Source of the DNA: a virus
Reading direction: 5' to 3' (one strand)
Length of the DNA stretch: 64,000 nucleotides
IMG/VR virus record: IMGVR_UViG_3300021373_002437
Span: 1 to 64,000 of that record
Part shown: in pieces, positions 1-64,000 of the stretch
Numbering within the stretch: the stretch's first letter is position 1
How the letters are laid out: each line of letters begins with the position of its first letter
Made by a program: the position numbers and the translations under genes
The notes under the pieces: model-generated
The model's database searches: none
The model's input: only the letters and a program-made list of their open reading frames with translations
What the model was told of the DNA's origin: nothing

Positions 1-3
1 GGG

Positions 4-573
4 TTGCTAGATAAATCTATTAATAGCTGGGTTATAGGAGAAAGGAGACCTGCGCTCGACGAGATAAAGAGATTTATTAATAATAACAATTTAAATCTAG
101 ACCCGAACGAGGTTTTTACCTTTTCATCGAAAGAAAAAACAGTGGATTCTTCCTTTTTATCACTCAAGACTGAAGGTAATCAAAATGTAATCCCTAAATT
201 TCTACTAGATAAAACAATATTTAGTTTTGTAACAGAGACTCACATTTATCAAAATATAACTTTAGTATCGGAAAAAACTTTTAAACCTCTTTTACAAAAA
301 CATCCTTTCATGGTTTATAGTCATCCTGAACACATGCACTATCTTCAAGAGTGTGGTTACGTCACTTATTCTGAAATGTTCGATGAATCTTATGATTATG
401 AAAATGATGAGAACAAAATAAAAATTTTAATTGATAATTTATTGTCCTTTAAAGATCGTGTAGTTGGCAAGGAACGTATTATCGAAGAGAAGTTGGAATA
501 TAATAGACAGCATTTTTTGACTATACCATGCAAGGAAAAAACAAAAAAGAAACTTTTGGATTTTTTTGAATGA
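4..573 (+). CDS. Hypothetical phage protein, probably 5'-truncated; possible GT10/fucosyltransferase-like C-terminal motif
   Basis: FSFVTET...VSEKTFKPL...HPF...FDESYD loosely resembles the E-x(n)-TEK motif of alpha-1,3-fucosyltransferases; stop overlaps the next ATG. Confidence 0.45.
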   Translation: MLDKSINSWVIGERRPALDEIKRFINNNNLNLDPNEVFTFSSKEKTVDSSFLSLKTEGNQNVIPKFLLDKTIFSFVTETHIYQNITLVSEKTFKPLLQKHPFMVYSHPEHMHYLQECGYVTYSEMFDESYDYENDENKIKILIDNLLSFKDRVVGKERIIEEKLEYNRQHFLTIPCKEKTKKKLLDFFE

Positions 574-2462
574 AGAAGATAGTATTGGTACAACCAAATT
601 ACAGGCAAGGGCCAAAAGAATTAAATGCATACTACCTCCCATATTCAGTAGGGGTACTATGGGCATATGCTATACAGTTTGAAACTATAACAAAAACCTA
701 TGAATTGGATAAAATTGTCTGGAAAAGGGATTTGATAGATGGTATAATAGATAGTTTCGATGACATAGATGTGGTAGCTTTCAGTACATATGTCTGGAAC
801 AAGAATTATAATTTTGAATTGGCAAGACGAATTAAAGAGCGAAACCCCTCTTGTATTACTATTTTCGGAGGACCAGAAATACAACTACAAAATAAAACGC
901 TCTTTTTACAGAACCCCTTTATGGATTATGTTGTAAAATTGGAGGGGGAATATGTGTTTAAAGATTTGTTGGAAAATTTGGATACCCCAGAACACATTAA
1001 AGGCATACTGATAAACAGGAACGGTGCAGTAATTGATACAGGAGAACCTACCCGAATTACGGATTTGAGTAGTTTACCCAGTCCATATCTTTCTGGTGTT
1101 TTCGATGGTTTGGTTGAAGATTATCCTGACGTTGAATGGAATGCCACATTGGAAACGAATCGCGGGTGCCCATATTCCTGTACCTTCTGCGATTGGGGCA
1201 GTTTAACATATAGTAAAGTTAAGAAGTTTGAATTAGATCGGGTATATGCAGAATTGGAGTGGATGGGTAAAACTGGCTGTGGATTTGTCAGTGTGACTGA
1301 CGCCAACTTTGGAATTTTCTTGGAGCGCGATAATCTAATTGTAGATAAACTTTTAGAAATACAAGAAGAGTACGGCAATCCATACACATTCAGCGTGACA
1401 TGGGCGAAGAACCAGAAGAGCGGGGTTATTGATATTGTTAAGAAGCTTACTGATAGTCCAAAGTCTAATCAGGGACTCACAGTAAGTGTTCAGAGTATGG
1501 ATTTGTCTGTTCTTGAAAACATTAAACGCAAAAATCTTAATCAGCATAAGATAGAAGAGATTTTTGAAATATGTGAAGAACGCAATATACCAACTTACAC
1601 AGAGGTAATATTGGGGTTACCGGGAGAAACCCTTGAGAGTTGGAAGCAAAATTTTTGGGAGTTGTTTGACGCTGGTGCCCACACCGGGTTAAATATTTTT
1701 CAGGCTCAACTACTAGAGAATGCTGAAATGAACTTGGGACAAACAGATGAATTTGAAATGACTTCTCAAGTTGTTTATGATTATATGAGTGGTAGTTATG
1801 ATGAAGACCCGATAAAAGAAGGGGTAAGAGCAGTAACTTCTACTAACACTATGTCTTTTGATGAGATGTTGGATGCACAAATTTTTAGTTGGTTTTTAAA
1901 TACATTTCATGTAAATGGGTTGACAAACTATATAAGTAGATTTTTACACAAAAATACAGATATAAATTATGAAAAGTTCTATGGTGGCTTGTATAAGTAT
2001 TTGCAACATGATAGCTGGTTCAAGGAGCAGGAAGATCAAGTAAGACAGTATTATAGAAAGTGGATGGAATCTGGTTTTATAAATCATCCAAAAATTGCTG
2101 GTGTTGAAATACACGGATGGAATTTAATACACCGTACAATTCTACAGATACATGTAGAAAAGAAAGTTGGTATGGTATTTGATTTGATATATAAATATTG
2201 TGAAAATATTTTTGATGGCGCAGAATTGTTAAATGATATATACAAATTTCAATCTACATATTTTATAGAGTGTGATGATAAGGTAAATTACCCAAAGACT
2301 ATTGATTTTAACTACGATTTTTTGTCTGGTGAATTTAAATTACCTGCGACTTATGTTTTCGATTTTCCAGAAGATAAAAACATGACAGACCAAACCTTTT
2401 TAGAGAATATATATTTTAGAAGGCGAAAAAATTTTGGTAAGGCTGAAATAAAGAAATTGTAA
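570..2462 (+). CDS. Cobalamin (B12)-dependent radical SAM enzyme (class B methyltransferase-like)
   Basis: N-terminal B12-binding-like region (FSTYVWN...IFGGPE...EGE), then ETNRGCPYSCTFCDW (CxxxCxxC), DANFG, ILGLPGET. Confidence 0.9.
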   Translation: MKKIVLVQPNYRQGPKELNAYYLPYSVGVLWAYAIQFETITKTYELDKIVWKRDLIDGIIDSFDDIDVVAFSTYVWNKNYNFELARRIKERNPSCITIFGGPEIQLQNKTLFLQNPFMDYVVKLEGEYVFKDLLENLDTPEHIKGILINRNGAVIDTGEPTRITDLSSLPSPYLSGVFDGLVEDYPDVEWNATLETNRGCPYSCTFCDWGSLTYSKVKKFELDRVYAELEWMGKTGCGFVSVTDANFGIFLERDNLIVDKLLEIQEEYGNPYTFSVTWAKNQKSGVIDIVKKLTDSPKSNQGLTVSVQSMDLSVLENIKRKNLNQHKIEEIFEICEERNIPTYTEVILGLPGETLESWKQNFWELFDAGAHTGLNIFQAQLLENAEMNLGQTDEFEMTSQVVYDYMSGSYDEDPIKEGVRAVTSTNTMSFDEMLDAQIFSWFLNTFHVNGLTNYISRFLHKNTDINYEKFYGGLYKYLQHDSWFKEQEDQVRQYYRKWMESGFINHPKIAGVEIHGWNLIHRTILQIHVEKKVGMVFDLIYKYCENIFDGAELLNDIYKFQSTYFIECDDKVNYPKTIDFNYDFLSGEFKLPATYVFDFPEDKNMTDQTFLENIYFRRRKNFGKAEIKKL

Positions 2463-3299
2463 ATGGAATTTTTTATTGAATATGAAACATATGAAGGGAA
2501 TTCAGATTCCTTGTGTTATTCTTTGTTTGAAAATGAGGTTGTTGATGCGTGGTTGGAATGTATCCAAATCGGTAGACCAGAATTGAATTTTGGTTTTTAT
2601 GGATTGTCTAGACTTGACATAGCAGAAGTATCTTTAAAATTGGCTGCTGCCTATGAGAAAATATCTGAAAAATTATTAGAAAAAGATCAAAACATCGATG
2701 TAAGTAAAATACTAATTGATGGTGCTGTCGATCAACACTTGTTAAATAGACTTCATGCAATTTTTCATCATTACAAAGATAGGGATTTGCAATATGGTTT
2801 AACCGGTAACACTTATCAAGAAATTCTACAACAATTGAATGGTTTGGTTCATTTACTAGAATCACAACCACACAAGAACTCCTACCAGTTTATAATTAAC
2901 CCGGTTAGAAACTATCGTGGAGTGGAAATTCCTGATCATTGGTATAAAAAATACTTTTCAGGGCCCGAACAACACGGAGATTTGGTTTTGGGGTACGGTA
3001 CTGTCGGCAAGGAATTGTTGGAAATATATAAAACAAAAGATGTAAAAAATTTAAATCTTATTAGCCCACAAAAATATGTGTATGGGGAATTTAGACAAAT
3101 TTTTAATGGAGAGATTAATTACATAAGTACAGAACAGCTTAGACTGTGGTGTGCAGAGAGTGGAAAATCTTCATTACATGAAAGAGAACTCTATACCTTT
3201 AGACCAAAGTTAGGAAAAATAAAAACAGATTTGAGCTTTAAACAATTGAGGCAAAAGTGCTTGACGTTTAAAAAAGTATTAGGAGTTGAGGTAGACTGA
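2463..3299 (+). CDS. Hypothetical protein, His/Asn-motif paralog 1
   Basis: LNRLHAIF...LQQLNGLVHLLE...GYGTVGK shared with 4576..5430 and 8303..9361. Confidence 0.75.
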   Translation: MEFFIEYETYEGNSDSLCYSLFENEVVDAWLECIQIGRPELNFGFYGLSRLDIAEVSLKLAAAYEKISEKLLEKDQNIDVSKILIDGAVDQHLLNRLHAIFHHYKDRDLQYGLTGNTYQEILQQLNGLVHLLESQPHKNSYQFIINPVRNYRGVEIPDHWYKKYFSGPEQHGDLVLGYGTVGKELLEIYKTKDVKNLNLISPQKYVYGEFRQIFNGEINYISTEQLRLWCAESGKSSLHERELYTFRPKLGKIKTDLSFKQLRQKCLTFKKVLGVEVD

Positions 3300-3332
3300 T
3301 GTAAGTGACTATGGTGTGTCATTGGTGATGTT

Positions 3333-4571
3333 ATGAAAATAGGTTTTATTGGAATCGGAAAACTTGGATTGTCTTGTGCTGAAAAGATTGCGGAATGTGG
3401 GTATTCCGTAGAGGGTTATGATATAACCCAAAAAAATACCAAAAATGTAAGTCAGGTTAGTACCATTGAGGAAGTAGTAGCAGACAAAGAAATCGTATTT
3501 GTGGCTGTCCCGACACCACATGACTCGAATTATGATGGTCGAAACCCCACATCACATCTGCCGCCCAAAGATTTTTATTATGATGTTGTTAAATCTGTTT
3601 TGGCTGAAGCAAACGACCATATGAATGAGAATCAAGTTCTTGTTTTGATCAGCACTGTTATTCCGGGCACCATAAGAAGTGAGATTATCCCTTTAATTAC
3701 TAATACTCAGTTTACATATAATCCTTATCTTATCGCCATGGGTAGTGTGTCTTGGGATATGGTAAACCCAGAAATGGTGATAATTGGAACTGAGACTGGT
3801 TCTAATGATGATGCTGCAAAGAAACTGGTAAATTTTTATAAGACCATAATGCAAAATGACCCAAGGTATGTACTGGGGACATGGGATGAAGCGGAAGCAA
3901 TCAAAATTTTTTACAACACATTCATCAGTACCAAGATTTCTCTTGTTAACATGATACAGGATGTAGCAGAAATTCAGGGAAATATTGATGTTGATGTGGT
4001 CACAGAAGCATTAGCACAAAGCGATATGCGTATCATGGGACCACAATATATGAAAGCTGGTATGGGTGATGGTGGTGGCTGTCACCCCAGAGATAATATT
4101 GCCCTAAGACACATGGCCCAGAAATTAGGTCTTGGGTATGACTTGTTTGCTAGTATAATGGGTGCCAGAGAGATGCAGGCAAAAAATCTTGCAAAATTAT
4201 TGGTTGAGCTTGCAGATACCCACAATAAGAATATATATATTCATGGAAAGTCCTACAAACCTGATGTAGATTTTTTGGATGGAAGTTACAGCATCCTTGT
4301 TGCATATTATTGTGAAGAGATTGGGTTTGATGTGACATACGTAGACCCCTTGACTGGGGATGATAATCAACCTGAAGAGCCATGTGTAATTCTTTTAGCC
4401 CACAGCCCAGCTACAACTTACAGATATACAACTAAGGAAACCGAAAAGGCAGATCAACTGTATTGCAAAATTCCTGATGGTAGTATAGTGGTTGACCCGT
4501 GGAGAAAATATGTTAATGAAAACTGCAAGGTAATACATTACGGCAACACCAGATATAACAGGGGGGGTTGA
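3333..4571 (+). CDS. ugd: UDP-glucose/GDP-mannose 6-dehydrogenase family
   Basis: GFIGIGKLG Rossmann motif, VAVPTP, ISTVIPGT, EAEAIKIFYN, GGGCHPRD catalytic Cys. Confidence 0.92.
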   Translation: MKIGFIGIGKLGLSCAEKIAECGYSVEGYDITQKNTKNVSQVSTIEEVVADKEIVFVAVPTPHDSNYDGRNPTSHLPPKDFYYDVVKSVLAEANDHMNENQVLVLISTVIPGTIRSEIIPLITNTQFTYNPYLIAMGSVSWDMVNPEMVIIGTETGSNDDAAKKLVNFYKTIMQNDPRYVLGTWDEAEAIKIFYNTFISTKISLVNMIQDVAEIQGNIDVDVVTEALAQSDMRIMGPQYMKAGMGDGGGCHPRDNIALRHMAQKLGLGYDLFASIMGAREMQAKNLAKLLVELADTHNKNIYIHGKSYKPDVDFLDGSYSILVAYYCEEIGFDVTYVDPLTGDDNQPEEPCVILLAHSPATTYRYTTKETEKADQLYCKIPDGSIVVDPWRKYVNENCKVIHYGNTRYNRGG

Positions 4572-4575
4572 GATT

Positions 4576-5430
4576 TTGTATATTAATGTATCTATATGTG
4601 ATGATGAAAAAGAACATACTTTTAGAATCGACCTGTTGTCTAACAAATATGTTGATCATTTATTTGAAAAACATGAAATATCTGGTAACTGGTCTTGGCA
4701 GAGAGTTGCTGTTCCGTCTGAATTGGATTATGATGCGGATAGAATAAAAGAATTGTGGGATGGGTGCCTTTCTTGTTACTATAAATTTTTAGACTTGATA
4801 GGAGCAAAAGATTTGGCAGCCCCCCCAGAAACTTTTGATTTTACCAATAAACATACGAATACTTTCCATCGAATTTTTACAACATACAACATTTCCTGTA
4901 CATACTATGGGGTTGAGTATGAATTTAAACAAGAAGCGTTGGATGAAGTGGAAGAACTTAATGTTCTTATTCATGAACTTGAAAAATATATTCCAAATAA
5001 AACAATCGATGATTTCAAGAAAGATTTTGGAAAGGTGGCGTGGATAGATATTCAGGGAGACAATCACGAGAAAGAAACTAGATTCAATTTTTATGAATCC
5101 GACAGAGAGTTTGTAAATAATTTTTCTGAGTATTGTAATGTTTTTTGCATCAAACATATATTGGGGAAAGACCATTTGATCGGTTATTTAAATGAAGATG
5201 AAAGTCATCATTGGGATATAACAAATTTTCATTTGGGTTATTGTGGGTTTTGTTTGGATTTCCGGGGCGATTTACAACGGGTGTGGAAATACCCACCGTT
5301 GAAAGATTGGGCTGGAGAGGTTTCTTTATCATATTATCCGGTGGGTAGAATATCCGAAGAAGATATGGATGTAATTAGAGGACTTTCTAGTAATGTGAAA
5401 GTTGTAGGGGTTGAATATATAAATGGCTGA
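4576..5430 (+). CDS. Hypothetical protein, His/Asn-motif paralog 2 (TTG start)
   Basis: TNTFHRIF...VEELNVLIHELE...HILGKD; AGGGGG SD-like sequence upstream of TTG. Confidence 0.7.
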   Translation: MYINVSICDDEKEHTFRIDLLSNKYVDHLFEKHEISGNWSWQRVAVPSELDYDADRIKELWDGCLSCYYKFLDLIGAKDLAAPPETFDFTNKHTNTFHRIFTTYNISCTYYGVEYEFKQEALDEVEELNVLIHELEKYIPNKTIDDFKKDFGKVAWIDIQGDNHEKETRFNFYESDREFVNNFSEYCNVFCIKHILGKDHLIGYLNEDESHHWDITNFHLGYCGFCLDFRGDLQRVWKYPPLKDWAGEVSLSYYPVGRISEEDMDVIRGLSSNVKVVGVEYING

Positions 5431-6883
5431 ACAATTCACGGACAATACGAAAAATGAAGATCGTATTAAGATTTTAGAGATAAAACGTGATCAAATCAAT
5501 GAGGTAAGTCCTTCTTTTTGTACTGCCAAATGGTTACAAACGACTCTTTATTTACAGACTGGATTTAATCATTCTTGTCACCACCCATCACCACACAAAA
5601 TACCAGTGAAAGAAGTTCTAGAAAATCCTGCTGCACTTCATAACAGCAAATTTAAAAAAGAACAGCGTGAAAAGATGTTGGCGGGAGAACGACCAAAAGA
5701 ATGTGATTATTGCTGGAATATAGAAGATTTAGATAATAAGTATTTCTCTGATAGGCATTATAAAACGTCCGACTATTGGGCTTGGGATAGGTTCGACGAG
5801 ATAACAAATTCAAATCCAGAAGATGATATTTTTCCTTCTTATCTGGAAGTTTCCTTCTCAAATGCTTGTAACTTTGCATGTTCTTATTGTTCCCCAGATA
5901 TAAGTTCGAAGTGGATGAAGGACATTAAAAGTAATGGCCCATATCCCGTCAAGTTTGGTAGCCACCACCTTTCTTATTTGCGAGAGAGAGAACAGTTCCC
6001 ATACTCACACGATGAATATAATCCATACGTCGAAGCCTTTGACAAATGGTTCCCAGAAGCGTATCCCCATCTAAAAGTTTTTCGTATTACTGGTGGTGAA
6101 CCAACCATGTCAAAAGATTTCTGGAAAACCTTGGATTTTATACTTGAGAATCCAAGACCCGATCTTGAGATTTCAATTAATACTAATCTGGGCACACCAA
6201 AAGAATTGATTGATCGTTTAATTGTTTATGCTAAGAAATTAGATGAGACTTGTAAGGAATGTTTAATATTTACTAGCTGCGAAGCCTACAAAGAGCAAGC
6301 AGAGTATATTAGAGACGGTATGAATTATGACTATTGGTATTCTAATATTGTAAGGTTCCTAGAAGAGACCGATTGTAAAGTTTGTACTATGACAACGATT
6401 AATGTGTTGAGCTTACCATCATTTTCTAGGTGGCTTGATGATATGATGCAGCTACGAATTAAATATGATAAAGACAAATATGCACACCGAACCCCGATAA
6501 GTTTTAATTATTTGAGGTTCCCACCACACTTACAGGTGACCATTCTACCAAGAAAATATAGAGAGCGGTTTGCTAGGGAATTATCGGCTACAGCATTACA
6601 GTGGCATAAGAGAAATACTAGAATTGCCCATGCGAAGATATATCTAGAAGAACAAGATCAGATTGCTAGGTTCTGTGAATATTTGTTGAAAGATACTACT
6701 TCTGGTCCAAAGTACCGGGAAAATTTTATGCAGTTCATACAGCATTATGATTATAGAAGAAATAAAAACTTTACTGAAACTTTCCCGCAATATAAAAAGC
6801 TTTATGGAGAATGGCAAGAAGAATATGCAGAATCTCTATCAGCCGATAAGAGAAATCTTGAGTTAGGTAACCACGTTGAGTGA
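5423..6883 (+). CDS. Radical SAM protein with N-terminal twitch/SPASM-like domain (subfamily A)
   Basis: C-x2-KW...SCHHP...ECDYCW N-domain; CNFACSYC; ITGGEP; C-terminal DYRR..F..TFP. Confidence 0.9.
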   Translation: MAEQFTDNTKNEDRIKILEIKRDQINEVSPSFCTAKWLQTTLYLQTGFNHSCHHPSPHKIPVKEVLENPAALHNSKFKKEQREKMLAGERPKECDYCWNIEDLDNKYFSDRHYKTSDYWAWDRFDEITNSNPEDDIFPSYLEVSFSNACNFACSYCSPDISSKWMKDIKSNGPYPVKFGSHHLSYLREREQFPYSHDEYNPYVEAFDKWFPEAYPHLKVFRITGGEPTMSKDFWKTLDFILENPRPDLEISINTNLGTPKELIDRLIVYAKKLDETCKECLIFTSCEAYKEQAEYIRDGMNYDYWYSNIVRFLEETDCKVCTMTTINVLSLPSFSRWLDDMMQLRIKYDKDKYAHRTPISFNYLRFPPHLQVTILPRKYRERFARELSATALQWHKRNTRIAHAKIYLEEQDQIARFCEYLLKDTTSGPKYRENFMQFIQHYDYRRNKNFTETFPQYKKLYGEWQEEYAESLSADKRNLELGNHVE

Positions 6884-8306
6884 TCATTTAATAGAATATA
6901 GAAAACGAGTCCTTGATGCGAAGTCCCCGTCTTTCTGTGGTGCGAAATGGTATAATGCTACTACTTGGTTAGGTAGTGGAACTACTGCATCGTGCCACCA
7001 CCCGACTGCTCATAAAATACCTCTTGTGGAGCTAGAGGCTGATCATACTGCAATACACAACACGAAGCATAAGAAAGCAGTTAGAAAGATGATGCAAGAA
7101 GGCGAAAGGCCAAAGGAGTGTGAATATTGTTGGCGCATTGAGGATATGGGTAAGGATTCTGTTTCGGATAGAGTTTTCAAATCAGAAATCTACAGCGAAG
7201 AAGACCTTCAGAAAGCTTATGAAATGGATTGGAAAGATAGTGTTGATTTAAAGACTTTTGAAATTGCTTTTGATCGAACATGTAACCTAGCATGTTCTTA
7301 TTGCAACCCCTCCTTTTCTTCTACGTGGGCTAGGGACATTAAAAAACTGGGTCCATACCAGAATCTTTTATCTGATGGAGCGGGTGCGTTTGAACAAGAT
7401 GGTTCTTGGACTGAGCCTTATGGTAGAGACGAAGAGAACCCGTATATCACAGCATTTTGGAAGTGGTGGGATGATGGGTTGTCAGATAGTCTAGAAGAAT
7501 TACGTATTACTGGTGGTGAACCCCTAATGTCTGGTAACACTTGGAAGTTATTTGATTGGTTTGAACAACAAGATTCTGACATGAGGTTTGCAATCAATAC
7601 AAATTTCATGGCAAAGGACGAAATTGTTGATCGTTTGATTGAAAAATCTCACCACATAAAACATTTTGAGCTTTATACTAGTGCTGAGTGTTATGGCACC
7701 CAGCAAGAATTTTTACGTGATGGGTTTGAATGGGATACATGGTCGAAAAATATGGACCGATTTGCAGAAGAGGGTAATTATCATAGCATAAATATCATGA
7801 TGACGATCACTGCTTTGAGTGTGTTTTCTATTACAGAATTCTTAGACGAAGTTACAGATATGAAGCAGAGAAGTCGTGCTGGCAAACATCCTGTAATAAG
7901 CGTCAATATTTTGAGGTTCCCTAGCTTCCAAAGCGTTGTGACATTACCAGAACATATAAGAGCATTTTGTAGAAACGAGTTGTTTCTTTGGATTGAAGAG
8001 AATAAAAATTTGCCCTGTTGGTTAGATTTTGAAATCGCCAGCCTGCAAAGACTGGTCGATTATCTGTATTCATACGACTCTCCATTTGAGAAGGCTAGTG
8101 AGTTGGAGGTTCGACAACAAGACTTAAAATCTTTCTTTGATCAATACTGTGATCGTAGAGGTAAGGACATAAACGTATTTCCAACAATTTTTACCGAATG
8201 GTATAATTCTTTGGAAAGTGGGTATAAGAAAGCAGCTTTGAAGTCTGGAGATAATACTAGATTTTTGGATGATAATAGATTAATAGAACTGAGGGACATA
8301 TTATGA
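6876..8306 (+). CDS. Radical SAM protein with N-terminal twitch-like domain (subfamily A)
   Basis: CGAKW...SCHHP...ECEYCW; CNLACSYC; ITGGEP; DRRG...FP. Confidence 0.9.
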   Translation: MSDHLIEYRKRVLDAKSPSFCGAKWYNATTWLGSGTTASCHHPTAHKIPLVELEADHTAIHNTKHKKAVRKMMQEGERPKECEYCWRIEDMGKDSVSDRVFKSEIYSEEDLQKAYEMDWKDSVDLKTFEIAFDRTCNLACSYCNPSFSSTWARDIKKLGPYQNLLSDGAGAFEQDGSWTEPYGRDEENPYITAFWKWWDDGLSDSLEELRITGGEPLMSGNTWKLFDWFEQQDSDMRFAINTNFMAKDEIVDRLIEKSHHIKHFELYTSAECYGTQQEFLRDGFEWDTWSKNMDRFAEEGNYHSINIMMTITALSVFSITEFLDEVTDMKQRSRAGKHPVISVNILRFPSFQSVVTLPEHIRAFCRNELFLWIEENKNLPCWLDFEIASLQRLVDYLYSYDSPFEKASELEVRQQDLKSFFDQYCDRRGKDINVFPTIFTEWYNSLESGYKKAALKSGDNTRFLDDNRLIELRDIL

Positions 8307-9361
8307 CAAAGACTGTTGTAATGACTTTACAAAATCCTCTTGATGAGAGTGATTTGTTGGAGATTGAATATGAAGTATTGGACACCACTATAGGTAACCA
8401 ATGGTTTGATCATTGCATCATGAATCTGAACAAACGACAAAGAGTTGAGAAAAATTTTTGTTGGTTGGGTTGGCCTGATCAAAACAGGACAGTTGAGTTT
8501 CTTGCAGAGCGACTAGAGCGTTGCGTTGATACTATAAATGAATTTGCGGATACTAATAATCCACATTGGAATGGATACCGTATAGAAAAGAGTTGGGAAG
8601 ATATTACCAGTGATGATGCCTTAAATCAACTTCATCACCATTTTGAAATTTTGATGGGACAGGTTTGGGATGTTGCAATCTATATGCGTTCTGCTGACCC
8701 AAAAACCTCCTATGCTATTCGGCAATTGAATAATTTAGTTCACGAACTACAAGCTAGGAAATATGCCAACAAATCTGGTATGACTGTTGTGAGTTATTTG
8801 GACCCGATTAGAGAAGAGTTTGACGAACAGCATTATGACAGCTTTTCTATAAACAGAAATTTTGGTGATATCTTCTTACATTACGCACAAACTGGAAAAA
8901 CACCAATAGAAGCATTTGAGGACAATGATGATTATGTGTTTAATAATAACATAAATGCATTGCGATACATGTCTGGTGAATTTAATATTTGGTGGAATGC
9001 TTCAACCTCTGAATCTGATGTAAATTCAACTAAAGAGAAACTTGGAGCATGGTTAAACGCCAGAGAAGTTATCATGCAAGAGCAAGATGATTTTTGTTAT
9101 TATGTTGACCCTGATGGTAATAAACAGGGTATCGGGTGGCTGACAGTAGCAAAGATAAAAAACCCTTTCGAAACAGAAGACGAATTGGTTGAAGAGGTTA
9201 ATAAGCGTCTTAATATATATAAGCTTGCCTGTTATATTGATGGTGAATTTGTTACTGAAATGCAGTGGGATTATAAGTGGTCTGATGAAGACTATATTGA
9301 AAATGAAGTAGAGTATTTGACTCCACTATTTCCATGCTCACAACCTAACGCTTTGGATTGA
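8303..9361 (+). CDS. Hypothetical protein, His/Asn-motif paralog 3
   Basis: LNQLHHHFE...IRQLNNLVHELQ...HYAQTGKT. Confidence 0.75.
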   Translation: MTKTVVMTLQNPLDESDLLEIEYEVLDTTIGNQWFDHCIMNLNKRQRVEKNFCWLGWPDQNRTVEFLAERLERCVDTINEFADTNNPHWNGYRIEKSWEDITSDDALNQLHHHFEILMGQVWDVAIYMRSADPKTSYAIRQLNNLVHELQARKYANKSGMTVVSYLDPIREEFDEQHYDSFSINRNFGDIFLHYAQTGKTPIEAFEDNDDYVFNNNINALRYMSGEFNIWWNASTSESDVNSTKEKLGAWLNAREVIMQEQDDFCYYVDPDGNKQGIGWLTVAKIKNPFETEDELVEEVNKRLNIYKLACYIDGEFVTEMQWDYKWSDEDYIENEVEYLTPLFPCSQPNALD

Positions 9362-9362
9362 A

Positions 9363-10760
9363 ATGCCACATACATACGATTTAATAAAGGTTAAAGATAT
9401 AACGGAACAATTGAATGAAGTTGGTCCCGGTTTTTGTATGGCTAAGTGGTACCACATTAGCATGCATCTACATACGGGACAAAATCACAGTTGTTACCAC
9501 CCAGCCCCACATAAAATTCCATTGAAAGAAGCACAGGAGAACCCTAATGTACTCCACAATACCCCATATAAGAAACAGGTTCGAAAAGAAATGTTGTCTG
9601 GTGGTAGACCCTCAGAATGTTCTTATTGTTGGGATGTAGAAGACTTGCCCGGAGACCATATTTCTGATAGAATGTTAAGGTCTTCTGAAGAATGGTCTAT
9701 ACCTAAAATTGAAGAAACTTCAAAGATGACCGGGGATGAAGATGTTTATCCTGCATATCTAGAACTGAATTTTAGTAATCGCTGCCAATTTAAGTGTAGT
9801 TACTGCGCTCCTATGGCTAGTTCTACTTGGGTTAATGAAACGGATAAGTATGGTGATTGGCCTTTGGAAAACCCGATCAATGTTAGGCAGTACCAAAACA
9901 TATCATTCCAAAATGAGGGGACTAAACATGGAGAAGAAGATTCGAACCCATATATTAAAGTCTTTTGGGATTGGTTTCCAGAAGCATATCCTCATGTACA
10001 GACACTTAGATTCACTGGTGGCGAGCCTTTATTAAGCCCCAATGTTTTCAAGGTTCTTGATTATGTTTCAGAACACCCAAACCCAGAACTTAAATTTGCT
10101 GTAAACAGTAACATGTCAGTTCCTCAGAGAAACATAGAGCGGTTCATTAATGTCACTAATGATTTGGTGCAAAATAATAAAATCAAGGGGTATGGGGTAT
10201 TCACCAGTGTAGATACGTGGGGGGCACAAGCTGAATGGATACGTAATGGATTGAACATAGAGAAATACGAAAACAATCTTCATTACTACATGCAAAACTC
10301 CGCAACCCCATATATGAGTTTTATGGTCACGTTCTGTTTGCTGGCAATTCCTAGGTTCACGGAATTTTTGGATAAAGTATTGGAATTGAGGAAGCAGTAT
10401 AACGTTTGTAATGATCAGCGCCAAAGAATAAACTTTGATACTCCATACACAGTAGAACCACCACATTTAACCGCTAGAATTGCAGATGATTGGTTTGTGG
10501 AAAGATTAGATCACAACTGTCAATACATTTTAGACAGGGTTGATGACAATGATGTGAATGCGTTTTCCATGGTAGAATATGAAAAGCTTCATCGGGTTTT
10601 GGAGTGGGTGAAGAGAAGTAGATTTGAGGGCGATGAATTGGCAATGAACCGTAGAGACTTTGCTAAATTTGTCGATGAACATGACAGGAGACGGGGCACA
10701 GACTTTCATGCTGCATTCCCTGAACTTAGAGAATTTTATGAGATGTGTAGAAAATCATGA
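9363..10760 (+). CDS. Radical SAM protein with N-terminal twitch-like domain (subfamily A)
   Basis: CMAKW...SCYHP...ECSYCW; CQFKCSYC; FTGGEP; DRRRGTDF..AFP. Confidence 0.9.
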   Translation: MPHTYDLIKVKDITEQLNEVGPGFCMAKWYHISMHLHTGQNHSCYHPAPHKIPLKEAQENPNVLHNTPYKKQVRKEMLSGGRPSECSYCWDVEDLPGDHISDRMLRSSEEWSIPKIEETSKMTGDEDVYPAYLELNFSNRCQFKCSYCAPMASSTWVNETDKYGDWPLENPINVRQYQNISFQNEGTKHGEEDSNPYIKVFWDWFPEAYPHVQTLRFTGGEPLLSPNVFKVLDYVSEHPNPELKFAVNSNMSVPQRNIERFINVTNDLVQNNKIKGYGVFTSVDTWGAQAEWIRNGLNIEKYENNLHYYMQNSATPYMSFMVTFCLLAIPRFTEFLDKVLELRKQYNVCNDQRQRINFDTPYTVEPPHLTARIADDWFVERLDHNCQYILDRVDDNDVNAFSMVEYEKLHRVLEWVKRSRFEGDELAMNRRDFAKFVDEHDRRRGTDFHAAFPELREFYEMCRKS

Positions 10761-12064
10761 AAGATGAAAAAAATGAAATTATGTGCAAAACATTCACCGA
10801 TGATGTTCAGGAGTCATTTTGTGTACTTCCCTTTGTCCACACAAACCTGAACACTGAGGGAGATGTTTACCCCTGTTGTATTTCTTGGGACGCAGAGCGT
10901 TCAAATAAAATTGGTCTTTTAAAAGATAATACTTTAGAAGAATTATTCAACGATGATAAGCTACAACAACTTCGTCGCGACTTGATATCAGGAACGCGCC
11001 GCCCCGATGTTTGTGTTCGCTGTTACACTTCTGAAGACAATGGTTTTCCTGCTGGTAGACATGGCAACAATCGTGATCTGCAGCACATGATTCCTCAAAT
11101 ATTAGAGGACTATTCTGAAACCGGATATATGCCACCGAAAATAAAAAGCTGGGATATTCGTTATAGTAATTTATGTAATTTGAAATGTAGAAGTTGTGGT
11201 GGAATATACAGCACTACATGGTCAAAAGAAGATTCTGAGTTTTATCATGGGATGGAATACCGCGAGATAAAATCATATGAAGGAAAAGACCCTCTTGAGA
11301 ACCAATATGAACACGTAGAAAAAATATATTTTGCTGGTGGTGAGCCACTTATAATGCCAGAACATTTTTCAACCCTGAAGAAGTTGATTGAAATCGATAG
11401 AGCCAAGTACGTTAGATTAGTTTATAATACTAACATGACAAAACTCAATTATGATAGGAACTACTTACCAGATTTGTGGAAAGAATTTAAAGCAGTTTCA
11501 TTGGGGTTGAGTATAGATAATTTTGGGGATAGAGCAAACTACATACGTCATGGAAATATAAAATGGAACAAAATAGAAGATAATATTAAGAAAATGTATG
11601 AATATACAACGACTCCCGGTTCTAATATGGATTACTTTTTTTCACCAACTGTGAGTTTATTGAATGTGTATACTTTAACAGATTTGCATCGCTATTTATT
11701 TGAAAATGGTATGATGGTCCACCCAGACCAAATACTTCTCAACATTTTGTATCACCCACAGGAACTTTCTATCACCATACTCCCTGACCACATAAAGGAA
11801 GAAATATCTGGCAAAATTATTGCACATATAGCGTGGTTGAATTCCTTGGACGGTACTTATGGCAATGCCAAAGGGCAATTTGAAAGTCTATTGTCCTATA
11901 TACATGAGACAATACCGAATGTGGAAGAACATGTTGAACGTTTTGTGAAAAGAACCCAAGAGATTGACCACAGAAGAAATGAATGCTTCCCAGATACCTT
12001 TCCAGAATATGCAGAATGGTGGCAAACTATTACTAAGGACAAAATTTTCGCGGTAAACATATGA
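10757..12064 (+). CDS. Radical SAM protein with N-terminal twitch-like domain (subfamily B)
   Basis: CVLPF...PCC...CVRC; CNLKCRSC; FAGGEP; DHRRNECFPDTFP. Confidence 0.9.
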   Translation: MKDEKNEIMCKTFTDDVQESFCVLPFVHTNLNTEGDVYPCCISWDAERSNKIGLLKDNTLEELFNDDKLQQLRRDLISGTRRPDVCVRCYTSEDNGFPAGRHGNNRDLQHMIPQILEDYSETGYMPPKIKSWDIRYSNLCNLKCRSCGGIYSTTWSKEDSEFYHGMEYREIKSYEGKDPLENQYEHVEKIYFAGGEPLIMPEHFSTLKKLIEIDRAKYVRLVYNTNMTKLNYDRNYLPDLWKEFKAVSLGLSIDNFGDRANYIRHGNIKWNKIEDNIKKMYEYTTTPGSNMDYFFSPTVSLLNVYTLTDLHRYLFENGMMVHPDQILLNILYHPQELSITILPDHIKEEISGKIIAHIAWLNSLDGTYGNAKGQFESLLSYIHETIPNVEEHVERFVKRTQEIDHRRNECFPDTFPEYAEWWQTITKDKIFAVNI

Positions 12065-13329
12065 AAGAACTGCCCAAAACTATATGTGCTCACCCGTGGC
12101 AACATTTACATAGTTGGCCTGATGGGAAGGCTATGTTGTGCTGTGTTGCCCATGGGGGAGATAAACACGGTGCTGTTGGTGATTTTTCGGTTAATTCATA
12201 CGAAGAAATTATGAACAGTGATAAAATGAATCAAATCCGAAAAGATTTCTTGAATGGTGAGAAACCCGTTGAGTGTAGTGCTTGTTGGAAAGCTGAAGAG
12301 TTGGGTAAAAGCAGTTTTAGGTTAGATATTGGTCTCAGCGATGAAGTAAGAGATTTGATGGAAAGAACCTCCGATAATGGAGAGCTTCCAGAAACAAAGA
12401 TGTATTACATGGATTACCGATTCAGCAATCTGTGTAACCTTGGTTGTCAAACTTGTGGTAGTCCACTTAGCAGCACAATAGCAAATAAGAGGGAGAATAA
12501 CGAGAGTGAAAATTCTATACTGAGAGACCGAGGGGTTTTATCTGAGAGGGGTACTGTTACATCATTTGTTTATGCCAGACCAGATTTCATGGAAGTTGAT
12601 GTTTATCCATATTTGGATGATTGTCGGAGTTTTTATTTTGCTGGTGGTGAACCGTTAATGCACCAAGAACATCTGGATATACTTAACTACCTAAACGACA
12701 ATAAATTATACAATAAGCACATAATGTATAGTACAAACCTGTCAATTTTATCATGGAAGGGTAACGACTTTATTGATATTTGGAAAAACTTTAGCAACTT
12801 GATGTTTTGGTGTAGTGTAGATGCACATGGCCCCGCATTAGAATATGTTAGGGAATATTCCAACCACGACACGATCTTTAAAAATTTGCAAAAGTTGTTA
12901 GATGCAAAAAAAGATCATCCCCAAATGAAGATAAATATTTGCTGTACCCACAGTGTATATAATGCATATTGTTTTCCAGAATTTATAGACTTTTTGTATG
13001 AGCAGGGATTTCTACAACTGCTGGATGATATTGAAATAAACTATGCTTTTGGAGATTTGAATTCTCCAGCAATACTTCCTAACTTCGCAAAAAAGGAACT
13101 AAAAGAGAAGAGGGCCCTTTGTAGGAACAATGAATCAATTCAATATGCAATGCAAAAATTTGATAAGTTTGAATATTACTATGACACAGTAGATTCTGTT
13201 ATAGACGAACCCAGTCAAAAAAGAGTCTGGGATGATCTGGTCTCAAAAAAATTGATAAAAGATATGAAAAAGCTTGAAAACAGCCTGCCTTGGTTGCACA
13301 GTGTTGTTGAGAGGTATAGAATTGTATGA
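12061..13329 (+). CDS. Radical SAM protein with N-terminal twitch-like domain (subfamily B)
   Basis: CAHPW...LCC...CSACW; CNLGCQTC; FAGGEP. Confidence 0.9.
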   Translation: MKELPKTICAHPWQHLHSWPDGKAMLCCVAHGGDKHGAVGDFSVNSYEEIMNSDKMNQIRKDFLNGEKPVECSACWKAEELGKSSFRLDIGLSDEVRDLMERTSDNGELPETKMYYMDYRFSNLCNLGCQTCGSPLSSTIANKRENNESENSILRDRGVLSERGTVTSFVYARPDFMEVDVYPYLDDCRSFYFAGGEPLMHQEHLDILNYLNDNKLYNKHIMYSTNLSILSWKGNDFIDIWKNFSNLMFWCSVDAHGPALEYVREYSNHDTIFKNLQKLLDAKKDHPQMKINICCTHSVYNAYCFPEFIDFLYEQGFLQLLDDIEINYAFGDLNSPAILPNFAKKELKEKRALCRNNESIQYAMQKFDKFEYYYDTVDSVIDEPSQKRVWDDLVSKKLIKDMKKLENSLPWLHSVVERYRIV

Positions 13330-14531
13330 CACATTGCATTAACGTATATAAAGGACTTAGATATACCAATAGTGGGGATGTTCAGTTTTGTTGTAAGAGT
13401 GATATGTTTCTAGATGATAAGGATGGGAACAAGGCACAAATTTATACTCACACCCTAGAAGAAGCCCAAAATGGAAATCTTGCTGTCGAAATTAGAGAAG
13501 ATTTGGAGCGGGGGGTAAAACATAAGAATTGCCAGAAATGTTGGGATGAAGAAGAAGCTGGCATTTCTAGTAAAAGAATTTTGGACAACCAAAGAGCTAT
13601 TCGATATTGGGGAGAAAGGTATTTAAATGATAAAGTGGTATCCCCAGAAATAGTTGAGTTTAATTTTGGAACTATTTGCAACCTCAAATGTAGAATATGT
13701 GGTCCGTGGTCGAGCAGTAGATGGAATTCTGAATTTTATGAGTTGCTTGCCGGGGAGGATTATCCAAAAGAACATCACGACAACCAAGTTTCTTTGTGGC
13801 AAGGTAATTGGGAAGATGATAGTCCTGCGTGGGACAATATTTCTAAAAGCATCGGCAACCTAAGACACATTGATTTCTATGGTGGCGAGCCTTTTTTGGT
13901 AGACCGCAATTGGGAAATATTGAAGCAGAATGTTGAAAATGGTAATTCCTCAAACCAATATATCCATTTCAATACGAATGGAACTCGTTATGAGGAAGAG
14001 CATATAGAAATTTTAAAGAGTTATCGTAGAATAAATATAAGTTTATCTATTGACGATATGGGGGAGCGATTTAATTATCAGAGGCATCCGGCTAACTGGG
14101 ATATAGTAAATGAAAACTTAAAGAAATTTAAAGAGCTTGAAGAAGAATTCCCCCAGTTTGAAGTTATGGTCTGTGTGACTGTTAATAATTTAAATTTGTG
14201 GTATATACCGGAATTGGTGAATTATTTTGATAGTATGGGAATACCCTATTATATAAACTATTTACACTACCCCTCCCACTATAACATATCAAATTTAAAA
14301 CAAGATGTTAAGCCTTTGGTGGCGCAAAAATATGATGAAGCCATGATGGAGATGCAATGTAATTATAGTAAAGATAATTTGAAAGCAATAATAAATTATA
14401 TGAATGTTAATATAGGCACCGCTGAACGGTGGAATGAATTTTTAAATAAAACTGAATTCAGTGATAAATATAGAAAACAAAATTTTAAAAGTGTTTTTCC
14501 TGAGTGGGCCGATGTGTTGGGGATTGTGTAA
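13326..14531 (+). CDS. Radical SAM protein with N-terminal twitch-like domain (subfamily B)
   Basis: HC...FCC...CQKCW; CNLKCRIC; FYGGEP; DKYRKQNF..VFP. Confidence 0.9.
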   Translation: MTHCINVYKGLRYTNSGDVQFCCKSDMFLDDKDGNKAQIYTHTLEEAQNGNLAVEIREDLERGVKHKNCQKCWDEEEAGISSKRILDNQRAIRYWGERYLNDKVVSPEIVEFNFGTICNLKCRICGPWSSSRWNSEFYELLAGEDYPKEHHDNQVSLWQGNWEDDSPAWDNISKSIGNLRHIDFYGGEPFLVDRNWEILKQNVENGNSSNQYIHFNTNGTRYEEEHIEILKSYRRINISLSIDDMGERFNYQRHPANWDIVNENLKKFKELEEEFPQFEVMVCVTVNNLNLWYIPELVNYFDSMGIPYYINYLHYPSHYNISNLKQDVKPLVAQKYDEAMMEMQCNYSKDNLKAIINYMNVNIGTAERWNEFLNKTEFSDKYRKQNFKSVFPEWADVLGIV

Positions 14532-15203
14532 TTGAATATAGTTATAGTTGGTGCTGGGAATGACCCGCAAAGATTTGGGGGATATTTCAAACAAGTTGCA
14601 GAAGAAGCGGAACATACTGTTTATACGTTTTCTTATAGACTTGAAACTACCGCTCTTGAGGACGTTCCAGTTATTTTTGAGTTGGATGTTTTAGATCGTA
14701 TACCAGAGGGAGAAACAATAGACTTGTTTCTATACAATTCCATTGGTGGGTTTTATCCGGGTCAACCAAAACATTATTCTTCATTGCACGATGTTAATAT
14801 GTACGAGTGGCAGAAATCTATTCTCATAAACGCAGCAATTCCACACAAACTTTCTACAATGGCTTTAAGAAAAATGGATGAAAACAGTTCTATTGTGTTT
14901 ATGACTTCTTCTGCCTCTTATTTGATAAACAGAGACAATTATTTGGAAATGGCTGGTTACTTTGGCACTAAAGGTGCTATGAATCAACTTATGCGAGCCA
15001 TGGCAGAATATAATGATAAGGGGACTACAGTATATACCATGGCACCGCACATACCATACGAAAATCCAGAACAGGCACGACTCATATTGAAAAAATTGAC
15101 CGATTACATTTTATCTATGAATAAAGAAAGTAATGGAAAAATACTACAGTGTTATCCACCAGATGGTAGAATCTGGCCCCACGAGGGAGGACAACATCCA
15201 TGA
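14532..15203 (+). CDS. Short-chain dehydrogenase/reductase (SDR)-like oxidoreductase
   Basis: N-terminal IVIVGAG...G, FMTSS, YFGTK (YxxxK catalytic motif). Confidence 0.75.
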   Translation: MNIVIVGAGNDPQRFGGYFKQVAEEAEHTVYTFSYRLETTALEDVPVIFELDVLDRIPEGETIDLFLYNSIGGFYPGQPKHYSSLHDVNMYEWQKSILINAAIPHKLSTMALRKMDENSSIVFMTSSASYLINRDNYLEMAGYFGTKGAMNQLMRAMAEYNDKGTTVYTMAPHIPYENPEQARLILKKLTDYILSMNKESNGKILQCYPPDGRIWPHEGGQHP

Positions 15204-15328
15204 AAGACGAAAAAGATGTAGGAGAAAATGAAAAAGATCAGAAAGAAGTTGAAGAAAAAAAATCTGATGAAACATTGAAAGATAAAATTGATAAGTTGAA
15301 AAAAGAAGACCCGTTTATATATGACTAA
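15200..15328 (+). CDS. 42-aa charged peptide ending KKEDPFIYD (not in the ORF track)
   Basis: MKDEKDVGENEKDQKEVEEKKSDETLKDKIDKLKKEDPFIYD*; GGAGG SD; ATGA overlap with the SDR stop and 8-nt overlap with the next start. Confidence 0.75.
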   Translation: MKDEKDVGENEKDQKEVEEKKSDETLKDKIDKLKKEDPFIYD

Positions 15329-15926
15329 TTTAAAGATAACAAAACCATTCGAGGGGTGGAAATACCACGGTGATGTTAATAAGGTTCCTTGTTGGTTCTT
15401 TGAGGGTGTTGATGTACCTGACATAGATTTCGATTCGTTAAAATGGAAGTCAAAACAGGGAGATTTTCTACAGGGGTCCGAAACCTTTGCATTGAGGTAT
15501 GAGGTCGAGGATATGTCAGACGCTTTGCAGAGAACATTAAGAGATTTGACTGTTTCTGTTATAAGCGAGATTCGTGAAAATCATTCTGAAAACATGGGAA
15601 TAGATATTTTGTATCCAATTTTTCCATGGAATCTCACTGCTAAGGTTGCTCTAAAAAAAGACATGAAAAGATTTCATATGGGAAAACATCTGGATAATAG
15701 AAATTCTAGATTTACTTTCATTATGAATTTAACTGACAATCTTGATGGCACTACTTTTCACACTGAAAATTTTGCAGAGCCATATAATGAATATGACCCT
15801 GTGTTTGGTCCCACCAAAAAAGGCAGTGGTGTTTTCTATTTCAACCATCACACATTAATACATGATATTGGACCAATAAAGTCAGAGGAACGATACATAC
15901 TTTTTCATCAACAATATATGAATTAA
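15321..15926 (+). CDS. 2OG-Fe(II) oxygenase-like protein
   Basis: HLD (HxD)...GTTF...GVFYFN..TLIH...R pattern typical of the double-stranded beta-helix fold. Confidence 0.7.
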   Translation: MTNLKITKPFEGWKYHGDVNKVPCWFFEGVDVPDIDFDSLKWKSKQGDFLQGSETFALRYEVEDMSDALQRTLRDLTVSVISEIRENHSENMGIDILYPIFPWNLTAKVALKKDMKRFHMGKHLDNRNSRFTFIMNLTDNLDGTTFHTENFAEPYNEYDPVFGPTKKGSGVFYFNHHTLIHDIGPIKSEERYILFHQQYMN

Positions 15927-15927
15927 A

Positions 15928-17361
15928 ATGATAGCTTGGGGAGTTAGTGCCGGATTTCATGATGCTGCTTTGTCCGTGGTGGACAGCAGGCAGATTCTTT
16001 TTGCCTCGCATTCGGAGCGTTACAGTAGAGAGAAAAACGATAAGAACCTACACTCGGACCTGATACAAGACGCATTACAGTTCGGTTATCCCGAAATTAT
16101 ATTCTGGTATGAAAACCCTCTTTTAAAAGCCACCAGAAGAATCTATGCTGGACAAAGTAACTGGTACACAAATCCAAAGAAGTATTTTACTGAGGCTGGC
16201 TTTGACCCCTGTTGTCATATAGAATGGGGAAACCACCATGAGAGTCATATGGCTGCTGGTCACTACACAAGCCCGTTTGGTTCTTCCGCGACTCTAGTGA
16301 TTGATGCTATTGGGGAGTGGACCACAACATCCATCTGGAAAAACAATAAGAAGATTTGGAGTGCAAACTATCCACGTTCATTGGGACTGCTTTATTCTGC
16401 CTTCACAGATAGAGTTGGACTAAAGCCCAATGAGGATGAATATATCTTGATGGGTATGGCAGCATACGGTGAGCCTAATTATCAGGACGAGATTTATGAG
16501 TTGTCCAGAACAAGAAACTTCCACCGGGGAGCGAGAGACTTCCGACCAAATCTTACCTCAGAACAAGACCTGTTTGATATTGCATGCAGCGTACAGAAAG
16601 TATATGAATCATACTTTCATGCTTTGTTGTATAAGGCTAGAGATTTGACGGGAGAAAAGAATCTTGTGTTCATGGGTGGTTGTGCTTTGAATTGTTTAGC
16701 TAACAGGATGATTCCAAGGTATTTTAAAAAATATTGGATTATGCCCAGCCCCGGTGATGCAGGTTCTTCTCTTGGAGCGGTTCTTGCAAAGACCCGAAGA
16801 TATGTTAAATTTAAATCCCCTTACCTTGGGTACAATATTGAAGGCAAGTACCCAGTCAATGCTGCACTTAAAGAGTTGATGGAAACTGGTATGGTGGGCG
16901 TGGCGAATGGTCGCGCTGAGTTTGGTCCTAGGGCATTAGGTAACAGGAGCTTACTTGCAGACCCTCGTGGTCAAGAAATGAAGGACAAGGTGAATGCAAT
17001 CAAGCAGAGGCAAGAGTTTCGTCCCTTTGCCCCAGTGATACCTCAAGAAAAGGTTTCTGAGTATTTTGATGTACCCGAAGATTTTGAATCCCCCTATATG
17101 CAGGAGGTTGTTCGCTGTAAATACCCAGACGAATTCCCAGCCATTGTACATAAAGACGGTACCAGCCGTGTACAAACTGTAACCAAAAAGCAAAATTCTG
17201 GGTTATATAGATTGCTTACTAAGTGGGAACAGGAGACTGGTTGCCCCATGCTTCTGAATACTAGTCTAAATATTAAGGGACAACCAATTGTCAACAATGA
17301 AAAGCATGCGCGTGACTTTGAGCATAAATATAACGTGAGAGTTTTTACACAAGAGACCTAA
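15928..17361 (+). CDS. O-carbamoyltransferase, NodU/CmcH family
   Basis: GFHDAA, HHESH, DAIGE, MGMAAYG, GGCALN, EFGPRALGNRS, FRPFAP, HKDGTSRVQTV, LLNTSLN. Confidence 0.95.
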   Translation: MIAWGVSAGFHDAALSVVDSRQILFASHSERYSREKNDKNLHSDLIQDALQFGYPEIIFWYENPLLKATRRIYAGQSNWYTNPKKYFTEAGFDPCCHIEWGNHHESHMAAGHYTSPFGSSATLVIDAIGEWTTTSIWKNNKKIWSANYPRSLGLLYSAFTDRVGLKPNEDEYILMGMAAYGEPNYQDEIYELSRTRNFHRGARDFRPNLTSEQDLFDIACSVQKVYESYFHALLYKARDLTGEKNLVFMGGCALNCLANRMIPRYFKKYWIMPSPGDAGSSLGAVLAKTRRYVKFKSPYLGYNIEGKYPVNAALKELMETGMVGVANGRAEFGPRALGNRSLLADPRGQEMKDKVNAIKQRQEFRPFAPVIPQEKVSEYFDVPEDFESPYMQEVVRCKYPDEFPAIVHKDGTSRVQTVTKKQNSGLYRLLTKWEQETGCPMLLNTSLNIKGQPIVNNEKHARDFEHKYNVRVFTQET

Positions 17362-17363
17362 AT

Positions 17364-17371
17364 TATAAATA
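17364..17371 (+). promoter_or_regulatory. T4-type late promoter TATAAATA
   Basis: Exact consensus in the intergenic gap before 17380. Confidence 0.75.
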
Positions 17372-17379
17372 ATCGTATC

Positions 17380-17676
17380 ATGGGTGATATACTTTTATTC
17401 AAACAAAAACCCAAGGAAAAAGAGCCGCTGCTCTTGGGTTACAAAATATCTTTCTATACTGAGGTAGAGATTGAGATAGCTTTGCTGGCTCTCAATATGT
17501 ATGGATTTGATAAGATCAGATACACCGTAGAAACAATGAAACAGTTAGACCCATTGTACATACGGGACTGCCTGCTAAAACTCAAAATGAGTGATTTGAT
17601 TTCGCGCAAAGGAAAACGTGCGATTAATGTTATTATCGATAATATGGAGGAAATACGTGATGCCAACCAAATTTAA
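17380..17676 (+). CDS. Hypothetical protein
   Basis: 98-aa ORF directly after a late promoter. Confidence 0.7.
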   Translation: MGDILLFKQKPKEKEPLLLGYKISFYTEVEIEIALLALNMYGFDKIRYTVETMKQLDPLYIRDCLLKLKMSDLISRKGKRAINVIIDNMEEIRDANQI

Positions 17677-17857
17677 ACCTAGCGTGGTTAACACCGCAAA
17701 AACTTCTAATGGGACTACCTCTCGTAAGACTCAACATTACTACATGAGTGGTATATCCACAAAAGAACTTCTAGAGACGTACCAGAAAAGTAATACTACT
17801 CCCAAGTACAAAGACAAGATTCGAAAGGAACTTGTAAAGCGCGGAGTTGAAGTCTAA
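17660..17857 (+). CDS. Small basic hypothetical protein (MPTKFKPS...)
   Basis: GGAGG SD before ATG at 17660; coupled to the next gene. Confidence 0.65.
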   Translation: MPTKFKPSVVNTAKTSNGTTSRKTQHYYMSGISTKELLETYQKSNTTPKYKDKIRKELVKRGVEV

Positions 17858-18165
17858 TGCCACTGTATACTTTTCAAGATACTGAAACTGGAGAAGTTGA
17901 CGATGTTATAATGAAGTATGAGGACAAGAAAGCCTTTCTTGCAGACAATCCTCACATAACAGAAGTCATGGGAGCACCGGCATTCGTTAAGGGTGTCGGA
18001 GATAGGACAAAGGCCCCTGAAGGGTTTAAGGAGCTTTTGTCTAAAATATCTCAAGCAAATCCTAACAGCAAGCTTGCTCAAGACTATGGTCCTAAAGATC
18101 ATAAATCGGTTAAGATTAGAGAGCTTGTACAAAAACACGCAGCTAAAGCTACAGGAGAAACATAA
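17857..18165 (+). CDS. FmdB-like small protein of T4-like phages
   Basis: MPLYTFQDTETGE...GFKELLSKI pattern. Confidence 0.6.
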   Translation: MPLYTFQDTETGEVDDVIMKYEDKKAFLADNPHITEVMGAPAFVKGVGDRTKAPEGFKELLSKISQANPNSKLAQDYGPKDHKSVKIRELVQKHAAKATGET

Positions 18166-18311
18166 TGGATTTAATACTTGCCGTATTGGTAATCAGTGCG
18201 GTTGTTGGTTATATTTGGAAACGGAAACAAGAAGGACCGAAGCCAAACACAACCACCCCACCCAATGATACGACTGCACCAGATGATGCAGAAAATTCAG
18301 ACGCTGGCTAA
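18165..18311 (+). CDS. 48-aa single-TM protein (not in the ORF track)
   Basis: MDLILAVLVISAVVGYIWKRKQEGPKPNTTTPPNDTTAPDDAENSDAG*; AGGAG SD; TAATG coupling. Confidence 0.6.
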   Translation: MDLILAVLVISAVVGYIWKRKQEGPKPNTTTPPNDTTAPDDAENSDAG

Positions 18312-18375
18312 AGGAGGACATTTACCCTATATCATGTCAACCCACTAATTTAACAAACCCACATTAGGAAGCACT

Positions 18376-19125
18376 ATGCCTAAAAAGAGTTTACACCTAG
18401 TACAGACTGAACAAGAAAAACCAATATCCAATAGTCTAAAGATGAAGTTGGATGATATGATAACCGTACAAGCCAAGACCGAAGCACAGGGCCAGTTTAT
18501 GTCTCAGTATAGACACAAACCGGCCTTTTTGCTTCATGGGTGTGCGGGAACTGGAAAGACTTTTATCGCGCTTTACCGAGCACTAGAAGAGGTTCTAGAA
18601 AAGACAAGCACATACGATAAGGTCATTGTAGTTCGTTCAGCAGTACCTTCAAGAGAAGTTGGTCATCTACCGGGTGACATTGATGATAAAACGGAAATCT
18701 ACAGCTTGCCATATCAGGCAATGTGTGAAGAATTTTTTCCAAAGAAACAACAGCCCTATAAGCGCCTAGTCGAACAAAAACATCTGGTGTTTATGAGTAC
18801 TTCTTATGTTAGAGGTATCACTTGGGACCATGCTATTGTAATAGTAGATGAGTGCCAAAATATGAACGACATGGAGTTCAATTCAATCATGACTCGTGTC
18901 GGGGTAAATACTAAAATCATATTCTGTGGAGATTTCCGCCAGACTGATCTTGCAAGAAAGTACGACACATCGGGACTTAAGAAATTCATCTACACTGCAG
19001 AGGAAATGAAATCCTTTTGTACAGTTGAATTTGGCACCGAAGATATAGTAAGATCAGAATTGGTGCGGGAATACATAGAAGCCAGAATGCGAGTAGAGGA
19101 CTCGTATGTAGAAAATCCCATGTAA
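18376..19125 (+). CDS. phoH: PhoH family ATPase
   Basis: GCAGTGKT Walker A, GHLPG, RGITW, IVDECQN, GDFRQTDL, DIVRS. Confidence 0.95.
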   Translation: MPKKSLHLVQTEQEKPISNSLKMKLDDMITVQAKTEAQGQFMSQYRHKPAFLLHGCAGTGKTFIALYRALEEVLEKTSTYDKVIVVRSAVPSREVGHLPGDIDDKTEIYSLPYQAMCEEFFPKKQQPYKRLVEQKHLVFMSTSYVRGITWDHAIVIVDECQNMNDMEFNSIMTRVGVNTKIIFCGDFRQTDLARKYDTSGLKKFIYTAEEMKSFCTVEFGTEDIVRSELVREYIEARMRVEDSYVENPM

Positions 19126-19131
19126 AAAGAC

Positions 19132-19160
19132 TTGACAACCCCCAATTTAATTGGTATTAT
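19132..19160 (+). promoter_or_regulatory. Sigma70-type early promoter
   Basis: TTGACA-17 bp-TATTAT with TG extended -10. Confidence 0.8.
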
Positions 19161-19192
19161 ATACACATCAATTACTTAAAGAGGACTTTATT

Positions 19193-19399
19193 ATGACTAA
19201 TCCCACGAATGTTGTGGAAAGCTTCAACGAGGCTGTTACCCGAGACGAGAACTTTGTCGATGGGAAAATACACTGGAATTTCGTAGAAGCTGATGTTTAC
19301 ATGGACTCATCTGAGTTTGGTTTTGCCATTCCAGATGATTTTGATGTGCTTTTTGATACTTTGGCTTCTGAGTTCGAACAGGCCCAGCATGCCGCTTAG
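19193..19399 (+). CDS. Small acidic hypothetical protein
   Basis: GAGGA SD before ATG at 19193; WNFVEADVY motif. Confidence 0.7.
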   Translation: MTNPTNVVESFNEAVTRDENFVDGKIHWNFVEADVYMDSSEFGFAIPDDFDVLFDTLASEFEQAQHAA

Positions 19400-20147
19400 T
19401 ATTGATTGGAAGGGTAAGATTGGATATGGGGATATTGTATCCCCTATCTGCTATGCCATGAACGAAGCAGAAAGGCGGGATGATTCCGTCTTTCTGAACT
19501 TCCATTTCTCACACGAAGATGGGACAAAGTTTAAAGACCGGGATGCTGAGACAATCAATGACCGGGTGGATTTTATCTGGGACCATACAAAGAAGCCCAG
19601 ACAAAAGGTTAGAATGATGCAGATGATGCAATCTAGAATTGCACACGACCACACCAATTATACTCCCACAAACGAAACCTTACCATATCACAACTTAAGA
19701 TTCTCAAACACGTATGCGTGGACTGGTACAGAAGACCACGTTGCAGTAGTTCCCAGTACCCTGAATAAAAAACAGTTTCGGGACTATGCACCTAAAAAGG
19801 CATGGAAAGACCCTCTCGTTGGAGAATGGGATGAGTACATTTCTGGTATAAGTAATAAGGTTGAACAGGTTCACTATGAAACCCCTATTGAGGAAGCCTG
19901 TGAGATTCTTTCAACCGCAAAATTGGTAATAGGGTATCATGGTAGTGCCATGTGGCTTGCTCGTTGGATAGGAGCCCCGATGGTCATCTATTCACACCGT
20001 GACATATCCCAGAAGGTTTTTCCTTGGTGTGTTCCCAATCCAGACCCATTGAGAGTTCTCTTTGCTTTGGATGGAAGTATGCACAAGAAAAACAAAGTAC
20101 TTAGAGATTTGGAGGCTTACCTGAATAATGATTTACATTGGTTATGA
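19389..20147 (+). CDS. Putative GT-B glycosyltransferase (GT9-like)
   Basis: GKIGYGD at the N-terminus and LVIGYHGSAMWLA...GAP at the C-terminus resemble heptosyltransferase-like motifs. Confidence 0.5.
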   Translation: MPLSIDWKGKIGYGDIVSPICYAMNEAERRDDSVFLNFHFSHEDGTKFKDRDAETINDRVDFIWDHTKKPRQKVRMMQMMQSRIAHDHTNYTPTNETLPYHNLRFSNTYAWTGTEDHVAVVPSTLNKKQFRDYAPKKAWKDPLVGEWDEYISGISNKVEQVHYETPIEEACEILSTAKLVIGYHGSAMWLARWIGAPMVIYSHRDISQKVFPWCVPNPDPLRVLFALDGSMHKKNKVLRDLEAYLNNDLHWL

Positions 20148-20790
20148 CCCACGGGAGCAGCAGGCATATAACATCTGCGCGTTCTCTATAAGGAGACGAT
20201 CAAAAATTCCAGTAAAGCGGTTGTTCACTGAAGACATGGATATGTATACCCGTGACACCGGAGAACCACAATCTACGGATTTCACCTTCTCTAGATTTTT
20301 TGTGCCTATGCTGTCTGGGCATGAGGGCTATTCTATTTTTGTGGACTGTGATTTTTTATTTCTAGCAAACCCACTGGAACTTCTTGCACATGCGAGACAT
20401 GATCGATCAAAAGCGGTATGGGTTTGTAAGCACCCTAGGTATATTCCGAACACTGAAATTAAAATGGATGATATACCTCAGAATGCTTATCGCAGGAAGA
20501 ATTGGGCAAGCCTCATGGTATTCAATAATTCACATCCTGCGTGTAAGCGCCTGACCCCGGAATATCTAAATAACCACACACCGGGAATGGATTTTCATCA
20601 GTTTGAATGGGTGGATGATAAAGATATCGGAAGTATTCCGCTAGACTGGAATTGTTTGGATGGGTATTATCACCTTGACAAACCTAAAGCAATACACTAT
20701 ACTGACGGTGGTCCTTGGTTTGAAGGGTATGAAAATACCTTTTACTCGGACTTCTGGAAGAGAGAAGAGAGTATATTTAACCATGGTTAA
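20128..20790 (+). CDS. GT-A glycosyltransferase (GT8-like)
   Basis: IYIGYDPRE, STDFTFSRF, FVDCDFL (DxD), RKNWAS, HYTDGGPW. Confidence 0.85.
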   Translation: MIYIGYDPREQQAYNICAFSIRRRSKIPVKRLFTEDMDMYTRDTGEPQSTDFTFSRFFVPMLSGHEGYSIFVDCDFLFLANPLELLAHARHDRSKAVWVCKHPRYIPNTEIKMDDIPQNAYRRKNWASLMVFNNSHPACKRLTPEYLNNHTPGMDFHQFEWVDDKDIGSIPLDWNCLDGYYHLDKPKAIHYTDGGPWFEGYENTFYSDFWKREESIFNHG

Positions 20791-20980
20791 GACGAATATT
20801 TGGAGTATTAGCGTAGTGGATGGTATGGCTACCATAGAGGTACACAATGGTACCGGTGGTAATCGTTATAGCCTTTCCATGAAAAACGATGGGTGGCGGG
20901 ATTTGATATCTATATTAGATGCTGCTATGCAAACGGTAGATGACAGAACAATTGAAATGGAGGATTTATGCGAAAATTAA
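20783..20980 (+). CDS. Hypothetical protein
   Basis: ATG at 20783 overlapping the upstream stop; fills the gap between genes. Confidence 0.5.
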   Translation: MVKTNIWSISVVDGMATIEVHNGTGGNRYSLSMKNDGWRDLISILDAAMQTVDDRTIEMEDLCEN

Positions 20981-21366
20981 TTTTTACATTATGTCTTATG
21001 ATTCCAGCAATTACATTTGCGGAAGAAATCGAAGTGATTAGTGAGGTTCCTAATTACGTTACAATTTACCATCGACAGTGTGACTTACAACAAGTCTATG
21101 TTGATCAACCATCTTCTGGTGGTATAAATCTATTCGGTACTGCCATTGGTGCATTACTGGGGAATCAGATAGGTGGTGGTTCCGGTAGAGATATTGCAAC
21201 TGTTGTCGGTGGTGTTGTCGGGAACAATGTTTCAAATCGCCGGTCTTATAGACAGCCAAGGTTGGAATATCGTAACATCTGTAATGATGTTCCTACTGTT
21301 ATTCAGCGAGGCACTTTACTGACTTACAAGTATAAAGGAAAGGTTTATACTAGAGTCGTTGACTAG
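20968..21366 (+). CDS. Secreted glycine-zipper 2TM domain protein
   Basis: Signal peptide; GTAIGALLGNQIGGGSGRDIATVVGGVVG. Confidence 0.85.
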   Translation: MRKLIFTLCLMIPAITFAEEIEVISEVPNYVTIYHRQCDLQQVYVDQPSSGGINLFGTAIGALLGNQIGGGSGRDIATVVGGVVGNNVSNRRSYRQPRLEYRNICNDVPTVIQRGTLLTYKYKGKVYTRVVD

Positions 21367-21924
21367 ATGCGAAAAATTTTATACTTGGACGAAGTAGTTG
21401 TCCGACAGCAGTTAGTTTACGGCATTTCCAAAGAGGAAATGTGTGAGTGGTGGGATGTTCCTGAAGAGTTTTTAGATAATTTCATTGAAAAGAAGAATCT
21501 AAAAAAATATGCGGAAGAGGGATTGACATATCCAGACTCAGAATGTAAAGTCTGTATCTCATGTGGTGTGAAGAAGCACGAATTAAAGTTCCAGAAGGGA
21601 CGGAATCAGTGTCATCTTTGCAGGCGCAAACAGAAGAGCGAACGCTATTACAACATGATTCGTGAAATCTTGATAGAGCAAGGCAGAAACTATGCATGTG
21701 AAGAGTGTGGGTACGATAAGAACCTTTCAGCAATTCAGTTTCACCATAGAGACGAAAAGAAAAAAACCGAATCGATTTCTAGATTGAAAACAAAGAATGC
21801 TGGGAGAGATAAGATAGAAGCAGAACTTGCCAAGTGTGATGTTCTGTGTGCTACTTGTCATTCTGCCATACATAACCCACATTTAAAATCAACAAATTTT
21901 TTTGAAAAGGATAAGGATGAATAA
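21367..21924 (+). CDS. HNH endonuclease (free-standing)
   Basis: CEECG...FHHRD...CDVLCATCHSAIH, plus an upstream CxxC...CxxC Zn ribbon. Confidence 0.8.
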   Translation: MRKILYLDEVVVRQQLVYGISKEEMCEWWDVPEEFLDNFIEKKNLKKYAEEGLTYPDSECKVCISCGVKKHELKFQKGRNQCHLCRRKQKSERYYNMIREILIEQGRNYACEECGYDKNLSAIQFHHRDEKKKTESISRLKTKNAGRDKIEAELAKCDVLCATCHSAIHNPHLKSTNFFEKDKDE

Positions 21925-21926
21925 AA

Positions 21927-22439
21927 ATGTCACAACCATATTTCTTAGGAGACCCGCATTGGGGCCATAGAAGTATTCTCAAGTACCGGTCTCAGTTCTC
22001 CAGTATTGAAGAACACGATAACACTATCCTTGAGAATATTCTTAGTGTATCGGACAAGAGAGCAGTACTGTACTTGATGGGTGACTGTTTTTTTGACATG
22101 GAGGCTATTCGCTTCCTAGAACAAATTAGACCAAGATTCATGCATGTTCATTGGATTTTGGGTAATCACGATACTGATAGTAAACTCAGGCAGCAAGTTT
22201 TCAGGGAGGTCATTAAGCGTGATCTTGTTGATACCGTGCATAGTCTGAAGAAGTACCATGAATTCTGGCTTTCTCACGTTCCCATGCATGAGAGTGAATT
22301 GAGAGGTCACTTGAATATCCATGGACACACTCATGCCGAATTTGTTGACGATAGCAGGTATATCCCTGTAAGTTTGGAGCATATCGAATATAAGCCGATT
22401 TCTCTACAGCAGATCAGGGACTTGACAAATCGGGAATAG
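21927..22439 (+). CDS. Calcineurin-like metallophosphoesterase
   Basis: GDPHWGH, MGD, GNHD, SHVP, HGHTH. Confidence 0.9.
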   Translation: MSQPYFLGDPHWGHRSILKYRSQFSSIEEHDNTILENILSVSDKRAVLYLMGDCFFDMEAIRFLEQIRPRFMHVHWILGNHDTDSKLRQQVFREVIKRDLVDTVHSLKKYHEFWLSHVPMHESELRGHLNIHGHTHAEFVDDSRYIPVSLEHIEYKPISLQQIRDLTNRE

Positions 22440-22455
22440 TTTGCTATTATAAATA
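22422..22455 (+). promoter_or_regulatory. Overlapping sigma70 promoter (TTGACA-17-TATTAT) and late promoter (TATAAATA 22448-22455)
   Basis: Both consensus elements lie upstream of the small ORF, structured RNA and tmRNA. Confidence 0.75.
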
Positions 22456-22476
22456 GTACAAGTAATGGAGGTAAGT

Positions 22477-22578
22477 ATGAGCGATAGACAAGAATTACTG
22501 CCAGTTGTTACACGTATTATAGGCTTGACAGTTGTCATTATTGCAGTATCATATGTAATAGGTAACTGGATAACTTAA
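22477..22578 (+). CDS. 33-aa hydrophobic peptide (not in the ORF track)
   Basis: GGAGG SD; MSDRQELLPVVTRIIGLTVVIIAVSYVIGNWIT*. Confidence 0.6.
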   Translation: MSDRQELLPVVTRIIGLTVVIIAVSYVIGNWIT

Positions 22579-22581
22579 ACA

Positions 22582-22680
22582 TTGGCCCCCCTTAAAGAGC
22601 ATTGAGCAGTGTGATGACGGTCACAAGGAATGCAGACAGTAGATATGAGCGATCTACCAGTGCTTTTTAAAGGGGGCCAA
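22582..22680 (+). ncRNA. Unidentified ~100-nt structured RNA element
   Basis: ~23-bp closing stem TTGGCCCCC-C-TTAAAGAGCATTG / CAGTGCTTTTTAA-A-GGGGGCCAA with G-U pairs, enclosing two hairpins (TGTGA/TCACA and GTAGAT/ATCTAC). Confidence 0.55.
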
Positions 22681-22684
22681 TAAA

Positions 22685-23066
22685 GAATTCGATGACGCAG
22701 ATCGAAGAACGGACGGACGCGGGTTCAACTCCCGCCGCCTCCACCAAAAGCACACTACATATGGGCGACTGTTAGCTGGACTACATATTGGGTAGTAGAG
22801 TTACCGAGGAAAGAAACCTATTTCTTTAAGCTTGCTTGTTAATGGACAGTGCAAGTAGTGTGTTTTTGATGGGGGCGATACGGATTCGACGGACGGTGAT
22901 AGAGAAGCTGAGAATAGGTCAATGTGAAAGACCTTAAGGACTGGGAGTTCCCGGTTAAAGAAGCAAAAACTATAAACGCAAACGATGACGTTTATCATCA
23001 AGATATTTTGCTAGCTGCTTAAGTCTTGACGGGGTGCGGTGGGAGCCTTGTTAACCAATTCCCACA
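22685..23066 (+). ncRNA. ssrA: Circularly permuted (two-piece) tmRNA gene
   Basis: Acceptor piece ends GGACGCGGGTTCAACTCCCGCCGCCTCCACCA (22746); coding piece starts GGGGGCGATACGGATTCGAC (22871); G3:U70 Ala identity pair; tag ANDDVYHQDILLAA* at 22978-23022. Outer ends approximate. Confidence 0.92.
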
Positions 23067-23097
23067 ATTTTTACATATAATAATAAGAGAAATCTCC

Positions 23098-23859
23098 ATG
23101 AGTACATTTTTATTTGGTGATGATTGGAAGCTAAACTTAGCTAGAAACAAACTTCGCAACGCAACCTATGTTCATAAGTTTGGAGCGAACCCTACACCGA
23201 CAAATGGAGTTGAAGAATCGGTTTGGGATGGTTCTACTTTGTATCCTTGGTCAACTTGGGATGCGGGTGCTGATAATGTATATTTGAAATCGTCGGATGC
23301 CGGTGATGTTTCAATCACTGTGTTTATTCAGGGTCTTGATGAAAACTACGAACTACAGACAGAAATAGTTACACTTGATGCTACAGACCCTTCAGCAACA
23401 GCAGTAGCTTCTGCCAATACTTACATCAGACTTTTCAGAATGTATAATTCTAGCAGCACCCAAGAGGCGGGTAATATTACAGCACATTATGGGTCAGGTG
23501 CAGGGACTGTGGTGGCACAAATCACTGCAGGTGAGGGGCAAACTCTCATGTCAATTTACACCATTCCTGCTGGGCATATTGGTCTTCTTTTAGGCTGGGA
23601 TTTTTCTGGTAGTGCAAACTCTGCAATGACTTCTAGGTTGATGGTAAGACCTGAAAATAATGTTTTTCGTAATCAGCTTCAGGCTGCATCCTATGGTAGT
23701 AATTATAATAAAGATTTTTCTGTTCCGCTCGGGTTTACTGAGAAGTCTGATATTGATGTTCGGGTGACTGCTGGCACGGGTTCTGCTACGATCACATCTA
23801 CTTTTGGGATGGTCATAGTGAAAGATAATGAGTTTAATCTTTGGTCGCAAGGTTACTGA
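23098..23859 (+). CDS. Hypothetical phage protein (beta-rich, possibly structural)
   Basis: ATG at 23098 after AAGAG; VHKFGANP...ESVWDG...YTIPAG...EKSDI. Confidence 0.7.
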   Translation: MSTFLFGDDWKLNLARNKLRNATYVHKFGANPTPTNGVEESVWDGSTLYPWSTWDAGADNVYLKSSDAGDVSITVFIQGLDENYELQTEIVTLDATDPSATAVASANTYIRLFRMYNSSSTQEAGNITAHYGSGAGTVVAQITAGEGQTLMSIYTIPAGHIGLLLGWDFSGSANSAMTSRLMVRPENNVFRNQLQAASYGSNYNKDFSVPLGFTEKSDIDVRVTAGTGSATITSTFGMVIVKDNEFNLWSQGY

Positions 23860-24278
23860 CGGTGAATTTACCAAAAGCAGTTACAGTCGCGAAAGGACTT
23901 GGTGCCTTGATTGCGGTTATTGCACCAGTGTTTAGTGCGTGGATGTTTATCGATGCCCGATATGCCCACGAACAAGAAATGATTGAAATGCGAAGACAGC
24001 TTGAAATTCGAGATAATGAAAATCACATCTACACACAGAGAGTAGTAACCCAATCCAATATAAACGAAATCTTAGGGACCATCGATAACTATGATACTAT
24101 CGATGCTCTTAATGGCCCTGAAGTGGGACTTTCCCCCGCACAGGTACTCAGGAAAACAAAACTGGAAAGAGCCTTACTAGAGCAGCGACAACTACTTCAA
24201 GACTGGACTGCAGCAGAAAACGCATTAAGGTTGCAGCTATCCCCCGACTACAATAACCCCTCTGATTCAGAGGAATAA
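23841..24278 (+). CDS. Hypothetical membrane-anchored coiled-coil protein
   Basis: N-terminal hydrophobic segment, then helical region; start uncertain. Confidence 0.55.
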   Translation: MVARLLTVNLPKAVTVAKGLGALIAVIAPVFSAWMFIDARYAHEQEMIEMRRQLEIRDNENHIYTQRVVTQSNINEILGTIDNYDTIDALNGPEVGLSPAQVLRKTKLERALLEQRQLLQDWTAAENALRLQLSPDYNNPSDSEE

Positions 24279-24293
24279 GTAGGAGTATATATT

Positions 24294-24602
24294 ATGGACT
24301 TTTTGAAAAAACTTGCAATAGGTATTTTCGGCTTTTTTACTCTAGCGTATATTTTTGTTGCGCTGTATGCTATTCTTTTCATAGCTGGCTGGGTATTAAT
24401 CGACGCAGAGGAAATCCAAGAAATTGATGAAGAGATAGTCGTGGTTGAAGAGACTGTTTTCAATGTTGATGGTGTTATGTGTTGGGTCGGAAACCATCCG
24501 GTTATTACATATGACACATCAGACCAGACTGTTAAAATGAATATAACATGTGGGGTAGAAGTTTTAGATCATCATCTACCAGCAATTGAACGAACCCAAT
24601 AA
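24294..24602 (+). CDS. Hypothetical membrane protein
   Basis: AGGAG SD; long N-terminal TM helix. Confidence 0.7.
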   Translation: MDFLKKLAIGIFGFFTLAYIFVALYAILFIAGWVLIDAEEIQEIDEEIVVVEETVFNVDGVMCWVGNHPVITYDTSDQTVKMNITCGVEVLDHHLPAIERTQ

Positions 24603-24612
24603 GGAGTGAAGA

Positions 24613-24903
24613 GTGTTAGAAGTACTCGACTTTGATTCAATGAACCAAAAACAAAAACCATCAGACGTATTCCTAATAACAAAAGAATTTAATACTACAA
24701 CTCAGTTCTCTCAGTACATTGAAGAACAGGCAGTTAGGAGTGATTCTACTTGTATGGATATTCTGATTGATTATTGTGCGAAAAATGAAATTGAAATTGA
24801 TAGTGTTGGTAAGCTACTCAGCCCAACACTCAAGGACAAACTGGAAGCAGAAGCCCAGAATCTAAACTTACTTAAGGCGAAAACAACTAAATTACCTTTT
24901 TAA
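24613..24903 (+). CDS. gp33: Late transcription coactivator gp33
   Basis: FSQYIE...MDILIDYC..NEIEI..V.KLLS..LKDKLEAEA..LNLLK; gp33-59-32 synteny. Confidence 0.88.
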   Translation: MLEVLDFDSMNQKQKPSDVFLITKEFNTTTQFSQYIEEQAVRSDSTCMDILIDYCAKNEIEIDSVGKLLSPTLKDKLEAEAQNLNLLKAKTTKLPF

Positions 24904-24905
24904 TT

Positions 24906-25493
24906 ATGGAACCATTTGAAGTTTACAAACTTTACATGGCACTGAAACTACACTTTACCACAGACACATATGACATTACCGAATACAAAGGTGCAGTTCG
25001 TGCCAAGAAAGAAACCTTCCTCAAGAGAAAAGACCTTACCTCAATCAGAAAGTTAGCCAGAGATTACAAGCGAAAGGAAATAATAGATTTGCTTGTCGCT
25101 AACTTTGTGACCGGTGATAAATGGGGAGGATTGTTTGATCAGTCTTGTGTGGACAACTATAAAAAGTTCTTGACAAGACGCAAGCAAATGTTGTATAATT
25201 TAAATGCAGACTTAGATTTGATTCTCTTCCGCATGGAGAAGGATGGAATTGAGTCAGTACTTAAAGATGAGGGACACCCGCTAATTTTCAGGATGTACAT
25301 GGCGGGTGATATAAAGATTGAATCCCTTGTTATCATTGAAAAGCTTTTTCCTTTCATCGATGCTTATGCAAATGACTTTGTTCTAGAGAGTATATGTCGT
25401 TTGATTAATAAGTACAAGCCCTTTGTCAGATTTGATAAAGATGATGTTAAACAAAGATATTCAGGTAAAATACAGCAATGTCTAAATCAGTGA
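24906..25493 (+). CDS. gp59: Helicase loader gp59
   Basis: YKLYMALKLHFT..YD...Y.G motif; synteny. Confidence 0.9.
   Translation: MEPFEVYKLYMALKLHFTTDTYDITEYKGAVRAKKETFLKRKDLTSIRKLARDYKRKEIIDLLVANFVTGDKWGGLFDQSCVDNYKKFLTRRKQMLYNLNADLDLILFRMEKDGIESVLKDEGHPLIFRMYMAGDIKIESLVIIEKLFPFIDAYANDFVLESICRLINKYKPFVRFDKDDVKQRYSGKIQQCLNQ
25170..25199 (+). promoter_or_regulatory. Sigma70-type promoter inside gp59, likely serving gp32
   Basis: TTGACA-18 bp-TATAAT. Confidence 0.55.
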
Positions 25494-25663
25494 AAGATTA
25501 TCGCGCTGATGAACCAAAGAAAATTCATCGCGTAGGTAAGAAGCGCCCCGAACGCAACATTGATCGGGAATTAAAGCGTATAAATAATGTGGAGGACTTA
25601 GAGGATTTTGATTTCGATGAAATCCACGATGGTTATACTCAACATACTAATAAAACGCATTAA
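25478..25663 (+). CDS. Small hypothetical protein
   Basis: 61-aa ORF between gp59 and gp32. Confidence 0.55.
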   Translation: MSKSVKDYRADEPKKIHRVGKKRPERNIDRELKRINNVEDLEDFDFDEIHDGYTQHTNKTH

Positions 25664-25700
25664 ACTAAACTAAACTAAACTAAACTAAACCTAAATAAAC
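25661..25700 (+). repeat. (TAAAC)6 pentamer tract, putative gp32 translational operator
   Basis: Six perfect TAAAC units plus CTAAATAAAC directly before the GGAG SD of gp32. Confidence 0.8.
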
Positions 25701-25710
25701 GGAGATACTT

Positions 25711-26622
25711 ATGTCTTTTAATTCACTATCCGAGTTACGTAGTAATAGTAACATTTCATCCCTTCTCGCGGAAGTAGAGAAGTCCGAGAAAACCCAGTAC
25801 GACAATAACGGTGACAAGATTTGGAAGCCGACTGCAGATGCATCCGGTAGTGGTTCTGCCACAATCCGATTCCTACCAGCCCCACGAGGCGAAGACCTTC
25901 CATGGGTAAAAATGTTTTCACATGGTTTCCAAGGTCGAACCGGTCTTTGGTACATTGAAAACTCACTAACTACGCTTGGTCAACCAGACCCTGTTTCAGA
26001 GTTTAATTCAGAGCTTTGGAAGAACGGTACTGAACAAGATAAGGATGTTGTACGAAAGCAGAAACGAAAGCTTGATTTCTATGCTAACATTCTTGTGATC
26101 GATGACCCCAAGAACCCTGAGAACAATGGCAAGGTTTTCTTGTACAAATTTGGCAAGTCTATCTTTAACATCATTACTGATGCAATGGACCCAGAGTTCG
26201 AAGATGAGACACCAATCGACCCATTTAACTTTTGGGAGGGTGCAGCCTTTCGTCTTAAGTTCCGTCAAGTGGATGGTTATCGCAAGTATGACAAGTCTAG
26301 CTTTGACAGCCCTTCACCGATTTCTGATAACGACGAAGCTATTGAGGCAATTTGGAATCAACAGCATTCCCTTGCCGAGATTGTTGGGGCTGACAAGTTC
26401 AAGCCTTACGAAACTTTGAAGAAGCGTTTTTATGACGTTATTGGTAAGGGTGCCCGAGTTGGTACTGCAGAGAGTGTTTCTGAGATCACTGGTGATGCAG
26501 CAGATGATAACTTTGTTGCAGATGCGGTTGCTCAAACAGCACCACCTGCGAGCGAAGCGCCACCCGTAACGGACGATGAGGATACAATGGCATACTTTGC
26601 CTCACTTGCTGATGAAGATTAG
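25711..26622 (+). CDS. gp32: Single-stranded DNA-binding protein gp32
   Basis: IRFLPAP, HGFQG..G.WYIENSLTTLG..DPV, YKFGK.IF, DPFNFWEGA.F.LK, acidic tail YFASLADED. Confidence 0.97.
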   Translation: MSFNSLSELRSNSNISSLLAEVEKSEKTQYDNNGDKIWKPTADASGSGSATIRFLPAPRGEDLPWVKMFSHGFQGRTGLWYIENSLTTLGQPDPVSEFNSELWKNGTEQDKDVVRKQKRKLDFYANILVIDDPKNPENNGKVFLYKFGKSIFNIITDAMDPEFEDETPIDPFNFWEGAAFRLKFRQVDGYRKYDKSSFDSPSPISDNDEAIEAIWNQQHSLAEIVGADKFKPYETLKKRFYDVIGKGARVGTAESVSEITGDAADDNFVADAVAQTAPPASEAPPVTDDEDTMAYFASLADED

Positions 26623-26630
26623 CAAGTAAT

Positions 26631-26657
26631 AAAAAAGGGCTCTTCGGAGCCCTTTTT
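26631..26657. terminator. Bidirectional rho-independent terminator
   Basis: AAAAAAGGGCTC-TTCG-GAGCCCTTTTT between convergent genes. Confidence 0.9.
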
Positions 26658-26658
26658 G

Positions 26659-28368
26659 TTATCCAGAGAAACTTTTATCTTCTCTTCGTTGTAATGTACT
26701 ATCACTGTTTCTGACAGTATCACGATTAATCAATATGTTTTCACTAGCACCACCTTGAGTAGTACTGTTATTATTGGTGATATTGTTTATCGTGGTACTA
26801 CCGGAACCAGACTCTTCTGGGATAGTATTTTCAATAGCATTCCCAGTTGGGACTACAGAAGGTATTGCCAGTGTAGGTGCGGTTAAGGCCGCTCTTTGAT
26901 CTGCAACCGATTCAATTTCTTCAGCAGACCTACCAAGAAAACCAAAAGATAATGTATTGAGAGCACTGTTACCGGCATTGAAAAGACGATCTGTTGTACT
27001 GGCTCGCTCATCTGCCATAAATCCTTTACCAGCACTATAACCAGCAGTACCAGCGGTGATCACAGCACCAACCGGTCCAGCAAACCTCGCCAGACGCCCT
27101 GCAGCCCTCCCTGCGCTACGAAAGATTCCACCCCTCTTAGGGACCGTGGTATTCCTTGTCGCGCCTCTGGGACGATCTGGTGAGCTTGTGGGGTTAGAGC
27201 TTCCCGGTGTTCGTGGGTCCATACCACCCGGAGCCCTTGATGGAGGCACTGTAGTAGTTCTTGGAGTCGTGGTAGCTCTACCCGGTCCCGTAGTAGTTCT
27301 TCCGGGTAATCTAGAAGATACTGCATCAGCCAATCCCTTAAGACCAGCCATACCAGCAGCAAGTCCAGCAGTAATAGCGCCGGTAATTGTAGAACCTAGC
27401 CGACCAAATAAAGCACCAAGCCCAGCACCAGCCAGCAAGCCAGCACCACCCCCACCAACACCGATGGTATTATCTGTGATCTTTTCTAGCTCTTTCTTTA
27501 TATCTTCAAGTAACTCTTCTGTTTTTGGGTTATCTCTATCAATACCAGTCTTAAATGCATTATTGTTATTTTTGACATTTTTTTCAGTAGTTTTTGAAGG
27601 TTTCTCTACAATTTCTGTTCGTTTTTCTTCAGAAATTCCGATTTTTTCAATAGTATCTTCTAATGCCTTTGCAGACTCCCCTATCTGTTCTTGTGTGTCC
27701 ATATTACGCATTTGAATTTCTTCTTTGGATTTTGGGCGCAATCCGGGGATTCCTGTCCACCCCAAACCAGCCACACCAGCATCCCCAAACATATTAGTAA
27801 CAGCCTGTCCCGCGCCCTTAGCAATCGGAGCAAGTGTTGGAAGATTCTCTGCGAAAAATTTGTTCTTTGGCTTCAGGTTCTGGTCGATATTCATTGACTC
27901 TTTAAACCTACCCATGCGACTACCAACAGCAGCAGTCATGAGTTTGTTCTGAACGGCATCCAGATCAAGAGCGCCAGATACACCGGGGGAACTTTCTTTA
28001 ATAGTCTCAACGGTCTTTATGATTTCTCTAATTGCAGCAACACTCTTTTTACCCTGCATCTGTTGAGCCGCTGCCAGTTGTTTAACCAGCTTGGTCATTT
28101 CACCTTTCAATTCACTGTTACCTTCATCAATTGCTTTTTGAAGTTCCAGTGTGTTTTTACCAAGATTTTCTGCGAGGGTAGAAGAAGCCCCAACAATACT
28201 TCCTTGTTGCAGTTTGGTGGTTTTAATGTTACCACCAGCCATAGCAGATTTTACAGAATCGACAAGACCCAACGCTCCAAGGTTATCGAAGCGTCCCTTC
28301 TCGTTTCTAAAATTAGTACCACCAAATTCATCATCTAAAATGTTTCTGCCGGTAACCTTGCCTACCAT
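26659..28368 (-). CDS. Baseplate hub / tail-length determinator (gp29-like)
   Basis: Helical, Gly/Ala-rich, low-complexity protein with NNITNNN near the C-terminus; downstream of gp26/gp51. Confidence 0.6.
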   Translation of the reverse strand: MVGKVTGRNILDDEFGGTNFRNEKGRFDNLGALGLVDSVKSAMAGGNIKTTKLQQGSIVGASSTLAENLGKNTLELQKAIDEGNSELKGEMTKLVKQLAAAQQMQGKKSVAAIREIIKTVETIKESSPGVSGALDLDAVQNKLMTAAVGSRMGRFKESMNIDQNLKPKNKFFAENLPTLAPIAKGAGQAVTNMFGDAGVAGLGWTGIPGLRPKSKEEIQMRNMDTQEQIGESAKALEDTIEKIGISEEKRTEIVEKPSKTTEKNVKNNNNAFKTGIDRDNPKTEELLEDIKKELEKITDNTIGVGGGGAGLLAGAGLGALFGRLGSTITGAITAGLAAGMAGLKGLADAVSSRLPGRTTTGPGRATTTPRTTTVPPSRAPGGMDPRTPGSSNPTSSPDRPRGATRNTTVPKRGGIFRSAGRAAGRLARFAGPVGAVITAGTAGYSAGKGFMADERASTTDRLFNAGNSALNTLSFGFLGRSAEEIESVADQRAALTAPTLAIPSVVPTGNAIENTIPEESGSGSTTINNITNNNSTTQGGASENILINRDTVRNSDSTLQRREDKSFSG

Positions 28369-28373
28369 TATTG

Positions 28374-28553
28374 CTACCTCTCTTTAGCCTGTTCAGCCTT
28401 CTTCTTTAAATGTACTATCAGCATGCTTATGTATACTTCTCTTTCCCAAGGCATCATATTCTCTAGTTGTTCTAAGTCCCACTGATGTTCTTGTATTAGT
28501 AAGAAATTCGTTTTGTAATAATTTTCAATCGAATCTTGAGAAAGAGTTAGACG
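28374..28553 (-). CDS. gp51: gp51-like baseplate hub assembly domain with no canonical start (candidate -1 frameshift extension of gp26)
   Basis: RLTLSQDSIENYYKTNFLLIQEHQWDLEQLENMMPWEREVYISML...; ENYYKTNF and MMPWEREVY are typical gp51-like motifs; absent from the ORF track. Confidence 0.8.
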   Translation of the reverse strand, partial: RLTLSQDSIENYYKTNFLLIQEHQWDLEQLENMMPWEREVYISMLIVHLKKKAEQAKER

Positions 28554-29239
28554 AAAAAATGCTCGTACCCATTAATAACAATCTCATTATGGTGCCCACA
28601 TTTTGGACAATCAAATTCGATATTATGTGCAATTGTAGGAATAGCAGAAAGAAACTCTTCAGCTTCTCCATATGCTTCTAGGGGCAAACCATCTACCCAT
28701 TCTACAATCTCTTCTCTGTTATCTTCATCTGGTTTAGTTACTTCCTCATCATCAAAAATGTATTCGATGCAACTAACCAGAATATCAGTATCCGACATGT
28801 TCTCAAAGTTAACCTGAACTTCAGAACTCGGGTACTTCATTACCATCCCAGAAGATTCATTTAATAAAATCTTCTTGTTTGGTTCTGCGGTGTTTCCGAT
28901 CATCTGGAAATCATTCACGCTCATTTCATAACCAATCTTGTTACTACATTCACCACAAATCAATTCAAATGATTGTTGCTCTCCTGTAGATTTTTCCTTA
29001 AGCTTCAGGAAGAGCCATTGTAAAATGTGTAGTGGTAGTTCATCAACGTCAATTCCTTCTACGCAATTCCCAACCACCTGTTTACAAGCAGACAACATTC
29101 CAAGCTTGTCTTCTGATTCTACTGCCAGTGTCAGTATCTTACTTTCTTTTACCAAAAAGGGCCTACACTTGATCACTTCCTCACTTTCAGGAAGAGTTAC
29201 ATCAAACGTAGGCACGACAACTTTAGGTAGTGCCATCAT
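28547..29239 (-). CDS. gp26: Baseplate hub subunit gp26
   Basis: MALPK...RPFLVKESKIL, CxxC...MKYP...CPKC...GYEHFF. Confidence 0.9.
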   Translation of the reverse strand: MMALPKVVVPTFDVTLPESEEVIKCRPFLVKESKILTLAVESEDKLGMLSACKQVVGNCVEGIDVDELPLHILQWLFLKLKEKSTGEQQSFELICGECSNKIGYEMSVNDFQMIGNTAEPNKKILLNESSGMVMKYPSSEVQVNFENMSDTDILVSCIEYIFDDEEVTKPDEDNREEIVEWVDGLPLEAYGEAEEFLSAIPTIAHNIEFDCPKCGHHNEIVINGYEHFFV

Positions 29240-29255
29240 AATCTCCTATAATAAT

Positions 29256-29912
29256 TTAACCGTTCGGGTCACGGTCACCAAAAATGTTATAAAAATTCTG
29301 GAAAAAACCAGCGTCCGTGTCGATTACTTCATTCTTTAAATCAGCAATACGATCAGCAACGTCTAATCTAGGTTGTTCATAATTGCTGTAATTGTTCTTC
29401 CATCTCTTCGCAGACATGGATAGTGATGTTCTAAGTTGTTGAGTGTTGCCCCAAGCAACTGGTGTGATATTTAGCAGCTTCGGCATACACTCAATAAAAT
29501 GCCATTCACCCACAACATTGTCAGCAACATCCAAAGAACGCACCTTAACATCAGCAGTAATATCGCTGTAAAAAGAAACCTCTTTGGTTTTCATATTTGA
29601 AGACAGATTAATCCAGCTTTCAAAATATGATCGCAGACTCCAGTTATAATCTACCAGAAAGGTAAATACTATTTCGGTTGAAAGGAACTCTACATTTTGA
29701 TTTCGGTATTCTGTCCACGGACCAATTTTGTATGGGACCGTAGTCGCGGATAGGCCCGGTATCTGAGCCTCTTCACACATTAGAGTGGTGAGAAAATTTG
29801 ACCCCAACTTCTTACAACCACCAATCTCTACTTCGAACCTGTCAGAACGAGGTAGGTGGGTGGTTCTCATCCGATGTAAGAACTCTTGATAGTTAGTCAT
29901 TGACTTAGGCAT
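29256..29912 (-). CDS. Tail-tube-like baseplate protein (gp54/gp19 fold)
   Basis: CEEAQIPG...FTFLVD...RSYFESW pattern; position in the cluster. Confidence 0.7.
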   Translation of the reverse strand: MPKSMTNYQEFLHRMRTTHLPRSDRFEVEIGGCKKLGSNFLTTLMCEEAQIPGLSATTVPYKIGPWTEYRNQNVEFLSTEIVFTFLVDYNWSLRSYFESWINLSSNMKTKEVSFYSDITADVKVRSLDVADNVVGEWHFIECMPKLLNITPVAWGNTQQLRTSLSMSAKRWKNNYSNYEQPRLDVADRIADLKNEVIDTDAGFFQNFYNIFGDRDPNG

Positions 29913-30480
29913 TGATCATTTCCTTGCTCTTTGTGTATACTTTCCTATCAGACGCACCAACAAATTTTTGTGTTGGTAGAAAGATTGCCGCCTTCCAGTG
30001 CTGGGGGTCTACCAGTAAAAACCGACTCTTCACATGAGAGTATAGGTATTTCTTTACTGTAGGCTGTACACCGGGAAAGCGTGAAAAGTTGCTTAATAGT
30101 TCCCAACTAAGTTGGAATTTACTGTCTGAATCTATCGGCTTACTGGCAAAATCTATCAAAGACCCCAAAAGCCTAGCTCTCATCATGGGAGCCAGATAAT
30201 GTAAATTCAATCCAGTAAAGCCCCTGCTGTTGCTATCAAACGGAAGGCATAGGGGAAACCGGTCATAGTAAGGCAGTTCTTTCTTGTACTTCGGGTCATA
30301 TACATACATGTACATATTTCCCGGCTGCAACTCACTAGTCAACTCTCCCAGATCAGATCGGGATATTGGACCATATGAGTTTAAGTCTTTGGCGAATTTG
30401 TTGACCGCATGGATATACCATCTAGAAGATCGGTCTTGATCACCACGACTGCCTCTTAAATTTTCAAAAGGATTTGACAT
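29905..30480 (-). CDS. gp2: DNA end protector gp2
   Basis: MYMYVYDPKYKKELPYYDRFPL, GLNLHYL, KKYL..HV.S. Confidence 0.92.
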   Translation of the reverse strand: MSNPFENLRGSRGDQDRSSRWYIHAVNKFAKDLNSYGPISRSDLGELTSELQPGNMYMYVYDPKYKKELPYYDRFPLCLPFDSNSRGFTGLNLHYLAPMMRARLLGSLIDFASKPIDSDSKFQLSWELLSNFSRFPGVQPTVKKYLYSHVKSRFLLVDPQHWKAAIFLPTQKFVGASDRKVYTKSKEMINA

Positions 30481-30485
30481 AACAG

Positions 30486-30493
30486 TATTTATA
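30486..30493 (-). promoter_or_regulatory. Late promoter TATAAATA for gp2
   Basis: TATTTATA on the + strand just upstream of the gp2 ATG. Confidence 0.65.
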
Positions 30494-30947
30494 ACTCCAA
30501 ACCAAGTTCTTTCTCGGTCACTATCATAAATTTCCAGCCACGGTCCAGACAAAACTCTTCAGCGGCTTCCCACTTTGCTCTATTCACACCCCACTGTGCA
30601 ACCTCTTGTAAGAACCGTTTGGTTTTTCTCTTAGGTATCTTTGGTTCTTGGGTATATCGATATGGCTTTACTTCCACCAGACGGGTAGTGATTTTCCCAG
30701 TATTCTTATCTCGAACCTTAACAATGAAGTCTACAAAATACCTGTGCATACGACCATCCACGGGAGAGCGGTAAGGAATTACTACTTCCTCACTGCCCCA
30801 CTGCACCACATCAGAGTTAAGATCACACCAGTTCATGAATTTTAGTTCATAACTGGACCTATAAATAATATTTCTACGATCACCCAAGTATTTCTTGGGT
30901 GATCGGGGTGGGAATTTACCTGAATAAATTTCTTTACTGTAAGTCAT
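30489..30947 (-). CDS. gp4: Head completion nuclease gp4
   Basis: YRSSYELKFM.WCD...W.SEE..IPY.SP.D...HRYFVDF...EVKP...KWEAA. Confidence 0.95.
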   Translation of the reverse strand: MTYSKEIYSGKFPPRSPKKYLGDRRNIIYRSSYELKFMNWCDLNSDVVQWGSEEVVIPYRSPVDGRMHRYFVDFIVKVRDKNTGKITTRLVEVKPYRYTQEPKIPKRKTKRFLQEVAQWGVNRAKWEAAEEFCLDRGWKFMIVTEKELGLEL

Positions 30948-30954
30948 TAAGCCT

Positions 30955-30995
30955 TATAAATACATGTAAGTATAACCAACTATCAGGTATTTATA
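30955..30995. promoter_or_regulatory. Face-to-face late promoters (TATAAATA + at 30955, - at 30988-30995)
   Basis: Exact consensus on both strands between the divergent gp4 and gp48 genes. Confidence 0.75.
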
Positions 30996-32221
30996 TGAAC
31001 GACATAGTAGATTCAGCAGGTAAGTTAAAGGATGCTTTAACAGATACTACCATCACTGCAAGAGAATCCTACGACACAATGAACCCGGAGCTTCGACAAA
31101 AGCTTCAGAAGAACATTGCAGAAAGTCCATCAGTATACAGTTACCCATCTGACTTAAATGTTTCAGGTGGCGAAACTGAGTTGGTCCACAGTGTAGTTTT
31201 CAATATTTTGGCTAGAGAGAATAGCCGTGTAGCACAAATCAGGGAAGCTATCAGTGCGGTAAGAGACGGTTTTGAAAACACTCCAGTTGACAATACGGAA
31301 CAAAACAGAACCACTGGAGAGAATGCTAAATTTTATTTGGGGTCTCTGGCAGCGGTTGCTGGTGGTACCGTTGCTTATGCAAGGGTCAAGAGGGCTGGCA
31401 GGATTGCATTGAACGCTGGTGGACAGGCTGCTAACGCTATCGGTGGAACTGTTCAAGTTGCGGGGTTGGCTGCTGCAGGAGCGGCTGCTGCTTCTTTAAC
31501 TGCCGAGAACGTGACAACTGTGAATATCAACACGGCAATTGAGCTTTATGTAACACAGCCCCCAATCGCTGAATATAGTGCCAATTGGGAAAATGAATCT
31601 TTGGGTGCTCTGGGTGGCAAGGTGGCTAATGCTAATTTGAGTCAAGCCGACCTCTCAATAGAGGGTGTGCTTCGATCTGCAACTGGTATTGGTGAACTTG
31701 GTGCTAGAGGTATCATTGGTGCTGCTGCATCCATACCATCTGAACTAGGTCTTACTGGAGACCTTGCTGCTGGCATTGAGGCAACCAGTAAAAAAGTTGC
31801 AAACCCATACAGAGAACAACTATTCAAAAGAATGGGTTTTCGAAAATTTGCATTTTCATATAAATTTGCTCCCAGAAACAATACCGAATTGCAAACTGCC
31901 ATGGGAATCATACAACAGTTTAAATACCACATGCACCCAGAAAACGACATTAACAATTTGTTTCTAGAATATCCTTCTGAGTTTGATATTGAATATCGGT
32001 ATAGGAAAAAAGATGGGACCACAGAGCGAAATAAATATCTTAGCAGAATATCTACCTGTGCATTGACAGATATGAAAGTTACTTATGGTGGTCAGGATGG
32101 GTTTACTTCATTCATCGATACTGATGGCGCTCCATCCGAGATACAAATGGATTTGGTCTTTGCAGAACTAGAGACACTTACCAACGACAGAGTTGGATTA
32201 GATTACGGGGATAGCCTATAA
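30995..32221 (+). CDS. gp48: Baseplate tail-tube cap gp48
   Basis: YSYPSDL, NPYREQLFK.MGFRKFAFSYKFAPRN..E, YPSEFDI, CALTDMKVTY, F.ELE.LT. Confidence 0.9.
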   Translation: MNDIVDSAGKLKDALTDTTITARESYDTMNPELRQKLQKNIAESPSVYSYPSDLNVSGGETELVHSVVFNILARENSRVAQIREAISAVRDGFENTPVDNTEQNRTTGENAKFYLGSLAAVAGGTVAYARVKRAGRIALNAGGQAANAIGGTVQVAGLAAAGAAAASLTAENVTTVNINTAIELYVTQPPIAEYSANWENESLGALGGKVANANLSQADLSIEGVLRSATGIGELGARGIIGAAASIPSELGLTGDLAAGIEATSKKVANPYREQLFKRMGFRKFAFSYKFAPRNNTELQTAMGIIQQFKYHMHPENDINNLFLEYPSEFDIEYRYRKKDGTTERNKYLSRISTCALTDMKVTYGGQDGFTSFIDTDGAPSEIQMDLVFAELETLTNDRVGLDYGDSL

Positions 32222-32748
32222 TGTTTTTTAAAAGTATGCCCACGATTCGGTACACTGCAGATGACCGGCCTAGAATTGTAACTGATATATTCAGACGAAT
32301 AATCTTTACAAATTTTCAAAACTCTAAACTTGCGCTCGAAGAATACTATGTTCAAGAGGGGGAAACCCCGGAAACAGTATCATATAATTTCTATGGTACT
32401 TCTTATTACCATTGGTTGGTTCTTGCTATTAATAACATTGTAGATATTCCTAATGAATGGCCCAGACCAACGGCTGCGCTTTTTGACTATGTTGAAAATA
32501 AGTATGGTCAGAATAACGCATCTGATGTACACCACTACATTCTAAAGAGAGATGTTAATGGCAACGAGGTAGAAGAAGAAATTATAGTTGACTATGATGC
32601 TGCCAAACTCGCCAGTGGTGATATAGAGGTCGTTACTAATTATAATTATGAACTAGCTTTGAATGATGATAAGCGCCAAATTTTTCTACTACTCCCAGCA
32701 TATGTTGGTGAGGCTATTACAACATACAAGAGATTAATGTCGCAGTAA
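32221..32748 (+). CDS. gp53: Baseplate wedge gp53
   Basis: MFFKSMP, GETPE.VS..FYG...YHWL.L..N, EWP, NDDKRQI. Confidence 0.92.
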   Translation: MFFKSMPTIRYTADDRPRIVTDIFRRIIFTNFQNSKLALEEYYVQEGETPETVSYNFYGTSYYHWLVLAINNIVDIPNEWPRPTAALFDYVENKYGQNNASDVHHYILKRDVNGNEVEEEIIVDYDAAKLASGDIEVVTNYNYELALNDDKRQIFLLLPAYVGEAITTYKRLMSQ

Positions 32749-32749
32749 T

Positions 32750-34147
32750 ATGCCAGAACCAAATAGCGAAATATTAATTAAAGCTGGAGACTATGAATTA
32801 GAGTCTTTGCTTATCCATACAGTTGGAGCCAATGGGATTGTTGATCTTAGAAACTTCATGCTGGAGATGCATCTGTATGAAGATATTTTTTCCAGCACTC
32901 TTAGCGGAAATGTTATTATTGCAGACGCAGTAAACTTGATATCTTCTCTGCCGATTTTTGGTGATGAAGCAATCACTATGAAGATAAGAACCCCGACTCT
33001 GGAAGATGACTCTTACAACATTATAGAAAAGACTTTCAACATTTATTCTATACAAGATAGAATGTCAAATACAGAAGGTTCTCAATACTACAAGCTGTGC
33101 TTTACTTCAATTGAAAACTATGTAGATGCTGCTGCTCCAATATCAAAGACGTTTCGCGGAACAACTGATGAGGTTGCCGCTAAAGTTTTTGAAGACTATA
33201 TTCAGACCGAAAGAGTTATTGGTAGTCCAGATAAAACCCAGATGGTGATCACAGATGCCCCACATAAGAGCAACATCACCTATACGTCAAACTTCTGGTC
33301 CCCTATTAAAAACCTTAGATTCATTTCTAAGCGGGTTCGCGGTAACCAATTAAATGGTTCTGATTATCTTTTTTATGAATCTAATAAGAGATTTTATTTT
33401 GCCAGTATGGAATCCATTATCCAAGGACAAGTAGAATCTGCCATCTTTGAAGAGTATGTTGTTGAGCGAGATTCACAAAACATTCCACGAAGAAAAACAG
33501 GTCTTCAGTATTACGGCAAACCAATGCCAAATGAAATGACCCGCATTGAAGATTTGAAACAGGTGAAAAACATCGACCTGTTAGAGAGCCAAGAAAAGGG
33601 GATACTTGCTAGTAGTATTTATGGTTACGATCTATCAACTAAAAAATTCGTACAGCGCAATTTAGATTTTGTTGACGAAAGCAAAAAGTTTTATAGAACT
33701 TCTGGTGGTAACCAGTTTTCCCAAACCATTCCAAGAAACCCTAGGGCTAAAGTAGATTTTGTCATGTACAACTCTTCGGTTTTTAACGGGTATGGGATTA
33801 CAGATAACGACAACTTACCTTCAGGGCACCCAGCAGAGCAGTATAGTGACAGAGTTTTGTTTCGAAATTCTTATCTAAATAGTTTAGGACAAAATGTTTT
33901 TGAAATGGTTGTTCCCGGTAGAACTGATATAGAAGTTGGTTGTTTAATCAATGTTCTCTATCCTACATCAGCGATACATGATTCTAAAACAAAAGAAATA
34001 GATACTATATTTGACCCCTATTTGAGCGGTGTCTTTTTGGTGACTGCGATACATCACAAATTTAATAGGGACCGGCATGTAATGACTTTGGAAATAGTGA
34101 AGAATGGTTTAAATTATGACATGGGAGTAATTGCAGATGAATCCTAA
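32750..34147 (+). CDS. Baseplate hub protein (gp27-like)
   Basis: YEDIF, YLFYE, VPGRTDIEVG, SGVFLVTAIHH; between gp53 and gp5. Confidence 0.65.
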   Translation: MPEPNSEILIKAGDYELESLLIHTVGANGIVDLRNFMLEMHLYEDIFSSTLSGNVIIADAVNLISSLPIFGDEAITMKIRTPTLEDDSYNIIEKTFNIYSIQDRMSNTEGSQYYKLCFTSIENYVDAAAPISKTFRGTTDEVAAKVFEDYIQTERVIGSPDKTQMVITDAPHKSNITYTSNFWSPIKNLRFISKRVRGNQLNGSDYLFYESNKRFYFASMESIIQGQVESAIFEEYVVERDSQNIPRRKTGLQYYGKPMPNEMTRIEDLKQVKNIDLLESQEKGILASSIYGYDLSTKKFVQRNLDFVDESKKFYRTSGGNQFSQTIPRNPRAKVDFVMYNSSVFNGYGITDNDNLPSGHPAEQYSDRVLFRNSYLNSLGQNVFEMVVPGRTDIEVGCLINVLYPTSAIHDSKTKEIDTIFDPYLSGVFLVTAIHHKFNRDRHVMTLEIVKNGLNYDMGVIADES

Positions 34148-35600
34148 TTTTGTATGGTGGACTGGTGTTGTTGAAGATCGGGCTGACCCAGAAAAGATGG
34201 GTCGATATCGTGTTCGCATTTTAGGATTTCATACTGAGGACAGAACAGAGCTTCCTGTTTCTGATCTTCCGTGGGCTACTCCAATCATGCCTGTAAGTTC
34301 ATCTAGCAACACTGGGGTTTGCGAGACTCCTTCTTTGGTCGAGGGTACTGCTGTAATTGGATTTTTTAGTGATGGTGTGGATGAGCAACTACCCATTATA
34401 GTTGGCTCCATCCCCGGCATGCCGCAGCAGAAAATCGAAGACCCAAATGTGGGATTCTCAGACCCCACTGGAGAATATCCACGTTACTTAAATGAACCAG
34501 ACATATCTAAGCTGGCGCGTGATAGTGCTGCAGAAAACCATGAGTCTCTAATATCAAAAAGAGAAACCCGTATTGGCGTAGAAGGGCCTATAGTAACGGC
34601 TAAGGCCCCTTCGGTTTCTACCATGTTGCCTGACAAGTCTGGAAAAGATTATGATGGGGCTACTTGGGAAGAGCCACATCCAAGATTTGGTTCGACTGAT
34701 CAAGGAACCTATACTGAGGCTGGTCAGGCCCCAACCTTTGATGAAGGAGTTACTTCTGTTTATCCTTTCAACCAAGTAAAAGAAACTGAGTCCGGTCATG
34801 TTTTTGAAACTGACAATACCCCAGCCAACGGAAGAATACACGAATATCATAATGCAGGAACCTTCAGAGAAATTCAGGCAGACGGCAAAAGAATTACTAA
34901 AGTTGTGGGTGCTGATTACGAGGTTATCCTAGAAGGTAAGAATGTTTATATCCAAGGTGGGTGTAACGTTAACATTGTTGGCGATTGTAAGATGCGGGTG
35001 GACGGTGATTTCTATCAAGAGATAGATGGAGATTATTTTATGACTGTAACTGGTGATCGCATCGCCAAAATCAATGGTAATGATATTGCTGAGATAGGTA
35101 CAGATCAGGGAATAAATATTAACGGTAATAGAACTTCTCGTGTGGGTGGAGACAACACAGATTCTATTGTGGGTACCGACATACGAACTATCGGCAAAGA
35201 CAAGATTCTAACCGTCAACCAAAAACTACAAGAACAAATTAAAGGAAAGGCGTACAGGCTCGTGGAAAAATCAAGCAATGAAGTAGTACTCGGAGACCGT
35301 AATACCCTGTCTGGAGCAGGAATTTATTTTGGTGCTGATGGTATAATCAGTGCTAAATCTGGTGGAGATTTTAACATCACTTCTGACGGCGCACATACGG
35401 TAACGGTTAACGGGGTACACACAATAGAAGCTGGTGGTGAGTCGTTCATCAACAACAACTTGACGGTTGACGGAACTATAGATGCGACTGGTGATGTATC
35501 TACTGATGCCGGTGCTGGTGTCACGTTGGCTACCCATACACATATCGGTTCACCAACAGCCGGTACAGGACCAATTTCTGATACAGGAACACCTAAGTAA
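34131..35600 (+). CDS. gp5: Baseplate central spike gp5 (no lysozyme domain)
   Basis: WWTGVVEDRADP..GR.RVR..G.H OB-fold, YPFNQV.ETESGH..E.D.TP, beta-helix repeats, THTH near the C-terminus. Confidence 0.9.
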   Translation: MQMNPNFVWWTGVVEDRADPEKMGRYRVRILGFHTEDRTELPVSDLPWATPIMPVSSSSNTGVCETPSLVEGTAVIGFFSDGVDEQLPIIVGSIPGMPQQKIEDPNVGFSDPTGEYPRYLNEPDISKLARDSAAENHESLISKRETRIGVEGPIVTAKAPSVSTMLPDKSGKDYDGATWEEPHPRFGSTDQGTYTEAGQAPTFDEGVTSVYPFNQVKETESGHVFETDNTPANGRIHEYHNAGTFREIQADGKRITKVVGADYEVILEGKNVYIQGGCNVNIVGDCKMRVDGDFYQEIDGDYFMTVTGDRIAKINGNDIAEIGTDQGININGNRTSRVGGDNTDSIVGTDIRTIGKDKILTVNQKLQEQIKGKAYRLVEKSSNEVVLGDRNTLSGAGIYFGADGIISAKSGGDFNITSDGAHTVTVNGVHTIEAGGESFINNNLTVDGTIDATGDVSTDAGAGVTLATHTHIGSPTAGTGPISDTGTPK

Positions 35601-35612
35601 TAGGAGACTATA

Positions 35613-36209
35613 ATGAGTTGTGGTGCAGCGGAAGAACTTCTAAAGTTAGCAGACCAGTTTGATGAGGTTGAGTCCCGAATAGATGGTATGATTGGTGACG
35701 TTGAGGGGCAGGTTGGTCAAATACAATCTATTGTACAAGCCGAAATAGACAAGCTGACGGAGACTCTTACTGGGTATATACCTGAAATCGATATTCCAAT
35801 AGAAATAGATTCCCTTCAGGGAGATGTTGCTGGCATTTTGGAAAAGCTTATAGCAGGTCAGATTATTGCTGAAGACATTGCACAGGAAGTAGCCATACTG
35901 GAGGCGAAGTGGGGTGGCCTTGATCTTGGTAATATCAACTTCACAGATATCCCGAGATTGATTAGATCGGGGGCATTGGACCTTCAAAATTTGTGTCAAG
36001 TTCTGCCAAATTATCAAAATTCGGGGGCTGAAGTTACCCTAAAAGGGACTCCAATATCTTTCCCAGAGATAAACGTACCAGACATTATTAAGGGCGGCAG
36101 TATCCCAAGAATCAATAAGCCAGAGTTCAGAGTTGACATAAACAGGAGAATATCTAATGGGACAAATAAGTTCTTAAATATAAACATCCCAGACCTTTAT
36201 GTGGGGTGA
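35613..36209 (+). CDS. Hypothetical protein (gp5-gp25 interval)
   Basis: AGGAG SD; MSCG start; helical. Confidence 0.7.
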   Translation: MSCGAAEELLKLADQFDEVESRIDGMIGDVEGQVGQIQSIVQAEIDKLTETLTGYIPEIDIPIEIDSLQGDVAGILEKLIAGQIIAEDIAQEVAILEAKWGGLDLGNINFTDIPRLIRSGALDLQNLCQVLPNYQNSGAEVTLKGTPISFPEINVPDIIKGGSIPRINKPEFRVDINRRISNGTNKFLNINIPDLYVG

Positions 36210-36216
36210 GATGAGT

Positions 36217-36224
36217 TATAAATA
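36217..36224 (+). promoter_or_regulatory. Late promoter TATAAATA
   Basis: Intergenic, upstream of gp25. Confidence 0.75.
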
Positions 36225-36229
36225 GAACT

Positions 36230-36637
36230 ATGACTATACAAAAGTTAAAAGTTTCTCGTTTATACAAAGACTTGGATTTGGACATGAGTGCTCCAAATCC
36301 GGTCACTGGTGATGCTCCAAAGAAAACTGATGTGAATGCGGTTAAGCAATCCATTAAGATTTTAATGCTTACTAATTTTTACGAGCGCCCCTTTGCCCCA
36401 AAGAAAGCGGGTAATATATCAGGGCTGCTCTTTGAACCTATGTCTCCTTTGGTTTCAAGTACAATGTCAAAGGTGATAGAGAAGCTGCTACAGTCATATG
36501 AACCAAGAGCAAATATTCAGTCTGTAACGGTGGAACCAGATTTCGATAATAACGCATACACAATCAATATCACTTTTTACGTGGTGGGTATCAATAAGCC
36601 CCAATCACTGACAACCAGATTAAAGAGAGTAAGGTAA
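36230..36637 (+). CDS. gp25: Baseplate wedge gp25
   Basis: YKDLDL, AVKQSI..L.LT..YERPF, YEPR. Confidence 0.92.
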   Translation: MTIQKLKVSRLYKDLDLDMSAPNPVTGDAPKKTDVNAVKQSIKILMLTNFYERPFAPKKAGNISGLLFEPMSPLVSSTMSKVIEKLLQSYEPRANIQSVTVEPDFDNNAYTINITFYVVGINKPQSLTTRLKRVR

Positions 36638-36638
36638 T

Positions 36639-38546
36639 ATGGCGCAGTTAAATGTAACAGAACTGGACTTTGACGAATTAAAACAGAGCCTGAAGACCTA
36701 TTTAGAGGCTCAGTCTGAATTTGATTCTTATGATTTCGAAGGTTCAGCCATGTCAGTGCTGCTGGATACTCTTGCATACAACACACACTATAATGGTATG
36801 TTGGCCCATCTTTTGGCTAACGAGTCCTTTCTGGACACTGCGATTAAAAGAACCTCAGTTGTATCCATAGCAAAAGCATTGGGCTATACCCCAAGGTCAC
36901 GCAGAGCTTCGCTGGCGCAGGTAGATTTTTCGGTAGTTCCTGATTCGGGTTATACACAAACTACATACACACTTTCCCGTGATACCTTTTTCAATGGAAC
37001 TGTAAACGGAACAACTTATACGTTCTATCCACAGGAAGACGTTACAGCCATTCTACAGAATGTAGAAGGAACCTCTACATTCGTTTTCCCCGAATTGAAT
37101 ATTAGGCAGGGTGCCCGAGTAGAGAACAGTTTTCTAGCAGACGCTCAGAGCTTGTCTGGACCATTCACACTGCCAAATCAGAACATCGACACTACAACAT
37201 TGAGAGTTCGAGTGACAACTTCTGTAACAGACTCTACTACTGAGACATTTACCATCCAAAGCAGCCTTCTTGACGTAGATGAAAATTCCAAAATTTATTT
37301 CTTGGAAGAAAATATTGATGGTCTTTACGTTATTCGATTTGGTGATAACGTAATTGGTAAGCAGCTTACAGTAGGTAACATCATCAGTGTTGATTATCTA
37401 GTGACCGATGGTGAAGATGCAAATAAGATCGCGACCTTTTCTTGTCCAAATACTCTGACAGGTGGCAATGAAGTAAAATCTTTTGCCAACGTTTCTACGT
37501 CATCTGGTGGCGCTGAAGCGGAATCTATTGACAGCATACGTAGAACTGCCCCTAGATATAACGCAGCCAAAGAACGGGCTGTCAGTGCGTCTGATTACAA
37601 GAGTTTGATTCTGGCTAGGAATGCAAACATCCAATCGGTTGCGGTTTGGGGTGGTGAAGATAATGACCCACCAATTTATGGTAAGGTTTTCATCTCGTTG
37701 GACCCAGTTGACGGACAGATTATTACAGATGCTATCAAAGATGATATAGTAATCAATATCATTGAGCCTCGTTGTCCAGTTGGTATTTTACCAGAGTTCG
37801 TTGACCCAGAATATACCTACGTGGGAATTCGTGTAGGCATTGTTTATAATCCAAACAGCACTAGCTTTAGTGCCGGACAAATTTCAAACTTGGCAATAAC
37901 CGCAGTCAATGATTTTTTCAAAAACAATCTCAATCAACTGAACAAAAACTTTTATTATTCAAAGATTCACGATGCGGTAAAGGCTACATCAAACGCAATC
38001 ATTTCTGTGAACATAACGCCTACCGTACAAAAGAGACTCACTCCAGATGTTTTGGGTGGTAACTCTAGTTACACATTGTTCTTTAATAGTAGGGTTCAGC
38101 CGAGAGAACTACATAGTACATTTTTTGATACTACTATTTCAGGTGCTTCCTATAAAGTTAAATTACAGGATGTTCCTGATGCGGGGGTTGTTCCTCCAAA
38201 GTATAACGGCACCGGAACAGTTTTCCTACAGGATACAAATGGTACTAATGTTGCCAATGTAGGAACCATAGATTACGACACGGGAAAAATTACAATACCT
38301 ACTCTGAACATCAATGCTTTTTATGGTAGCGAAACTTTCCTGAGAGTTCAGACTAGACCACATGATGATTCAAAGGACATATTAACAAATATTTTGAGAA
38401 CATCTACTGACCCAAGCGTTGCTGCAGTTTTTCCTAAGCCTTCTAAAAATACAGTGTTGGCTTTGGATGACAGCATACTCGACGCAGCTACAGGAGCAAG
38501 GGCAGGTTTAGAAGTTGTCGTAACTACGGATGATATAACCAACTAA
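36639..38546 (+). CDS. gp6: Baseplate wedge gp6
   Basis: ELDFD.LK..L..YL..Q.EF..YDFEGS..SVLLD.LAYNTHY, NESFLDTA, RAV...DY, WGGEDN.PP.YGKVFI. Confidence 0.96.
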   Translation: MAQLNVTELDFDELKQSLKTYLEAQSEFDSYDFEGSAMSVLLDTLAYNTHYNGMLAHLLANESFLDTAIKRTSVVSIAKALGYTPRSRRASLAQVDFSVVPDSGYTQTTYTLSRDTFFNGTVNGTTYTFYPQEDVTAILQNVEGTSTFVFPELNIRQGARVENSFLADAQSLSGPFTLPNQNIDTTTLRVRVTTSVTDSTTETFTIQSSLLDVDENSKIYFLEENIDGLYVIRFGDNVIGKQLTVGNIISVDYLVTDGEDANKIATFSCPNTLTGGNEVKSFANVSTSSGGAEAESIDSIRRTAPRYNAAKERAVSASDYKSLILARNANIQSVAVWGGEDNDPPIYGKVFISLDPVDGQIITDAIKDDIVINIIEPRCPVGILPEFVDPEYTYVGIRVGIVYNPNSTSFSAGQISNLAITAVNDFFKNNLNQLNKNFYYSKIHDAVKATSNAIISVNITPTVQKRLTPDVLGGNSSYTLFFNSRVQPRELHSTFFDTTISGASYKVKLQDVPDAGVVPPKYNGTGTVFLQDTNGTNVANVGTIDYDTGKITIPTLNINAFYGSETFLRVQTRPHDDSKDILTNILRTSTDPSVAAVFPKPSKNTVLALDDSILDAATGARAGLEVVVTTDDITN

Positions 38547-41383
38547 TGTCACACGAAATACCAAGCTATTACAGGTATGTCTCCAACATCAATATTGATG
38601 ATGCTGGTAGTGGGTACCCGTCTGGTTCTAATCCAGTAGTAACAATTACCGGTGGTGGTGGAACTGGCGCTGCGGCTGTGGCCGAAGTTCTTCCCGGCAC
38701 AGACAAAATAGCAAGCGTTACTATTACAAACATTGGTAGTGGGTATACCTCCACCCCAATCGTCACCGTAGAAGGTAATGGACAACTAAGTGCAGAAGTC
38801 AGTTTTGCCAGCGCAACCCCAAGTTCAGTCACCAGAACTGCAAGCCCAAATATCAAATGGACTGTTCCTGAGTTTATCCGAAATGACTATTCCGGTGCCA
38901 CGTCCTTTCTTGGGTTCATAGAAAAATACTATTCGCATCTGGATGAGCCGGGTAATGCTATCCATGAACTTTTGAATAAAAGATACTTTGATATCGATGA
39001 CGCCGAGGGTGATATCCTTGATGCATGGAGCAGAGAATTAGCCTATAACTTCCCAAGAACAACGGAGCTTGATAGGCTAACCCTTTTCAAATATTTAAAG
39101 AGCATCTATGAGTCCAAAGGTTCAAAGCGATCTATAGAAGCATTTTTCAAGATTGTTTATGATGAAGATGTTGAAGTCACCTTCCCAAGTCAGTTTGTTC
39201 TTAGAGCATCTGATGGTCAATGGGTTGAAGAAAGATCAGTAAGAGCATTCGCTGGGTATCAAGACTACGAAGTTCTTAATATCGAAGGTACTCTGGTAGA
39301 CATTGTTTATTACGAGACTACTGGTTCTGTAACCATTGCTAAACGTGTCCAAACATCAGTACCAAAGGTATTGAAGATTTCTTATACGTCTCCGCAAAAA
39401 TATGAAATTGTTTTAGACGTACCAAAGGGAACCGTGATACCGGGTCCCGGCGCACAGGCTTCAGCAACACCAGTTATTGTTGGTGGTGTTATAACCGATT
39501 TTACGATATCAAATGCTGGATATCAATATACCGCTGCCCCAACAATACAGATTTTTGATATTAACGCAAGCCCCGGTTCTGGTTTTGAGGGAAGGGCTGT
39601 TGTGGAGAACGGACAAGTCACCGACATTGTTATCAGTGATGGTGGTAGTGGATATAATGATGGCGATACTTCAATCGTTTTCAATACAGACTCGGTTAGA
39701 ACTATAATTGTAGATCGCGGTGCCACTGCTGAAGAGGAAAATGTTCGTGCATACCTAGATCGAACTTTGGACACGATTACTTCAGGTACATATGTCGGTT
39801 CTGATGCTGGTTTCAAAGTGGGAGATACTTTCATTATCAGTGAGACTGGTGATGACGGTAGAGGATACGCTCTTGATTATTTTGCACAGGATTATGTTTT
39901 CATTGGTGGCGGTAACGATGCGATTATTCGAGTTGTTGCTGTTGATGCAAATAATGTACCCACGGCATGGGAAATTGTGAATCCGGGTAACGGGTTTATT
40001 AATTCAGTTACAACGATAACCATTACATCAGATACTGGTGAGGATTTAGATGTTGTAATTACCACCAATTACCTGTACGAATCCCCCGGAAAATATAAAG
40101 ATGACCGAGGATTCTTGTCTGATGTAAATAGGTTACAGGATAATGACAAATGGCAAAGCTACTCTTATATCATTCAATCAAACAATCCAAAGAGCCAGTG
40201 GGAGGATTCGTTTAAGGAATCCGCTCACATCGCTGGCATGGAAGTTTTTGGGGATATTGTAGTACAGTCCGAATTAAATTATGGACCAAATATTTCTATT
40301 GTTTCTATACCATATGGTCTGGTGTTGTTTGTGGTCGATACTATTAATATTGATGATAGCACTATAGTATTTGCTGTAGATAAGGTATTGGCTGATACTG
40401 CAACAACCTCTGACTCTACAGCAATAGCAACTGCAATTGCCCTTGCTGATGCGACCTCTGGCGCTACAGATAATGATTTTGATGTCGCGATGGGTCTGAG
40501 TAAAACAGATACAGTCACTACTAGTGATGCTGATATTTCATTTGTTACTTCTTATGCGTATTCAGATTCAGCAACGGTAGCAGAGGCACCAGTTTTTGAT
40601 GTTTCTAGGCCGCTTACAGACAGTGCAACAGCATCTGAAAGTGCCAGTATAAATACAAGTATAGTAAAATCTGACTCAGCTACTGCAATTGACTTGTTAG
40701 GTGGTTTTGTCTTTGGTAAGGGACTGTTAGACACAGTAACTACCTCTGACGTATTGATTACATTTGATGTTTCTATACTTCTGACAGATAGTGCTGATGC
40801 ATCCGAATCAATAAGCTTTCAGCCTGAGTTGAATATTTCAGACTCGACTGGTGCATTTGAGAATATAAATCGATTTGATATTGATAAGCCGTTTACAGAT
40901 TCGGCTAATGCAACCGAATCCATCAGTTTACATCCCAATAAGGTTAGAGGGGATTCGGTAACTACATCAGAAGCAATTGATGATTTCTTTGTTGGAAAGG
41001 CATTATTTGATACCGGTACTGCGACAGATGAAATCAATTCTTTTGATGTAGATTATACGCTGGCTGACTCAGCGGCGAGTAGCGATTCGGAAGTTTTCGA
41101 TTTTTCTAAATCGCTTACAGATACTGCCAGTCCATCAGAGAGTCTAGTAGTATCTGGGTTTGAAAGACCCTTAACAGACTCTGCTACTGCGTCAGAAAGT
41201 GCTAGTATAAATACAGGTATAACTCTAACAGATTCTACAACAAATGCAGAATCTGTTGTTAAAGCAATTTCATCAAATCCAACTAATTCTGTAAGTACTT
41301 CAGATGTTGGTTTAATTAACGTTCAAGACTTTGCCGGTGATTTTTTTGCCGAGGATTATGTCGGAACAAACTATATACTTTAG
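38546..41383 (+). CDS. gp7: Baseplate wedge initiator gp7-like with long C-terminal Ser/Thr/Asp repeat extension
   Basis: PEFIR..Y..F..F.EKYY, IYESKGSKRS...FF, LRASDG.W, LQDNDKWQ.YSY; ~20-aa repeats (LTDSATASES...) in the last third. Confidence 0.75.
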   Translation: MSHEIPSYYRYVSNINIDDAGSGYPSGSNPVVTITGGGGTGAAAVAEVLPGTDKIASVTITNIGSGYTSTPIVTVEGNGQLSAEVSFASATPSSVTRTASPNIKWTVPEFIRNDYSGATSFLGFIEKYYSHLDEPGNAIHELLNKRYFDIDDAEGDILDAWSRELAYNFPRTTELDRLTLFKYLKSIYESKGSKRSIEAFFKIVYDEDVEVTFPSQFVLRASDGQWVEERSVRAFAGYQDYEVLNIEGTLVDIVYYETTGSVTIAKRVQTSVPKVLKISYTSPQKYEIVLDVPKGTVIPGPGAQASATPVIVGGVITDFTISNAGYQYTAAPTIQIFDINASPGSGFEGRAVVENGQVTDIVISDGGSGYNDGDTSIVFNTDSVRTIIVDRGATAEEENVRAYLDRTLDTITSGTYVGSDAGFKVGDTFIISETGDDGRGYALDYFAQDYVFIGGGNDAIIRVVAVDANNVPTAWEIVNPGNGFINSVTTITITSDTGEDLDVVITTNYLYESPGKYKDDRGFLSDVNRLQDNDKWQSYSYIIQSNNPKSQWEDSFKESAHIAGMEVFGDIVVQSELNYGPNISIVSIPYGLVLFVVDTINIDDSTIVFAVDKVLADTATTSDSTAIATAIALADATSGATDNDFDVAMGLSKTDTVTTSDADISFVTSYAYSDSATVAEAPVFDVSRPLTDSATASESASINTSIVKSDSATAIDLLGGFVFGKGLLDTVTTSDVLITFDVSILLTDSADASESISFQPELNISDSTGAFENINRFDIDKPFTDSANATESISLHPNKVRGDSVTTSEAIDDFFVGKALFDTGTATDEINSFDVDYTLADSAASSDSEVFDFSKSLTDTASPSESLVVSGFERPLTDSATASESASINTGITLTDSTTNAESVVKAISSNPTNSVSTSDVGLINVQDFAGDFFAEDYVGTNYIL

Positions 41384-41392
41384 GAGATTAAA

Positions 41393-41845
41393 ATGATTGA
41401 TCAGAAAGATAAAGCGGGTGCTACTGGTGTAGTAAATCTCGTACTTAAAGACGAATTTGGCAACGTAAAAGAAGATATCAGTGTCCCCAACCTCGTTGTG
41501 GACACTGGTCTTGACTTTATCGCAGACCGAATGGAAGGCGTGGGCACAAATGTAATGTCCCACATGGAAGTTGGTACCGGTGGTACTGCCGCTGCTTCTG
41601 GTGACACTACACTAGAAACCGCTGTTGGTAGTTCACGTACTGCCCTCACTTCCACAACAGTCACTAACAACACAGTAGAGTACGTATGTACTTTTGCTGC
41701 TGGTACTGGTACTGGTGCTCTGGTAGAAGCTGGCATTTTTAATGCAGGTGCTTCTGGTGACATGCTTTGCCGTACAGTGTTCTCTGTTATTAACAAGGGC
41801 GCTAACGATAGCATGACTATCACTTGGACAATTACTATTTCTTAA
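41393..41845 (+). CDS. Small virion-type protein (tail fibre N-terminal/DUF-like)
   Basis: NLVVDTG...VGTG...EAGIFN...RTVFSVINK...ITWTIT. Confidence 0.6.
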   Translation: MIDQKDKAGATGVVNLVLKDEFGNVKEDISVPNLVVDTGLDFIADRMEGVGTNVMSHMEVGTGGTAAASGDTTLETAVGSSRTALTSTTVTNNTVEYVCTFAAGTGTGALVEAGIFNAGASGDMLCRTVFSVINKGANDSMTITWTITIS

Positions 41846-41857
41846 TAGGAATAACTC

Positions 41858-43453
41858 GTGTCACTAATACTAACAAGAGAAGGTAGGGTACAAATTGCTC
41901 GTTCGATGTTGAGAGACATTCAAAACGAGAACGACTATTATTACTTTACCATAGGCAGAACGGAAGCTTGGTCGGACGAAGAATTGCCCGATACTCCTTT
42001 GGACTCCCCAGAGTCTTTGAATGAGTATCGACGCAGAATTATGTTTGTCCAACGAGTTACCGGTGCCGATGTTTGTCACTTAGTGACACGAATAAACTGG
42101 GTGTCTGGTACTGTATATGACCCATACGATGACAATTACAGTGCCAGCAATCCAGCGTATTCTGAGGCTACCACACTTGCCGATGCAAACTTTTATGTGC
42201 TAACTGATGAGTTTAAGCTTTACAAGTGCATCGACAACAATAACAACGCTCAGAGTACAGTAAAACCAACCACAACCAGCACAGATACGGTCACTCTAGC
42301 AGACGGGTATGTATGGAAATTTCTTTTGCAAGTCACTTCGGCTGACCAGACAAAATTTCTAAATTCATCCTACATACCGGTGCGGAAGCTTACGGGCAAC
42401 CCTACCTTTGATGTGAATGGAGAGGTTGATTCTGTAAGTGTTGTTAGTGGTGGTAGTGGTTATACCACCGCGTCAGTAACTATCAGCGGTGACGGGTCTG
42501 GAGCCACGGCAACTGCCACGATTGTTGGTGATGCCGTTGATTCTATTAATGTCACCAGTGAAGGTAGTGGGTATAGCTTTGCAATCGCCTCTATAAATGG
42601 AGACGGGACTGATGCAACGGCTGATGTAATTTTGGGTGACGCAGACAGTCTACCAGCACTCCAATCTGCAGTAGAGGCTGCGGCAAGTGCTGTGGGTGGG
42701 GGTATAGATAGAATTGTTGTTACTGATGTAGGACAAGACTACAGTGAAGGAGATGTTGAAGTAGTTATCACAGGTGATGGAACTGGCGCAGAAGCAACCG
42801 CAACCGTATCAGCTAATACTGGTGCTATTACTGGAATAACCGTAACATCACCGGGCACTGGATATACTTTTGCAGACATTACATTTACTCAGGCTATTGG
42901 TATTGGTACCGGTGGAACAGCCAGAGCGGTGATTGGTCCTATTGACGGACATGGAGCAAATTCAGTTAAAGAACTTTTTGCAAACAACCTTGCTTTGGTA
43001 AGTCCATTGGCAGACCCAAATAACATCGATCTTATTGTGGATAACGATTTTAGACAAGTTGGGCTTATAAAGAACATACAAAATTTTGCAGAAGATGCCA
43101 ACTGGACAGAATCAACCGGTTCGGCTACCTTTGTAATAGATGTAAACGATGCTAATGATTATGCTGTTGATGATGTCATTACTACTGATGAGGGTGGAAG
43201 TTTTAGGGTGTCCCATTTATCAGATGATAATAGTGGTACTTTTCAGGTACATTTGATACCAGTCATACCATCAATTACTGCGAGTAGTGTTCTGACAAAT
43301 GTTACTCAAGGTTTGACTCCACTGAGTATAAATAGTGTAACCTCTCCAGAAATAAGCAATACTACAGGCGATATTTTCTATATTGAAAACATTGTAAGTA
43401 TTACGAGACAAGACAATCAAGTAGAGACAATTAAGGTACTGATCACTTTTTAG
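41858..43453 (+). CDS. gp8: Baseplate wedge gp8
   Basis: IGR...W, RINW.SG..YD.Y, FYVLT....YKCIDN, DGY.WK, NDFRQVGLI, R...Q.E.IK. Confidence 0.9.
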   Translation: MSLILTREGRVQIARSMLRDIQNENDYYYFTIGRTEAWSDEELPDTPLDSPESLNEYRRRIMFVQRVTGADVCHLVTRINWVSGTVYDPYDDNYSASNPAYSEATTLADANFYVLTDEFKLYKCIDNNNNAQSTVKPTTTSTDTVTLADGYVWKFLLQVTSADQTKFLNSSYIPVRKLTGNPTFDVNGEVDSVSVVSGGSGYTTASVTISGDGSGATATATIVGDAVDSINVTSEGSGYSFAIASINGDGTDATADVILGDADSLPALQSAVEAAASAVGGGIDRIVVTDVGQDYSEGDVEVVITGDGTGAEATATVSANTGAITGITVTSPGTGYTFADITFTQAIGIGTGGTARAVIGPIDGHGANSVKELFANNLALVSPLADPNNIDLIVDNDFRQVGLIKNIQNFAEDANWTESTGSATFVIDVNDANDYAVDDVITTDEGGSFRVSHLSDDNSGTFQVHLIPVIPSITASSVLTNVTQGLTPLSINSVTSPEISNTTGDIFYIENIVSITRQDNQVETIKVLITF

Positions 43454-43462
43454 GAAAAAATA

Positions 43463-46400
43463 ATGGCACTAGATTTAAATACTTCCCCATATTATGATGA
43501 TTACGATGGTGACAAAAACTACAATCGGATTTTATTTAAACCGGGTGTTGCTGTGCAAGCAAGAGAACTCACACAGCTTCAGACTGCACTTTCAAATCAG
43601 ATTGGTCAATTAGGCAGCTTCACTCTTAAAGATGGTGCAATCATCAGTGGCTGCGAAGAAACCCTCACTCCACTGAAGTATGTGAAGATTATTGACACCG
43701 ATGCCGGTGCTCAAACCGTTGAAAATGCCAATCTAACAAACTATGTGGGTGCTACCGTTACTGGTGGGACCACAGGACTGACTGCTCAAATCGTGGCAGT
43801 AAAGCCGGGAACCACTGGAAGTTCCCCTGATCTCAAAACTCTTTATCTGGTTTACACTGGTCGAAACAATGGAGATACCCGAGTTTTTGATCGAACAGAA
43901 ACCCTTACCGTGTCTTCTGAGGATTCTACCATTCAGGGCGATACCTTTGTAACCCACGATTCTGGAACTGACGCTGCTGCGCCTCCGGGTGATCGCACTC
44001 GATATGAGGGCACTGCACCAAAACTTCAACTTTCAGAGGGAATAATTTTTGCCCGTGGTGCTTTTGTAAGAACAAAGGCGCTTTCTGTTTTTATAGACCC
44101 ATACACATTCAATGCAAACAAGCGAGTAGGGTTTTATGTAACTGAAAATATTGTCGGCTCTACTGATGACCAGACTCTCTTAGACCCGGCTGGCGGTTCT
44201 TTTAATTTCAATGCTCCGGGTGCTGATCGTTTGCAGTTGCAGGTATCTTTACGTTCATATTCCGAAGATGTCACTCTACCAGAAAACTTTTACCAGTACG
44301 CAAGCTTCCAGAACAGAAAAATTTATCGTTCGGACATAAAGACAGACCCATTGCGTGGTCTTGGTGACATTCTTGCTCAACGAGCATATGACGCCAACGG
44401 TAGTTATAATATTTCTGGAATGCATGTCTCTATTCAAGAAGATTTGAATGATGGTTTTAACAAAGGTCTTAAGGGTGCAACACAGGGTGGTGATGCCACA
44501 AAACTCAATTTTATAGTTAGTCCCGGTAAAGCCAATCATATGGGTTACCCGGTTGAAATTCGGGCCCCATCATACTTTCAAGTTAGTAAGCCAACTACAT
44601 TTGATACCGTAGATGATATAACACAGTCAACTGCTTATGGAAACTTTGTTGTTCTTGACGAACTTTGTGGTGCGTGGGATATAGATGGTGGTGATAGCAC
44701 TGCTGGTGATGGTATTGTAGACCTATACGATACTGCCCAGACCGCAGTTACCTCTGCAACATATTCTGGTACCTCTTTATCTGGTACCAAGATTGGTAGA
44801 GCAAAAATCCGACAAATAGTTCACCGCTCTGGAACCCAAGGTGCGGCTGCTGCAGAATACGAATTGTATCTATATGATATTAAGATGGACTCTGGAGTTT
44901 TTGCTGATGTTCGTTCGGTGTCTTATCAAAATAATAATGCCGTTGGTATCGCTGATGCCGTTTTAGAAGGTGGTGCTGCAATTCTGAAGGAGCCAAACTT
45001 CAATAAGTTATTCTGGCCCCTCCCATACGCCCACATGAAAACATTGGCACCAAGCGCAACATATGATTATAGTTTCGTCTACCAAAAAGAATTTGACACA
45101 TCAGCAACCGGTGGTGGAGTCATTACTTTAGATTCTGCTCTATTACAAACCGGGCAGACATTTACTTTTGGTAATGGTGTTCTGTCAGACTCACAAATTT
45201 TAGCCAACATTAACGTGGTTGCTATAGACCCGTTCACTGCAGCAAATACTTATGTTGCTGGCGAGCATATTGATCTTACTGATGCGAGTGTTACAGTAAC
45301 CCAAAACAGTACAACATCACTATCAATCGATCTGGGTGGCACTATTGCCGCATCAAACCGTGATGTGCGGGTGTATTGTAATGTTCAATATGCAGACATT
45401 ACTCCAATAGCAAAGACTCTCAACGAAGATCGTCTTGTTAAGATTGATGCAACTACAAACGAAGAAGGCGCTTCAAGTGGAAAATATTGCTTGGGTGTAA
45501 CCGATGTATTCCGAGTAGTACAGATTACTGCAACAGATAATGCAGATTATGAAACAAACATCCGAAACGTCACAGATGAATTTTTGTTGGACAATGGACA
45601 GCGCGACAACTATTACGGTCTTGCGTCTATTAAGCTTAAGGCATCAAGCACATTCGATTTGTCAACATATAGATATGTCACAGTAAAACTGGATTTCTTT
45701 ACCCACAGTGTAAATGGTCCTACTTTTTCTGTTGTTGATTCTTATCCAATTGACGATACTGGTGCCACTGGAATTAAGACTGAAGAGATTCCGGTGTTCG
45801 CTTCTTCAAGAAATAAGATTTACGATCTTAGGAATGTGATTGACTTTCGACCTTACATGGAAAACACTGCAGCAAATACAAGTGTTATTGGTTCTGCTAC
45901 AGAAAATCCATCTAACACACAGGTTGTTGATCGTCCATCAAATGGGTTAACAAACCCATCCCCAGTGAACAGCATGACTACTGACCTAGAGTATTATCTC
46001 GGTCAGGGATATAAAGTATTTATCGCGGCTGATGGTAAAATTCGCGTCGATTTGGACACACCAAAGGCGCTACCCAAGATTCCTGTCACTCCACCAAATT
46101 CTTTGGTGTTGGCGAAAGGTATTCTTACACCATATCCGTGTCTGTCTCCAAACGCAGCAAACTACTACAATAGAGAAGACCTTGCTGCTGATATTGAACA
46201 AGTCAGAACCAAGCGTTACACCATGCGAGATATTGGTGGGCTTGAAAAGCGAATCGAAAACCTTGAGTATTACACTGCACTCAGTCTGTTAGAAACTGAG
46301 GCGAAGAATAAAGTTATTCTTGATTCAACTGGCACAGTAGATAGATTTAAAAACGGTCTTATGATCGATGCCTTCAAAGGTTATAGTGTTGCCAACGTTG

Positions 46401-49400
46401 CATCTGATGACCACAATTGCTCAATTGACCGTAAGCGTCAAGAGTTACGCGCACCGTTTGATCACAGCATTGTAGAGTTTAAACCGATCACCGGCTCTAC
46501 TGTGGGTCAAACTGGAGAAATGTTTCACGTAACATACCAAGATGCTGTTTATACTAAGCAGATGCAGGCGAGTAGCTTGCGTAACGTTGTGGGTGAACTA
46601 CTATACGCTGACCCAGATGCGAGCAATCCATTAATTCAAACCTCAGATGAGGTTGAAGCCTTAGCAATTATTGATCGGGTAAATGAGTCTTGTGTTACCC
46701 CATACACCACACCACCAACGGCTTCAGGAAAAACCTATAGCCTGTTCCGTTCACATCAAAGCATAAACGAAGGTCAGACTTTAACTATCCGTCTGGAAAC
46801 CCGTAATGTAACTGAGAATACAACTGTAGGTTATACGATTACGGGTATTGCAAGTGCAGATATTGATGGGGCACCTTTAACTGGAAACTTCACAGTAGAT
46901 GCGACTGGTGATTCAGTAGCCACCTTTAACATTACAGCAGATGGTAGTACAGAAGGAACAGAAACACTCACTCTTACGTTGGATGCTACTGATAGCCTTG
47001 GCAATTCCACAGGCTCTACTGCACCGGCTACTGCTGTAACTATCAACGACACAAGTACTTCAGTAACCCCACCGGTTTCTCCATATGGCCCATATGCTGG
47101 TAGTCTCAACATTGTCCCCAATGAGGACAGTTGGTATGATTTGGATTACGCAGAACCGGCCTACGATAATGTTGTTGGTGAATGGGACAATCTGAACATC
47201 AGCGGTAACTGGTCTGATGAGTGGGGTTCTTGGGAAGAGGTTAGTCGAGATATCATTTCACCATTCTCCACAAATACAAGCACTATTGTAGAAGAAGGAA
47301 ATGAAGTTCTAGACTCTCAATCAACCACTACGGAAAAAGTTTCTGGTGGTACTAACACTATTTTGGTTAAGAACTACTATACACCAATTACTACTTACGA
47401 TGAAACCACCACGATTAATGCTACTGTTTTGGTACAGGAACAGCGTACTGGTTTGCGTTACATCGACTATGGTTCAATCCCAGAAGAAACTACAGTAGAG
47501 TCTGAAGAAGTTCTTTCTGTTGTTGCGGCTACATTTGTACGCCCACAAGCGATTTCTGGTACCGCGACTGGTTTGATTCCAAACACGCTTCACCACGTTT
47601 CTATGGGTGGCAATAAGAAGGCAGAAGTGACCACAAACAGTCAGGGCAATGCTTCTTTCTCATTCAACATCCACCGTGGAGAGTTTGAGTGTGGCAACAT
47701 TCTTGTGACTATCAGTGATGCAAATCACTTCGATTCCATTGAATCTGCTGCATCTACTTATTTCTCTGCTAATGGTGAAAAGAGAACATTACAAAAAACC
47801 TATACTACAACCAAGTGGACTCCACCATCAACAGCAGTTCCTTTGTTCGATACTAGAGACAGAACTGAAGGTGGTGGTAGCGGCATTTCATTACAAACCA
47901 CTCCTACTGTGGATAAAATTTGGAGAACCACTACTGAGGTTACTGGTTTTGAGCCAGACCCAGAACCAGTTGTTTATGAAGACATTCTTATTTCTCAGGT
48001 TTGTAATGTTCCCGCAGATGGAACCGCAACACAAACTTGGCAACGTGGTGGCTCTTCTGGGGACACATACACAATAGAGATTTCAGACTCTGGTTGTCAG
48101 CCAGAAGTTACTGGTGCGAGCGGCGAAACCGAATGTGGAGATGGATATTACTACAACTCTACCTTGGGGATTTGTGTTCAGGCTGATGCTAACATCACTG
48201 ACATTGTAATGTATGACGAAATTGAAAACACCAGTACAGTTTCTGGTTCACAAAACGTTGCGGTGGCTAGTTTTACAAATGATGTATTAACAACTTTTGT
48301 AGAGACTACTCGTGGCGATACATATGGTGATGGTGATATTGATACGGAAGGTGTAACGGAAGAAATCATTGAGTTGATGGTTCAGGAAGATTTGGGTTAT
48401 CTGCCATACACAGAAACTATTAACGATGTTACTACTGACCCAGCAATCACCACCAAACTGGAAACTGCTGCCACATTTGATTTTTCATATGACTTTGATA
48501 TCTATGAAGAGTGGAACTATTGTTTCTGGGGCAGAGACCCAATCGCTCAAACATTCCTCGTAACAGGAATGGAAGGTGGTATGTTCGTTCCTAGCATCAA
48601 CGTTTATTTCAGACATGTTCCTGCAGAGGGTAACAACAATGGTATCACCATGCAGATTCGTGAGGTTGTTAATGGGGTTCCGGGTCCAGATACGGTCCCT
48701 AATGGAACCAGACATTTAAAGCGTTCAGAAGTTTTCTGTTCGTCTACTAACCCAGATGGAACTCATAATTATATTGCGACTAAATTTAAGTTTAGGAATC
48801 TTGTACACCTAGAAAATAACAGAGAGTATGCTGTTGTTCTTCTTCCAGACGCAGATGACCCAAATTATGTTGCGTATACTGGGGTTCTTGGTGAAACCAC
48901 TTTTGGTACTACTACTAGAATAACTAAGCAAGCACACGGTGGTATCTTTTTTACTTCCGCGAACAACAGAACTTGGACTCCTCATCAAGACGAAGACCTG
49001 ATGTTTGTTGTACATCGTTGTAACTTTAAGACCGACGAAGCACAGACCCTACTTACTGCCAATAAAAACTTTGATTGGCTATCCTTTACTGCTGATGGAT
49101 GGGAAACTGGGTCTCGTTCTGGATTCGTAGTTGGTGATGAATTGAACAGCATGACCTTTACAATTACAGATGGTGGAACCGGATATGGCTCCGACCCGAC
49201 AGTTACAATTACCGATAACAATGGTCTGGGAACGGGTGCAACCGCAACCGCTCAGAGAAGTGGTGGTGTGGTTACAAGCATTACGCTAACAGACCCCGGC
49301 TCTGGTTTTACTAGTGAATCTGATATCAGTGTAGCATTCTCTGGTGGAAGCCCGTCCACAACTGCTGTTGCAACGGCTACTCTAAACAGAGGTATTATCC

Positions 49401-50536
49401 GATACATCGAAGACGGTCCTTCTTACAAGGTCGAGGTTACTGATGGTCGCTTTTACGATACCAATACAGCAGCAAACCCAGCAAGAACTCTTGTTGGTGG
49501 TGTAGAAACATTTGGCACAGTTTCTGCAATTGGTGATCGGGTTGTTAGTGCTTATGTACTAAAATCTTCAGAAATAAATCCAGCCAGTTTTGGTTCGATT
49601 ACAAAGACCATAGCACTCACTGATACTGGTGCAGGTGCTGCTGGTTCAACTTTCGTGGACTTGGATACCAATACCACGGTTGAGCTTGAAACAGAGAAAA
49701 CTATTTACAGCTATTCAAATGAGGCAGATAGTTATTCTGGAAACAAGACAGCAAACGCATCATTTGTTCTTCAAACAAACAAGAATAATCTTTCGCCAAT
49801 GATAGATTTGGCGTCACTGTCAATGGGTGTTTTTAAGAACAATATCAATAATGATGCCTCTACTGAAGAAGTTCGTTTTGGTGGGGACTCAACTATGAAG
49901 TATATCTCCAAGACGGTCATTCTTGCCGATGGTCAGGATGCGGAAGACATGCGAGTATATCTGGATAACCAAATCCCAACCGGTTCTAGTGTTAATGTAT
50001 TTGGTAAGTTCATGGCGAAAGAAGATGACGGTGAAATTAATGACGATATTTTCTGGAAAGAACTTGAACTTGAAACCGGTCCATTGGTCGCTACAGAGAG
50101 TTTTGCCGAATACGTGTATAAGATTCCAGACAAAGCAAGCAGTTCTGGCTTGAATGCTGGTGTCTTCGAATATGATGTTGATCGTATTTCTGCAATAGGT
50201 ATTTCTGCAGGTGGTAGTGGATATGGTTCTGCTCCAACGGTAACCATTTCACACACTGGAGATGGGTATGGAGCAACAGCAGAAGCTATCATCTCTGGTG
50301 GTGTAGTTACTGAAATCCGAATTACAAATCCGGGTCGTGGATATACTGGTGGTGTTATTACTGCTACTCTAACCGGTGGTTCACCTTCAGTGGCAGCTAC
50401 TTTGAACACACCCACAACCAACACAGTGACCTATAGCACTTATAAATATTTTGCAATAAAGATTGTTCACACTAGTCCAAATACAACGCAAATTCCAAAA
50501 TCATCTGGATTGAGGGCGTTTGCATTGCAGGCATAA
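43463..50536 (+). CDS. Large virion structural protein, VrlC/DUF4815-like
   Basis: LNTSPYYDD...[55 protein letters not shown]. Confidence 0.85.
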
Positions 50537-50538
50537 AA

Positions 50539-50811
50539 ATGAACTTAGAAAAAAAGGCAAAAGAACTTAAATTGGGTGATATACATGTTGCTACCGAGGC
50601 ACCGGGGTTTCATAGGAGTGTAAAAAACAAGGCACTTTTAAACACGGACTCTCGTGGGTTGGCTGAGTATAAAGCCCAAAGAAAGGTTCGTAAAGAACAG
50701 CAAAAGAGGCTTGATAAATACGAGCAAGACGTTGAAGAAATTAGAGATGACGTTACTGAAATTAAGGATGCCCTTAGAGCCATTCTTAATAAAATGTCTA
50801 ATGAAAATTAA
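50539..50811 (+). CDS. Small coiled-coil hypothetical protein following the VrlC-like gene
   Basis: ALLNTD...Y...C-terminal coiled coil. Confidence 0.7.
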   Translation: MNLEKKAKELKLGDIHVATEAPGFHRSVKNKALLNTDSRGLAEYKAQRKVRKEQQKRLDKYEQDVEEIRDDVTEIKDALRAILNKMSNEN

Positions 50812-50815
50812 CAAG

Positions 50816-50823
50816 TATAAATA
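50816..50823 (+). promoter_or_regulatory. Late promoter TATAAATA
   Basis: Intergenic consensus. Confidence 0.75.
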
Positions 50824-50850
50824 GTTGTACATATATAAAAGGAGAACTTA

Positions 50851-51330
50851 ATGTCAACTTTAACCCTTCGATCTGTTAAAGGTAGTCCCTTAACAAATAC
50901 AGAGGTCGATGATAATTTCACAAACCTGAATACTGATAAGTATCAGTCGGGGGATTCTCCTAGTTTTGCTGCATTAACATTGACTGATTCACACACCGCT
51001 GCGGCTGAATTGATAGTTGCTGCTGGTTCTGTTCAGGGTGATGCGGCTGCAATTACTAAAACGCATGCCATAGTCACCACTGCCACTGCTGATCAGGGAG
51101 TCCAATTGACCGCAGCAGCACTAGGGCTGACACATGAAGTAACCAACGAAACTGCTGTTAATGTTAAGGTTTATCCACAAACTGGAGAAAATATCAATGA
51201 TCTTGCATCCAACATTGCAATTGATCTAGCTCCCGGTGCGACTTTAAAATTCGTAGCACGAGACGGTACTGAGTTTAGAACTCGGGTCGATGTAGTAATT
51301 TATGACGAAGGCGGCAACCGTCTAAACTAG
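50851..51330 (+). CDS. Putative virion fibre/structural protein
   Basis: KGSPLT..EVDDNFTNLN N-terminal motif seen in phage fibre proteins; late promoter; AGGAG SD. Confidence 0.65.
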   Translation: MSTLTLRSVKGSPLTNTEVDDNFTNLNTDKYQSGDSPSFAALTLTDSHTAAAELIVAAGSVQGDAAAITKTHAIVTTATADQGVQLTAAALGLTHEVTNETAVNVKVYPQTGENINDLASNIAIDLAPGATLKFVARDGTEFRTRVDVVIYDEGGNRLN

Positions 51331-51339
51331 AGTATTTAA

Positions 51340-52446
51340 ATGCGCCCATTACGAATTAAAGCGTCAGGTACACCTATAGCCTCTGATAATTTTCAGGGTC
51401 TGCAGGCAATGACCGATGCAGAGATTAATGAATATCTGTCTTATGTTGTAACTAATAAATTTGCTACAGATACTGACGGCACCGGTGCGGGTGAGCTAAA
51501 CGTAGATACAGCAAACCTTCTTACCGGCTCCGCAATCGGTACTTTCATAGATACAATTCGTGATGAGACCATTGGTACGCATCCAGCTACGGGGGCCACT
51601 ACCCCTACAACCTATTATTTTAAGCAAGTCACCGCTGCAGTCGCAGAAAGCATAACCAATCGTCCAGTCGGTTGGGATAATGGCGTCAATGAGTTTACCG
51701 ATGCTGAATTGGATGTTGATATTCTGGATAAAATTATTCAGGATATGGTAACAGAAACAGACTATACTGTTGGACAATATCAACTTAAGGCAACTTCTCC
51801 TGTTGGTGGTACTTGGACTTCTAGGTATACAATAACAGATACTAGACAGTCTGGAAATCTCACCACAACACTTTGGCAGAAAACCGCCCCAACATCTTCA
51901 GCAAATGCTGATTTAACCGCTTTGAAAATTGAGAATCAAACTTCATTGAGAGGAATGACTGCTGCTGAGATTGAACAAATTGTACCAAATTTCAGAAATA
52001 GAATTGTTGAAGATTATGGTACCACGCCGGGGGTTGGGTGTTACCTTGTACAAGCTACTGCTCCTACCGAAACCGGCACTTGGGTCCAAATGGGAGATGA
52101 CCTTATCGATACCAGACAAGAAAATCTGGACGATGCCTACGCAGGAAATTTCGATCAAGCTTTTACTGGTGCTTACACCGGAACACAAGACTATACTGGT
52201 GCTTATACTGGAACATTTACTGGTGTATATACTGGTGATTACGATTTTTCATACTCTGGTTTTACTGCGGTATTTACCGGTTCATATACTGGTGGGTATG
52301 ACCAAACATTCACGGGGCCATACACTGGCGAAGCAGATTTCACTGGTGCCTACACAGGAACCTTCACTGGTGCTTATTCTGGACTAACGATACAAGCGAC
52401 TACTGAAGACGTAACTAATCTGAAGCTTTGGTTACGAACAGCTTAA
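51340..52446 (+). CDS. Putative virion protein with C-terminal (Y/F)-(T/S)-G-x repeats
   Basis: Internally duplicated N-region (MTDAEI / FTDAEL / MTAAEI); tetrapeptide repeats at 52138-52383. Confidence 0.75.
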   Translation: MRPLRIKASGTPIASDNFQGLQAMTDAEINEYLSYVVTNKFATDTDGTGAGELNVDTANLLTGSAIGTFIDTIRDETIGTHPATGATTPTTYYFKQVTAAVAESITNRPVGWDNGVNEFTDAELDVDILDKIIQDMVTETDYTVGQYQLKATSPVGGTWTSRYTITDTRQSGNLTTTLWQKTAPTSSANADLTALKIENQTSLRGMTAAEIEQIVPNFRNRIVEDYGTTPGVGCYLVQATAPTETGTWVQMGDDLIDTRQENLDDAYAGNFDQAFTGAYTGTQDYTGAYTGTFTGVYTGDYDFSYSGFTAVFTGSYTGGYDQTFTGPYTGEADFTGAYTGTFTGAYSGLTIQATTEDVTNLKLWLRTA

Positions 52447-52489
52447 GCTGTTATATATAGTATTATAATTTATTTTATGGAGTGTTATC

Positions 52490-52972
52490 ATGACAGACAT
52501 GACTGTTCCTGCAGATAATGTATCTGTGGAAATTCCCCCCGAACCACCAAAAAAAGAATATCTAAATCCCTACTGGTCCAACAAGGAAAATCGTCACCTT
52601 ATAGTTACGATTAAATTCCCCAATGGAAAAACTTCCACTGCATCTATTCAAGACACGGATGGTAGTAACCCAGACATGAAAGAAATTATGAAGGTTTATA
52701 CCGAGGAAGACATTGATGCTAATACACAAAAGGGTCTTGATGTCCGTAATGAAAAAATCCGAAAACATGCAGAGAGAAAAGAATCGCAAAAAGCAAGGGC
52801 AAAGCAAGAGGCGCTTTTTGCAATTAAGCTTGAGATGTTTGAAATCGATACAATCAAAAATTCAGAAAATAAAGAATTGAAAAGACGCATTAGAAAAGCG
52901 AAGACCATTCCTGAAGCACAAGCCTACTGTACAATTTTGTTAATGAAAGAGATGGAAAATGAGTCAAAGTAA
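52490..52972 (+). CDS. Hypothetical coiled-coil protein
   Basis: GGAG SD; TATATATA late-like motif at 52452; LFAIKLEMFEI..IKNS. Confidence 0.7.
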   Translation: MTDMTVPADNVSVEIPPEPPKKEYLNPYWSNKENRHLIVTIKFPNGKTSTASIQDTDGSNPDMKEIMKVYTEEDIDANTQKGLDVRNEKIRKHAERKESQKARAKQEALFAIKLEMFEIDTIKNSENKELKRRIRKAKTIPEAQAYCTILLMKEMENESK

Positions 52973-53657
52973 AGGATTTGTAATAGTAGCTTCCAAGAAA
53001 AAAGCATTCTACAAGTATGCAAAAATTCTAGCAGAATCTGTTAAGGATTTTTATGAGGACGCGAACATAACTTTTTTTACCCATGCAAACTGGATTGAAG
53101 AAGAAGACCTTGAATTGTTTGATAATATAGTTTTCGAGGGCATTCCAGACCACCCAAGAGCAAAACTTTGGGCACTGAATAAAACACCATACGACATAAC
53201 GGCATATCTCGATGCAGATATGATTTGTGAACATGAAGATATAAGAAATGTATTCGATCTTTTACCAGAAGACAAGGATATTGTATTCACAAAGAACCGA
53301 CCTTATAACGCCGCCTTGACTAAGTTATCGGAATCAGAAGAAATGACATGTCATTGCGGCTTTTTTGTTTATAGAAAAAATGATGAAACAATGTCTCTGA
53401 TGGGTGCTTGGTGGACCGAGTATTGTAAACAGTGGGAACCCGACTATGATATGATGCACTATCCAGAAAGTGCTAGGAAGTGGGACACCTTCACTATGTG
53501 GAGGCTTCTTGAATATGGGCATCAAAAAGTAGATTGGGGATATATAGAAGAGCCTGATGCTCGTTGGAATTTTGTTAATGGATACCACTACGAAGAATTG
53601 CAGGGTACCGAAATCGTTCTGTACCACCATACCATACCAAAGGACGAACTCATTTGA
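52959..53657 (+). CDS. GT-A glycosyltransferase / nucleotide-diphospho-sugar transferase
   Basis: RAKL..L..TPYD.T.YLDAD (DxD), H.G, WD, RWN, HH. Confidence 0.8.
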   Translation: MSQSKGFVIVASKKKAFYKYAKILAESVKDFYEDANITFFTHANWIEEEDLELFDNIVFEGIPDHPRAKLWALNKTPYDITAYLDADMICEHEDIRNVFDLLPEDKDIVFTKNRPYNAALTKLSESEEMTCHCGFFVYRKNDETMSLMGAWWTEYCKQWEPDYDMMHYPESARKWDTFTMWRLLEYGHQKVDWGYIEEPDARWNFVNGYHYEELQGTEIVLYHHTIPKDELI

Positions 53658-54295
53658 AATGGGTAGACATACATAACCAAGAGTTACTTGATATACTCAC
53701 TGCTTATAGTGACTGGTTTTTCACGACTGATCTAGAACCACTGGAAAAGGTGTGTGATAATCCTAAGCGACATTGTGATACTAAAATTGACGATGGGTGT
53801 AGTCATAAGTACCTTTTGGAGATTTTGAATAAGCGAGAAGAACATATTGGATTCCCAGAGAAAGCATTCAGTGTCGATTTAGCCCGAGAAGAAAGGGTTC
53901 CCTCTGAACACAAGAAAAAGCGTCTGGAGATATGCACTACCCTTTGTTCGTATTTGGGGGCTCGCAATCAAGCAGTCAATGTTTTCTATCCAGCCGGTGG
54001 ATATATGGGATGGCATACCAACTGGAATGCCCATGGCTATAACATATTGCTTTCATATTCAAAAACAGGCAATGGGTTCTTTCGATACAAAAACCCATTA
54101 CTGAACCGAAAAATCGTAACCATGGATGACAGGCCGGGGTGGTCTTGTAAGGTTGGATATTTCGGAAACAAACAGGAGCACAGCGATATCTATTATCACT
54201 GTGCCGGTTCTTATGAGCCTAGAATTACATTAGGGTTCATAGTTCCTCACAAAGAAATGTGGGAAGACATGATTGAAGACATTTCTGGAAACTAG
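53654..54295 (+). CDS. 2OG-Fe(II) oxygenase/cupin-like protein
   Basis: YPAGGYMGWHTN...YHCA...R.T.G. Confidence 0.6.
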   Translation: MKWVDIHNQELLDILTAYSDWFFTTDLEPLEKVCDNPKRHCDTKIDDGCSHKYLLEILNKREEHIGFPEKAFSVDLAREERVPSEHKKKRLEICTTLCSYLGARNQAVNVFYPAGGYMGWHTNWNAHGYNILLSYSKTGNGFFRYKNPLLNRKIVTMDDRPGWSCKVGYFGNKQEHSDIYYHCAGSYEPRITLGFIVPHKEMWEDMIEDISGN

Positions 54296-54954
54296 CTCTT
54301 AGTTCCAATCACCATAAACCTATCAAATTCATTTAACCCGTCGAAAGTCCAGTACTTCTGTTTAATAGAACCTTCATAGTATGGGTTACTGATACCAGTA
54401 TTTTTCTTGTGCTCTTCAATACTATCTACGCAATTGATACCGTACATTTCTTTGATCACGTTTGAGTTTTGAATGGCGAAAACACAATCTGGATTGGCTG
54501 TGGTTAAATCTTTCAGTGGGTACATTGTTTCCGCACACATTGAAATTACAATATCAGTTTCCAATGCATTGATATCATGAAAGGCGAACGGTACGTCCCA
54601 ATTTAGGTGAGATAAATCAGTTCCTTCATCAACGTAGTTCTTATTAAAAATTTTAGATAGTTCTAACGCATCTTTATCAACGTCGATAAGATTGATTTTA
54701 GCAACATCAAAATTTTCACACAGCATGGGAACTAGTGGAAAACCAAGCCAAGAATTTAAGATGGTTATATTTAGACCCACATTCTTTTTGGTTGGCATGT
54801 TTGACAAAGTTTCACACAGCCAAATGGTAGCCTCCATGGAATTGGGGTTCAAAGATTTTCTGAAATCCTCATGTTTATGTGGCATTTCATGATGTATTTT
54901 GTCTAGAGCATTACCCCAGTGGGCAAAGTTGTTTAAAAAATCAAAGCTTAACAT
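54292..54954 (-). CDS. Class I SAM-methyltransferase-like fold protein
   Basis: ITILNSWLG (degenerate motif I), LIDVD, C.E.M, RFMVIG. Confidence 0.5.
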   Translation of the reverse strand: MLSFDFLNNFAHWGNALDKIHHEMPHKHEDFRKSLNPNSMEATIWLCETLSNMPTKKNVGLNITILNSWLGFPLVPMLCENFDVAKINLIDVDKDALELSKIFNKNYVDEGTDLSHLNWDVPFAFHDINALETDIVISMCAETMYPLKDLTTANPDCVFAIQNSNVIKEMYGINCVDSIEEHKKNTGISNPYYEGSIKQKYWTFDGLNEFDRFMVIGTKS

Positions 54955-55630
54955 CTTCAGGTCTCTCCATAGAGTCATATAATCTTACAAGTGGGTCTTC
55001 CCGTATTACTCTCTCTTCAATATCTGAGGGCCAGACAAAGCCATTGTTGAAGCTATATACCCAGCCAGACGGGAAGAAATCAAAATTGAGCAATCGTTCT
55101 CGTTGGTGACCAAACATATTGTCCAGCCCCCGGTAATAAAAAAACATTTGTGACGGATAAGACTTGACAAAGTGTGTGAGTTTGTCAGAATCAAATCGGT
55201 CATTCCATCTTAGGATAGAGGAATTGAACTCGGTGTATTTCCAAGGAGTGTCTTTCACATCCTCTTTCATTTTATTAAGGTTGTGCCACCAAGTCTTGAT
55301 AAAAACTAAATTGTTACCGGGTTCATAATCAACAATACAATCTATATTCTTCTGGATAAAAACATCAAGATCAAAGAATAACTTTTCACCTTTCTGTGTT
55401 ACCACGCTTCGATCAAATAGATGAAGTTTATTCCACCATTTCTCATAATAGCTATTTTCTGGTATCGGAATTACTTCAATTTCTGGCCTCAATCCAAAGG
55501 GCATTTCTGTCAAACAGAAGAACTTAAAATCCCCTGTTATGTGCTCTTCGCACATCCTATAGATTTCATTCACATGATCGTGGGAATATTTCTGCCCCCA
55601 CTTCACTGTATAGATATTAATCATCGCCAA
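54941..55630 (-). CDS. GT-A glycosyltransferase paralog 4
   Basis: VKWGQKY, CLTE, WWNKL, FFDLDV, NSS. Confidence 0.8.
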   Translation of the reverse strand: MAMINIYTVKWGQKYSHDHVNEIYRMCEEHITGDFKFFCLTEMPFGLRPEIEVIPIPENSYYEKWWNKLHLFDRSVVTQKGEKLFFDLDVFIQKNIDCIVDYEPGNNLVFIKTWWHNLNKMKEDVKDTPWKYTEFNSSILRWNDRFDSDKLTHFVKSYPSQMFFYYRGLDNMFGHQRERLLNFDFFPSGWVYSFNNGFVWPSDIEERVIREDPLVRLYDSMERPEDVKL

Positions 55631-56451
55631 TGCTCCAATAAATCTGGGTCAGCCAGATCATCTTGTTTGGTGCTACCCCTACTAGAATCTTCAAAAGGTA
55701 GTAAATCAATATTAAACACACATAGAATTGAGTCCGGTCTATATTTATCTACTTCCAAATCCCTCGCACCCCAATCTCTTCCCCGGTTGTAAGAATACGC
55801 CATGTGGCTGGGGAAGTGTCCCCAAAGTTTATTCTCACTAAAGTCTCCCCACCTCCAACTGTGGTAGTTGTCTGTACCATCTGTAAATGTGAACCAGATT
55901 CTTTCTTGATGTTCCAACACATCTTTCCAGATCACCTCGCACTGGTCATCGCTCCAGACCTGACAGCTTCCGTTGGTGTATGCACCATGCGCCAGCTTAA
56001 AATTGCGTGACTTCATGGGTCTCGGGTCTTGCCACCAACTTCTAAGCTTCGTCGGCCTATCCAGATCGTACATGATGATAGGCTCCATGTCGTTCTGAAT
56101 GATTACGTCAAGGTCGAGAAATACAAATCTGCCAGTAGGTTTATCATCAGCAAAATTATGAGTATTAAAGACAAAAGTTTTAGGCCGGTCCCAACAACGA
56201 GCCATACCGTACTTGAAGTTATCAGAGCCAAACCAATACTTAGGATGAATATCGGGAATATCAGGAAACTCAATGACTTTAATTTCAGGTTTAAGACCTT
56301 CAGGCAAATCGGTATAGCAATAAAAGTGAACATCAAATTTATCTGGATTGGTATTGCGGAGGGCCATGTTATAAAGCTTGTTAACAAAGTGTGGTCCATA
56401 CTTAGTTCCCCATTTACAACAGACGTAGTTGACTCGGATTAAGTCCCCCAT
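55621..56451 (-). CDS. GT-A glycosyltransferase paralog 3
   Basis: CKWGTKY, CYTD, CWDRPK, FLDLDV, NGS, GTDNY, YSYNRG. Confidence 0.8.
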   Translation of the reverse strand: MGDLIRVNYVCCKWGTKYGPHFVNKLYNMALRNTNPDKFDVHFYCYTDLPEGLKPEIKVIEFPDIPDIHPKYWFGSDNFKYGMARCWDRPKTFVFNTHNFADDKPTGRFVFLDLDVIIQNDMEPIIMYDLDRPTKLRSWWQDPRPMKSRNFKLAHGAYTNGSCQVWSDDQCEVIWKDVLEHQERIWFTFTDGTDNYHSWRWGDFSENKLWGHFPSHMAYSYNRGRDWGARDLEVDKYRPDSILCVFNIDLLPFEDSSRGSTKQDDLADPDLLEHWR

Positions 56452-57191
56452 AATGTTAACAACCTATCGTCTTCAAGTTGGTCAAGTTTGATTTGAGACT
56501 TTGCCCTTGGGTCTGGTGTCAGATCGGTGTTAAAAATACATACCTTAGCATCCGGTCTGTATGTAAATGGTTCTAGATCATTTGGATACGTCATGCCCCG
56601 ATTGTAACTATACACCCAATCGTATGGTATGTTTGCCCAGAAATCTCTTTGTCTCCAATAATGGTAGTTGTCGGTGCCTTTGAAAAAAGTTTTGAAAATC
56701 ATTTCCGAGTTTTCTAGTGCATCATGATATATGTGCTTTGTTTGTTCACCATACCATAACATCATACTTGAGTTATAAAATGTTCCTCGCATGTCAATGA
56801 AAAGTCTTTCATGTTTTTGTTTAGGGTTTTGCCACTGAACATGAATAAGTCTGGGTTTGATTGCGAGGGCGTCTAGCTCATCCAAATTGTTTTGTATGAT
56901 CACATCAAGATCAAAGTAGCACCATTTTCCTGTGTGTCCAGTCCACTCTTGGGAATTAAACACCAAAAATTTAGCCCGGTCCCAACAATACCCTTCTTCC
57001 CCAAACCAATATTTTGGGTGTAGTTCACCATCATCAGGGATTGGAAGTGTGTCACACTCAATACCTTCAGGGTCATCTGTAAAACAGGTGAATGTAAATT
57101 CTTTTGTGTAGTTCTTTCGGACCATGTTGAATAGGTTATTCACATAATCCGGGGTGTACTTATCTCCCCATTTGAGGCACACAAAATTCAT
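56439..57191 (-). CDS. GT-A glycosyltransferase paralog 2
   Basis: LKWGDKY, CFTD, CWDRAK, YFDLDV, NSS, GTDNY, YSYNRG. Confidence 0.8.
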   Translation of the reverse strand: MNFVCLKWGDKYTPDYVNNLFNMVRKNYTKEFTFTCFTDDPEGIECDTLPIPDDGELHPKYWFGEEGYCWDRAKFLVFNSQEWTGHTGKWCYFDLDVIIQNNLDELDALAIKPRLIHVQWQNPKQKHERLFIDMRGTFYNSSMMLWYGEQTKHIYHDALENSEMIFKTFFKGTDNYHYWRQRDFWANIPYDWVYSYNRGMTYPNDLEPFTYRPDAKVCIFNTDLTPDPRAKSQIKLDQLEDDRLLTLWGT

Positions 57192-57807
57192 ATTCTTTCT
57201 CTATGTTAGGAAAATCATCTTGACCATTTAGCAAAGCTATCCTATACTCTGGTTTGTACTCACTACCGGAGAACTTGAAGGAGTATATCATTTCTTCAGG
57301 CCAGTGTTCAAAGGTAAAACTTTCATGAAATAAAAAGCGATCATCCCCGGCATACTTGACCATGAAATAATCTTGGTCCTCTAGCCAGTGATCGTATATA
57401 TATTTAGCATCTTCCCACAGCATCACGCTGGAGTTGAAGTTGCTCAAATAATTGTAAGACCACCTATCATCCACATGGTATGGAAATTCGGTAGGTTTCC
57501 AATAAGTATAGCAAATCACAGGGGTCTTGTCAAGAGCATCGAACAAAATATCTATATCTTGTTGAATCCGCACATCTAGGTCTAGATATAGTATTTTTCC
57601 TAGATTATCATACTGAAATAGCTTGATTTTTTCCCAGTGACCCTCAATTTCCCAGTCTATGTCAATTATCTGGATGTTTTCATTGATTCCTGATGGATTA
57701 TCGGTCACACAGACATAGTTATACTTCCCACCGGTAGCCTCGTATATCCGATTCACATCTTCGTGGGAGTACTTATCACCGTACTTCAATGTCAAAATAG
57801 TCTTCAT
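57160..57807 (-). CDS. GT-A glycosyltransferase paralog 1
   Basis: LKYGDKY, CVTD, WEKI, YLDLDV, NSS, GDD. Confidence 0.8.
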   Translation of the reverse strand: MKTILTLKYGDKYSHEDVNRIYEATGGKYNYVCVTDNPSGINENIQIIDIDWEIEGHWEKIKLFQYDNLGKILYLDLDVRIQQDIDILFDALDKTPVICYTYWKPTEFPYHVDDRWSYNYLSNFNSSVMLWEDAKYIYDHWLEDQDYFMVKYAGDDRFLFHESFTFEHWPEEMIYSFKFSGSEYKPEYRIALLNGQDDFPNIEKEYEFCVPQMGR

Positions 57808-57821
57808 TAGATTATTGATTG

Positions 57822-57851
57822 TATAAATAATGTAATACACCAATACTTATA
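57822..57851. promoter_or_regulatory. Face-to-face late promoters (TATAAATA + 57822-57829; TATAAGTA - 57844-57851)
   Basis: Between the divergent GT operon and neck operon. Confidence 0.65.
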
Positions 57852-57862
57852 AGACTTTTCAT

Positions 57863-58198
57863 ATGACTCTAACAAAAAATCTCGTACTGAATCAAGGCGC
57901 ATCTTTCAGCCAAGAATTCATCATTACTGATTCTGCTGGTGCTGTCCGTAACCTTACTGGGTACACGGCAACTGCTCAGATGCGAAAAAGTTATTTCACA
58001 CAAACCAACGTGGTGTTTACCGTTGCACAAGTGGATGTTGAGGGGAAGATTACAATTAGTCTAGATGACACAGCAACCGCTGCACTTTCAATCATACCAT
58101 CTAATAGATACGTGTATGACGTTGAGATAACGGATGGTTCTAATGTAGAGAGGGTCAGAGAAGGTATCATAACAATTAAGCCAGAGGTTACGAAATAA
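57863..58198 (+). CDS. Small virion-associated protein upstream of gp13
   Basis: NL..NQGA.F...LTGYTA.AQMRKSY...RYVYDVEI...EG.I...PEVT. Confidence 0.7.
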   Translation: MTLTKNLVLNQGASFSQEFIITDSAGAVRNLTGYTATAQMRKSYFTQTNVVFTVAQVDVEGKITISLDDTATAALSIIPSNRYVYDVEITDGSNVERVREGIITIKPEVTK

Positions 58199-59166
58199 TG
58201 GCGCTATCGACTAGACAAGAGCTAATAGAATATTGTCTTCGAAGGCTTGGTTTCCCTGTAATTGAAATCAACGTTGATGAAGATCAGATTAGTGATCGAA
58301 TTGATGACGCTCTCCAGTATTGGTATGAGTACCATTTCGATGGTAGACAAAAGATTTTTATAGAGCACAGGGTATCAGGTGATACACTGACTCTTGCTGC
58401 ACCAGAAGCAGATAACTTTACTATTGGCGAAAGGTTGACAGGGGATGTCTCTGGAGCCACCACGATATACAAAGTAAAAACTTCAGACACAGAACTTGAA
58501 GTGGAAGGCACACGAGGAACATTCCAAGACGGTGAAACCATAACCGGTACAAACGGTGGAGGCTCTATACTAGCTGGTGCGAGTGCATTCACTGCAGGTG
58601 ATATGTCAAACAAGTATGTCCCCGTTGGTGACGGTGTGTTGTTTGTCAATCGCATGTTTAACTTCGGTGGGGCTACAAACTCAACCAGAAGCGGTTCGGA
58701 AATTTTCGATGTGATGTACCAGTTCCGACAGAACGATCTTTACAACTTGCTTGGTGCAGATATGACTTACTATGCAGTAGTTCAGTCACATCTATCGACA
58801 CTTGAGCAGTTGCTGGTTAGTCAGAGACAAATAAGATTTAATCGAAAGATGAATCGAATCTATGTAGACACGGACTGGGACAAGACATTCAACCCCGGTG
58901 ACTATGTGGTGTTTGAGGCATATGCGACAGTAGACCCAACGGAATTTTCTGAAGTCTATGATGACATGTTCCTGAAAAAATATGCCACAGCACTTATCAA
59001 GAGACAGTGGGGCAGTAACATGAAGAAGTTCGGCGGGATTCAATTGCCCGGTGGAGTTACTTTGAATGCAGATCAAATTTTTGAAGAAGCCAATGTGGAG
59101 ATATTGCAGATAGAAGAGGACATGCAGCAGAAGTACGAGTTACCCCCAAGATTTATGATAGGGTAA
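58198..59166 (+). CDS. gp13: Neck protein gp13
   Basis: YCLRRLG.PVIEINV..DQI.DRID.ALQ...EYHFDG; KRQWGSNM.KF.G.QLPGGVTLN. Confidence 0.95.
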   Translation: MALSTRQELIEYCLRRLGFPVIEINVDEDQISDRIDDALQYWYEYHFDGRQKIFIEHRVSGDTLTLAAPEADNFTIGERLTGDVSGATTIYKVKTSDTELEVEGTRGTFQDGETITGTNGGGSILAGASAFTAGDMSNKYVPVGDGVLFVNRMFNFGGATNSTRSGSEIFDVMYQFRQNDLYNLLGADMTYYAVVQSHLSTLEQLLVSQRQIRFNRKMNRIYVDTDWDKTFNPGDYVVFEAYATVDPTEFSEVYDDMFLKKYATALIKRQWGSNMKKFGGIQLPGGVTLNADQIFEEANVEILQIEEDMQQKYELPPRFMIG

Positions 59167-59170
59167 TACC

Positions 59171-59920
59171 ATGCCTACAAATCATTATTTCCAATCAGGC
59201 AACACCAGTGGCACAACTGCTGAACAGCGACTAGTTGAAGACTTGGTTATTGAGAGTTTAAAAATTTACGGACACGATGTTTACTACGTGCCCCGGACTC
59301 TCGTGGATGAGGATGAAATTTTTGACGAAGATACTCTGTCCGAATTTAATCAAGCATATCCACTAGAAATGTACCTAGAGAACGTAGAAGGGTTCGATGG
59401 GGACGGTGACCTGTTCAGTAAATTTGGTATAGAGGTTAGAGACAAAGCAACCTTTGTAATGGCGAAACGCAGATGGGAAGATAATGTAATCACATCTGGT
59501 GGAACTTTTACTCAGGACTCAAGACCATCTGAGGGTGATCTTTTATTTTTTCCTAAGACTGGTTCTCTGTTTGAAATCAAGTATGTGGATTTCCAGAATC
59601 CTTTTTATCAATTGGGTAAAATCTACACCTTCAAATTGGAATGTGAATTGTTCGAGTACAGTTCAGAGAGATTCAACACTGGTATTGAAGACCTTGACAA
59701 CATCTATACTGATCAGAATCTTGACATGCTGCAATTTGAATTTTTACTGGAAGACGATACCAAACTTCTTCTGGAAAATTCCAGCAACTTGATACTAGAA
59801 GAATATGCTGCAGTCAAGTCTACAGAGAATACCGACAACATTAACTTCACCAATACTGATGAAGCAAGTGATATATTGGATTTCACTGAGATTAATCCAT
59901 TCGGGGAAATAAGAAACTAG
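59171..59920 (+). CDS. gp14: Neck protein gp14
   Basis: EQRLVEDL..ES.KIYG.DVYY.PR, SKFG.E.RD, P.EGDL, FYQLGK, C.LFEYS.E, NPFG. Confidence 0.95.
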   Translation: MPTNHYFQSGNTSGTTAEQRLVEDLVIESLKIYGHDVYYVPRTLVDEDEIFDEDTLSEFNQAYPLEMYLENVEGFDGDGDLFSKFGIEVRDKATFVMAKRRWEDNVITSGGTFTQDSRPSEGDLLFFPKTGSLFEIKYVDFQNPFYQLGKIYTFKLECELFEYSSERFNTGIEDLDNIYTDQNLDMLQFEFLLEDDTKLLLENSSNLILEEYAAVKSTENTDNINFTNTDEASDILDFTEINPFGEIRN

Positions 59921-59921
59921 T

Positions 59922-60935
59922 ATGTTTAAGAATAAGCAATTTTATCACCAGCACGTAAAGAGAGCAATCGTTGCTTTTGGTATGATATTCAATAATATCA
60001 ATATCAATCGTGTGGATGGTAGTGGCATAACCCAACAGGTGATGCGGGTTCCTTTGGCGTATTCTACCAAACAGAAGTTTCTGTCTCGTATAAGATCGGT
60101 AACAGATACTGAATCCCGTGGTGAGGTTGCGATCAATCTGCCTAGGATGGGTTTCGAGATTACGAGTCTGGACTATGACTCTACAAGAAAAATCTCCCCC
60201 ATACAAAAGAACAAGGTAACCAACAACAGTTCCCTTAACGTGTCTCGGGCATACGTATCTACACCCTACAACATGTCCCTGTCCCTGTATGTTTTTGCTA
60301 AGAATCAGGAAGACGGTCTTCAGATCATTGAGCAGATTCTTCCATTCTTTAACCCAGATTTTAACGTGACAGTCAATGAGTTGCCTGAGTTGAATATTAA
60401 AAGAGATATTAAAATTACTCTGGACAATATAGGCTATGATGATTTGTACGAAGGGCCATTTGCCGAGAGACAGAGCATCATGTGGACATTGAACTTCACA
60501 ATGAGACTCAACTTCTTTGGATTTGTTTCTAATGAGAACATCATTAAAGAAGCGATTGCCAAGACGTATGATGATACGGATAGTTCGAACATTAAGTCTT
60601 ACTCACAAATCACTGCCAGTGTTGCGACCACCAATGCTACGGCTACTGCTGTTACCGATGGTGATGCTATCACAAATGTATTAATCGACCATATAGGTAG
60701 CGGATACATCAACGCACCAAACATCACAATTTCTGGTGGTGGAGGTTCTGGTGCCACGGCTGTAGCCACAATAGAAGATGGTTCGATAAACACCATAACT
60801 GTTACTGCGGGCGGTACAGGATACACCACAGCCCCAACAGTGACTATCGATGCACCACCAGACATAGTTGACCCACCGGGACCAGATGACCCGTTCAGGT
60901 TCTTACTGGAATTTGAAAATGTTATTGAGGATTAA
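59922..60935 (+). CDS. gp15: Tail sheath terminator gp15 with C-terminal extra domain
   Basis: FYH.....IVAFG..FNNI, VPLAY..KQKFL, LPRMGFE, QI.EQILP.F.P. Confidence 0.93.
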   Translation: MFKNKQFYHQHVKRAIVAFGMIFNNININRVDGSGITQQVMRVPLAYSTKQKFLSRIRSVTDTESRGEVAINLPRMGFEITSLDYDSTRKISPIQKNKVTNNSSLNVSRAYVSTPYNMSLSLYVFAKNQEDGLQIIEQILPFFNPDFNVTVNELPELNIKRDIKITLDNIGYDDLYEGPFAERQSIMWTLNFTMRLNFFGFVSNENIIKEAIAKTYDDTDSSNIKSYSQITASVATTNATATAVTDGDAITNVLIDHIGSGYINAPNITISGGGGSGATAVATIEDGSINTITVTAGGTGYTTAPTVTIDAPPDIVDPPGPDDPFRFLLEFENVIED

Positions 60936-60937
60936 AA

Positions 60938-61384
60938 ATGAGCACTTTCGATAAACTGGATGAAACATTTAATACAGAGTCTACTGAAGAACTTCCTATT
61001 GAAACTAAGGTTGAAGAGGAAAATCTTCCAGTTGTGGCTTCTGAAGACCTTCCAGAAAAAGAGTTGGAGGATGACTATCAGTCAGCAAGACAGACTCTGA
61101 AAGACGCTGAGAGCTTTACTAAAGAAGCCATACAGGGCATGATGAAGGTTGCTAAGAATAGCGATCAACCCCGAGCATGGGAAGTGACTGGACAACTCAT
61201 AAAAACCCTGCAAGATAATGCAGGAGCTATGATGGAAGTCCAAGAGAAAAAGAAAAAGGTTACTGGAGTCACGCCAGCAGCACCCAATAAAGTCACCAAC
61301 AACATTTTAATGGCAGGGACAACAAAAGAATTGCTGGATGCCTTGAATAAAAAGGACGGTCCCGTAACAATCGATCATGAGTAA
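60938..61384 (+). CDS. gp16: Terminase small subunit gp16
   Basis: DDY..AR..L, PRA.EV.GQLIK, TNN....G.T.EL. Confidence 0.92.
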   Translation: MSTFDKLDETFNTESTEELPIETKVEEENLPVVASEDLPEKELEDDYQSARQTLKDAESFTKEAIQGMMKVAKNSDQPRAWEVTGQLIKTLQDNAGAMMEVQEKKKKVTGVTPAAPNKVTNNILMAGTTKELLDALNKKDGPVTIDHE

Positions 61385-63029
61385 AGCACTAAATTCCTAT
61401 CATGGAAATCCTAACCTAAAAGGTCTTGGATATCAACATGAGTTTACGGAAGACGAATTAAAAGAATACGTTCGATGTAAGAACGACCCAATCTATTTCA
61501 TAGAGAATTACTGTAAGATTGTAACTCTAGATGATGGTCTTCAATACTTTAAATTATATGAGTGTCAAAAGAAAAAAGTTGACCTCATCTTAAATAATCG
61601 AAAAGTAATCTTGATGGAAGGTAGACAGCAGGGTAAGACTGTAACTGCCGCAGCCTGTATTTTGTGGTACACCATTTTTGACTCAGATAAAACTGTTGCC
61701 ATCATGGGTAACAAGACTGCCTCTGCTCGTGAGGTATTAAATCGTTACCAGATCATGTATGAAAACCTACCTCTGTGGATGCAGCAAGGTGTTAAGACAT
61801 GGAACAAAGGTGACGTTGAATTAGAAAACGGTTGTAAGATTTTCACTGCTGCGACCACCGCTTCTGGTATTCGTGGTAAGTCTGTTAACTGGCTGTATAT
61901 CGATGAGGCTGCAATCATTCCAAACAATGTCGCAGATGAATTCTTTGCTTCAGTATACCCCACGATTTCAGCGGGTGAGACTACTAAGATTCTTCTTACG
62001 TCTACTCCACTTGGTTACAACCACTTCTGGAAGTTCTGGAATGAGGCAGAGAAGGGTCATAATGGTTTCGTACATCACTTCATCCCGTACACTGAGATTC
62101 CGGGCAGAGATAAGGCGTGGGCTGATGAGCAATTCAAGCTACTTGGTGAGCTTAAGTTTAACCAAGAGGTACTTTGTGAGTTCCTTGGTTCTGCCAACAC
62201 CCTCATTAGTGCTCGTACAATTGCGAACCTTAGCTCTAAGGAGCCAATCTTTTACAACGATGATGGTCTCAACATATATAAGGCACCAGAAGAAGGTCAC
62301 TTTTATACCATCATTGCAGACACTGCGAGGGGTATTGGTGGAGACTACTCAGCCTTCGTGGTTATTGACATAACTGAAATGCCTTATCAAGTTGTGGCTA
62401 AGTACCGGAACAATAAAGTCGCTCCGATGCTATATCCAGAGATAATAAATAAGATAGGGGTGGATTATAACAATGCGTTTGTCCTGATTGAGAACAATGA
62501 TATTGGTGGGCAGGTGGTAGAAATTCTTCATGAAGAAATTGAGTATGAGAATATCTTCCAGACAGCCACAGAAAAATCTCGACAGTATGTAACAGCGGGA
62601 TTTGGTAAGACTAGTAGATTGGGGGTCACCACTTCCAAACAAGTTAAAAGGCAAGGATGTTTTTCCTTTAAGTCACTTATAGAGGAACAGAAGCTTCTCC
62701 TTTTTGATGCAGATATAATCCATGAAATTTCTACCTACATTGAAAAGGGACAGACCTATCAGGCCGATGAAGGATATCATGACGATCTGGTAATGTGTTT
62801 AGTTTTATTTGGGTGGCTTTCCACGATGCCTTTCTTCGCAGACCTTGTGAATGTTAATACAAGGGAAGAATTGTATAACCAGATGGCACAAGAAATACAG
62901 AAACACATGACTCCATATATAAGAAATGATGGAAATACCCCAGCACCGGCAATGGTTGCTTCAGGAGATTATTGGATAGAAGATGAAAAATTTGATGACC
63001 ACTACAGAAAAGCCTTCAACCTCGACTGA
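61377..63029 (+). CDS. gp17: Terminase large subunit gp17
   Basis: GNPNLK, RQQGKT, IDEAA, TSTPLG, DTARG, HDDLVM. Confidence 0.97.
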   Translation: MSKALNSYHGNPNLKGLGYQHEFTEDELKEYVRCKNDPIYFIENYCKIVTLDDGLQYFKLYECQKKKVDLILNNRKVILMEGRQQGKTVTAAACILWYTIFDSDKTVAIMGNKTASAREVLNRYQIMYENLPLWMQQGVKTWNKGDVELENGCKIFTAATTASGIRGKSVNWLYIDEAAIIPNNVADEFFASVYPTISAGETTKILLTSTPLGYNHFWKFWNEAEKGHNGFVHHFIPYTEIPGRDKAWADEQFKLLGELKFNQEVLCEFLGSANTLISARTIANLSSKEPIFYNDDGLNIYKAPEEGHFYTIIADTARGIGGDYSAFVVIDITEMPYQVVAKYRNNKVAPMLYPEIINKIGVDYNNAFVLIENNDIGGQVVEILHEEIEYENIFQTATEKSRQYVTAGFGKTSRLGVTTSKQVKRQGCFSFKSLIEEQKLLLFDADIIHEISTYIEKGQTYQADEGYHDDLVMCLVLFGWLSTMPFFADLVNVNTREELYNQMAQEIQKHMTPYIRNDGNTPAPAMVASGDYWIEDEKFDDHYRKAFNLD

Positions 63030-63585
63030 CTTTATTACTAAGTTGGATTTTAAGTTTGATGTGGCTGCTCTGAGAGAGGATATGGATGACTTTACATTTA
63101 TGCTGGACGATTACAGCAGGAATGAGTGTACAGTCTATAACCAAATGGGATTGAAGCACAGGAAGGGTGCTGAGAATGTCCATATAGATTCCATGGGGAG
63201 TTTATATGACCGTGAAAAAAAGGAAGTCATATCAAAAGAAAGTGACTTCTCAGAGTACAATCCGAATATCGGAATGTACACTAAGTCTGTTATAGAAAAA
63301 ATAGAAGAAGAACAAAAAATAAGAATAGGTAGAGCCAGATACATGACCCTACTACCCAAGACGGGGCTAAGTGTACACTTCGATATAGAAGAGAGGCTAC
63401 ACTTAGTATTGAAAACCAACAAGACTGCGTTCATTGCGAACTATACAGGGGATGAAGGTTGTGAAGCTATTTGTACCCATTTACCAGCAGATGGTTACGT
63501 ATACAAAGTAGATACTACCCGAAACCATTTTGTATATAATGGTGGTTGGGAGGACCGCATTCACTTAGTTCTATGCATTACTTGA
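62983..63585 (+). CDS. 2OG-Fe(II) oxygenase, aspartyl/asparaginyl beta-hydroxylase-like
   Basis: GRARYM.L.P...LSVHFD...RLH...DT...H.VYNGG..DRIHLV; true start uncertain. Confidence 0.75.
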   Translation: MKNLMTTTEKPSTSTDFITKLDFKFDVAALREDMDDFTFMLDDYSRNECTVYNQMGLKHRKGAENVHIDSMGSLYDREKKEVISKESDFSEYNPNIGMYTKSVIEKIEEEQKIRIGRARYMTLLPKTGLSVHFDIEERLHLVLKTNKTAFIANYTGDEGCEAICTHLPADGYVYKVDTTRNHFVYNGGWEDRIHLVLCIT

Positions 63586-63597
63586 ATTTCTGTTATT

Positions 63598-63605
63598 TAT
63601 AAATA
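63598..63605 (+). promoter_or_regulatory. Late promoter TATAAATA for gp18
   Basis: Intergenic consensus upstream of the AAGGAG SD. Confidence 0.75.
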
Positions 63606-63656
63606 TTCTAAGTAATTTACAGAAAAACGCAGTAATTTTTAATAAGGAGAAAAGAT

Positions 63657-64000
63657 ATGGCTTTTCAGCTATCACCGGGAGTACAGGTAACAGAAAAAGA
63701 CCTAACTTCAGTTGTTCCCGCAGTGGGAACTTCCATTGGTGGTTATGCAGGCGATTTCCCATGGGGGCCTTGCAACGAAGTAACCACAATCACAAGTGAA
63801 AACGAATTAGTAAGACGTTTTGGTAAACCCCCTGCTACTGCTTATGAGGGTTGGTATTCCGTGGCGTCTTTTCTAGCTTACACTGACAACTGTAAGGTGG
63901 TTCGTGCAGTAGATACTGCTGCTGCTCTTAATGCCACATCAGATGGTGCAGGGGTTCTGATTACAAACGAAGACGATTACGAGAACAACCATGAAGCTGG
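63657..64000 (+). CDS. gp18: Tail sheath protein gp18 (partial, runs off the window)
   Basis: MAFQLSPGVQVTEKDLT..VPAV.TSIGG..G.F.WGP...FGKP. Confidence 0.95.
   Translation, partial: MAFQLSPGVQVTEKDLTSVVPAVGTSIGGYAGDFPWGPCNEVTTITSENELVRRFGKPPATAYEGWYSVASFLAYTDNCKVVRAVDTAAALNATSDGAGVLITNEDDYENNHEA

Follow-up and report, generated by a model that had tools for sequence, protein, structure and literature searches.

The mycofactocin pathway comprises the MftA peptide, the PqqD-type protein MftB, the radical SAM/SPASM enzyme MftC, the peptidase MftE and the glycosyltransferase MftF. Among carbamoyltransferases, NovN and TobZ carbamoylate sugar hydroxyls, and GdmN carbamoylates a polyketide hydroxyl. 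For the N-terminal-twitch radical SAM family (NF033640, N_Twi_rSAM), we found no paper on function. In phages, a study of pelagimyophages mentions "radical SAM cassettes" without studying them (PMC7029224); here, we dissect an island of an uncultured, marine, T4-like phage gene by gene. As in the pelagimyophages, radical SAM genes are inserted together with UGDH and glycosyltransferase genes in a marine T4-like phage. However, the pelagimyophage cassettes lie in the host-recognition cluster, between fibre and neck genes (PMC7029224), whereas this island adjoins phoH.

The DNA analysed (the window) covers positions 1-64,000 of an IMG/VR contig of 95,980 bp. The original prediction described at least 16 co-oriented, abutting or overlapping genes of a T4-like phage, running off the left edge and organised as a tailoring cluster rather than as scattered auxiliary genes. 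This description was correct. The ORF listing of the window gives 15 co-oriented genes at 1-17361, all on the + strand (as are all features below), and a 16th gene of 42 codons at 15200-15328 was uncalled in that listing. The junctions range from -8 to +33 nt, and most are 4- or 8-nt overlaps. The genes form one operon, which continues past the left end of the contig. The G+C content of the island is 0.34-0.38, lower than the 0.40-0.45 of the remaining window. No membrane segment was found in any island protein. The phage encodes T4-type baseplate, tail and gp32 families, and its gp6 is closest to that of Pelagibacter phage HTVC008M (39% identity).

Because the window begins at the contig end, g01 (1-573) is truncated and only its C-terminal 190 aa are present. 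No match to g01 was found in Pfam or NCBIfam. It matches an HMM of 40 full-length relatives with an E value of 1.5e-41; the family is GT10/fucosyltransferase-like and about 430 aa long. When a full-length member was modelled (pTM 0.79), all of its top structural matches were GT-B glycosyltransferases, namely T4 beta-glucosyltransferase (Z 10.8), alpha1,3-FucT (10.7) and FUT9 (10.3), and these Z scores do not separate the GT-B families. The next gene, g02 (570-2462), encodes a cobalamin-dependent (class B) radical SAM enzyme with CPYSCTFC at residue 200. Pfam recognises a B12-binding domain (32.3 bits, just over the cut-off of 32.1) and a Radical_SAM domain (45.4 bits). In the PDB, g02 matches TokK (7kdx; E 6e-78, residues 18-478) and CysS (E 3e-57), whereas its score on the KedN5 model NF033712 (237.6 bits) is under the cut-off of 700. 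Thus, g02 resembles the C-methyltransferases TokK, ThnK, CysS and KedN5 and aligns with TokK across about 460 residues with both domains present. It differs from them in that its final ~150 residues lie outside any assigned domain and in that its context is a phage sugar-type operon instead of a carbapenem or aromatic-peptide pathway.

The product of g04 (3333-4571) is an NDP-sugar 6-dehydrogenase-like protein of the UGDH family. The Pfam families UDPG_MGDP_dh (71.9 bits) and UDPG_MGDP_dh_N (59.5 bits) are both matched over their cut-offs. In contrast, the UDP-binding domain UDPG_MGDP_dh_C (22.7 bits; cut-off, 30) and TIGR03026 (173.5 bits; cut-off, 189.8) are not. Therefore, the predicted UGDH stands at the level of Pfam families and misses the stricter model. 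The sequence has an N-terminal GxGxxG and, within a GGGCHPRD motif, a catalytic-type Cys. Moreover, g04 is 56% identical to the UGDH annotated in Synechococcus phage Bellamy and 45.5% identical to its HTVC008M counterpart. The 223-aa product of g13 (14532-15203) is a short-chain dehydrogenase/reductase as predicted: it scores 31.7 bits on Pfam adh_short (cut-off, 26.6), and a Ser and YxxxK (YFGTK) are readable. The predicted 2OG oxygenase fared less well. For g14 (15321-15926), the match to 2OG-FeII_Oxy_3, a prolyl-hydroxylase-like family, is 18.3 bits, under the cut-off of 27, and a search of PDB sequences gave no match. The sequence contains KHLDN as a candidate H-x-D, with a His further on; g14 is a possible 2OG-Fe(II) oxygenase.

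The last gene of the operon, g15 (15928-17361), encodes the expected O-carbamoyltransferase of the NodU/CmcH/TobZ type. Both carbamoyltransferase domains are found (Carbam_trans_C, 184.5 bits; Carbam_trans_N, 130 bits), as in TobZ, NovN, GdmN and NodU, and PDB matches include NovN (E 1.4e-52), GdmN (E 7e-44) and TobZ (E 1e-37). However, g15 is about 100 residues shorter than TobZ. The 42-codon gene encodes a micro-protein ending in ...KLKKEDPFIYD, and its translation is coupled on both sides: its start forms an ATGA overlap with the g13 stop, with GGGAGG 9 nt upstream, and its end overlaps the g14 start by 8 nt. It did not match any Pfam family, DUF5989 included. The DPFIY tail recurs in 14 further loci. 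In 13 of them, a g15-like carbamoyltransferase gene is present as well, and most radical SAM loci are without this micro-protein. In the cultured Ralstonia phage RsoM2USA, which has orthologues of island genes, the micro-protein is present but unannotated, and RsoM2USA_199 is 46.6% identical to g15. For comparison, the saxitoxin carbamoyltransferase set consists of SxtI with the small proteins SxtJ and SxtK; here, by contrast, the micro-protein and carbamoyltransferase genes are separated by a 2OG-like gene.

Seven CxxxCxxC enzymes had been predicted and seven were found, namely g02 and six paralogues that each score 286-355 bits on NF033640 (cut-off, 170 bits). Three of them belong to subfamily A: g06 (5423-6883, 319.8 bits), g07 (6876-8306, 297 bits) and g09 (9363-10760, 306.3 bits). 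The other three belong to subfamily B: g10 (10757-12064, 354.9 bits), g11 (12061-13329, 285.7 bits) and g12 (13326-14531, 307.2 bits). As is typical of NF033640, a four-Cys twitch/SPASM-like module precedes the CxxxCxxC core. For example, g06 has four Cys (33, 52, 94 and 97) ahead of CNFACSYC at 149. In g10, Pfam SPASM is at residues 22-90 and Radical_SAM follows at 136-283, and in g11 SPASM (residues 9-76) lies ahead of the radical SAM core. What differs from the family as catalogued is that six members of two deep subfamilies occur in a single phage operon and that some are paired with an unnamed partner family. In the tree, each paralogue groups with orthologues of other phages in a supported clade of its own. 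For example, g06 and 11 viral orthologues form one clade (support 1.0), g07 belongs to another (support 0.99; RsoM2USA_202 is 52% identical), and g12 is separate again. Six old, separate clades fit six different steps and not gene dosage. The nearest solved radical SAM cores are, weakly, those of viperin, of MoaA and of BlsE, a cytosylglucuronate decarboxylase; all three enzymes act on nucleotides or sugars, and these matches span the common radical SAM core only.

The partner family has three copies in the island, g03 (2463-3299), g08 (8303-9361) and probably g05 (4576-5430). Its representative relatives number 459, and it carries an invariant His/Asn/His/Lys. The predicted model of g08 (pLDDT 94, pTM 0.91) is a cyclophilin-like beta-barrel with a helical insert. 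Foldseek gave no match to this model in the PDB, while VIA-align placed cyclophilins at Z 9-10 across about 140 residues; its matches in BFVD are uncharacterised phage proteins only. Membership of g03 is clear (E 1.2e-33 to the g08-family HMM; BLASTP E 9e-8 to g08). The divergent g05 matches g03 by BLASTP at an E value of 0.006 only, and is a probable member according to its hhalign alignment with the family profile (E 4.6e-5, probability 69%, 165 columns), in which its motifs N..H..F, LNxLxHExE and GK are in register. A g09-clade radical SAM gene adjoins a g08-family gene in the window and in three other loci (L028, L040 and L108). Moreover, a g08-like domain is naturally fused to N_Twi_rSAM in the protein P0189; such a fusion of the two families is new here. 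Thus, the parts list of the original prediction was confirmed except for the weakly matched 2OG oxygenase, and it was incomplete, because g01, the micro-protein and the three g08-family copies were not in it.

The island is one instance of a cassette present in hundreds of viral contigs. N-terminal-twitch radical SAM enzymes are encoded on >580 IMG/VR contigs, often beside glycosyltransferases and sugar enzymes, and the homologues occur together repeatedly, so that the conserved co-occurrence asked about in the original prediction was found. The cassette is therefore no rarity of this phage. Among 80 viral loci with such enzymes, 46 have, as a raw count, a glycosyltransferase within 10 kb, and 54 have some sugar-related gene: g01-family GT-B genes were counted in 40, GT7-like in 26, GT2 in 23, NDP-sugar epimerase/dehydratase in 17 and UGDH in 12. 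In many phages, the cassette lies beside virion genes. The cellular relatives that we found, reported here for the first time, belong almost exclusively to Bdellovibrionota. Their conserved set consists of radical SAM relatives, GT4 (25 of 77 loci), an ABC-2 exporter, PqqD (20 of 77), an S26-like peptidase and a small S74-domain protein. The best cellular relatives share 35-44% identity with the island and viral relatives share up to 55-77%; the analysis turned up no near copy of a host LPS/EPS locus, which speaks against the hitch-hiking considered in the original prediction.

The most probable product of the island is an extensively edited sugar decoration, and we give about an even chance to the soluble, cytoplasmic tailoring of a sugar or glycoconjugate. 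In this scheme, whose substrate, target and order of steps we infer, g04 would first oxidise a nucleotide sugar to its uronic acid. Next, g01 would attach the sugar to a soluble acceptor, probably helped by further transferases whose genes were lost past the end of the contig or lie in another part of the genome. The methylase g02 may add one or more methyls to unactivated carbons, like TokK and CysS. The chemistry of the six N-terminal-twitch enzymes is our guess: acting in turn, each might abstract hydrogen at a site or intermediate of its own, with oxidation, epimerisation, deoxygenation or cross-linking as the outcome. Some of them may work with a cyclophilin-like partner (g03, g05 or g08), and their N-terminal four-Cys cluster may serve electron handling or substrate binding. 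The SDR g13 and possibly g14 would adjust ketone and hydroxyl groups, and finally g15 with the micro-protein would O-carbamoylate a hydroxyl. The tight operon, the age of the paralogues and the solubility of the proteins fit this scheme. The GT-B fold of g01, the UGDH-family Cys motif of g04, g15 and the sugar-gene neighbourhoods in viruses and Bdellovibrionota argue for a sugar, and the nearest radical SAM cores do so weakly. In contrast, 26 of the 80 viral loci are without a recognisable sugar gene within reach, and this and the weak scores of g04 count against it. Overall, the interpretation in the original prediction is partly supported.

The PqqD, S26-like peptidase and S74 genes of Bdellovibrionota, which have the grammar of peptide maturation, also count against a sugar and keep a peptide or protein substrate alive. 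The radical SAM enzymes might modify residues of a RiPP-like peptide or of a virion or fibre protein, with the sugar enzymes decorating the same polypeptide, as in glycosylated mycofactocin and the glycocins; the g08 family would then replace PqqD as the substrate-recognition partner. In L123, L127, L130 and L132, PqqD (PF05402, E 4e-16 to 2e-11) is no more than 120 nt away from subfamily-A radical SAM genes; it is directly beside one in 7 loci, and co-occurs with the S26-like peptidase, the ABC-2 exporter and a 145-aa protein with a Peptidase_S74 chaperone domain. In 11 viral loci, the cassette is preceded, at a distance of 3-9 kb, by large S74 tail-fibre genes in the same orientation, the operon includes a conserved Tyr-tailed micro-protein, cyclophilins bind peptides, and the P0189 fusion joins the partner domain to the enzyme. 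However, the PqqD-adjacent enzymes fall outside the clades of the window's genes, and PqqD, small S74 and S26-like genes are absent from the window, the 96-kb contig and the 80 viral loci. The micro-protein tracks the carbamoyltransferase and not the radical SAM arrays, and the packing of the operon leaves no space for another precursor gene. Thus, the likeness to mycofactocin is that of the Bdellovibrionota relatives (radical SAM, PqqD, peptidase and glycosyltransferases), whereas the phage island has neither PqqD nor peptidase, no MftA-like precursor was identified in it, and its radical SAM auxiliary cluster is N-terminal. We consider a peptide or protein substrate unlikely but a serious rival.

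Less probable still is remodelling of a host surface polysaccharide (O-antigen or capsule) with unusual sugars via host export, for example to block superinfection. Such a role was proposed for phage glycosyltransferase and UGDH genes by the pelagimyophage authors (PMC7029224), and the Bdellovibrionota relatives lie beside GT4, GT2 and an ABC-2 permease and ATPase pair of the polysaccharide-export kind. However, that pair could equally export peptides and occurs in none of the 80 viral loci, and neither a membrane protein nor an initiating transferase, flippase or exporter is encoded in the island. The solubility of every island protein disfavours a classical membrane-bound LPS route and makes a protein of the virion or host, or else a soluble metabolite, a likelier acceptor of the proposed sugar than a lipid-linked O-antigen. 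A free small molecule acting on the host or competitors, for example a cofactor or a compound resembling aminoglycosides or nucleosides, is very unlikely: the enzymes are soluble, TokK/CysS methylases and NovN/GdmN/TobZ carbamoyltransferases are known from antibiotic pathways and BlsE is a nucleoside-antibiotic enzyme, but the island has neither a scaffold-forming enzyme (cyclase, synthase or NRPS/PKS) nor an exporter, and glycosyltransferases are the main neighbours of the cassette, which in many phages also lies beside virion genes. Hypermodification of phage DNA or nucleotides by glycosylation or carbamoylation is highly improbable, since the tie of T4 DNA beta-glucosyltransferase with fucosyltransferases, the nucleotide-acting viperin and MoaA and the 2OG-like gene are offset by the unseparated Z scores, by the under-cut-off, prolyl-hydroxylase-like match of g14 and by the absence from the 96-kb contig (about half a genome) of a thymidylate-synthase-type hydroxymethylase and of TET/JBP, although the TET search matched nothing, controls included.

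Behind the carbamoyltransferase gene lies g16 (17380-17676; 98 aa), which has no family match in Pfam or NCBIfam. A T4-type late-promoter word, TATAAATA, is present upstream of it at 17364-17371, and no such word was found between the genes inside the island. Thus, g16 is probably outside the operon. Its homologues, 43% identical, occupy the same position between the carbamoyltransferase and PhoH genes in two other loci (L058 and L059).

The genes at positions 1-17361 of the window are all encoded on the plus strand, and their junctions range from -8 to +33 nt, mostly as 4- or 8-nt overlaps. The original prediction had counted at least 16 co-oriented genes with seven CxxxCxxC enzymes in this island. 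The count was right, because a hidden 42-codon gene between g13 and g14 (genes are numbered in order from the left edge) adds one. The reading of the island as an organized tailoring cluster was partly supported: it is a real and coherent tailoring operon, and it belongs to a widespread, virus-rich system. Of the T4 late-promoter word TATAAATA, the window has 17 copies where about 5 are expected, mostly ahead of structural genes (for example, at 17364, 22448, 25579, 30860, 36217 and 50816). Within the island there is one copy, inside a coding region, and none is intergenic; the next copy, at 17364, is directly behind the last island gene. Scans for sigma-70 promoters and terminators within the island gave nothing above shuffled sequence. 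Because the junctions are tight and TATAAATA is lacking between the island genes, the island reads as a single operon, which would be driven from beyond the contig end. The G+C content of the island (window 1-16000) is 0.34-0.38, while other parts of the window have 0.40-0.45. Such a low value would fit a cassette beside phoH that was acquired separately or is exchanged fast.

The source contig is a 95,980-bp IMG/VR virus with a completeness of about 51%, and the window is its first 64 kb. T4-type gp32 and baseplate and tail proteins are encoded in the window. The identity of gp6 to cultured phages is 39% or less, the top match being Pelagibacter phage HTVC008M, and megablast searches of GenBank phages with the island and with the 18-40 kb region gave no match. 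The stretch was present in two seawater/marine DNA metagenome runs from two studies; the sequencing-run search listed no RNA run carrying it. The open reading frame at 55621-56451 (minus strand) gave no match in the PDB sequence search.

Six island genes encode N-terminal-twitch radical SAM (rSAM) paralogues. The NF033640 (N_Twi_rSAM) scores of g06, g07, g09, g10, g11 and g12 were 319.8, 297, 306.3, 354.9, 285.7 and 307.2 bits, respectively, against a curated cut-off of 170. All six possess four to six cysteines ahead of the CxxxCxxC core, and a Pfam SPASM domain was found ahead of the core in g10 (residues 22-90), g11 (9-76) and g12 (4-73). In a tree of 312 sequences, the family was divided into two deep subfamilies, A (g06, g07 and g09) and B (g10, g11 and g12). 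Each window gene was placed in a different supported clade together with viral orthologues; thus, the six copies are old and separately kept. With one paralogue as the query, more than 7,900 clusters (90% identity) were matched, none with an informative name. Relatives are encoded by more than 580 IMG/VR contigs; each of the 80 viral loci fetched has one to seven copies. We found no paper on the function of the N-terminal-twitch family.

The rSAM genes are interspersed with a second family, which is represented by g03, g05 and g08. That g03 and g08 are paralogues is clear (BLASTP E 9e-8; HMM E 1e-33), and g05 is a probable third member (hhalign E 4.6e-5 against the g08-family profile). The family comprises 459 representatives at 50% identity, with His111, Asn143, His147, Gly188 and Lys199 invariant. 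The model of g08 was of high confidence (pLDDT 94). A Foldseek search of the PDB with this model (E threshold 0.001) gave no match, an Atlas search gave no usable match, and the matches in BFVD were uncharacterized phage proteins only. VIA-align placed g08 on a cyclophilin-like barrel that a helical insert interrupts (about 140 residues aligned, Z 9-10). Genes of this family adjoin rSAM genes of the g09 clade in the window and in three fetched loci (L028, L040 and L108), and one database protein (P0189) is a natural fusion of a g08-type domain with N_Twi_rSAM (350 bits). We read the g08 family as a putative partner of the subfamily-A rSAM enzymes. The complex prediction for g09 and g08 gave a score of 0.00 and no verdict. 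In several proteins of about 745-775 aa (P0128, P0133 and P0135), the g08-type domain lies behind an N-terminal part of 410 residues, which had no match in Pfam or NCBIfam and did not resemble the GT-B and rSAM profiles. In two others (P0262 and P0271), the domain is joined to a weakly ABC-ATPase-like region; the match was weak (about 50 bits in NCBIfam and below the cut-off in Pfam), and we did not build on this identity.

g02 (570-2462, plus strand) encodes a B12-binding domain and, behind it, a radical SAM domain (PF02310, 32.3 bits with a cut-off of 32.1; PF04055, 45.4 bits) and is assigned to the class B (cobalamin-dependent) rSAM enzymes of the TokK/KedN5 group. Its relatives include the iterative C-methylases TokK (E 6e-78) and CysS. 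Against the KedN5 model NF033712, it scored 237.6 bits, below the cut-off of 700, with profile positions 16-385 of 624 matched. Because g02 depends on cobalamin, the infected host cell must contain this cofactor, and this need may constrain the host range or niche of the marine phage.

Of a family about 430 aa long, for which there is no Pfam or NCBIfam model, g01 (1-573, plus strand) retains the C-terminal half; two full-length relatives had no Pfam match, PF00852 included. When a full-length relative was modelled (pTM 0.79), the top structural matches were exclusively GT-B glycosyltransferases (Z 10.8-9.0; Foldseek E 1e-4), with T4 beta-glucosyltransferase and alpha1,3-fucosyltransferases tied as the best (Z 10.8-10.3). 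Judged from this model, the g01 family has the GT-B fold and is GT10-like. In the Atlas, GT10 clusters were matched at 0.78-0.79 only, which is a lead for the family and did not place it in the GT10 sequence family. Its profile gave nothing meaningful against PDB sequences.

The remaining tailoring enzymes had been named as a UDP-glucose dehydrogenase (UGDH), a short-chain dehydrogenase/reductase (SDR), a 2OG oxygenase and a carbamoyltransferase. The second and fourth assignments held. g13 exceeds the adh_short cut-off (31.7 versus 26.6 bits), and the Ser-Tyr-Lys set is readable as SSAS and YFGTK (YxxxK); its N-terminal glycine motif is atypical (VGAGNDPQRFG). g15 passes the cut-offs for both Carbam_trans_N (Kae1-like, 130 bits) and Carbam_trans_C (YrdC-like, 184.5 bits) and matched NovN, GdmN and TobZ in the PDB; against the NodU equivalog model it scored 133.7 bits, under the cut-off of 1000. 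g15 is a predicted O-carbamoyltransferase related to NovN, GdmN and TobZ. The first assignment stood in part, and the third is weak. The UGDH family is defined by GxGxxG and a catalytic cysteine in a GGxCxxKD-type motif. In g04, the Rossmann motif IGIGKLG at the N-terminus and the catalytic-type motif GGGCHPRD are both intact, and the N-terminal and central UGDH Pfam domains pass, but TIGR03026 gave 173.5 bits, slightly under the cut-off of 189.8, and the UDP-binding domain scored 22.7 bits versus a cut-off of 30. Annotated homologues are present in Synechococcus phage Bellamy (56% identity) and HTVC008M (45.5%), and we designate g04 a putative UDP-sugar-dehydrogenase-like protein. g14 is weakly 2OG-oxygenase-like: a candidate HLD and a later His are present, but the family score is under the cut-off (18.3 versus 27 bits). 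No PDB sequence matched g14.

The hidden gene between g13 and g14 (15200-15328, plus strand; 42 codons) is below ORF length filters and ends with KLKKEDPFIYD. It overlaps g13 by ATGA and g14 by 8 nt. The DPFIY tail was found in 14 other loci, and 13 of these encode a carbamoyltransferase of the g15 clade, usually directly downstream. Because this micro-protein tracks the carbamoyltransferase and is absent from most rSAM loci, we regard it as a putative partner or substrate of the carbamoyltransferase and not as an rSAM precursor. A published parallel is SxtI, which acts with the small proteins SxtJ and SxtK (PMC2679770). When ten DPFIY micro-proteins were compared with DUF5989/SxtK (PF19451), there was no match even at E up to 10, a weak test with such very short queries.

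The island is not unique to the phage of the window. Directly behind the carbamoyltransferase gene and the TATAAATA word is g16 (17380-17676, plus strand; 98 aa), for which a family search gave no match. Homologues with 43% identity occupy the same position before PhoH in two viral loci (L058 and L059). In these loci and in L061, the gene order is the same (rSAMs, carbamoyltransferase, g16 and PhoH) but the number of rSAM genes differs; thus, the phoH-adjacent site seems to be a variable island in this lineage. The cultured jumbo phage RsoM2USA of Ralstonia (MG752970.1) encodes two N-twitch rSAM genes (RsoM2USA_202 and _349), one an orthologue of g07 (52%) and the other a g06-type gene (45%), and a carbamoyltransferase (_199, 47%); the rSAM genes and the carbamoyltransferase are annotated as hypothetical. 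An unannotated 36-codon gene of this phage (L159:8038-8148) ends with QDPFIYK. A study of pelagimyophages mentions radical SAM cassettes and UGDH/glycosyltransferase genes without analysing them (PMC7029224).

We counted the genes within 10 kb of the rSAM genes in the 80 viral rSAM loci. At least one sugar-related gene was present in 54 of them. The g01-type GT-B family was found in 40 loci, a GT7-like transferase with a lectin-like domain in 26, GT2 and methyltransferases in 23 each, NDP-sugar epimerase/dehydratase in 17, UGDH in 12 and carbamoyltransferase in 10. The island itself encodes a transferase, a dehydrogenase and an O-carbamoyltransferase, and no membrane segment was detected in its proteins (19-residue stretch >1.6, Kyte-Doolittle). 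Because of these neighbourhoods, the lack of membrane segments and the enzymes within the island, the tailoring of a soluble sugar or glycoconjugate is the best reading: its most probable substrate is soluble and bears a sugar, a reading whose chances we consider about even.

The main rival, a peptide or protein substrate, seems rather unlikely and is kept because of observations in Bdellovibrionota and near other viral cassettes. When 185,579 species genomes were scanned with two subfamily-A motifs, the matches were almost only from Bdellovibrionota, a distribution that is valid for subfamily A only because of the motifs used. Members passing the cut-off number up to about 25 in a single Bdellovibrionota genome, with about 14 in one 30-kb stretch. 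The conserved set consists of rSAM, two GT4, two unknown families, an ABC-2 permease and ATPase, an S26-like peptidase and a 145-aa protein, in which a short conserved N-terminal part precedes a Peptidase_S74 self-cleaving chaperone domain. PqqD is encoded in 20 of the 77 Bdellovibrionota loci and lies directly beside rSAM in 7 of these. Since PqqD and a peptidase form the grammar of peptide maturation, the enzymes of Bdellovibrionota may act on a protein or (glyco)peptide. Moreover, in 11 viral loci, the cassette is preceded at a distance of 3-9 kb by large S74 tail-fibre genes. However, PqqD, the S26-like peptidase and the small S74-domain protein were found neither in the window and its contig nor in the 80 viral loci, and the PqqD-adjacent rSAMs fall outside the clades of the window genes. 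In contrast to a RiPP cluster, the island does not have a precursor, PqqD/RRE and a leader peptidase beside the maturase, whereas a subset of the Bdellovibrionota loci does, and the sole small gene of the island tracks the carbamoyltransferase, not the rSAMs. In L117, L123, L127, L130, L132, L137 and L149, the set with PqqD has the appearance of a system by which predatory bacteria mature a (glyco)peptide or protein, one not described before.

Remodelling of the host surface by the island is improbable. Unlike an O-antigen or capsule locus, the island lacks a membrane-bound initiating transferase, a flippase or ABC exporter and a polymerase or ligase; ABC genes were found neither in the window nor in the viral loci. 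That the product is a free metabolite is quite improbable. DNA modification is highly improbable: thymidylate-synthase and TET/JBP genes were not found in the roughly 51%-complete contig, and the TET search gave no signal in its controls either.

The N_Twi_rSAM family is very large and concentrated in phages and predatory Bdellovibrionota. Where six to fourteen different copies stand in one array, several successive radical steps on sugars or glycoconjugates are implied, a chemistry absent from current glycobiology and phage biology. One tentative idea, unlikely as a whole, takes up the protein-linked substrate of the main rival. The N-twitch rSAMs and their cyclophilin-like partners would form a new virus-rich system making several different radical edits on a protein-attached sugar. 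The products would be virion glycans, and glycans of surface or secreted proteins in Bdellovibrionota, unknown to glycobiology; the g08 family would be the substrate-presenting counterpart of PqqD. Should the product end up on virions or on the infected cell, it would matter for host range, for competition among phages in the ocean and for what iron-sulfur/cobalamin enzymes cost the phage. Testable handles are the RsoM2USA orthologues, the partner family with its confident, new-looking fold and the conserved micro-protein of the carbamoyltransferase. In HTVC008M (KC465899.1), a carbamoyltransferase (28% identity to g15), a methyltransferase and the UGDH homologue of g04 are encoded side by side at 128890-132306; this segment is an rSAM-free relative of the accessory genes of the island.

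Follow-up and report, generated by a model that had tools for sequence, protein, structure and literature searches.

The window analysed here is the first 64,000 nucleotides of the 96-kb virus record IMGVR_UViG_3300021373_002437 (IMG/VR), and the features around a micro-ORF with a DPFIY tail are listed in Table 1. The micro-ORF overlaps the genes on both sides, its ATG sharing an ATGA with the TGA of the SDR gene directly 5' of it and the ATG of the next gene (15321) sitting in its last codons (TATGACTAA). The peptide contains 11 K, 8 D and 8 E with a net charge of -5 and no Trp, and inspection of its sequence revealed no hydrophobic stretch and no membrane helix. A preliminary description of this DNA had placed a translationally coupled 42-aa peptide with a charged, low-complexity body and the ending KKEDPFIYD one gene 5' of the carbamoyltransferase (CarbT), and the coordinates, gene order and composition all agreed with it. 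The bases of the Shine-Dalgarno-like GGGAGG double as codons for the conserved EGG end of the SDR family, so the element is not specific evidence for the micro-ORF. DNA identical in every letter to the micro-ORF was present in contigs of two marine metagenome studies, and no RNA sequencing run was found among the runs listed as carrying it.

Table 1. Features of the operon around the micro-ORF (positions in the window).
Feature	Position	Strand	Basis or remark
Four tandem N-terminal-twitch radical SAM genes	9363..14531	+	NCBIfam NF033640, E 1e-85 to 1e-106
SDR-family oxidoreductase, 223 aa	14532..15203	+	Pfam adh_short 31.7 bits; NCBIfam SDR models
Shine-Dalgarno-like GGGAGG	15185..15190	+	9 nt 5' of the micro-ORF ATG, within the SDR gene end
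Micro-ORF, 42 aa (MKDEK...KLKKEDPFIYD)	15200..15328	+	ATG start; divergent acidic member of the DPFIY-tail family
D37-P38-F39-I40-Y41 codons, tail core	15308..15322	+	DPFIY invariant in alignments A1 and A4; synonymous codon variation
D42 codon, then stop	15323-15325, 15326-15328	+	Directly after Y41
2OG-Fe(II) oxygenase-like protein, 201 aa	15321..15926	+	Weak Pfam 2OG-FeII_Oxy_3 match
NodU/TobZ-family carbamoyltransferase (CarbT), 477 aa	15928..17361	+	Pfam Carbam_trans_N and Carbam_trans_C; PHROG 1601
Conserved 98-aa protein	17380..17676	+	Comes after CarbT in the majority of related phage loci

Enzymes of the NodU/TobZ/SxtI class attach carbamoyl groups to antibiotics, toxins, Nod factors and the sugars of cell surfaces. 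The relatives of the CarbT in the PDB are NovN, GdmN and TobZ, and a His-His-x-x-His motif is invariant across the CarbT alignment (A2). Homologues of the 2OG oxygenase occupied the equivalent position in four other loci (L001, L002, L003, L008), and a pattern-based locus search with the SDR protein returned no relatives. The radical SAM genes are context and not obligatory partners of the tail, because many tail loci lack radical SAM genes. Across the whole 96-kb record no match was obtained for an SGNH/DUF6071 gene (PF19547, PF13472 and a custom DUF6071 HMM), for an MBOAT (PF03062, E ≤ 1; control genomes did match) or for an SxtJ gene (PF19588).

A degenerate back-translated pattern for EDPFIYD plus stop matched IMG/VR 21 times, all 21 matches lying at ORF ends in related operons, with wobble positions that varied synonymously between them. 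The sequences indicate that this ending is far beyond chance and that selection on the tail acts at the protein level. The family profile was matched by 355 cluster representatives (50% identity), and at least 147 clusters were present at 90% identity; hundreds of phage loci and many bacterial phyla are included. The tail follows the pattern D-P-(F/Y)-(I/L/M)-Y with at most one further residue and is almost always terminal. Position 5 was Tyr in 119 of 120 clusters (Phe in the remaining one) and in all bacterial tails, and position 3 exchanged F and Y freely; where a residue follows the Tyr it varies (D 28, K 25, E 4, R 4, H 3). Free tail proteins are 31–50 aa long with a (K/R)-rich helix before the motif, and conservation is limited to the C-terminal part, the body being unconserved. 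A second ORF end, ...HQDPFVY, at 52719-52823 on the minus strand runs antisense to a longer gene, is hydrophobic and lacks start context; as a candidate family member it was judged a chance occurrence.

The 42-codon ORF, with its DPFIYD ending, is indicated by these comparisons to be a real gene and a member of the DPFIY-tail family, of which it is an unusual acidic representative. It shares with the family a perfect 7-of-7 tail preceded by KLKK, its length, its operon position and the coupling on both sides, and differs in its body: 117 of 120 members contain Trp and the median net charge is +7, whereas the basic, Trp-containing amphipathic body is missing here. It also sits between the SDR gene and the 2OG oxygenase and not between an SGNH gene and CarbT. 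A profile of the phage members recovered it as hit P0112 in a search of 5.8 billion sequences (E 9e-4, 37 bits), a borderline match with most of its signal in the tail. Acidic bodies combined with perfect tails were present elsewhere, directly 5' of CarbT in L018/L023 and in a bacterium (L090). The DPFIY-tail family is large, present in marine phages and bacteria, and uncatalogued: Pfam, NCBIfam and PHROG hold no model for the peptide or its relatives and gene callers miss it, which constitutes an annotation gap in marine phage genomes. Weak matches to DUF2400 (E 0.006), Sedlin_N, PriX and citrate synthase fell on the Lys-rich helix and were also judged to be chance. A full-text literature search found no paper on the DPFIY tail, on DUF5989 or on a cyanophage carbamoyltransferase with radical SAM enzymes, and searches of the GenBank phage collection by blastn (13000-18000) and tblastn (the peptide) gave nothing useful.

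The tail is linked to CarbT. Among the best 80 phage CarbT loci, 64 carried a tail ORF end on the CarbT strand, compared to 2 ends on the opposite strand, and the tail stop lay no more than 12 nt from the CarbT ATG in 37 of 53 phage cases. A tail was likewise present in about 50 of 78 bacterial loci with a CarbT of the same clade, and the micro-ORF itself shares strand and operon with a CarbT of this 477-aa clade. The order of genes is not fixed, with the micro-ORF 3' of CarbT in some loci (L024, L187, L193, L211, L214) and the gene after the tail being CarbT, a 2OG oxygenase, a radical SAM, an FNR-like or a DUF6071 gene. No natural CarbT-tail fusion was found among approximately 180 loci, and in the three closest relatives of the CarbT (L136, L138, L141) a tail was absent both from the neighbourhood and from the rest of the partial contigs. 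We describe the tail as a mobile module that belongs to a single clade of ATP-dependent NodU/TobZ-type carbamoyltransferases. Conservation of a DPFIY end beside homologous carbamoyltransferases, on which the preliminary description had made its reading depend, was found in phages and bacteria alike; its suggestion of a carbamoyltransferase partner peptide is supported as a genomic association, with the partnership itself proposed from sequence.

The tail was also found on larger enzymes (240–420 aa, at least five families), including SGNH-fold (DUF6071), SDR/epimerase, radical SAM and GatZ-like aldolase proteins. DUF6071-like proteins were encoded in 44 of the 80 phage CarbT loci, and natural DUF6071-tail fusions alternate with a DUF6071 gene followed by a separate micro-ORF. 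The AF2 model of one such fusion (pLDDT 85) was assigned by Foldseek to the SGNH/GDSL fold, so that DUF6071 is predicted to be an SGNH-fold protein. Residues 270–297 of the model, comprising the tail, were disordered (pLDDT < 50) and displayed no sign of intramolecular docking, a disorder that fits the expectation of an arm. The possibility that the SDR protein and the peptide represent the two halves of an SDR-tail fusion of the type in L007, L009 and L192 was rejected, because the SDR family of the window (58 clusters) is never tailed and its similarity to the fused proteins was not significant (E 0.08 and 2).

Small SxtK/DUF5989 proteins are often encoded beside such carbamoyltransferases, and to our knowledge no function has been given for them in nearly twenty years. 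The preliminary description had stated that they end in a similar PFIY motif, which proved correct: DUF5989 (PF19451, SxtK type) proteins end in ...GSAVAPFIYTLF, with the C-terminus APFIY(T/A)(L/I)(F/Y), and were beside CarbT in 27 of 28 loci. Like the peptide they are small (49–50 aa compared to 42 aa), carry a PFIY core near the C-terminus and share a strand with a nearby NodU-family CarbT, which in the window lies one gene away. They differ in having a central membrane helix (WLLPILIMMxLLGGLIVL) and, usually, a preceding SxtJ gene, both lacking here, and in continuing TLF after the Tyr, whereas the PFIY of the micro-ORF has a D in front of it and a single D between it and the stop. The associated carbamoyltransferases also belong to another clade, to which the 477-aa CarbT of the window is 30% identical. 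The DUF5989 model matched neither the peptide nor anything in the 96-kb record at E ≤ 10 (membership cut-off 27 bits, true members 60–96 bits), and hhalign aligned the peptide family with DUF5989 over five motif columns only (probability 31%). With no HMM match, no membrane helix and only these columns in common, the peptide was rejected as a DUF5989 member or global homologue. DUF5989 in turn had no match to DltX-type Pfam models. The gene after sxtI-J-K in the sxt cluster is the GDSL-like sxtL, and SxtJ and SxtK have only been proposed to act "in conjunction" with SxtI (PMC2679770).

Taken together, the peptide probably acts as a flexible arm for CarbT. The reading we favour, to which we assign a probability of roughly 0.4, is that of a CarbT partner arm with the invariant Tyr as its working group, most likely as an O-carbamoyl-tyrosine carrier. 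The flexible tail would enter the acceptor site of CarbT, the hydroxyl of Y41 would take the carbamoyl group from carbamoyl-AMP, and the O-carbamoyl-tyrosine so formed, which is an activated aryl carbamate, would pass it to the final acceptor, in most relatives via the SGNH-fold transferase encoded next to the peptide. Binding to CarbT, carbamoylation of the Tyr and onward transfer are steps that we infer. The tail is found either as a free protein of 31–50 aa or terminating a disordered linker on other enzymes of these sugar-tailoring operons. That the tail Tyr is in fact O-carbamoylated by CarbT and serves as a soluble, mobile carbamoyl donor is a tentative proposal, which we hold to be possible and no stronger. 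The hydroxyl seems to matter, since position 5 is almost invariably Tyr while position 3 swaps F and Y.

The carrier reading draws on the linkage of tail and CarbT in both phages and bacteria, on the near-terminal position of the tail with its variable last residue, and on the FIY core shared with the DltX/PatA shuttle motif. It is also consistent with the sxtI-J-K-sxtL gene order and the placement of DUF5989 beside CarbT, with the common SGNH partners, the DUF6071-tail fusions and the disordered tail, and with the precedent of HypF and HypE. Against it stand the missing SGNH/DUF6071, MBOAT and SxtJ genes in the record, the lack of the xxF half of FXYXXF, and the tailless loci of the closest CarbT relatives. 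TobZ, NovN and GdmN carbamoylate their substrates directly, with no relay. The tail is also carried by SDR/epimerase, radical SAM and GatZ-like aldolase proteins, which are not acyl acceptors, and such carriers fit plain docking or neutral fusion to any gene upstream. Finally, the micro-ORF may be a relaxed or decaying copy as it is without the basic Trp helix of its relatives.

Docking alone is the main rival to the carrier reading. Much as MbtH-like proteins bind adenylation domains, the peptide would bind CarbT non-covalently and stabilise or activate it, or tether other enzymes or the membrane to it, with the Tyr only forming a hydrogen bond. The linkage data serve this explanation equally, and the promiscuity of the carriers (SGNH, SDR/epimerase, radical SAM and aldolase-like), the range of bodies from basic amphipathic Trp helices to acidic ones, and the coupling of the same motif to a membrane helix in DUF5989 all suit it, and under it the window would need no SGNH partner. 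A hydrophobic docking motif would, however, rarely need a strictly invariant Tyr two residues after a position with free F/Y exchange, and the identity of the motif to a proven covalent shuttle motif and the frequent SGNH co-occurrence and SGNH-tail fusions also speak against it; we regard docking as possible, though somewhat doubtful. For the present ORF, a remnant with no present function would explain the E of only 9e-4 against the family profile, the loss of Trp and of the basic helix, the nearest CarbT relatives that do without a tail and the missing SGNH partner. This is improbable for an ORF that is intact, with a start, a Shine-Dalgarno element and a perfect tail after KLKK, and with acidic-bodied variants carrying perfect tails that recur in L018/L023 and L090.

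The alternative offered by the preliminary description, a RiPP-like precursor with an aromatic tail as the substrate of radical SAM enzymes, oxygenase or CarbT, was disfavoured and is unlikely. The tail of such a precursor or scaffold peptide would be cross-linked, hydroxylated or processed in some other way by these enzymes and then set free as a small product or cofactor, as in mycofactocin. The four radical SAM genes do share the operon, RiPP precursors are typically short peptides with a core conserved at the C-terminus, and several bacterial tails end exactly in ...IY, as MftA ends in ...VY. Obligate co-occurrence with a maturase is, however, contradicted by tail loci in which radical SAM genes are missing from the surrounding 5 kb; at least 13 bacterial and several phage loci are of this kind, and many such loci do have a CarbT (for example L028, L032, L036, L042, L043, L050 and L052). 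Whole enzymes of 240–420 aa carry the tail as well, the would-be leader is not conserved as that of a stand-alone precursor would be, and the operons that were annotated contained neither a protease nor an exporter. Least likely of all, and very improbable, is a regulatory nascent peptide of the TnaC or SecM kind, in which the basic stretch and DPFIY would stall the ribosome at the stop and tune the coupled downstream translation. Conservation confined to the last ~15 residues, a stop that in most loci overlaps the next start or lies right against it and the same ending on different upstream proteins are what such a peptide would give, but the downstream gene varies between loci, the micro-ORF follows CarbT in some of them (L024, L187, L193, L211, L214), no RNA structure between genes exists that could be unmasked, all genes of these operons overlap anyway, and in DUF5989, a membrane protein, three more residues come after the motif.

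If the carrier reading is true, the tyrosine shuttle of DltX and PatA would extend from membrane MBOAT systems to ATP-dependent carbamoyltransferases, and the SxtK/DUF5989 companions, the sxtI-J-K-L arrangement included, would be accounted for. Beside DUF5989, the DPFIY tail is a second family of far simpler build, with no more than the PFIY core in common. It is soluble, measures about 35 aa, stands in most cases at the terminus and occurs in fusions with different enzymes, and it reduces the functional element to five residues and a single tyrosine. The acidic body in the window, without an SGNH partner, is a natural variant which indicates that only the tail is indispensable.

Besides DUF5989, the closest known systems include DltX and PatA. 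FXYXXF is the experimentally proven acyl-tyrosine shuttle motif of DltX, PatA and other bacterial MBOATs, with FIYANF as the C-terminal peptide of NgPatA (Anderson et al., 2025; PMC12148441), and the shuttle feeds SGNH transferases (Schultz et al., 2023, as cited in PMC12148441). The FIY core of the tail equals part of this motif and the APFIYTLF of DUF5989 matches it fully, whereas the micro-ORF ends F-I-Y-D without the xxF that would complete the hexapeptide. Both systems consist of a micro-protein or a fused C-terminal tail, with free and fused forms interchanging; in each, an invariant Tyr closes an F-I-Y sequence and an SGNH-fold protein is encoded nearby, in the present family in most relatives. 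They differ in the donor, which is an MBOAT there, a gene class missing from the 96-kb record, and a soluble ATP-dependent carbamoyltransferase in our proposal, and in the group carried, which is acyl there and would be carbamoyl here. The tail also has no membrane anchor, and the SGNH-fold acceptor transferase found with many relatives is lacking in the window as in the rest of the record. A second comparison is with HypF, an enzyme of the YrdC and Kae1 class that transfers carbamoyl from carbamoyl-AMP onto the C-terminal Cys of the flexible HypE tail. There the acceptor is a thiol on a 330-aa protein and the product is converted to cyanide for hydrogenase, whereas the proposed acceptor here is a Tyr hydroxyl in sugar-tailoring operons, and no homology with HypE is implied. 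By analogy, the likeness would lie in the chemistry, the same catalytic class placing a carbamoyl group onto the last residue of a flexible tail.

The micro-ORF of the window encodes a 42-aa peptide (MKDEKDVGENEKDQKEVEEKKSDETLKDKIDKLKKEDPFIYD) ending in EDPFIYD, and this tail (C-terminal D-P-(F/Y)-(I/L/M)-Y plus at most one residue) is real and under selection. The start codon of the micro-ORF shares bases with the stop of the upstream SDR gene (ATG and TGA, in ATGA), a GGGAGG (15185-15190) lies 9 nt 5' of it, and the ATG of the next gene (15321) falls inside the final codons and stop, TAT GAC TAA. Identical copies of the micro-ORF DNA were found in contigs of two marine metagenome studies; the window itself comes from a marine virus record of 96 kb, judged about half complete.

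Features of the window discussed in the text
Feature	Position	Strand	Remark
352-aa family protein	8303-9361	+	
Four radical SAM genes	9363..14531		Further upstream; all match NCBIfam NF033640, N-terminal-twitch radical SAM family
SDR oxidoreductase	14532..15203		Upstream neighbour of micro-ORF
Micro-ORF	15200..15328	+	42-aa peptide
2OG-Fe(II)-oxygenase-like protein	15321..15926		Downstream neighbour of micro-ORF
NodU/TobZ-type carbamoyltransferase (CarbT)	15928..17361		After 2OG-Fe(II)-oxygenase-like gene
98-aa protein	17380-17676	+	After CarbT; no family match
Permuted (two-piece) tmRNA gene	22654-23113	+	Tag peptide ANDDVYHQDILLAA (ARAGORN)
160-aa ORF	52490..52972		
Stop-bounded 34-codon frame ending ...HQDPFVY	52719-52823	-	Antisense to 160-aa ORF

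The 98-aa protein holds the same place in most related phage loci, usually precedes PhoH there and may be another fixed companion of CarbT. The 352-aa family lies directly before the micro-ORF and CarbT in three phage loci (L139, L155, L156), in the slot taken by SGNH-like genes in other loci.

IMG/VR was searched at the DNA level with a degenerate pattern for EDPFIYD followed by a stop; all 21 matching stretches were ORF ends (17 small ORFs and four proteins of about 245 aa), and CarbT was present in 14 of the loci. The motif codons varied synonymously (GAA/GAG, GAC/GAT, CCN, TTT/TTC, ATA/ATT/ATC, TAT/TAC), so the peptide, not a DNA element, is what selection acts on. Contig L001, reached via a relative of the 2OG gene, held a 34-aa ORF ending ...KLKKLREEDPFIYD that overlapped a radical SAM gene start. 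Among 5.8 billion proteins searched by profile there were at least 147 clusters, 33-47 aa long and ending in DPFIYD or, more rarely, DPFIYK, none with a Pfam domain or name. HMMER, run in full over 1.84 billion representatives, yielded 355 matches at E ≤ 0.001, nearly all of 31-76 aa. The preliminary description had proposed looking for a conserved DPFIY end beside phage CarbT homologues, and this was borne out: among the best 80 of at least 592 phage CarbT loci, 64 had an ORF ending D-x0-1-(F/Y)-(I/L/V/M)-Y-x0-2 on the CarbT strand, whereas the opposite strand had only 2 such ends. Of 53 evaluable cases, 37 had the stop of the tail ORF no more than 12 nt from the CarbT start. The position following the Tyr was variable and in phages partly served an overlapping start codon (TATGAY or AAATGA). 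The motif was terminal in >95% of cases, a few clusters having tandem repeats or an internal motif.

Four clusters (P0027, P0033, P0061, P0098) were in-frame tandem duplications of the micro-protein (...DPFIYKQEK...DPFIYK), so that the first motif is internal. Phage contig G130 (locus L168) had no tail near CarbT and a DPFIY-coding site about 20 kb off (43150-43164). The HQDPFVY frame of the window, antisense to a 160-aa ORF, hydrophobic and without a basic helix, was judged to resemble the tail by chance.

The analysis also covered 78 loci of bacteria and archaea whose CarbT belongs to the window's clade (45-54% identity); the taxa included Alpha-, Beta- and Gammaproteobacteria, Verrucomicrobia, Bacteroidota, Actinomycetota and Myxococcota. 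In 39 of these loci an ORF ended (K/R)(K/R)DP(F/Y)(I/L/M)Y, optionally with one further residue (K/D/P/H/R); every such ORF shared the strand of CarbT, and most ended at the CarbT start. A further 11 loci, all Streptomyces, had a DUF6071 (SGNH-fold) protein ending ...RDFLYP or ...DRFIYP. No Pfam, NCBIfam or PHROG model matched the phage or bacterial tail micro-proteins, a full-text literature search found no paper naming 'DPFIY' or 'DUF5989', and the tail family is absent from public catalogues and searchable literature. One alphaproteobacterial MAG (L028, 1776-6458) carried the micro-ORF between two divergently transcribed CarbT genes (705 and 485 aa), with genes for a sulfatase, GT2, GT1 and a 2-hydroxyacid dehydrogenase nearby. 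A separate SxtJ-DUF5989-CarbT cassette (L106) was present in this genome too, so both small-protein types coexist in one organism.

The tail also formed the C-terminus of larger proteins: DUF6071 proteins in nine bacterial loci, an NDP-sugar epimerase/dehydratase (P0122), SDR-like proteins of about 245 aa (L007, L009, L013, L025, L192), an N-terminal-twitch radical SAM protein (L169) and a GatZ/KbaZ-like aldolase (L202). The fused protein of L007, the one tested, had epimerase/adh_short families as language-model neighbours. Other bacterial loci had the order DUF6071, micro-ORF, CarbT, and the two arrangements are a clear fusion/fission pair. A DUF6071-tail protein gave a confident AF2 model (pLDDT 85) whose best structural matches were all GDSL/SGNH esterases, and the DUF6071 alignment retained GCS, GSND and HPxExGH blocks (SGNH blocks I, III and V). 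The final 28 residues of the model (linker and tail) had pLDDT below 50, which marks them as a flexible arm. DUF6071-like genes were present in 44 of the best 80 phage CarbT loci, directly 5' of the micro-ORF in L001, L018 and L023.

The preliminary description pointed to small SxtK/DUF5989 proteins with a PFIY-type end beside CarbT, correctly so. DUF5989, confirmed as PF19451, was obtained from 30 of 121 sampled genomes; its members read MSFLxELWAFMRxRKKFWLLPILIMMxLLGGLIVLSQGSAVAPFIYTLF. CarbT was adjacent in 27 of 28 loci, mostly with the arrangement SxtJ, DUF5989, CarbT. Membership of the window's peptide was, however, ruled out: the DUF5989 HMM did not match it at E ≤ 10, it lacks the membrane helix of DUF5989, profile-profile alignment of its family with DUF5989 covered only DPFIY/APFIY (probability 31%), and CarbT of tail loci and of DUF5989 loci were only 30% identical. 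The relation appears to be a common five-residue motif and common synteny, not demonstrable homology.

Within its family the window's peptide is an atypical member: its net charge is -5 where the median is +7, it has no Trp, a residue that 117 of 120 relatives contain, and it matches the family profile at only E 9e-4. Its gene is flanked by an SDR gene on one side and a 2OG oxygenase gene on the other. A recently split fusion was rejected because the window's SDR family was never found to carry the tail. The closest CarbT relatives (L136, L138, L141) had no tail in the DNA available for them, so CarbT can do without it. We consider a decaying copy improbable; acidic-bodied variants with perfect tails occur elsewhere, directly before CarbT (L018, L023) and in a bacterium (L090). 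The simplest reading of these sequences is that only KLKK-x-DPFIY matters, the body being a spacer.

FXYXXF motifs occur in DltX and at the C-terminus of bacterial MBOATs (FIYANF in the Neisseria PatA peptide), where the Tyr takes up the acyl group and then transfers it to an SGNH protein's catalytic Ser (PMC12148441); in the sxt cluster a GDSL-like sxtL follows sxtI-J-K (PMC2679770). DUF5989 F-I-Y-T-L-F fits FXYXXF exactly, and the phage and bacterial tail retains its F-I-Y. The tail Tyr was strictly invariant, while the Phe two residues before it swapped freely with Tyr. In HypF-HypE, a YrdC+Kae1 enzyme carbamoylates the C-terminal residue of a protein. By analogy, the tail Tyr would receive a carbamoyl group from CarbT and, as an aryl carbamate, pass it on. 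We tentatively propose this Tyr carbamoyl shuttle as the best-supported mechanism (probability about 0.4), given the DltX/PatA, DUF5989 and sxtL likenesses, the invariant Tyr, the terminal disordered arm, the frequent SGNH partner and the HypF-HypE precedent. Its main rival, in which the tail only docks or activates non-covalently, is possible though doubtful; it accounts more simply for the varied tail carriers and fits the window better, since no SGNH, DUF6071, MBOAT or SxtJ gene was found in the 96-kb record. A RiPP precursor or scaffold, the former also suggested in the preliminary description, is unlikely, a ribosome-arrest or coupling peptide very unlikely, and an explanation outside these five readings hardly to be expected.

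The nearest known kinds are DUF5989/SxtK and the DltX/PatA tyrosine shuttle; the tail family is set apart from both by the clade of its donor enzyme, by being soluble and by its truncated motif.
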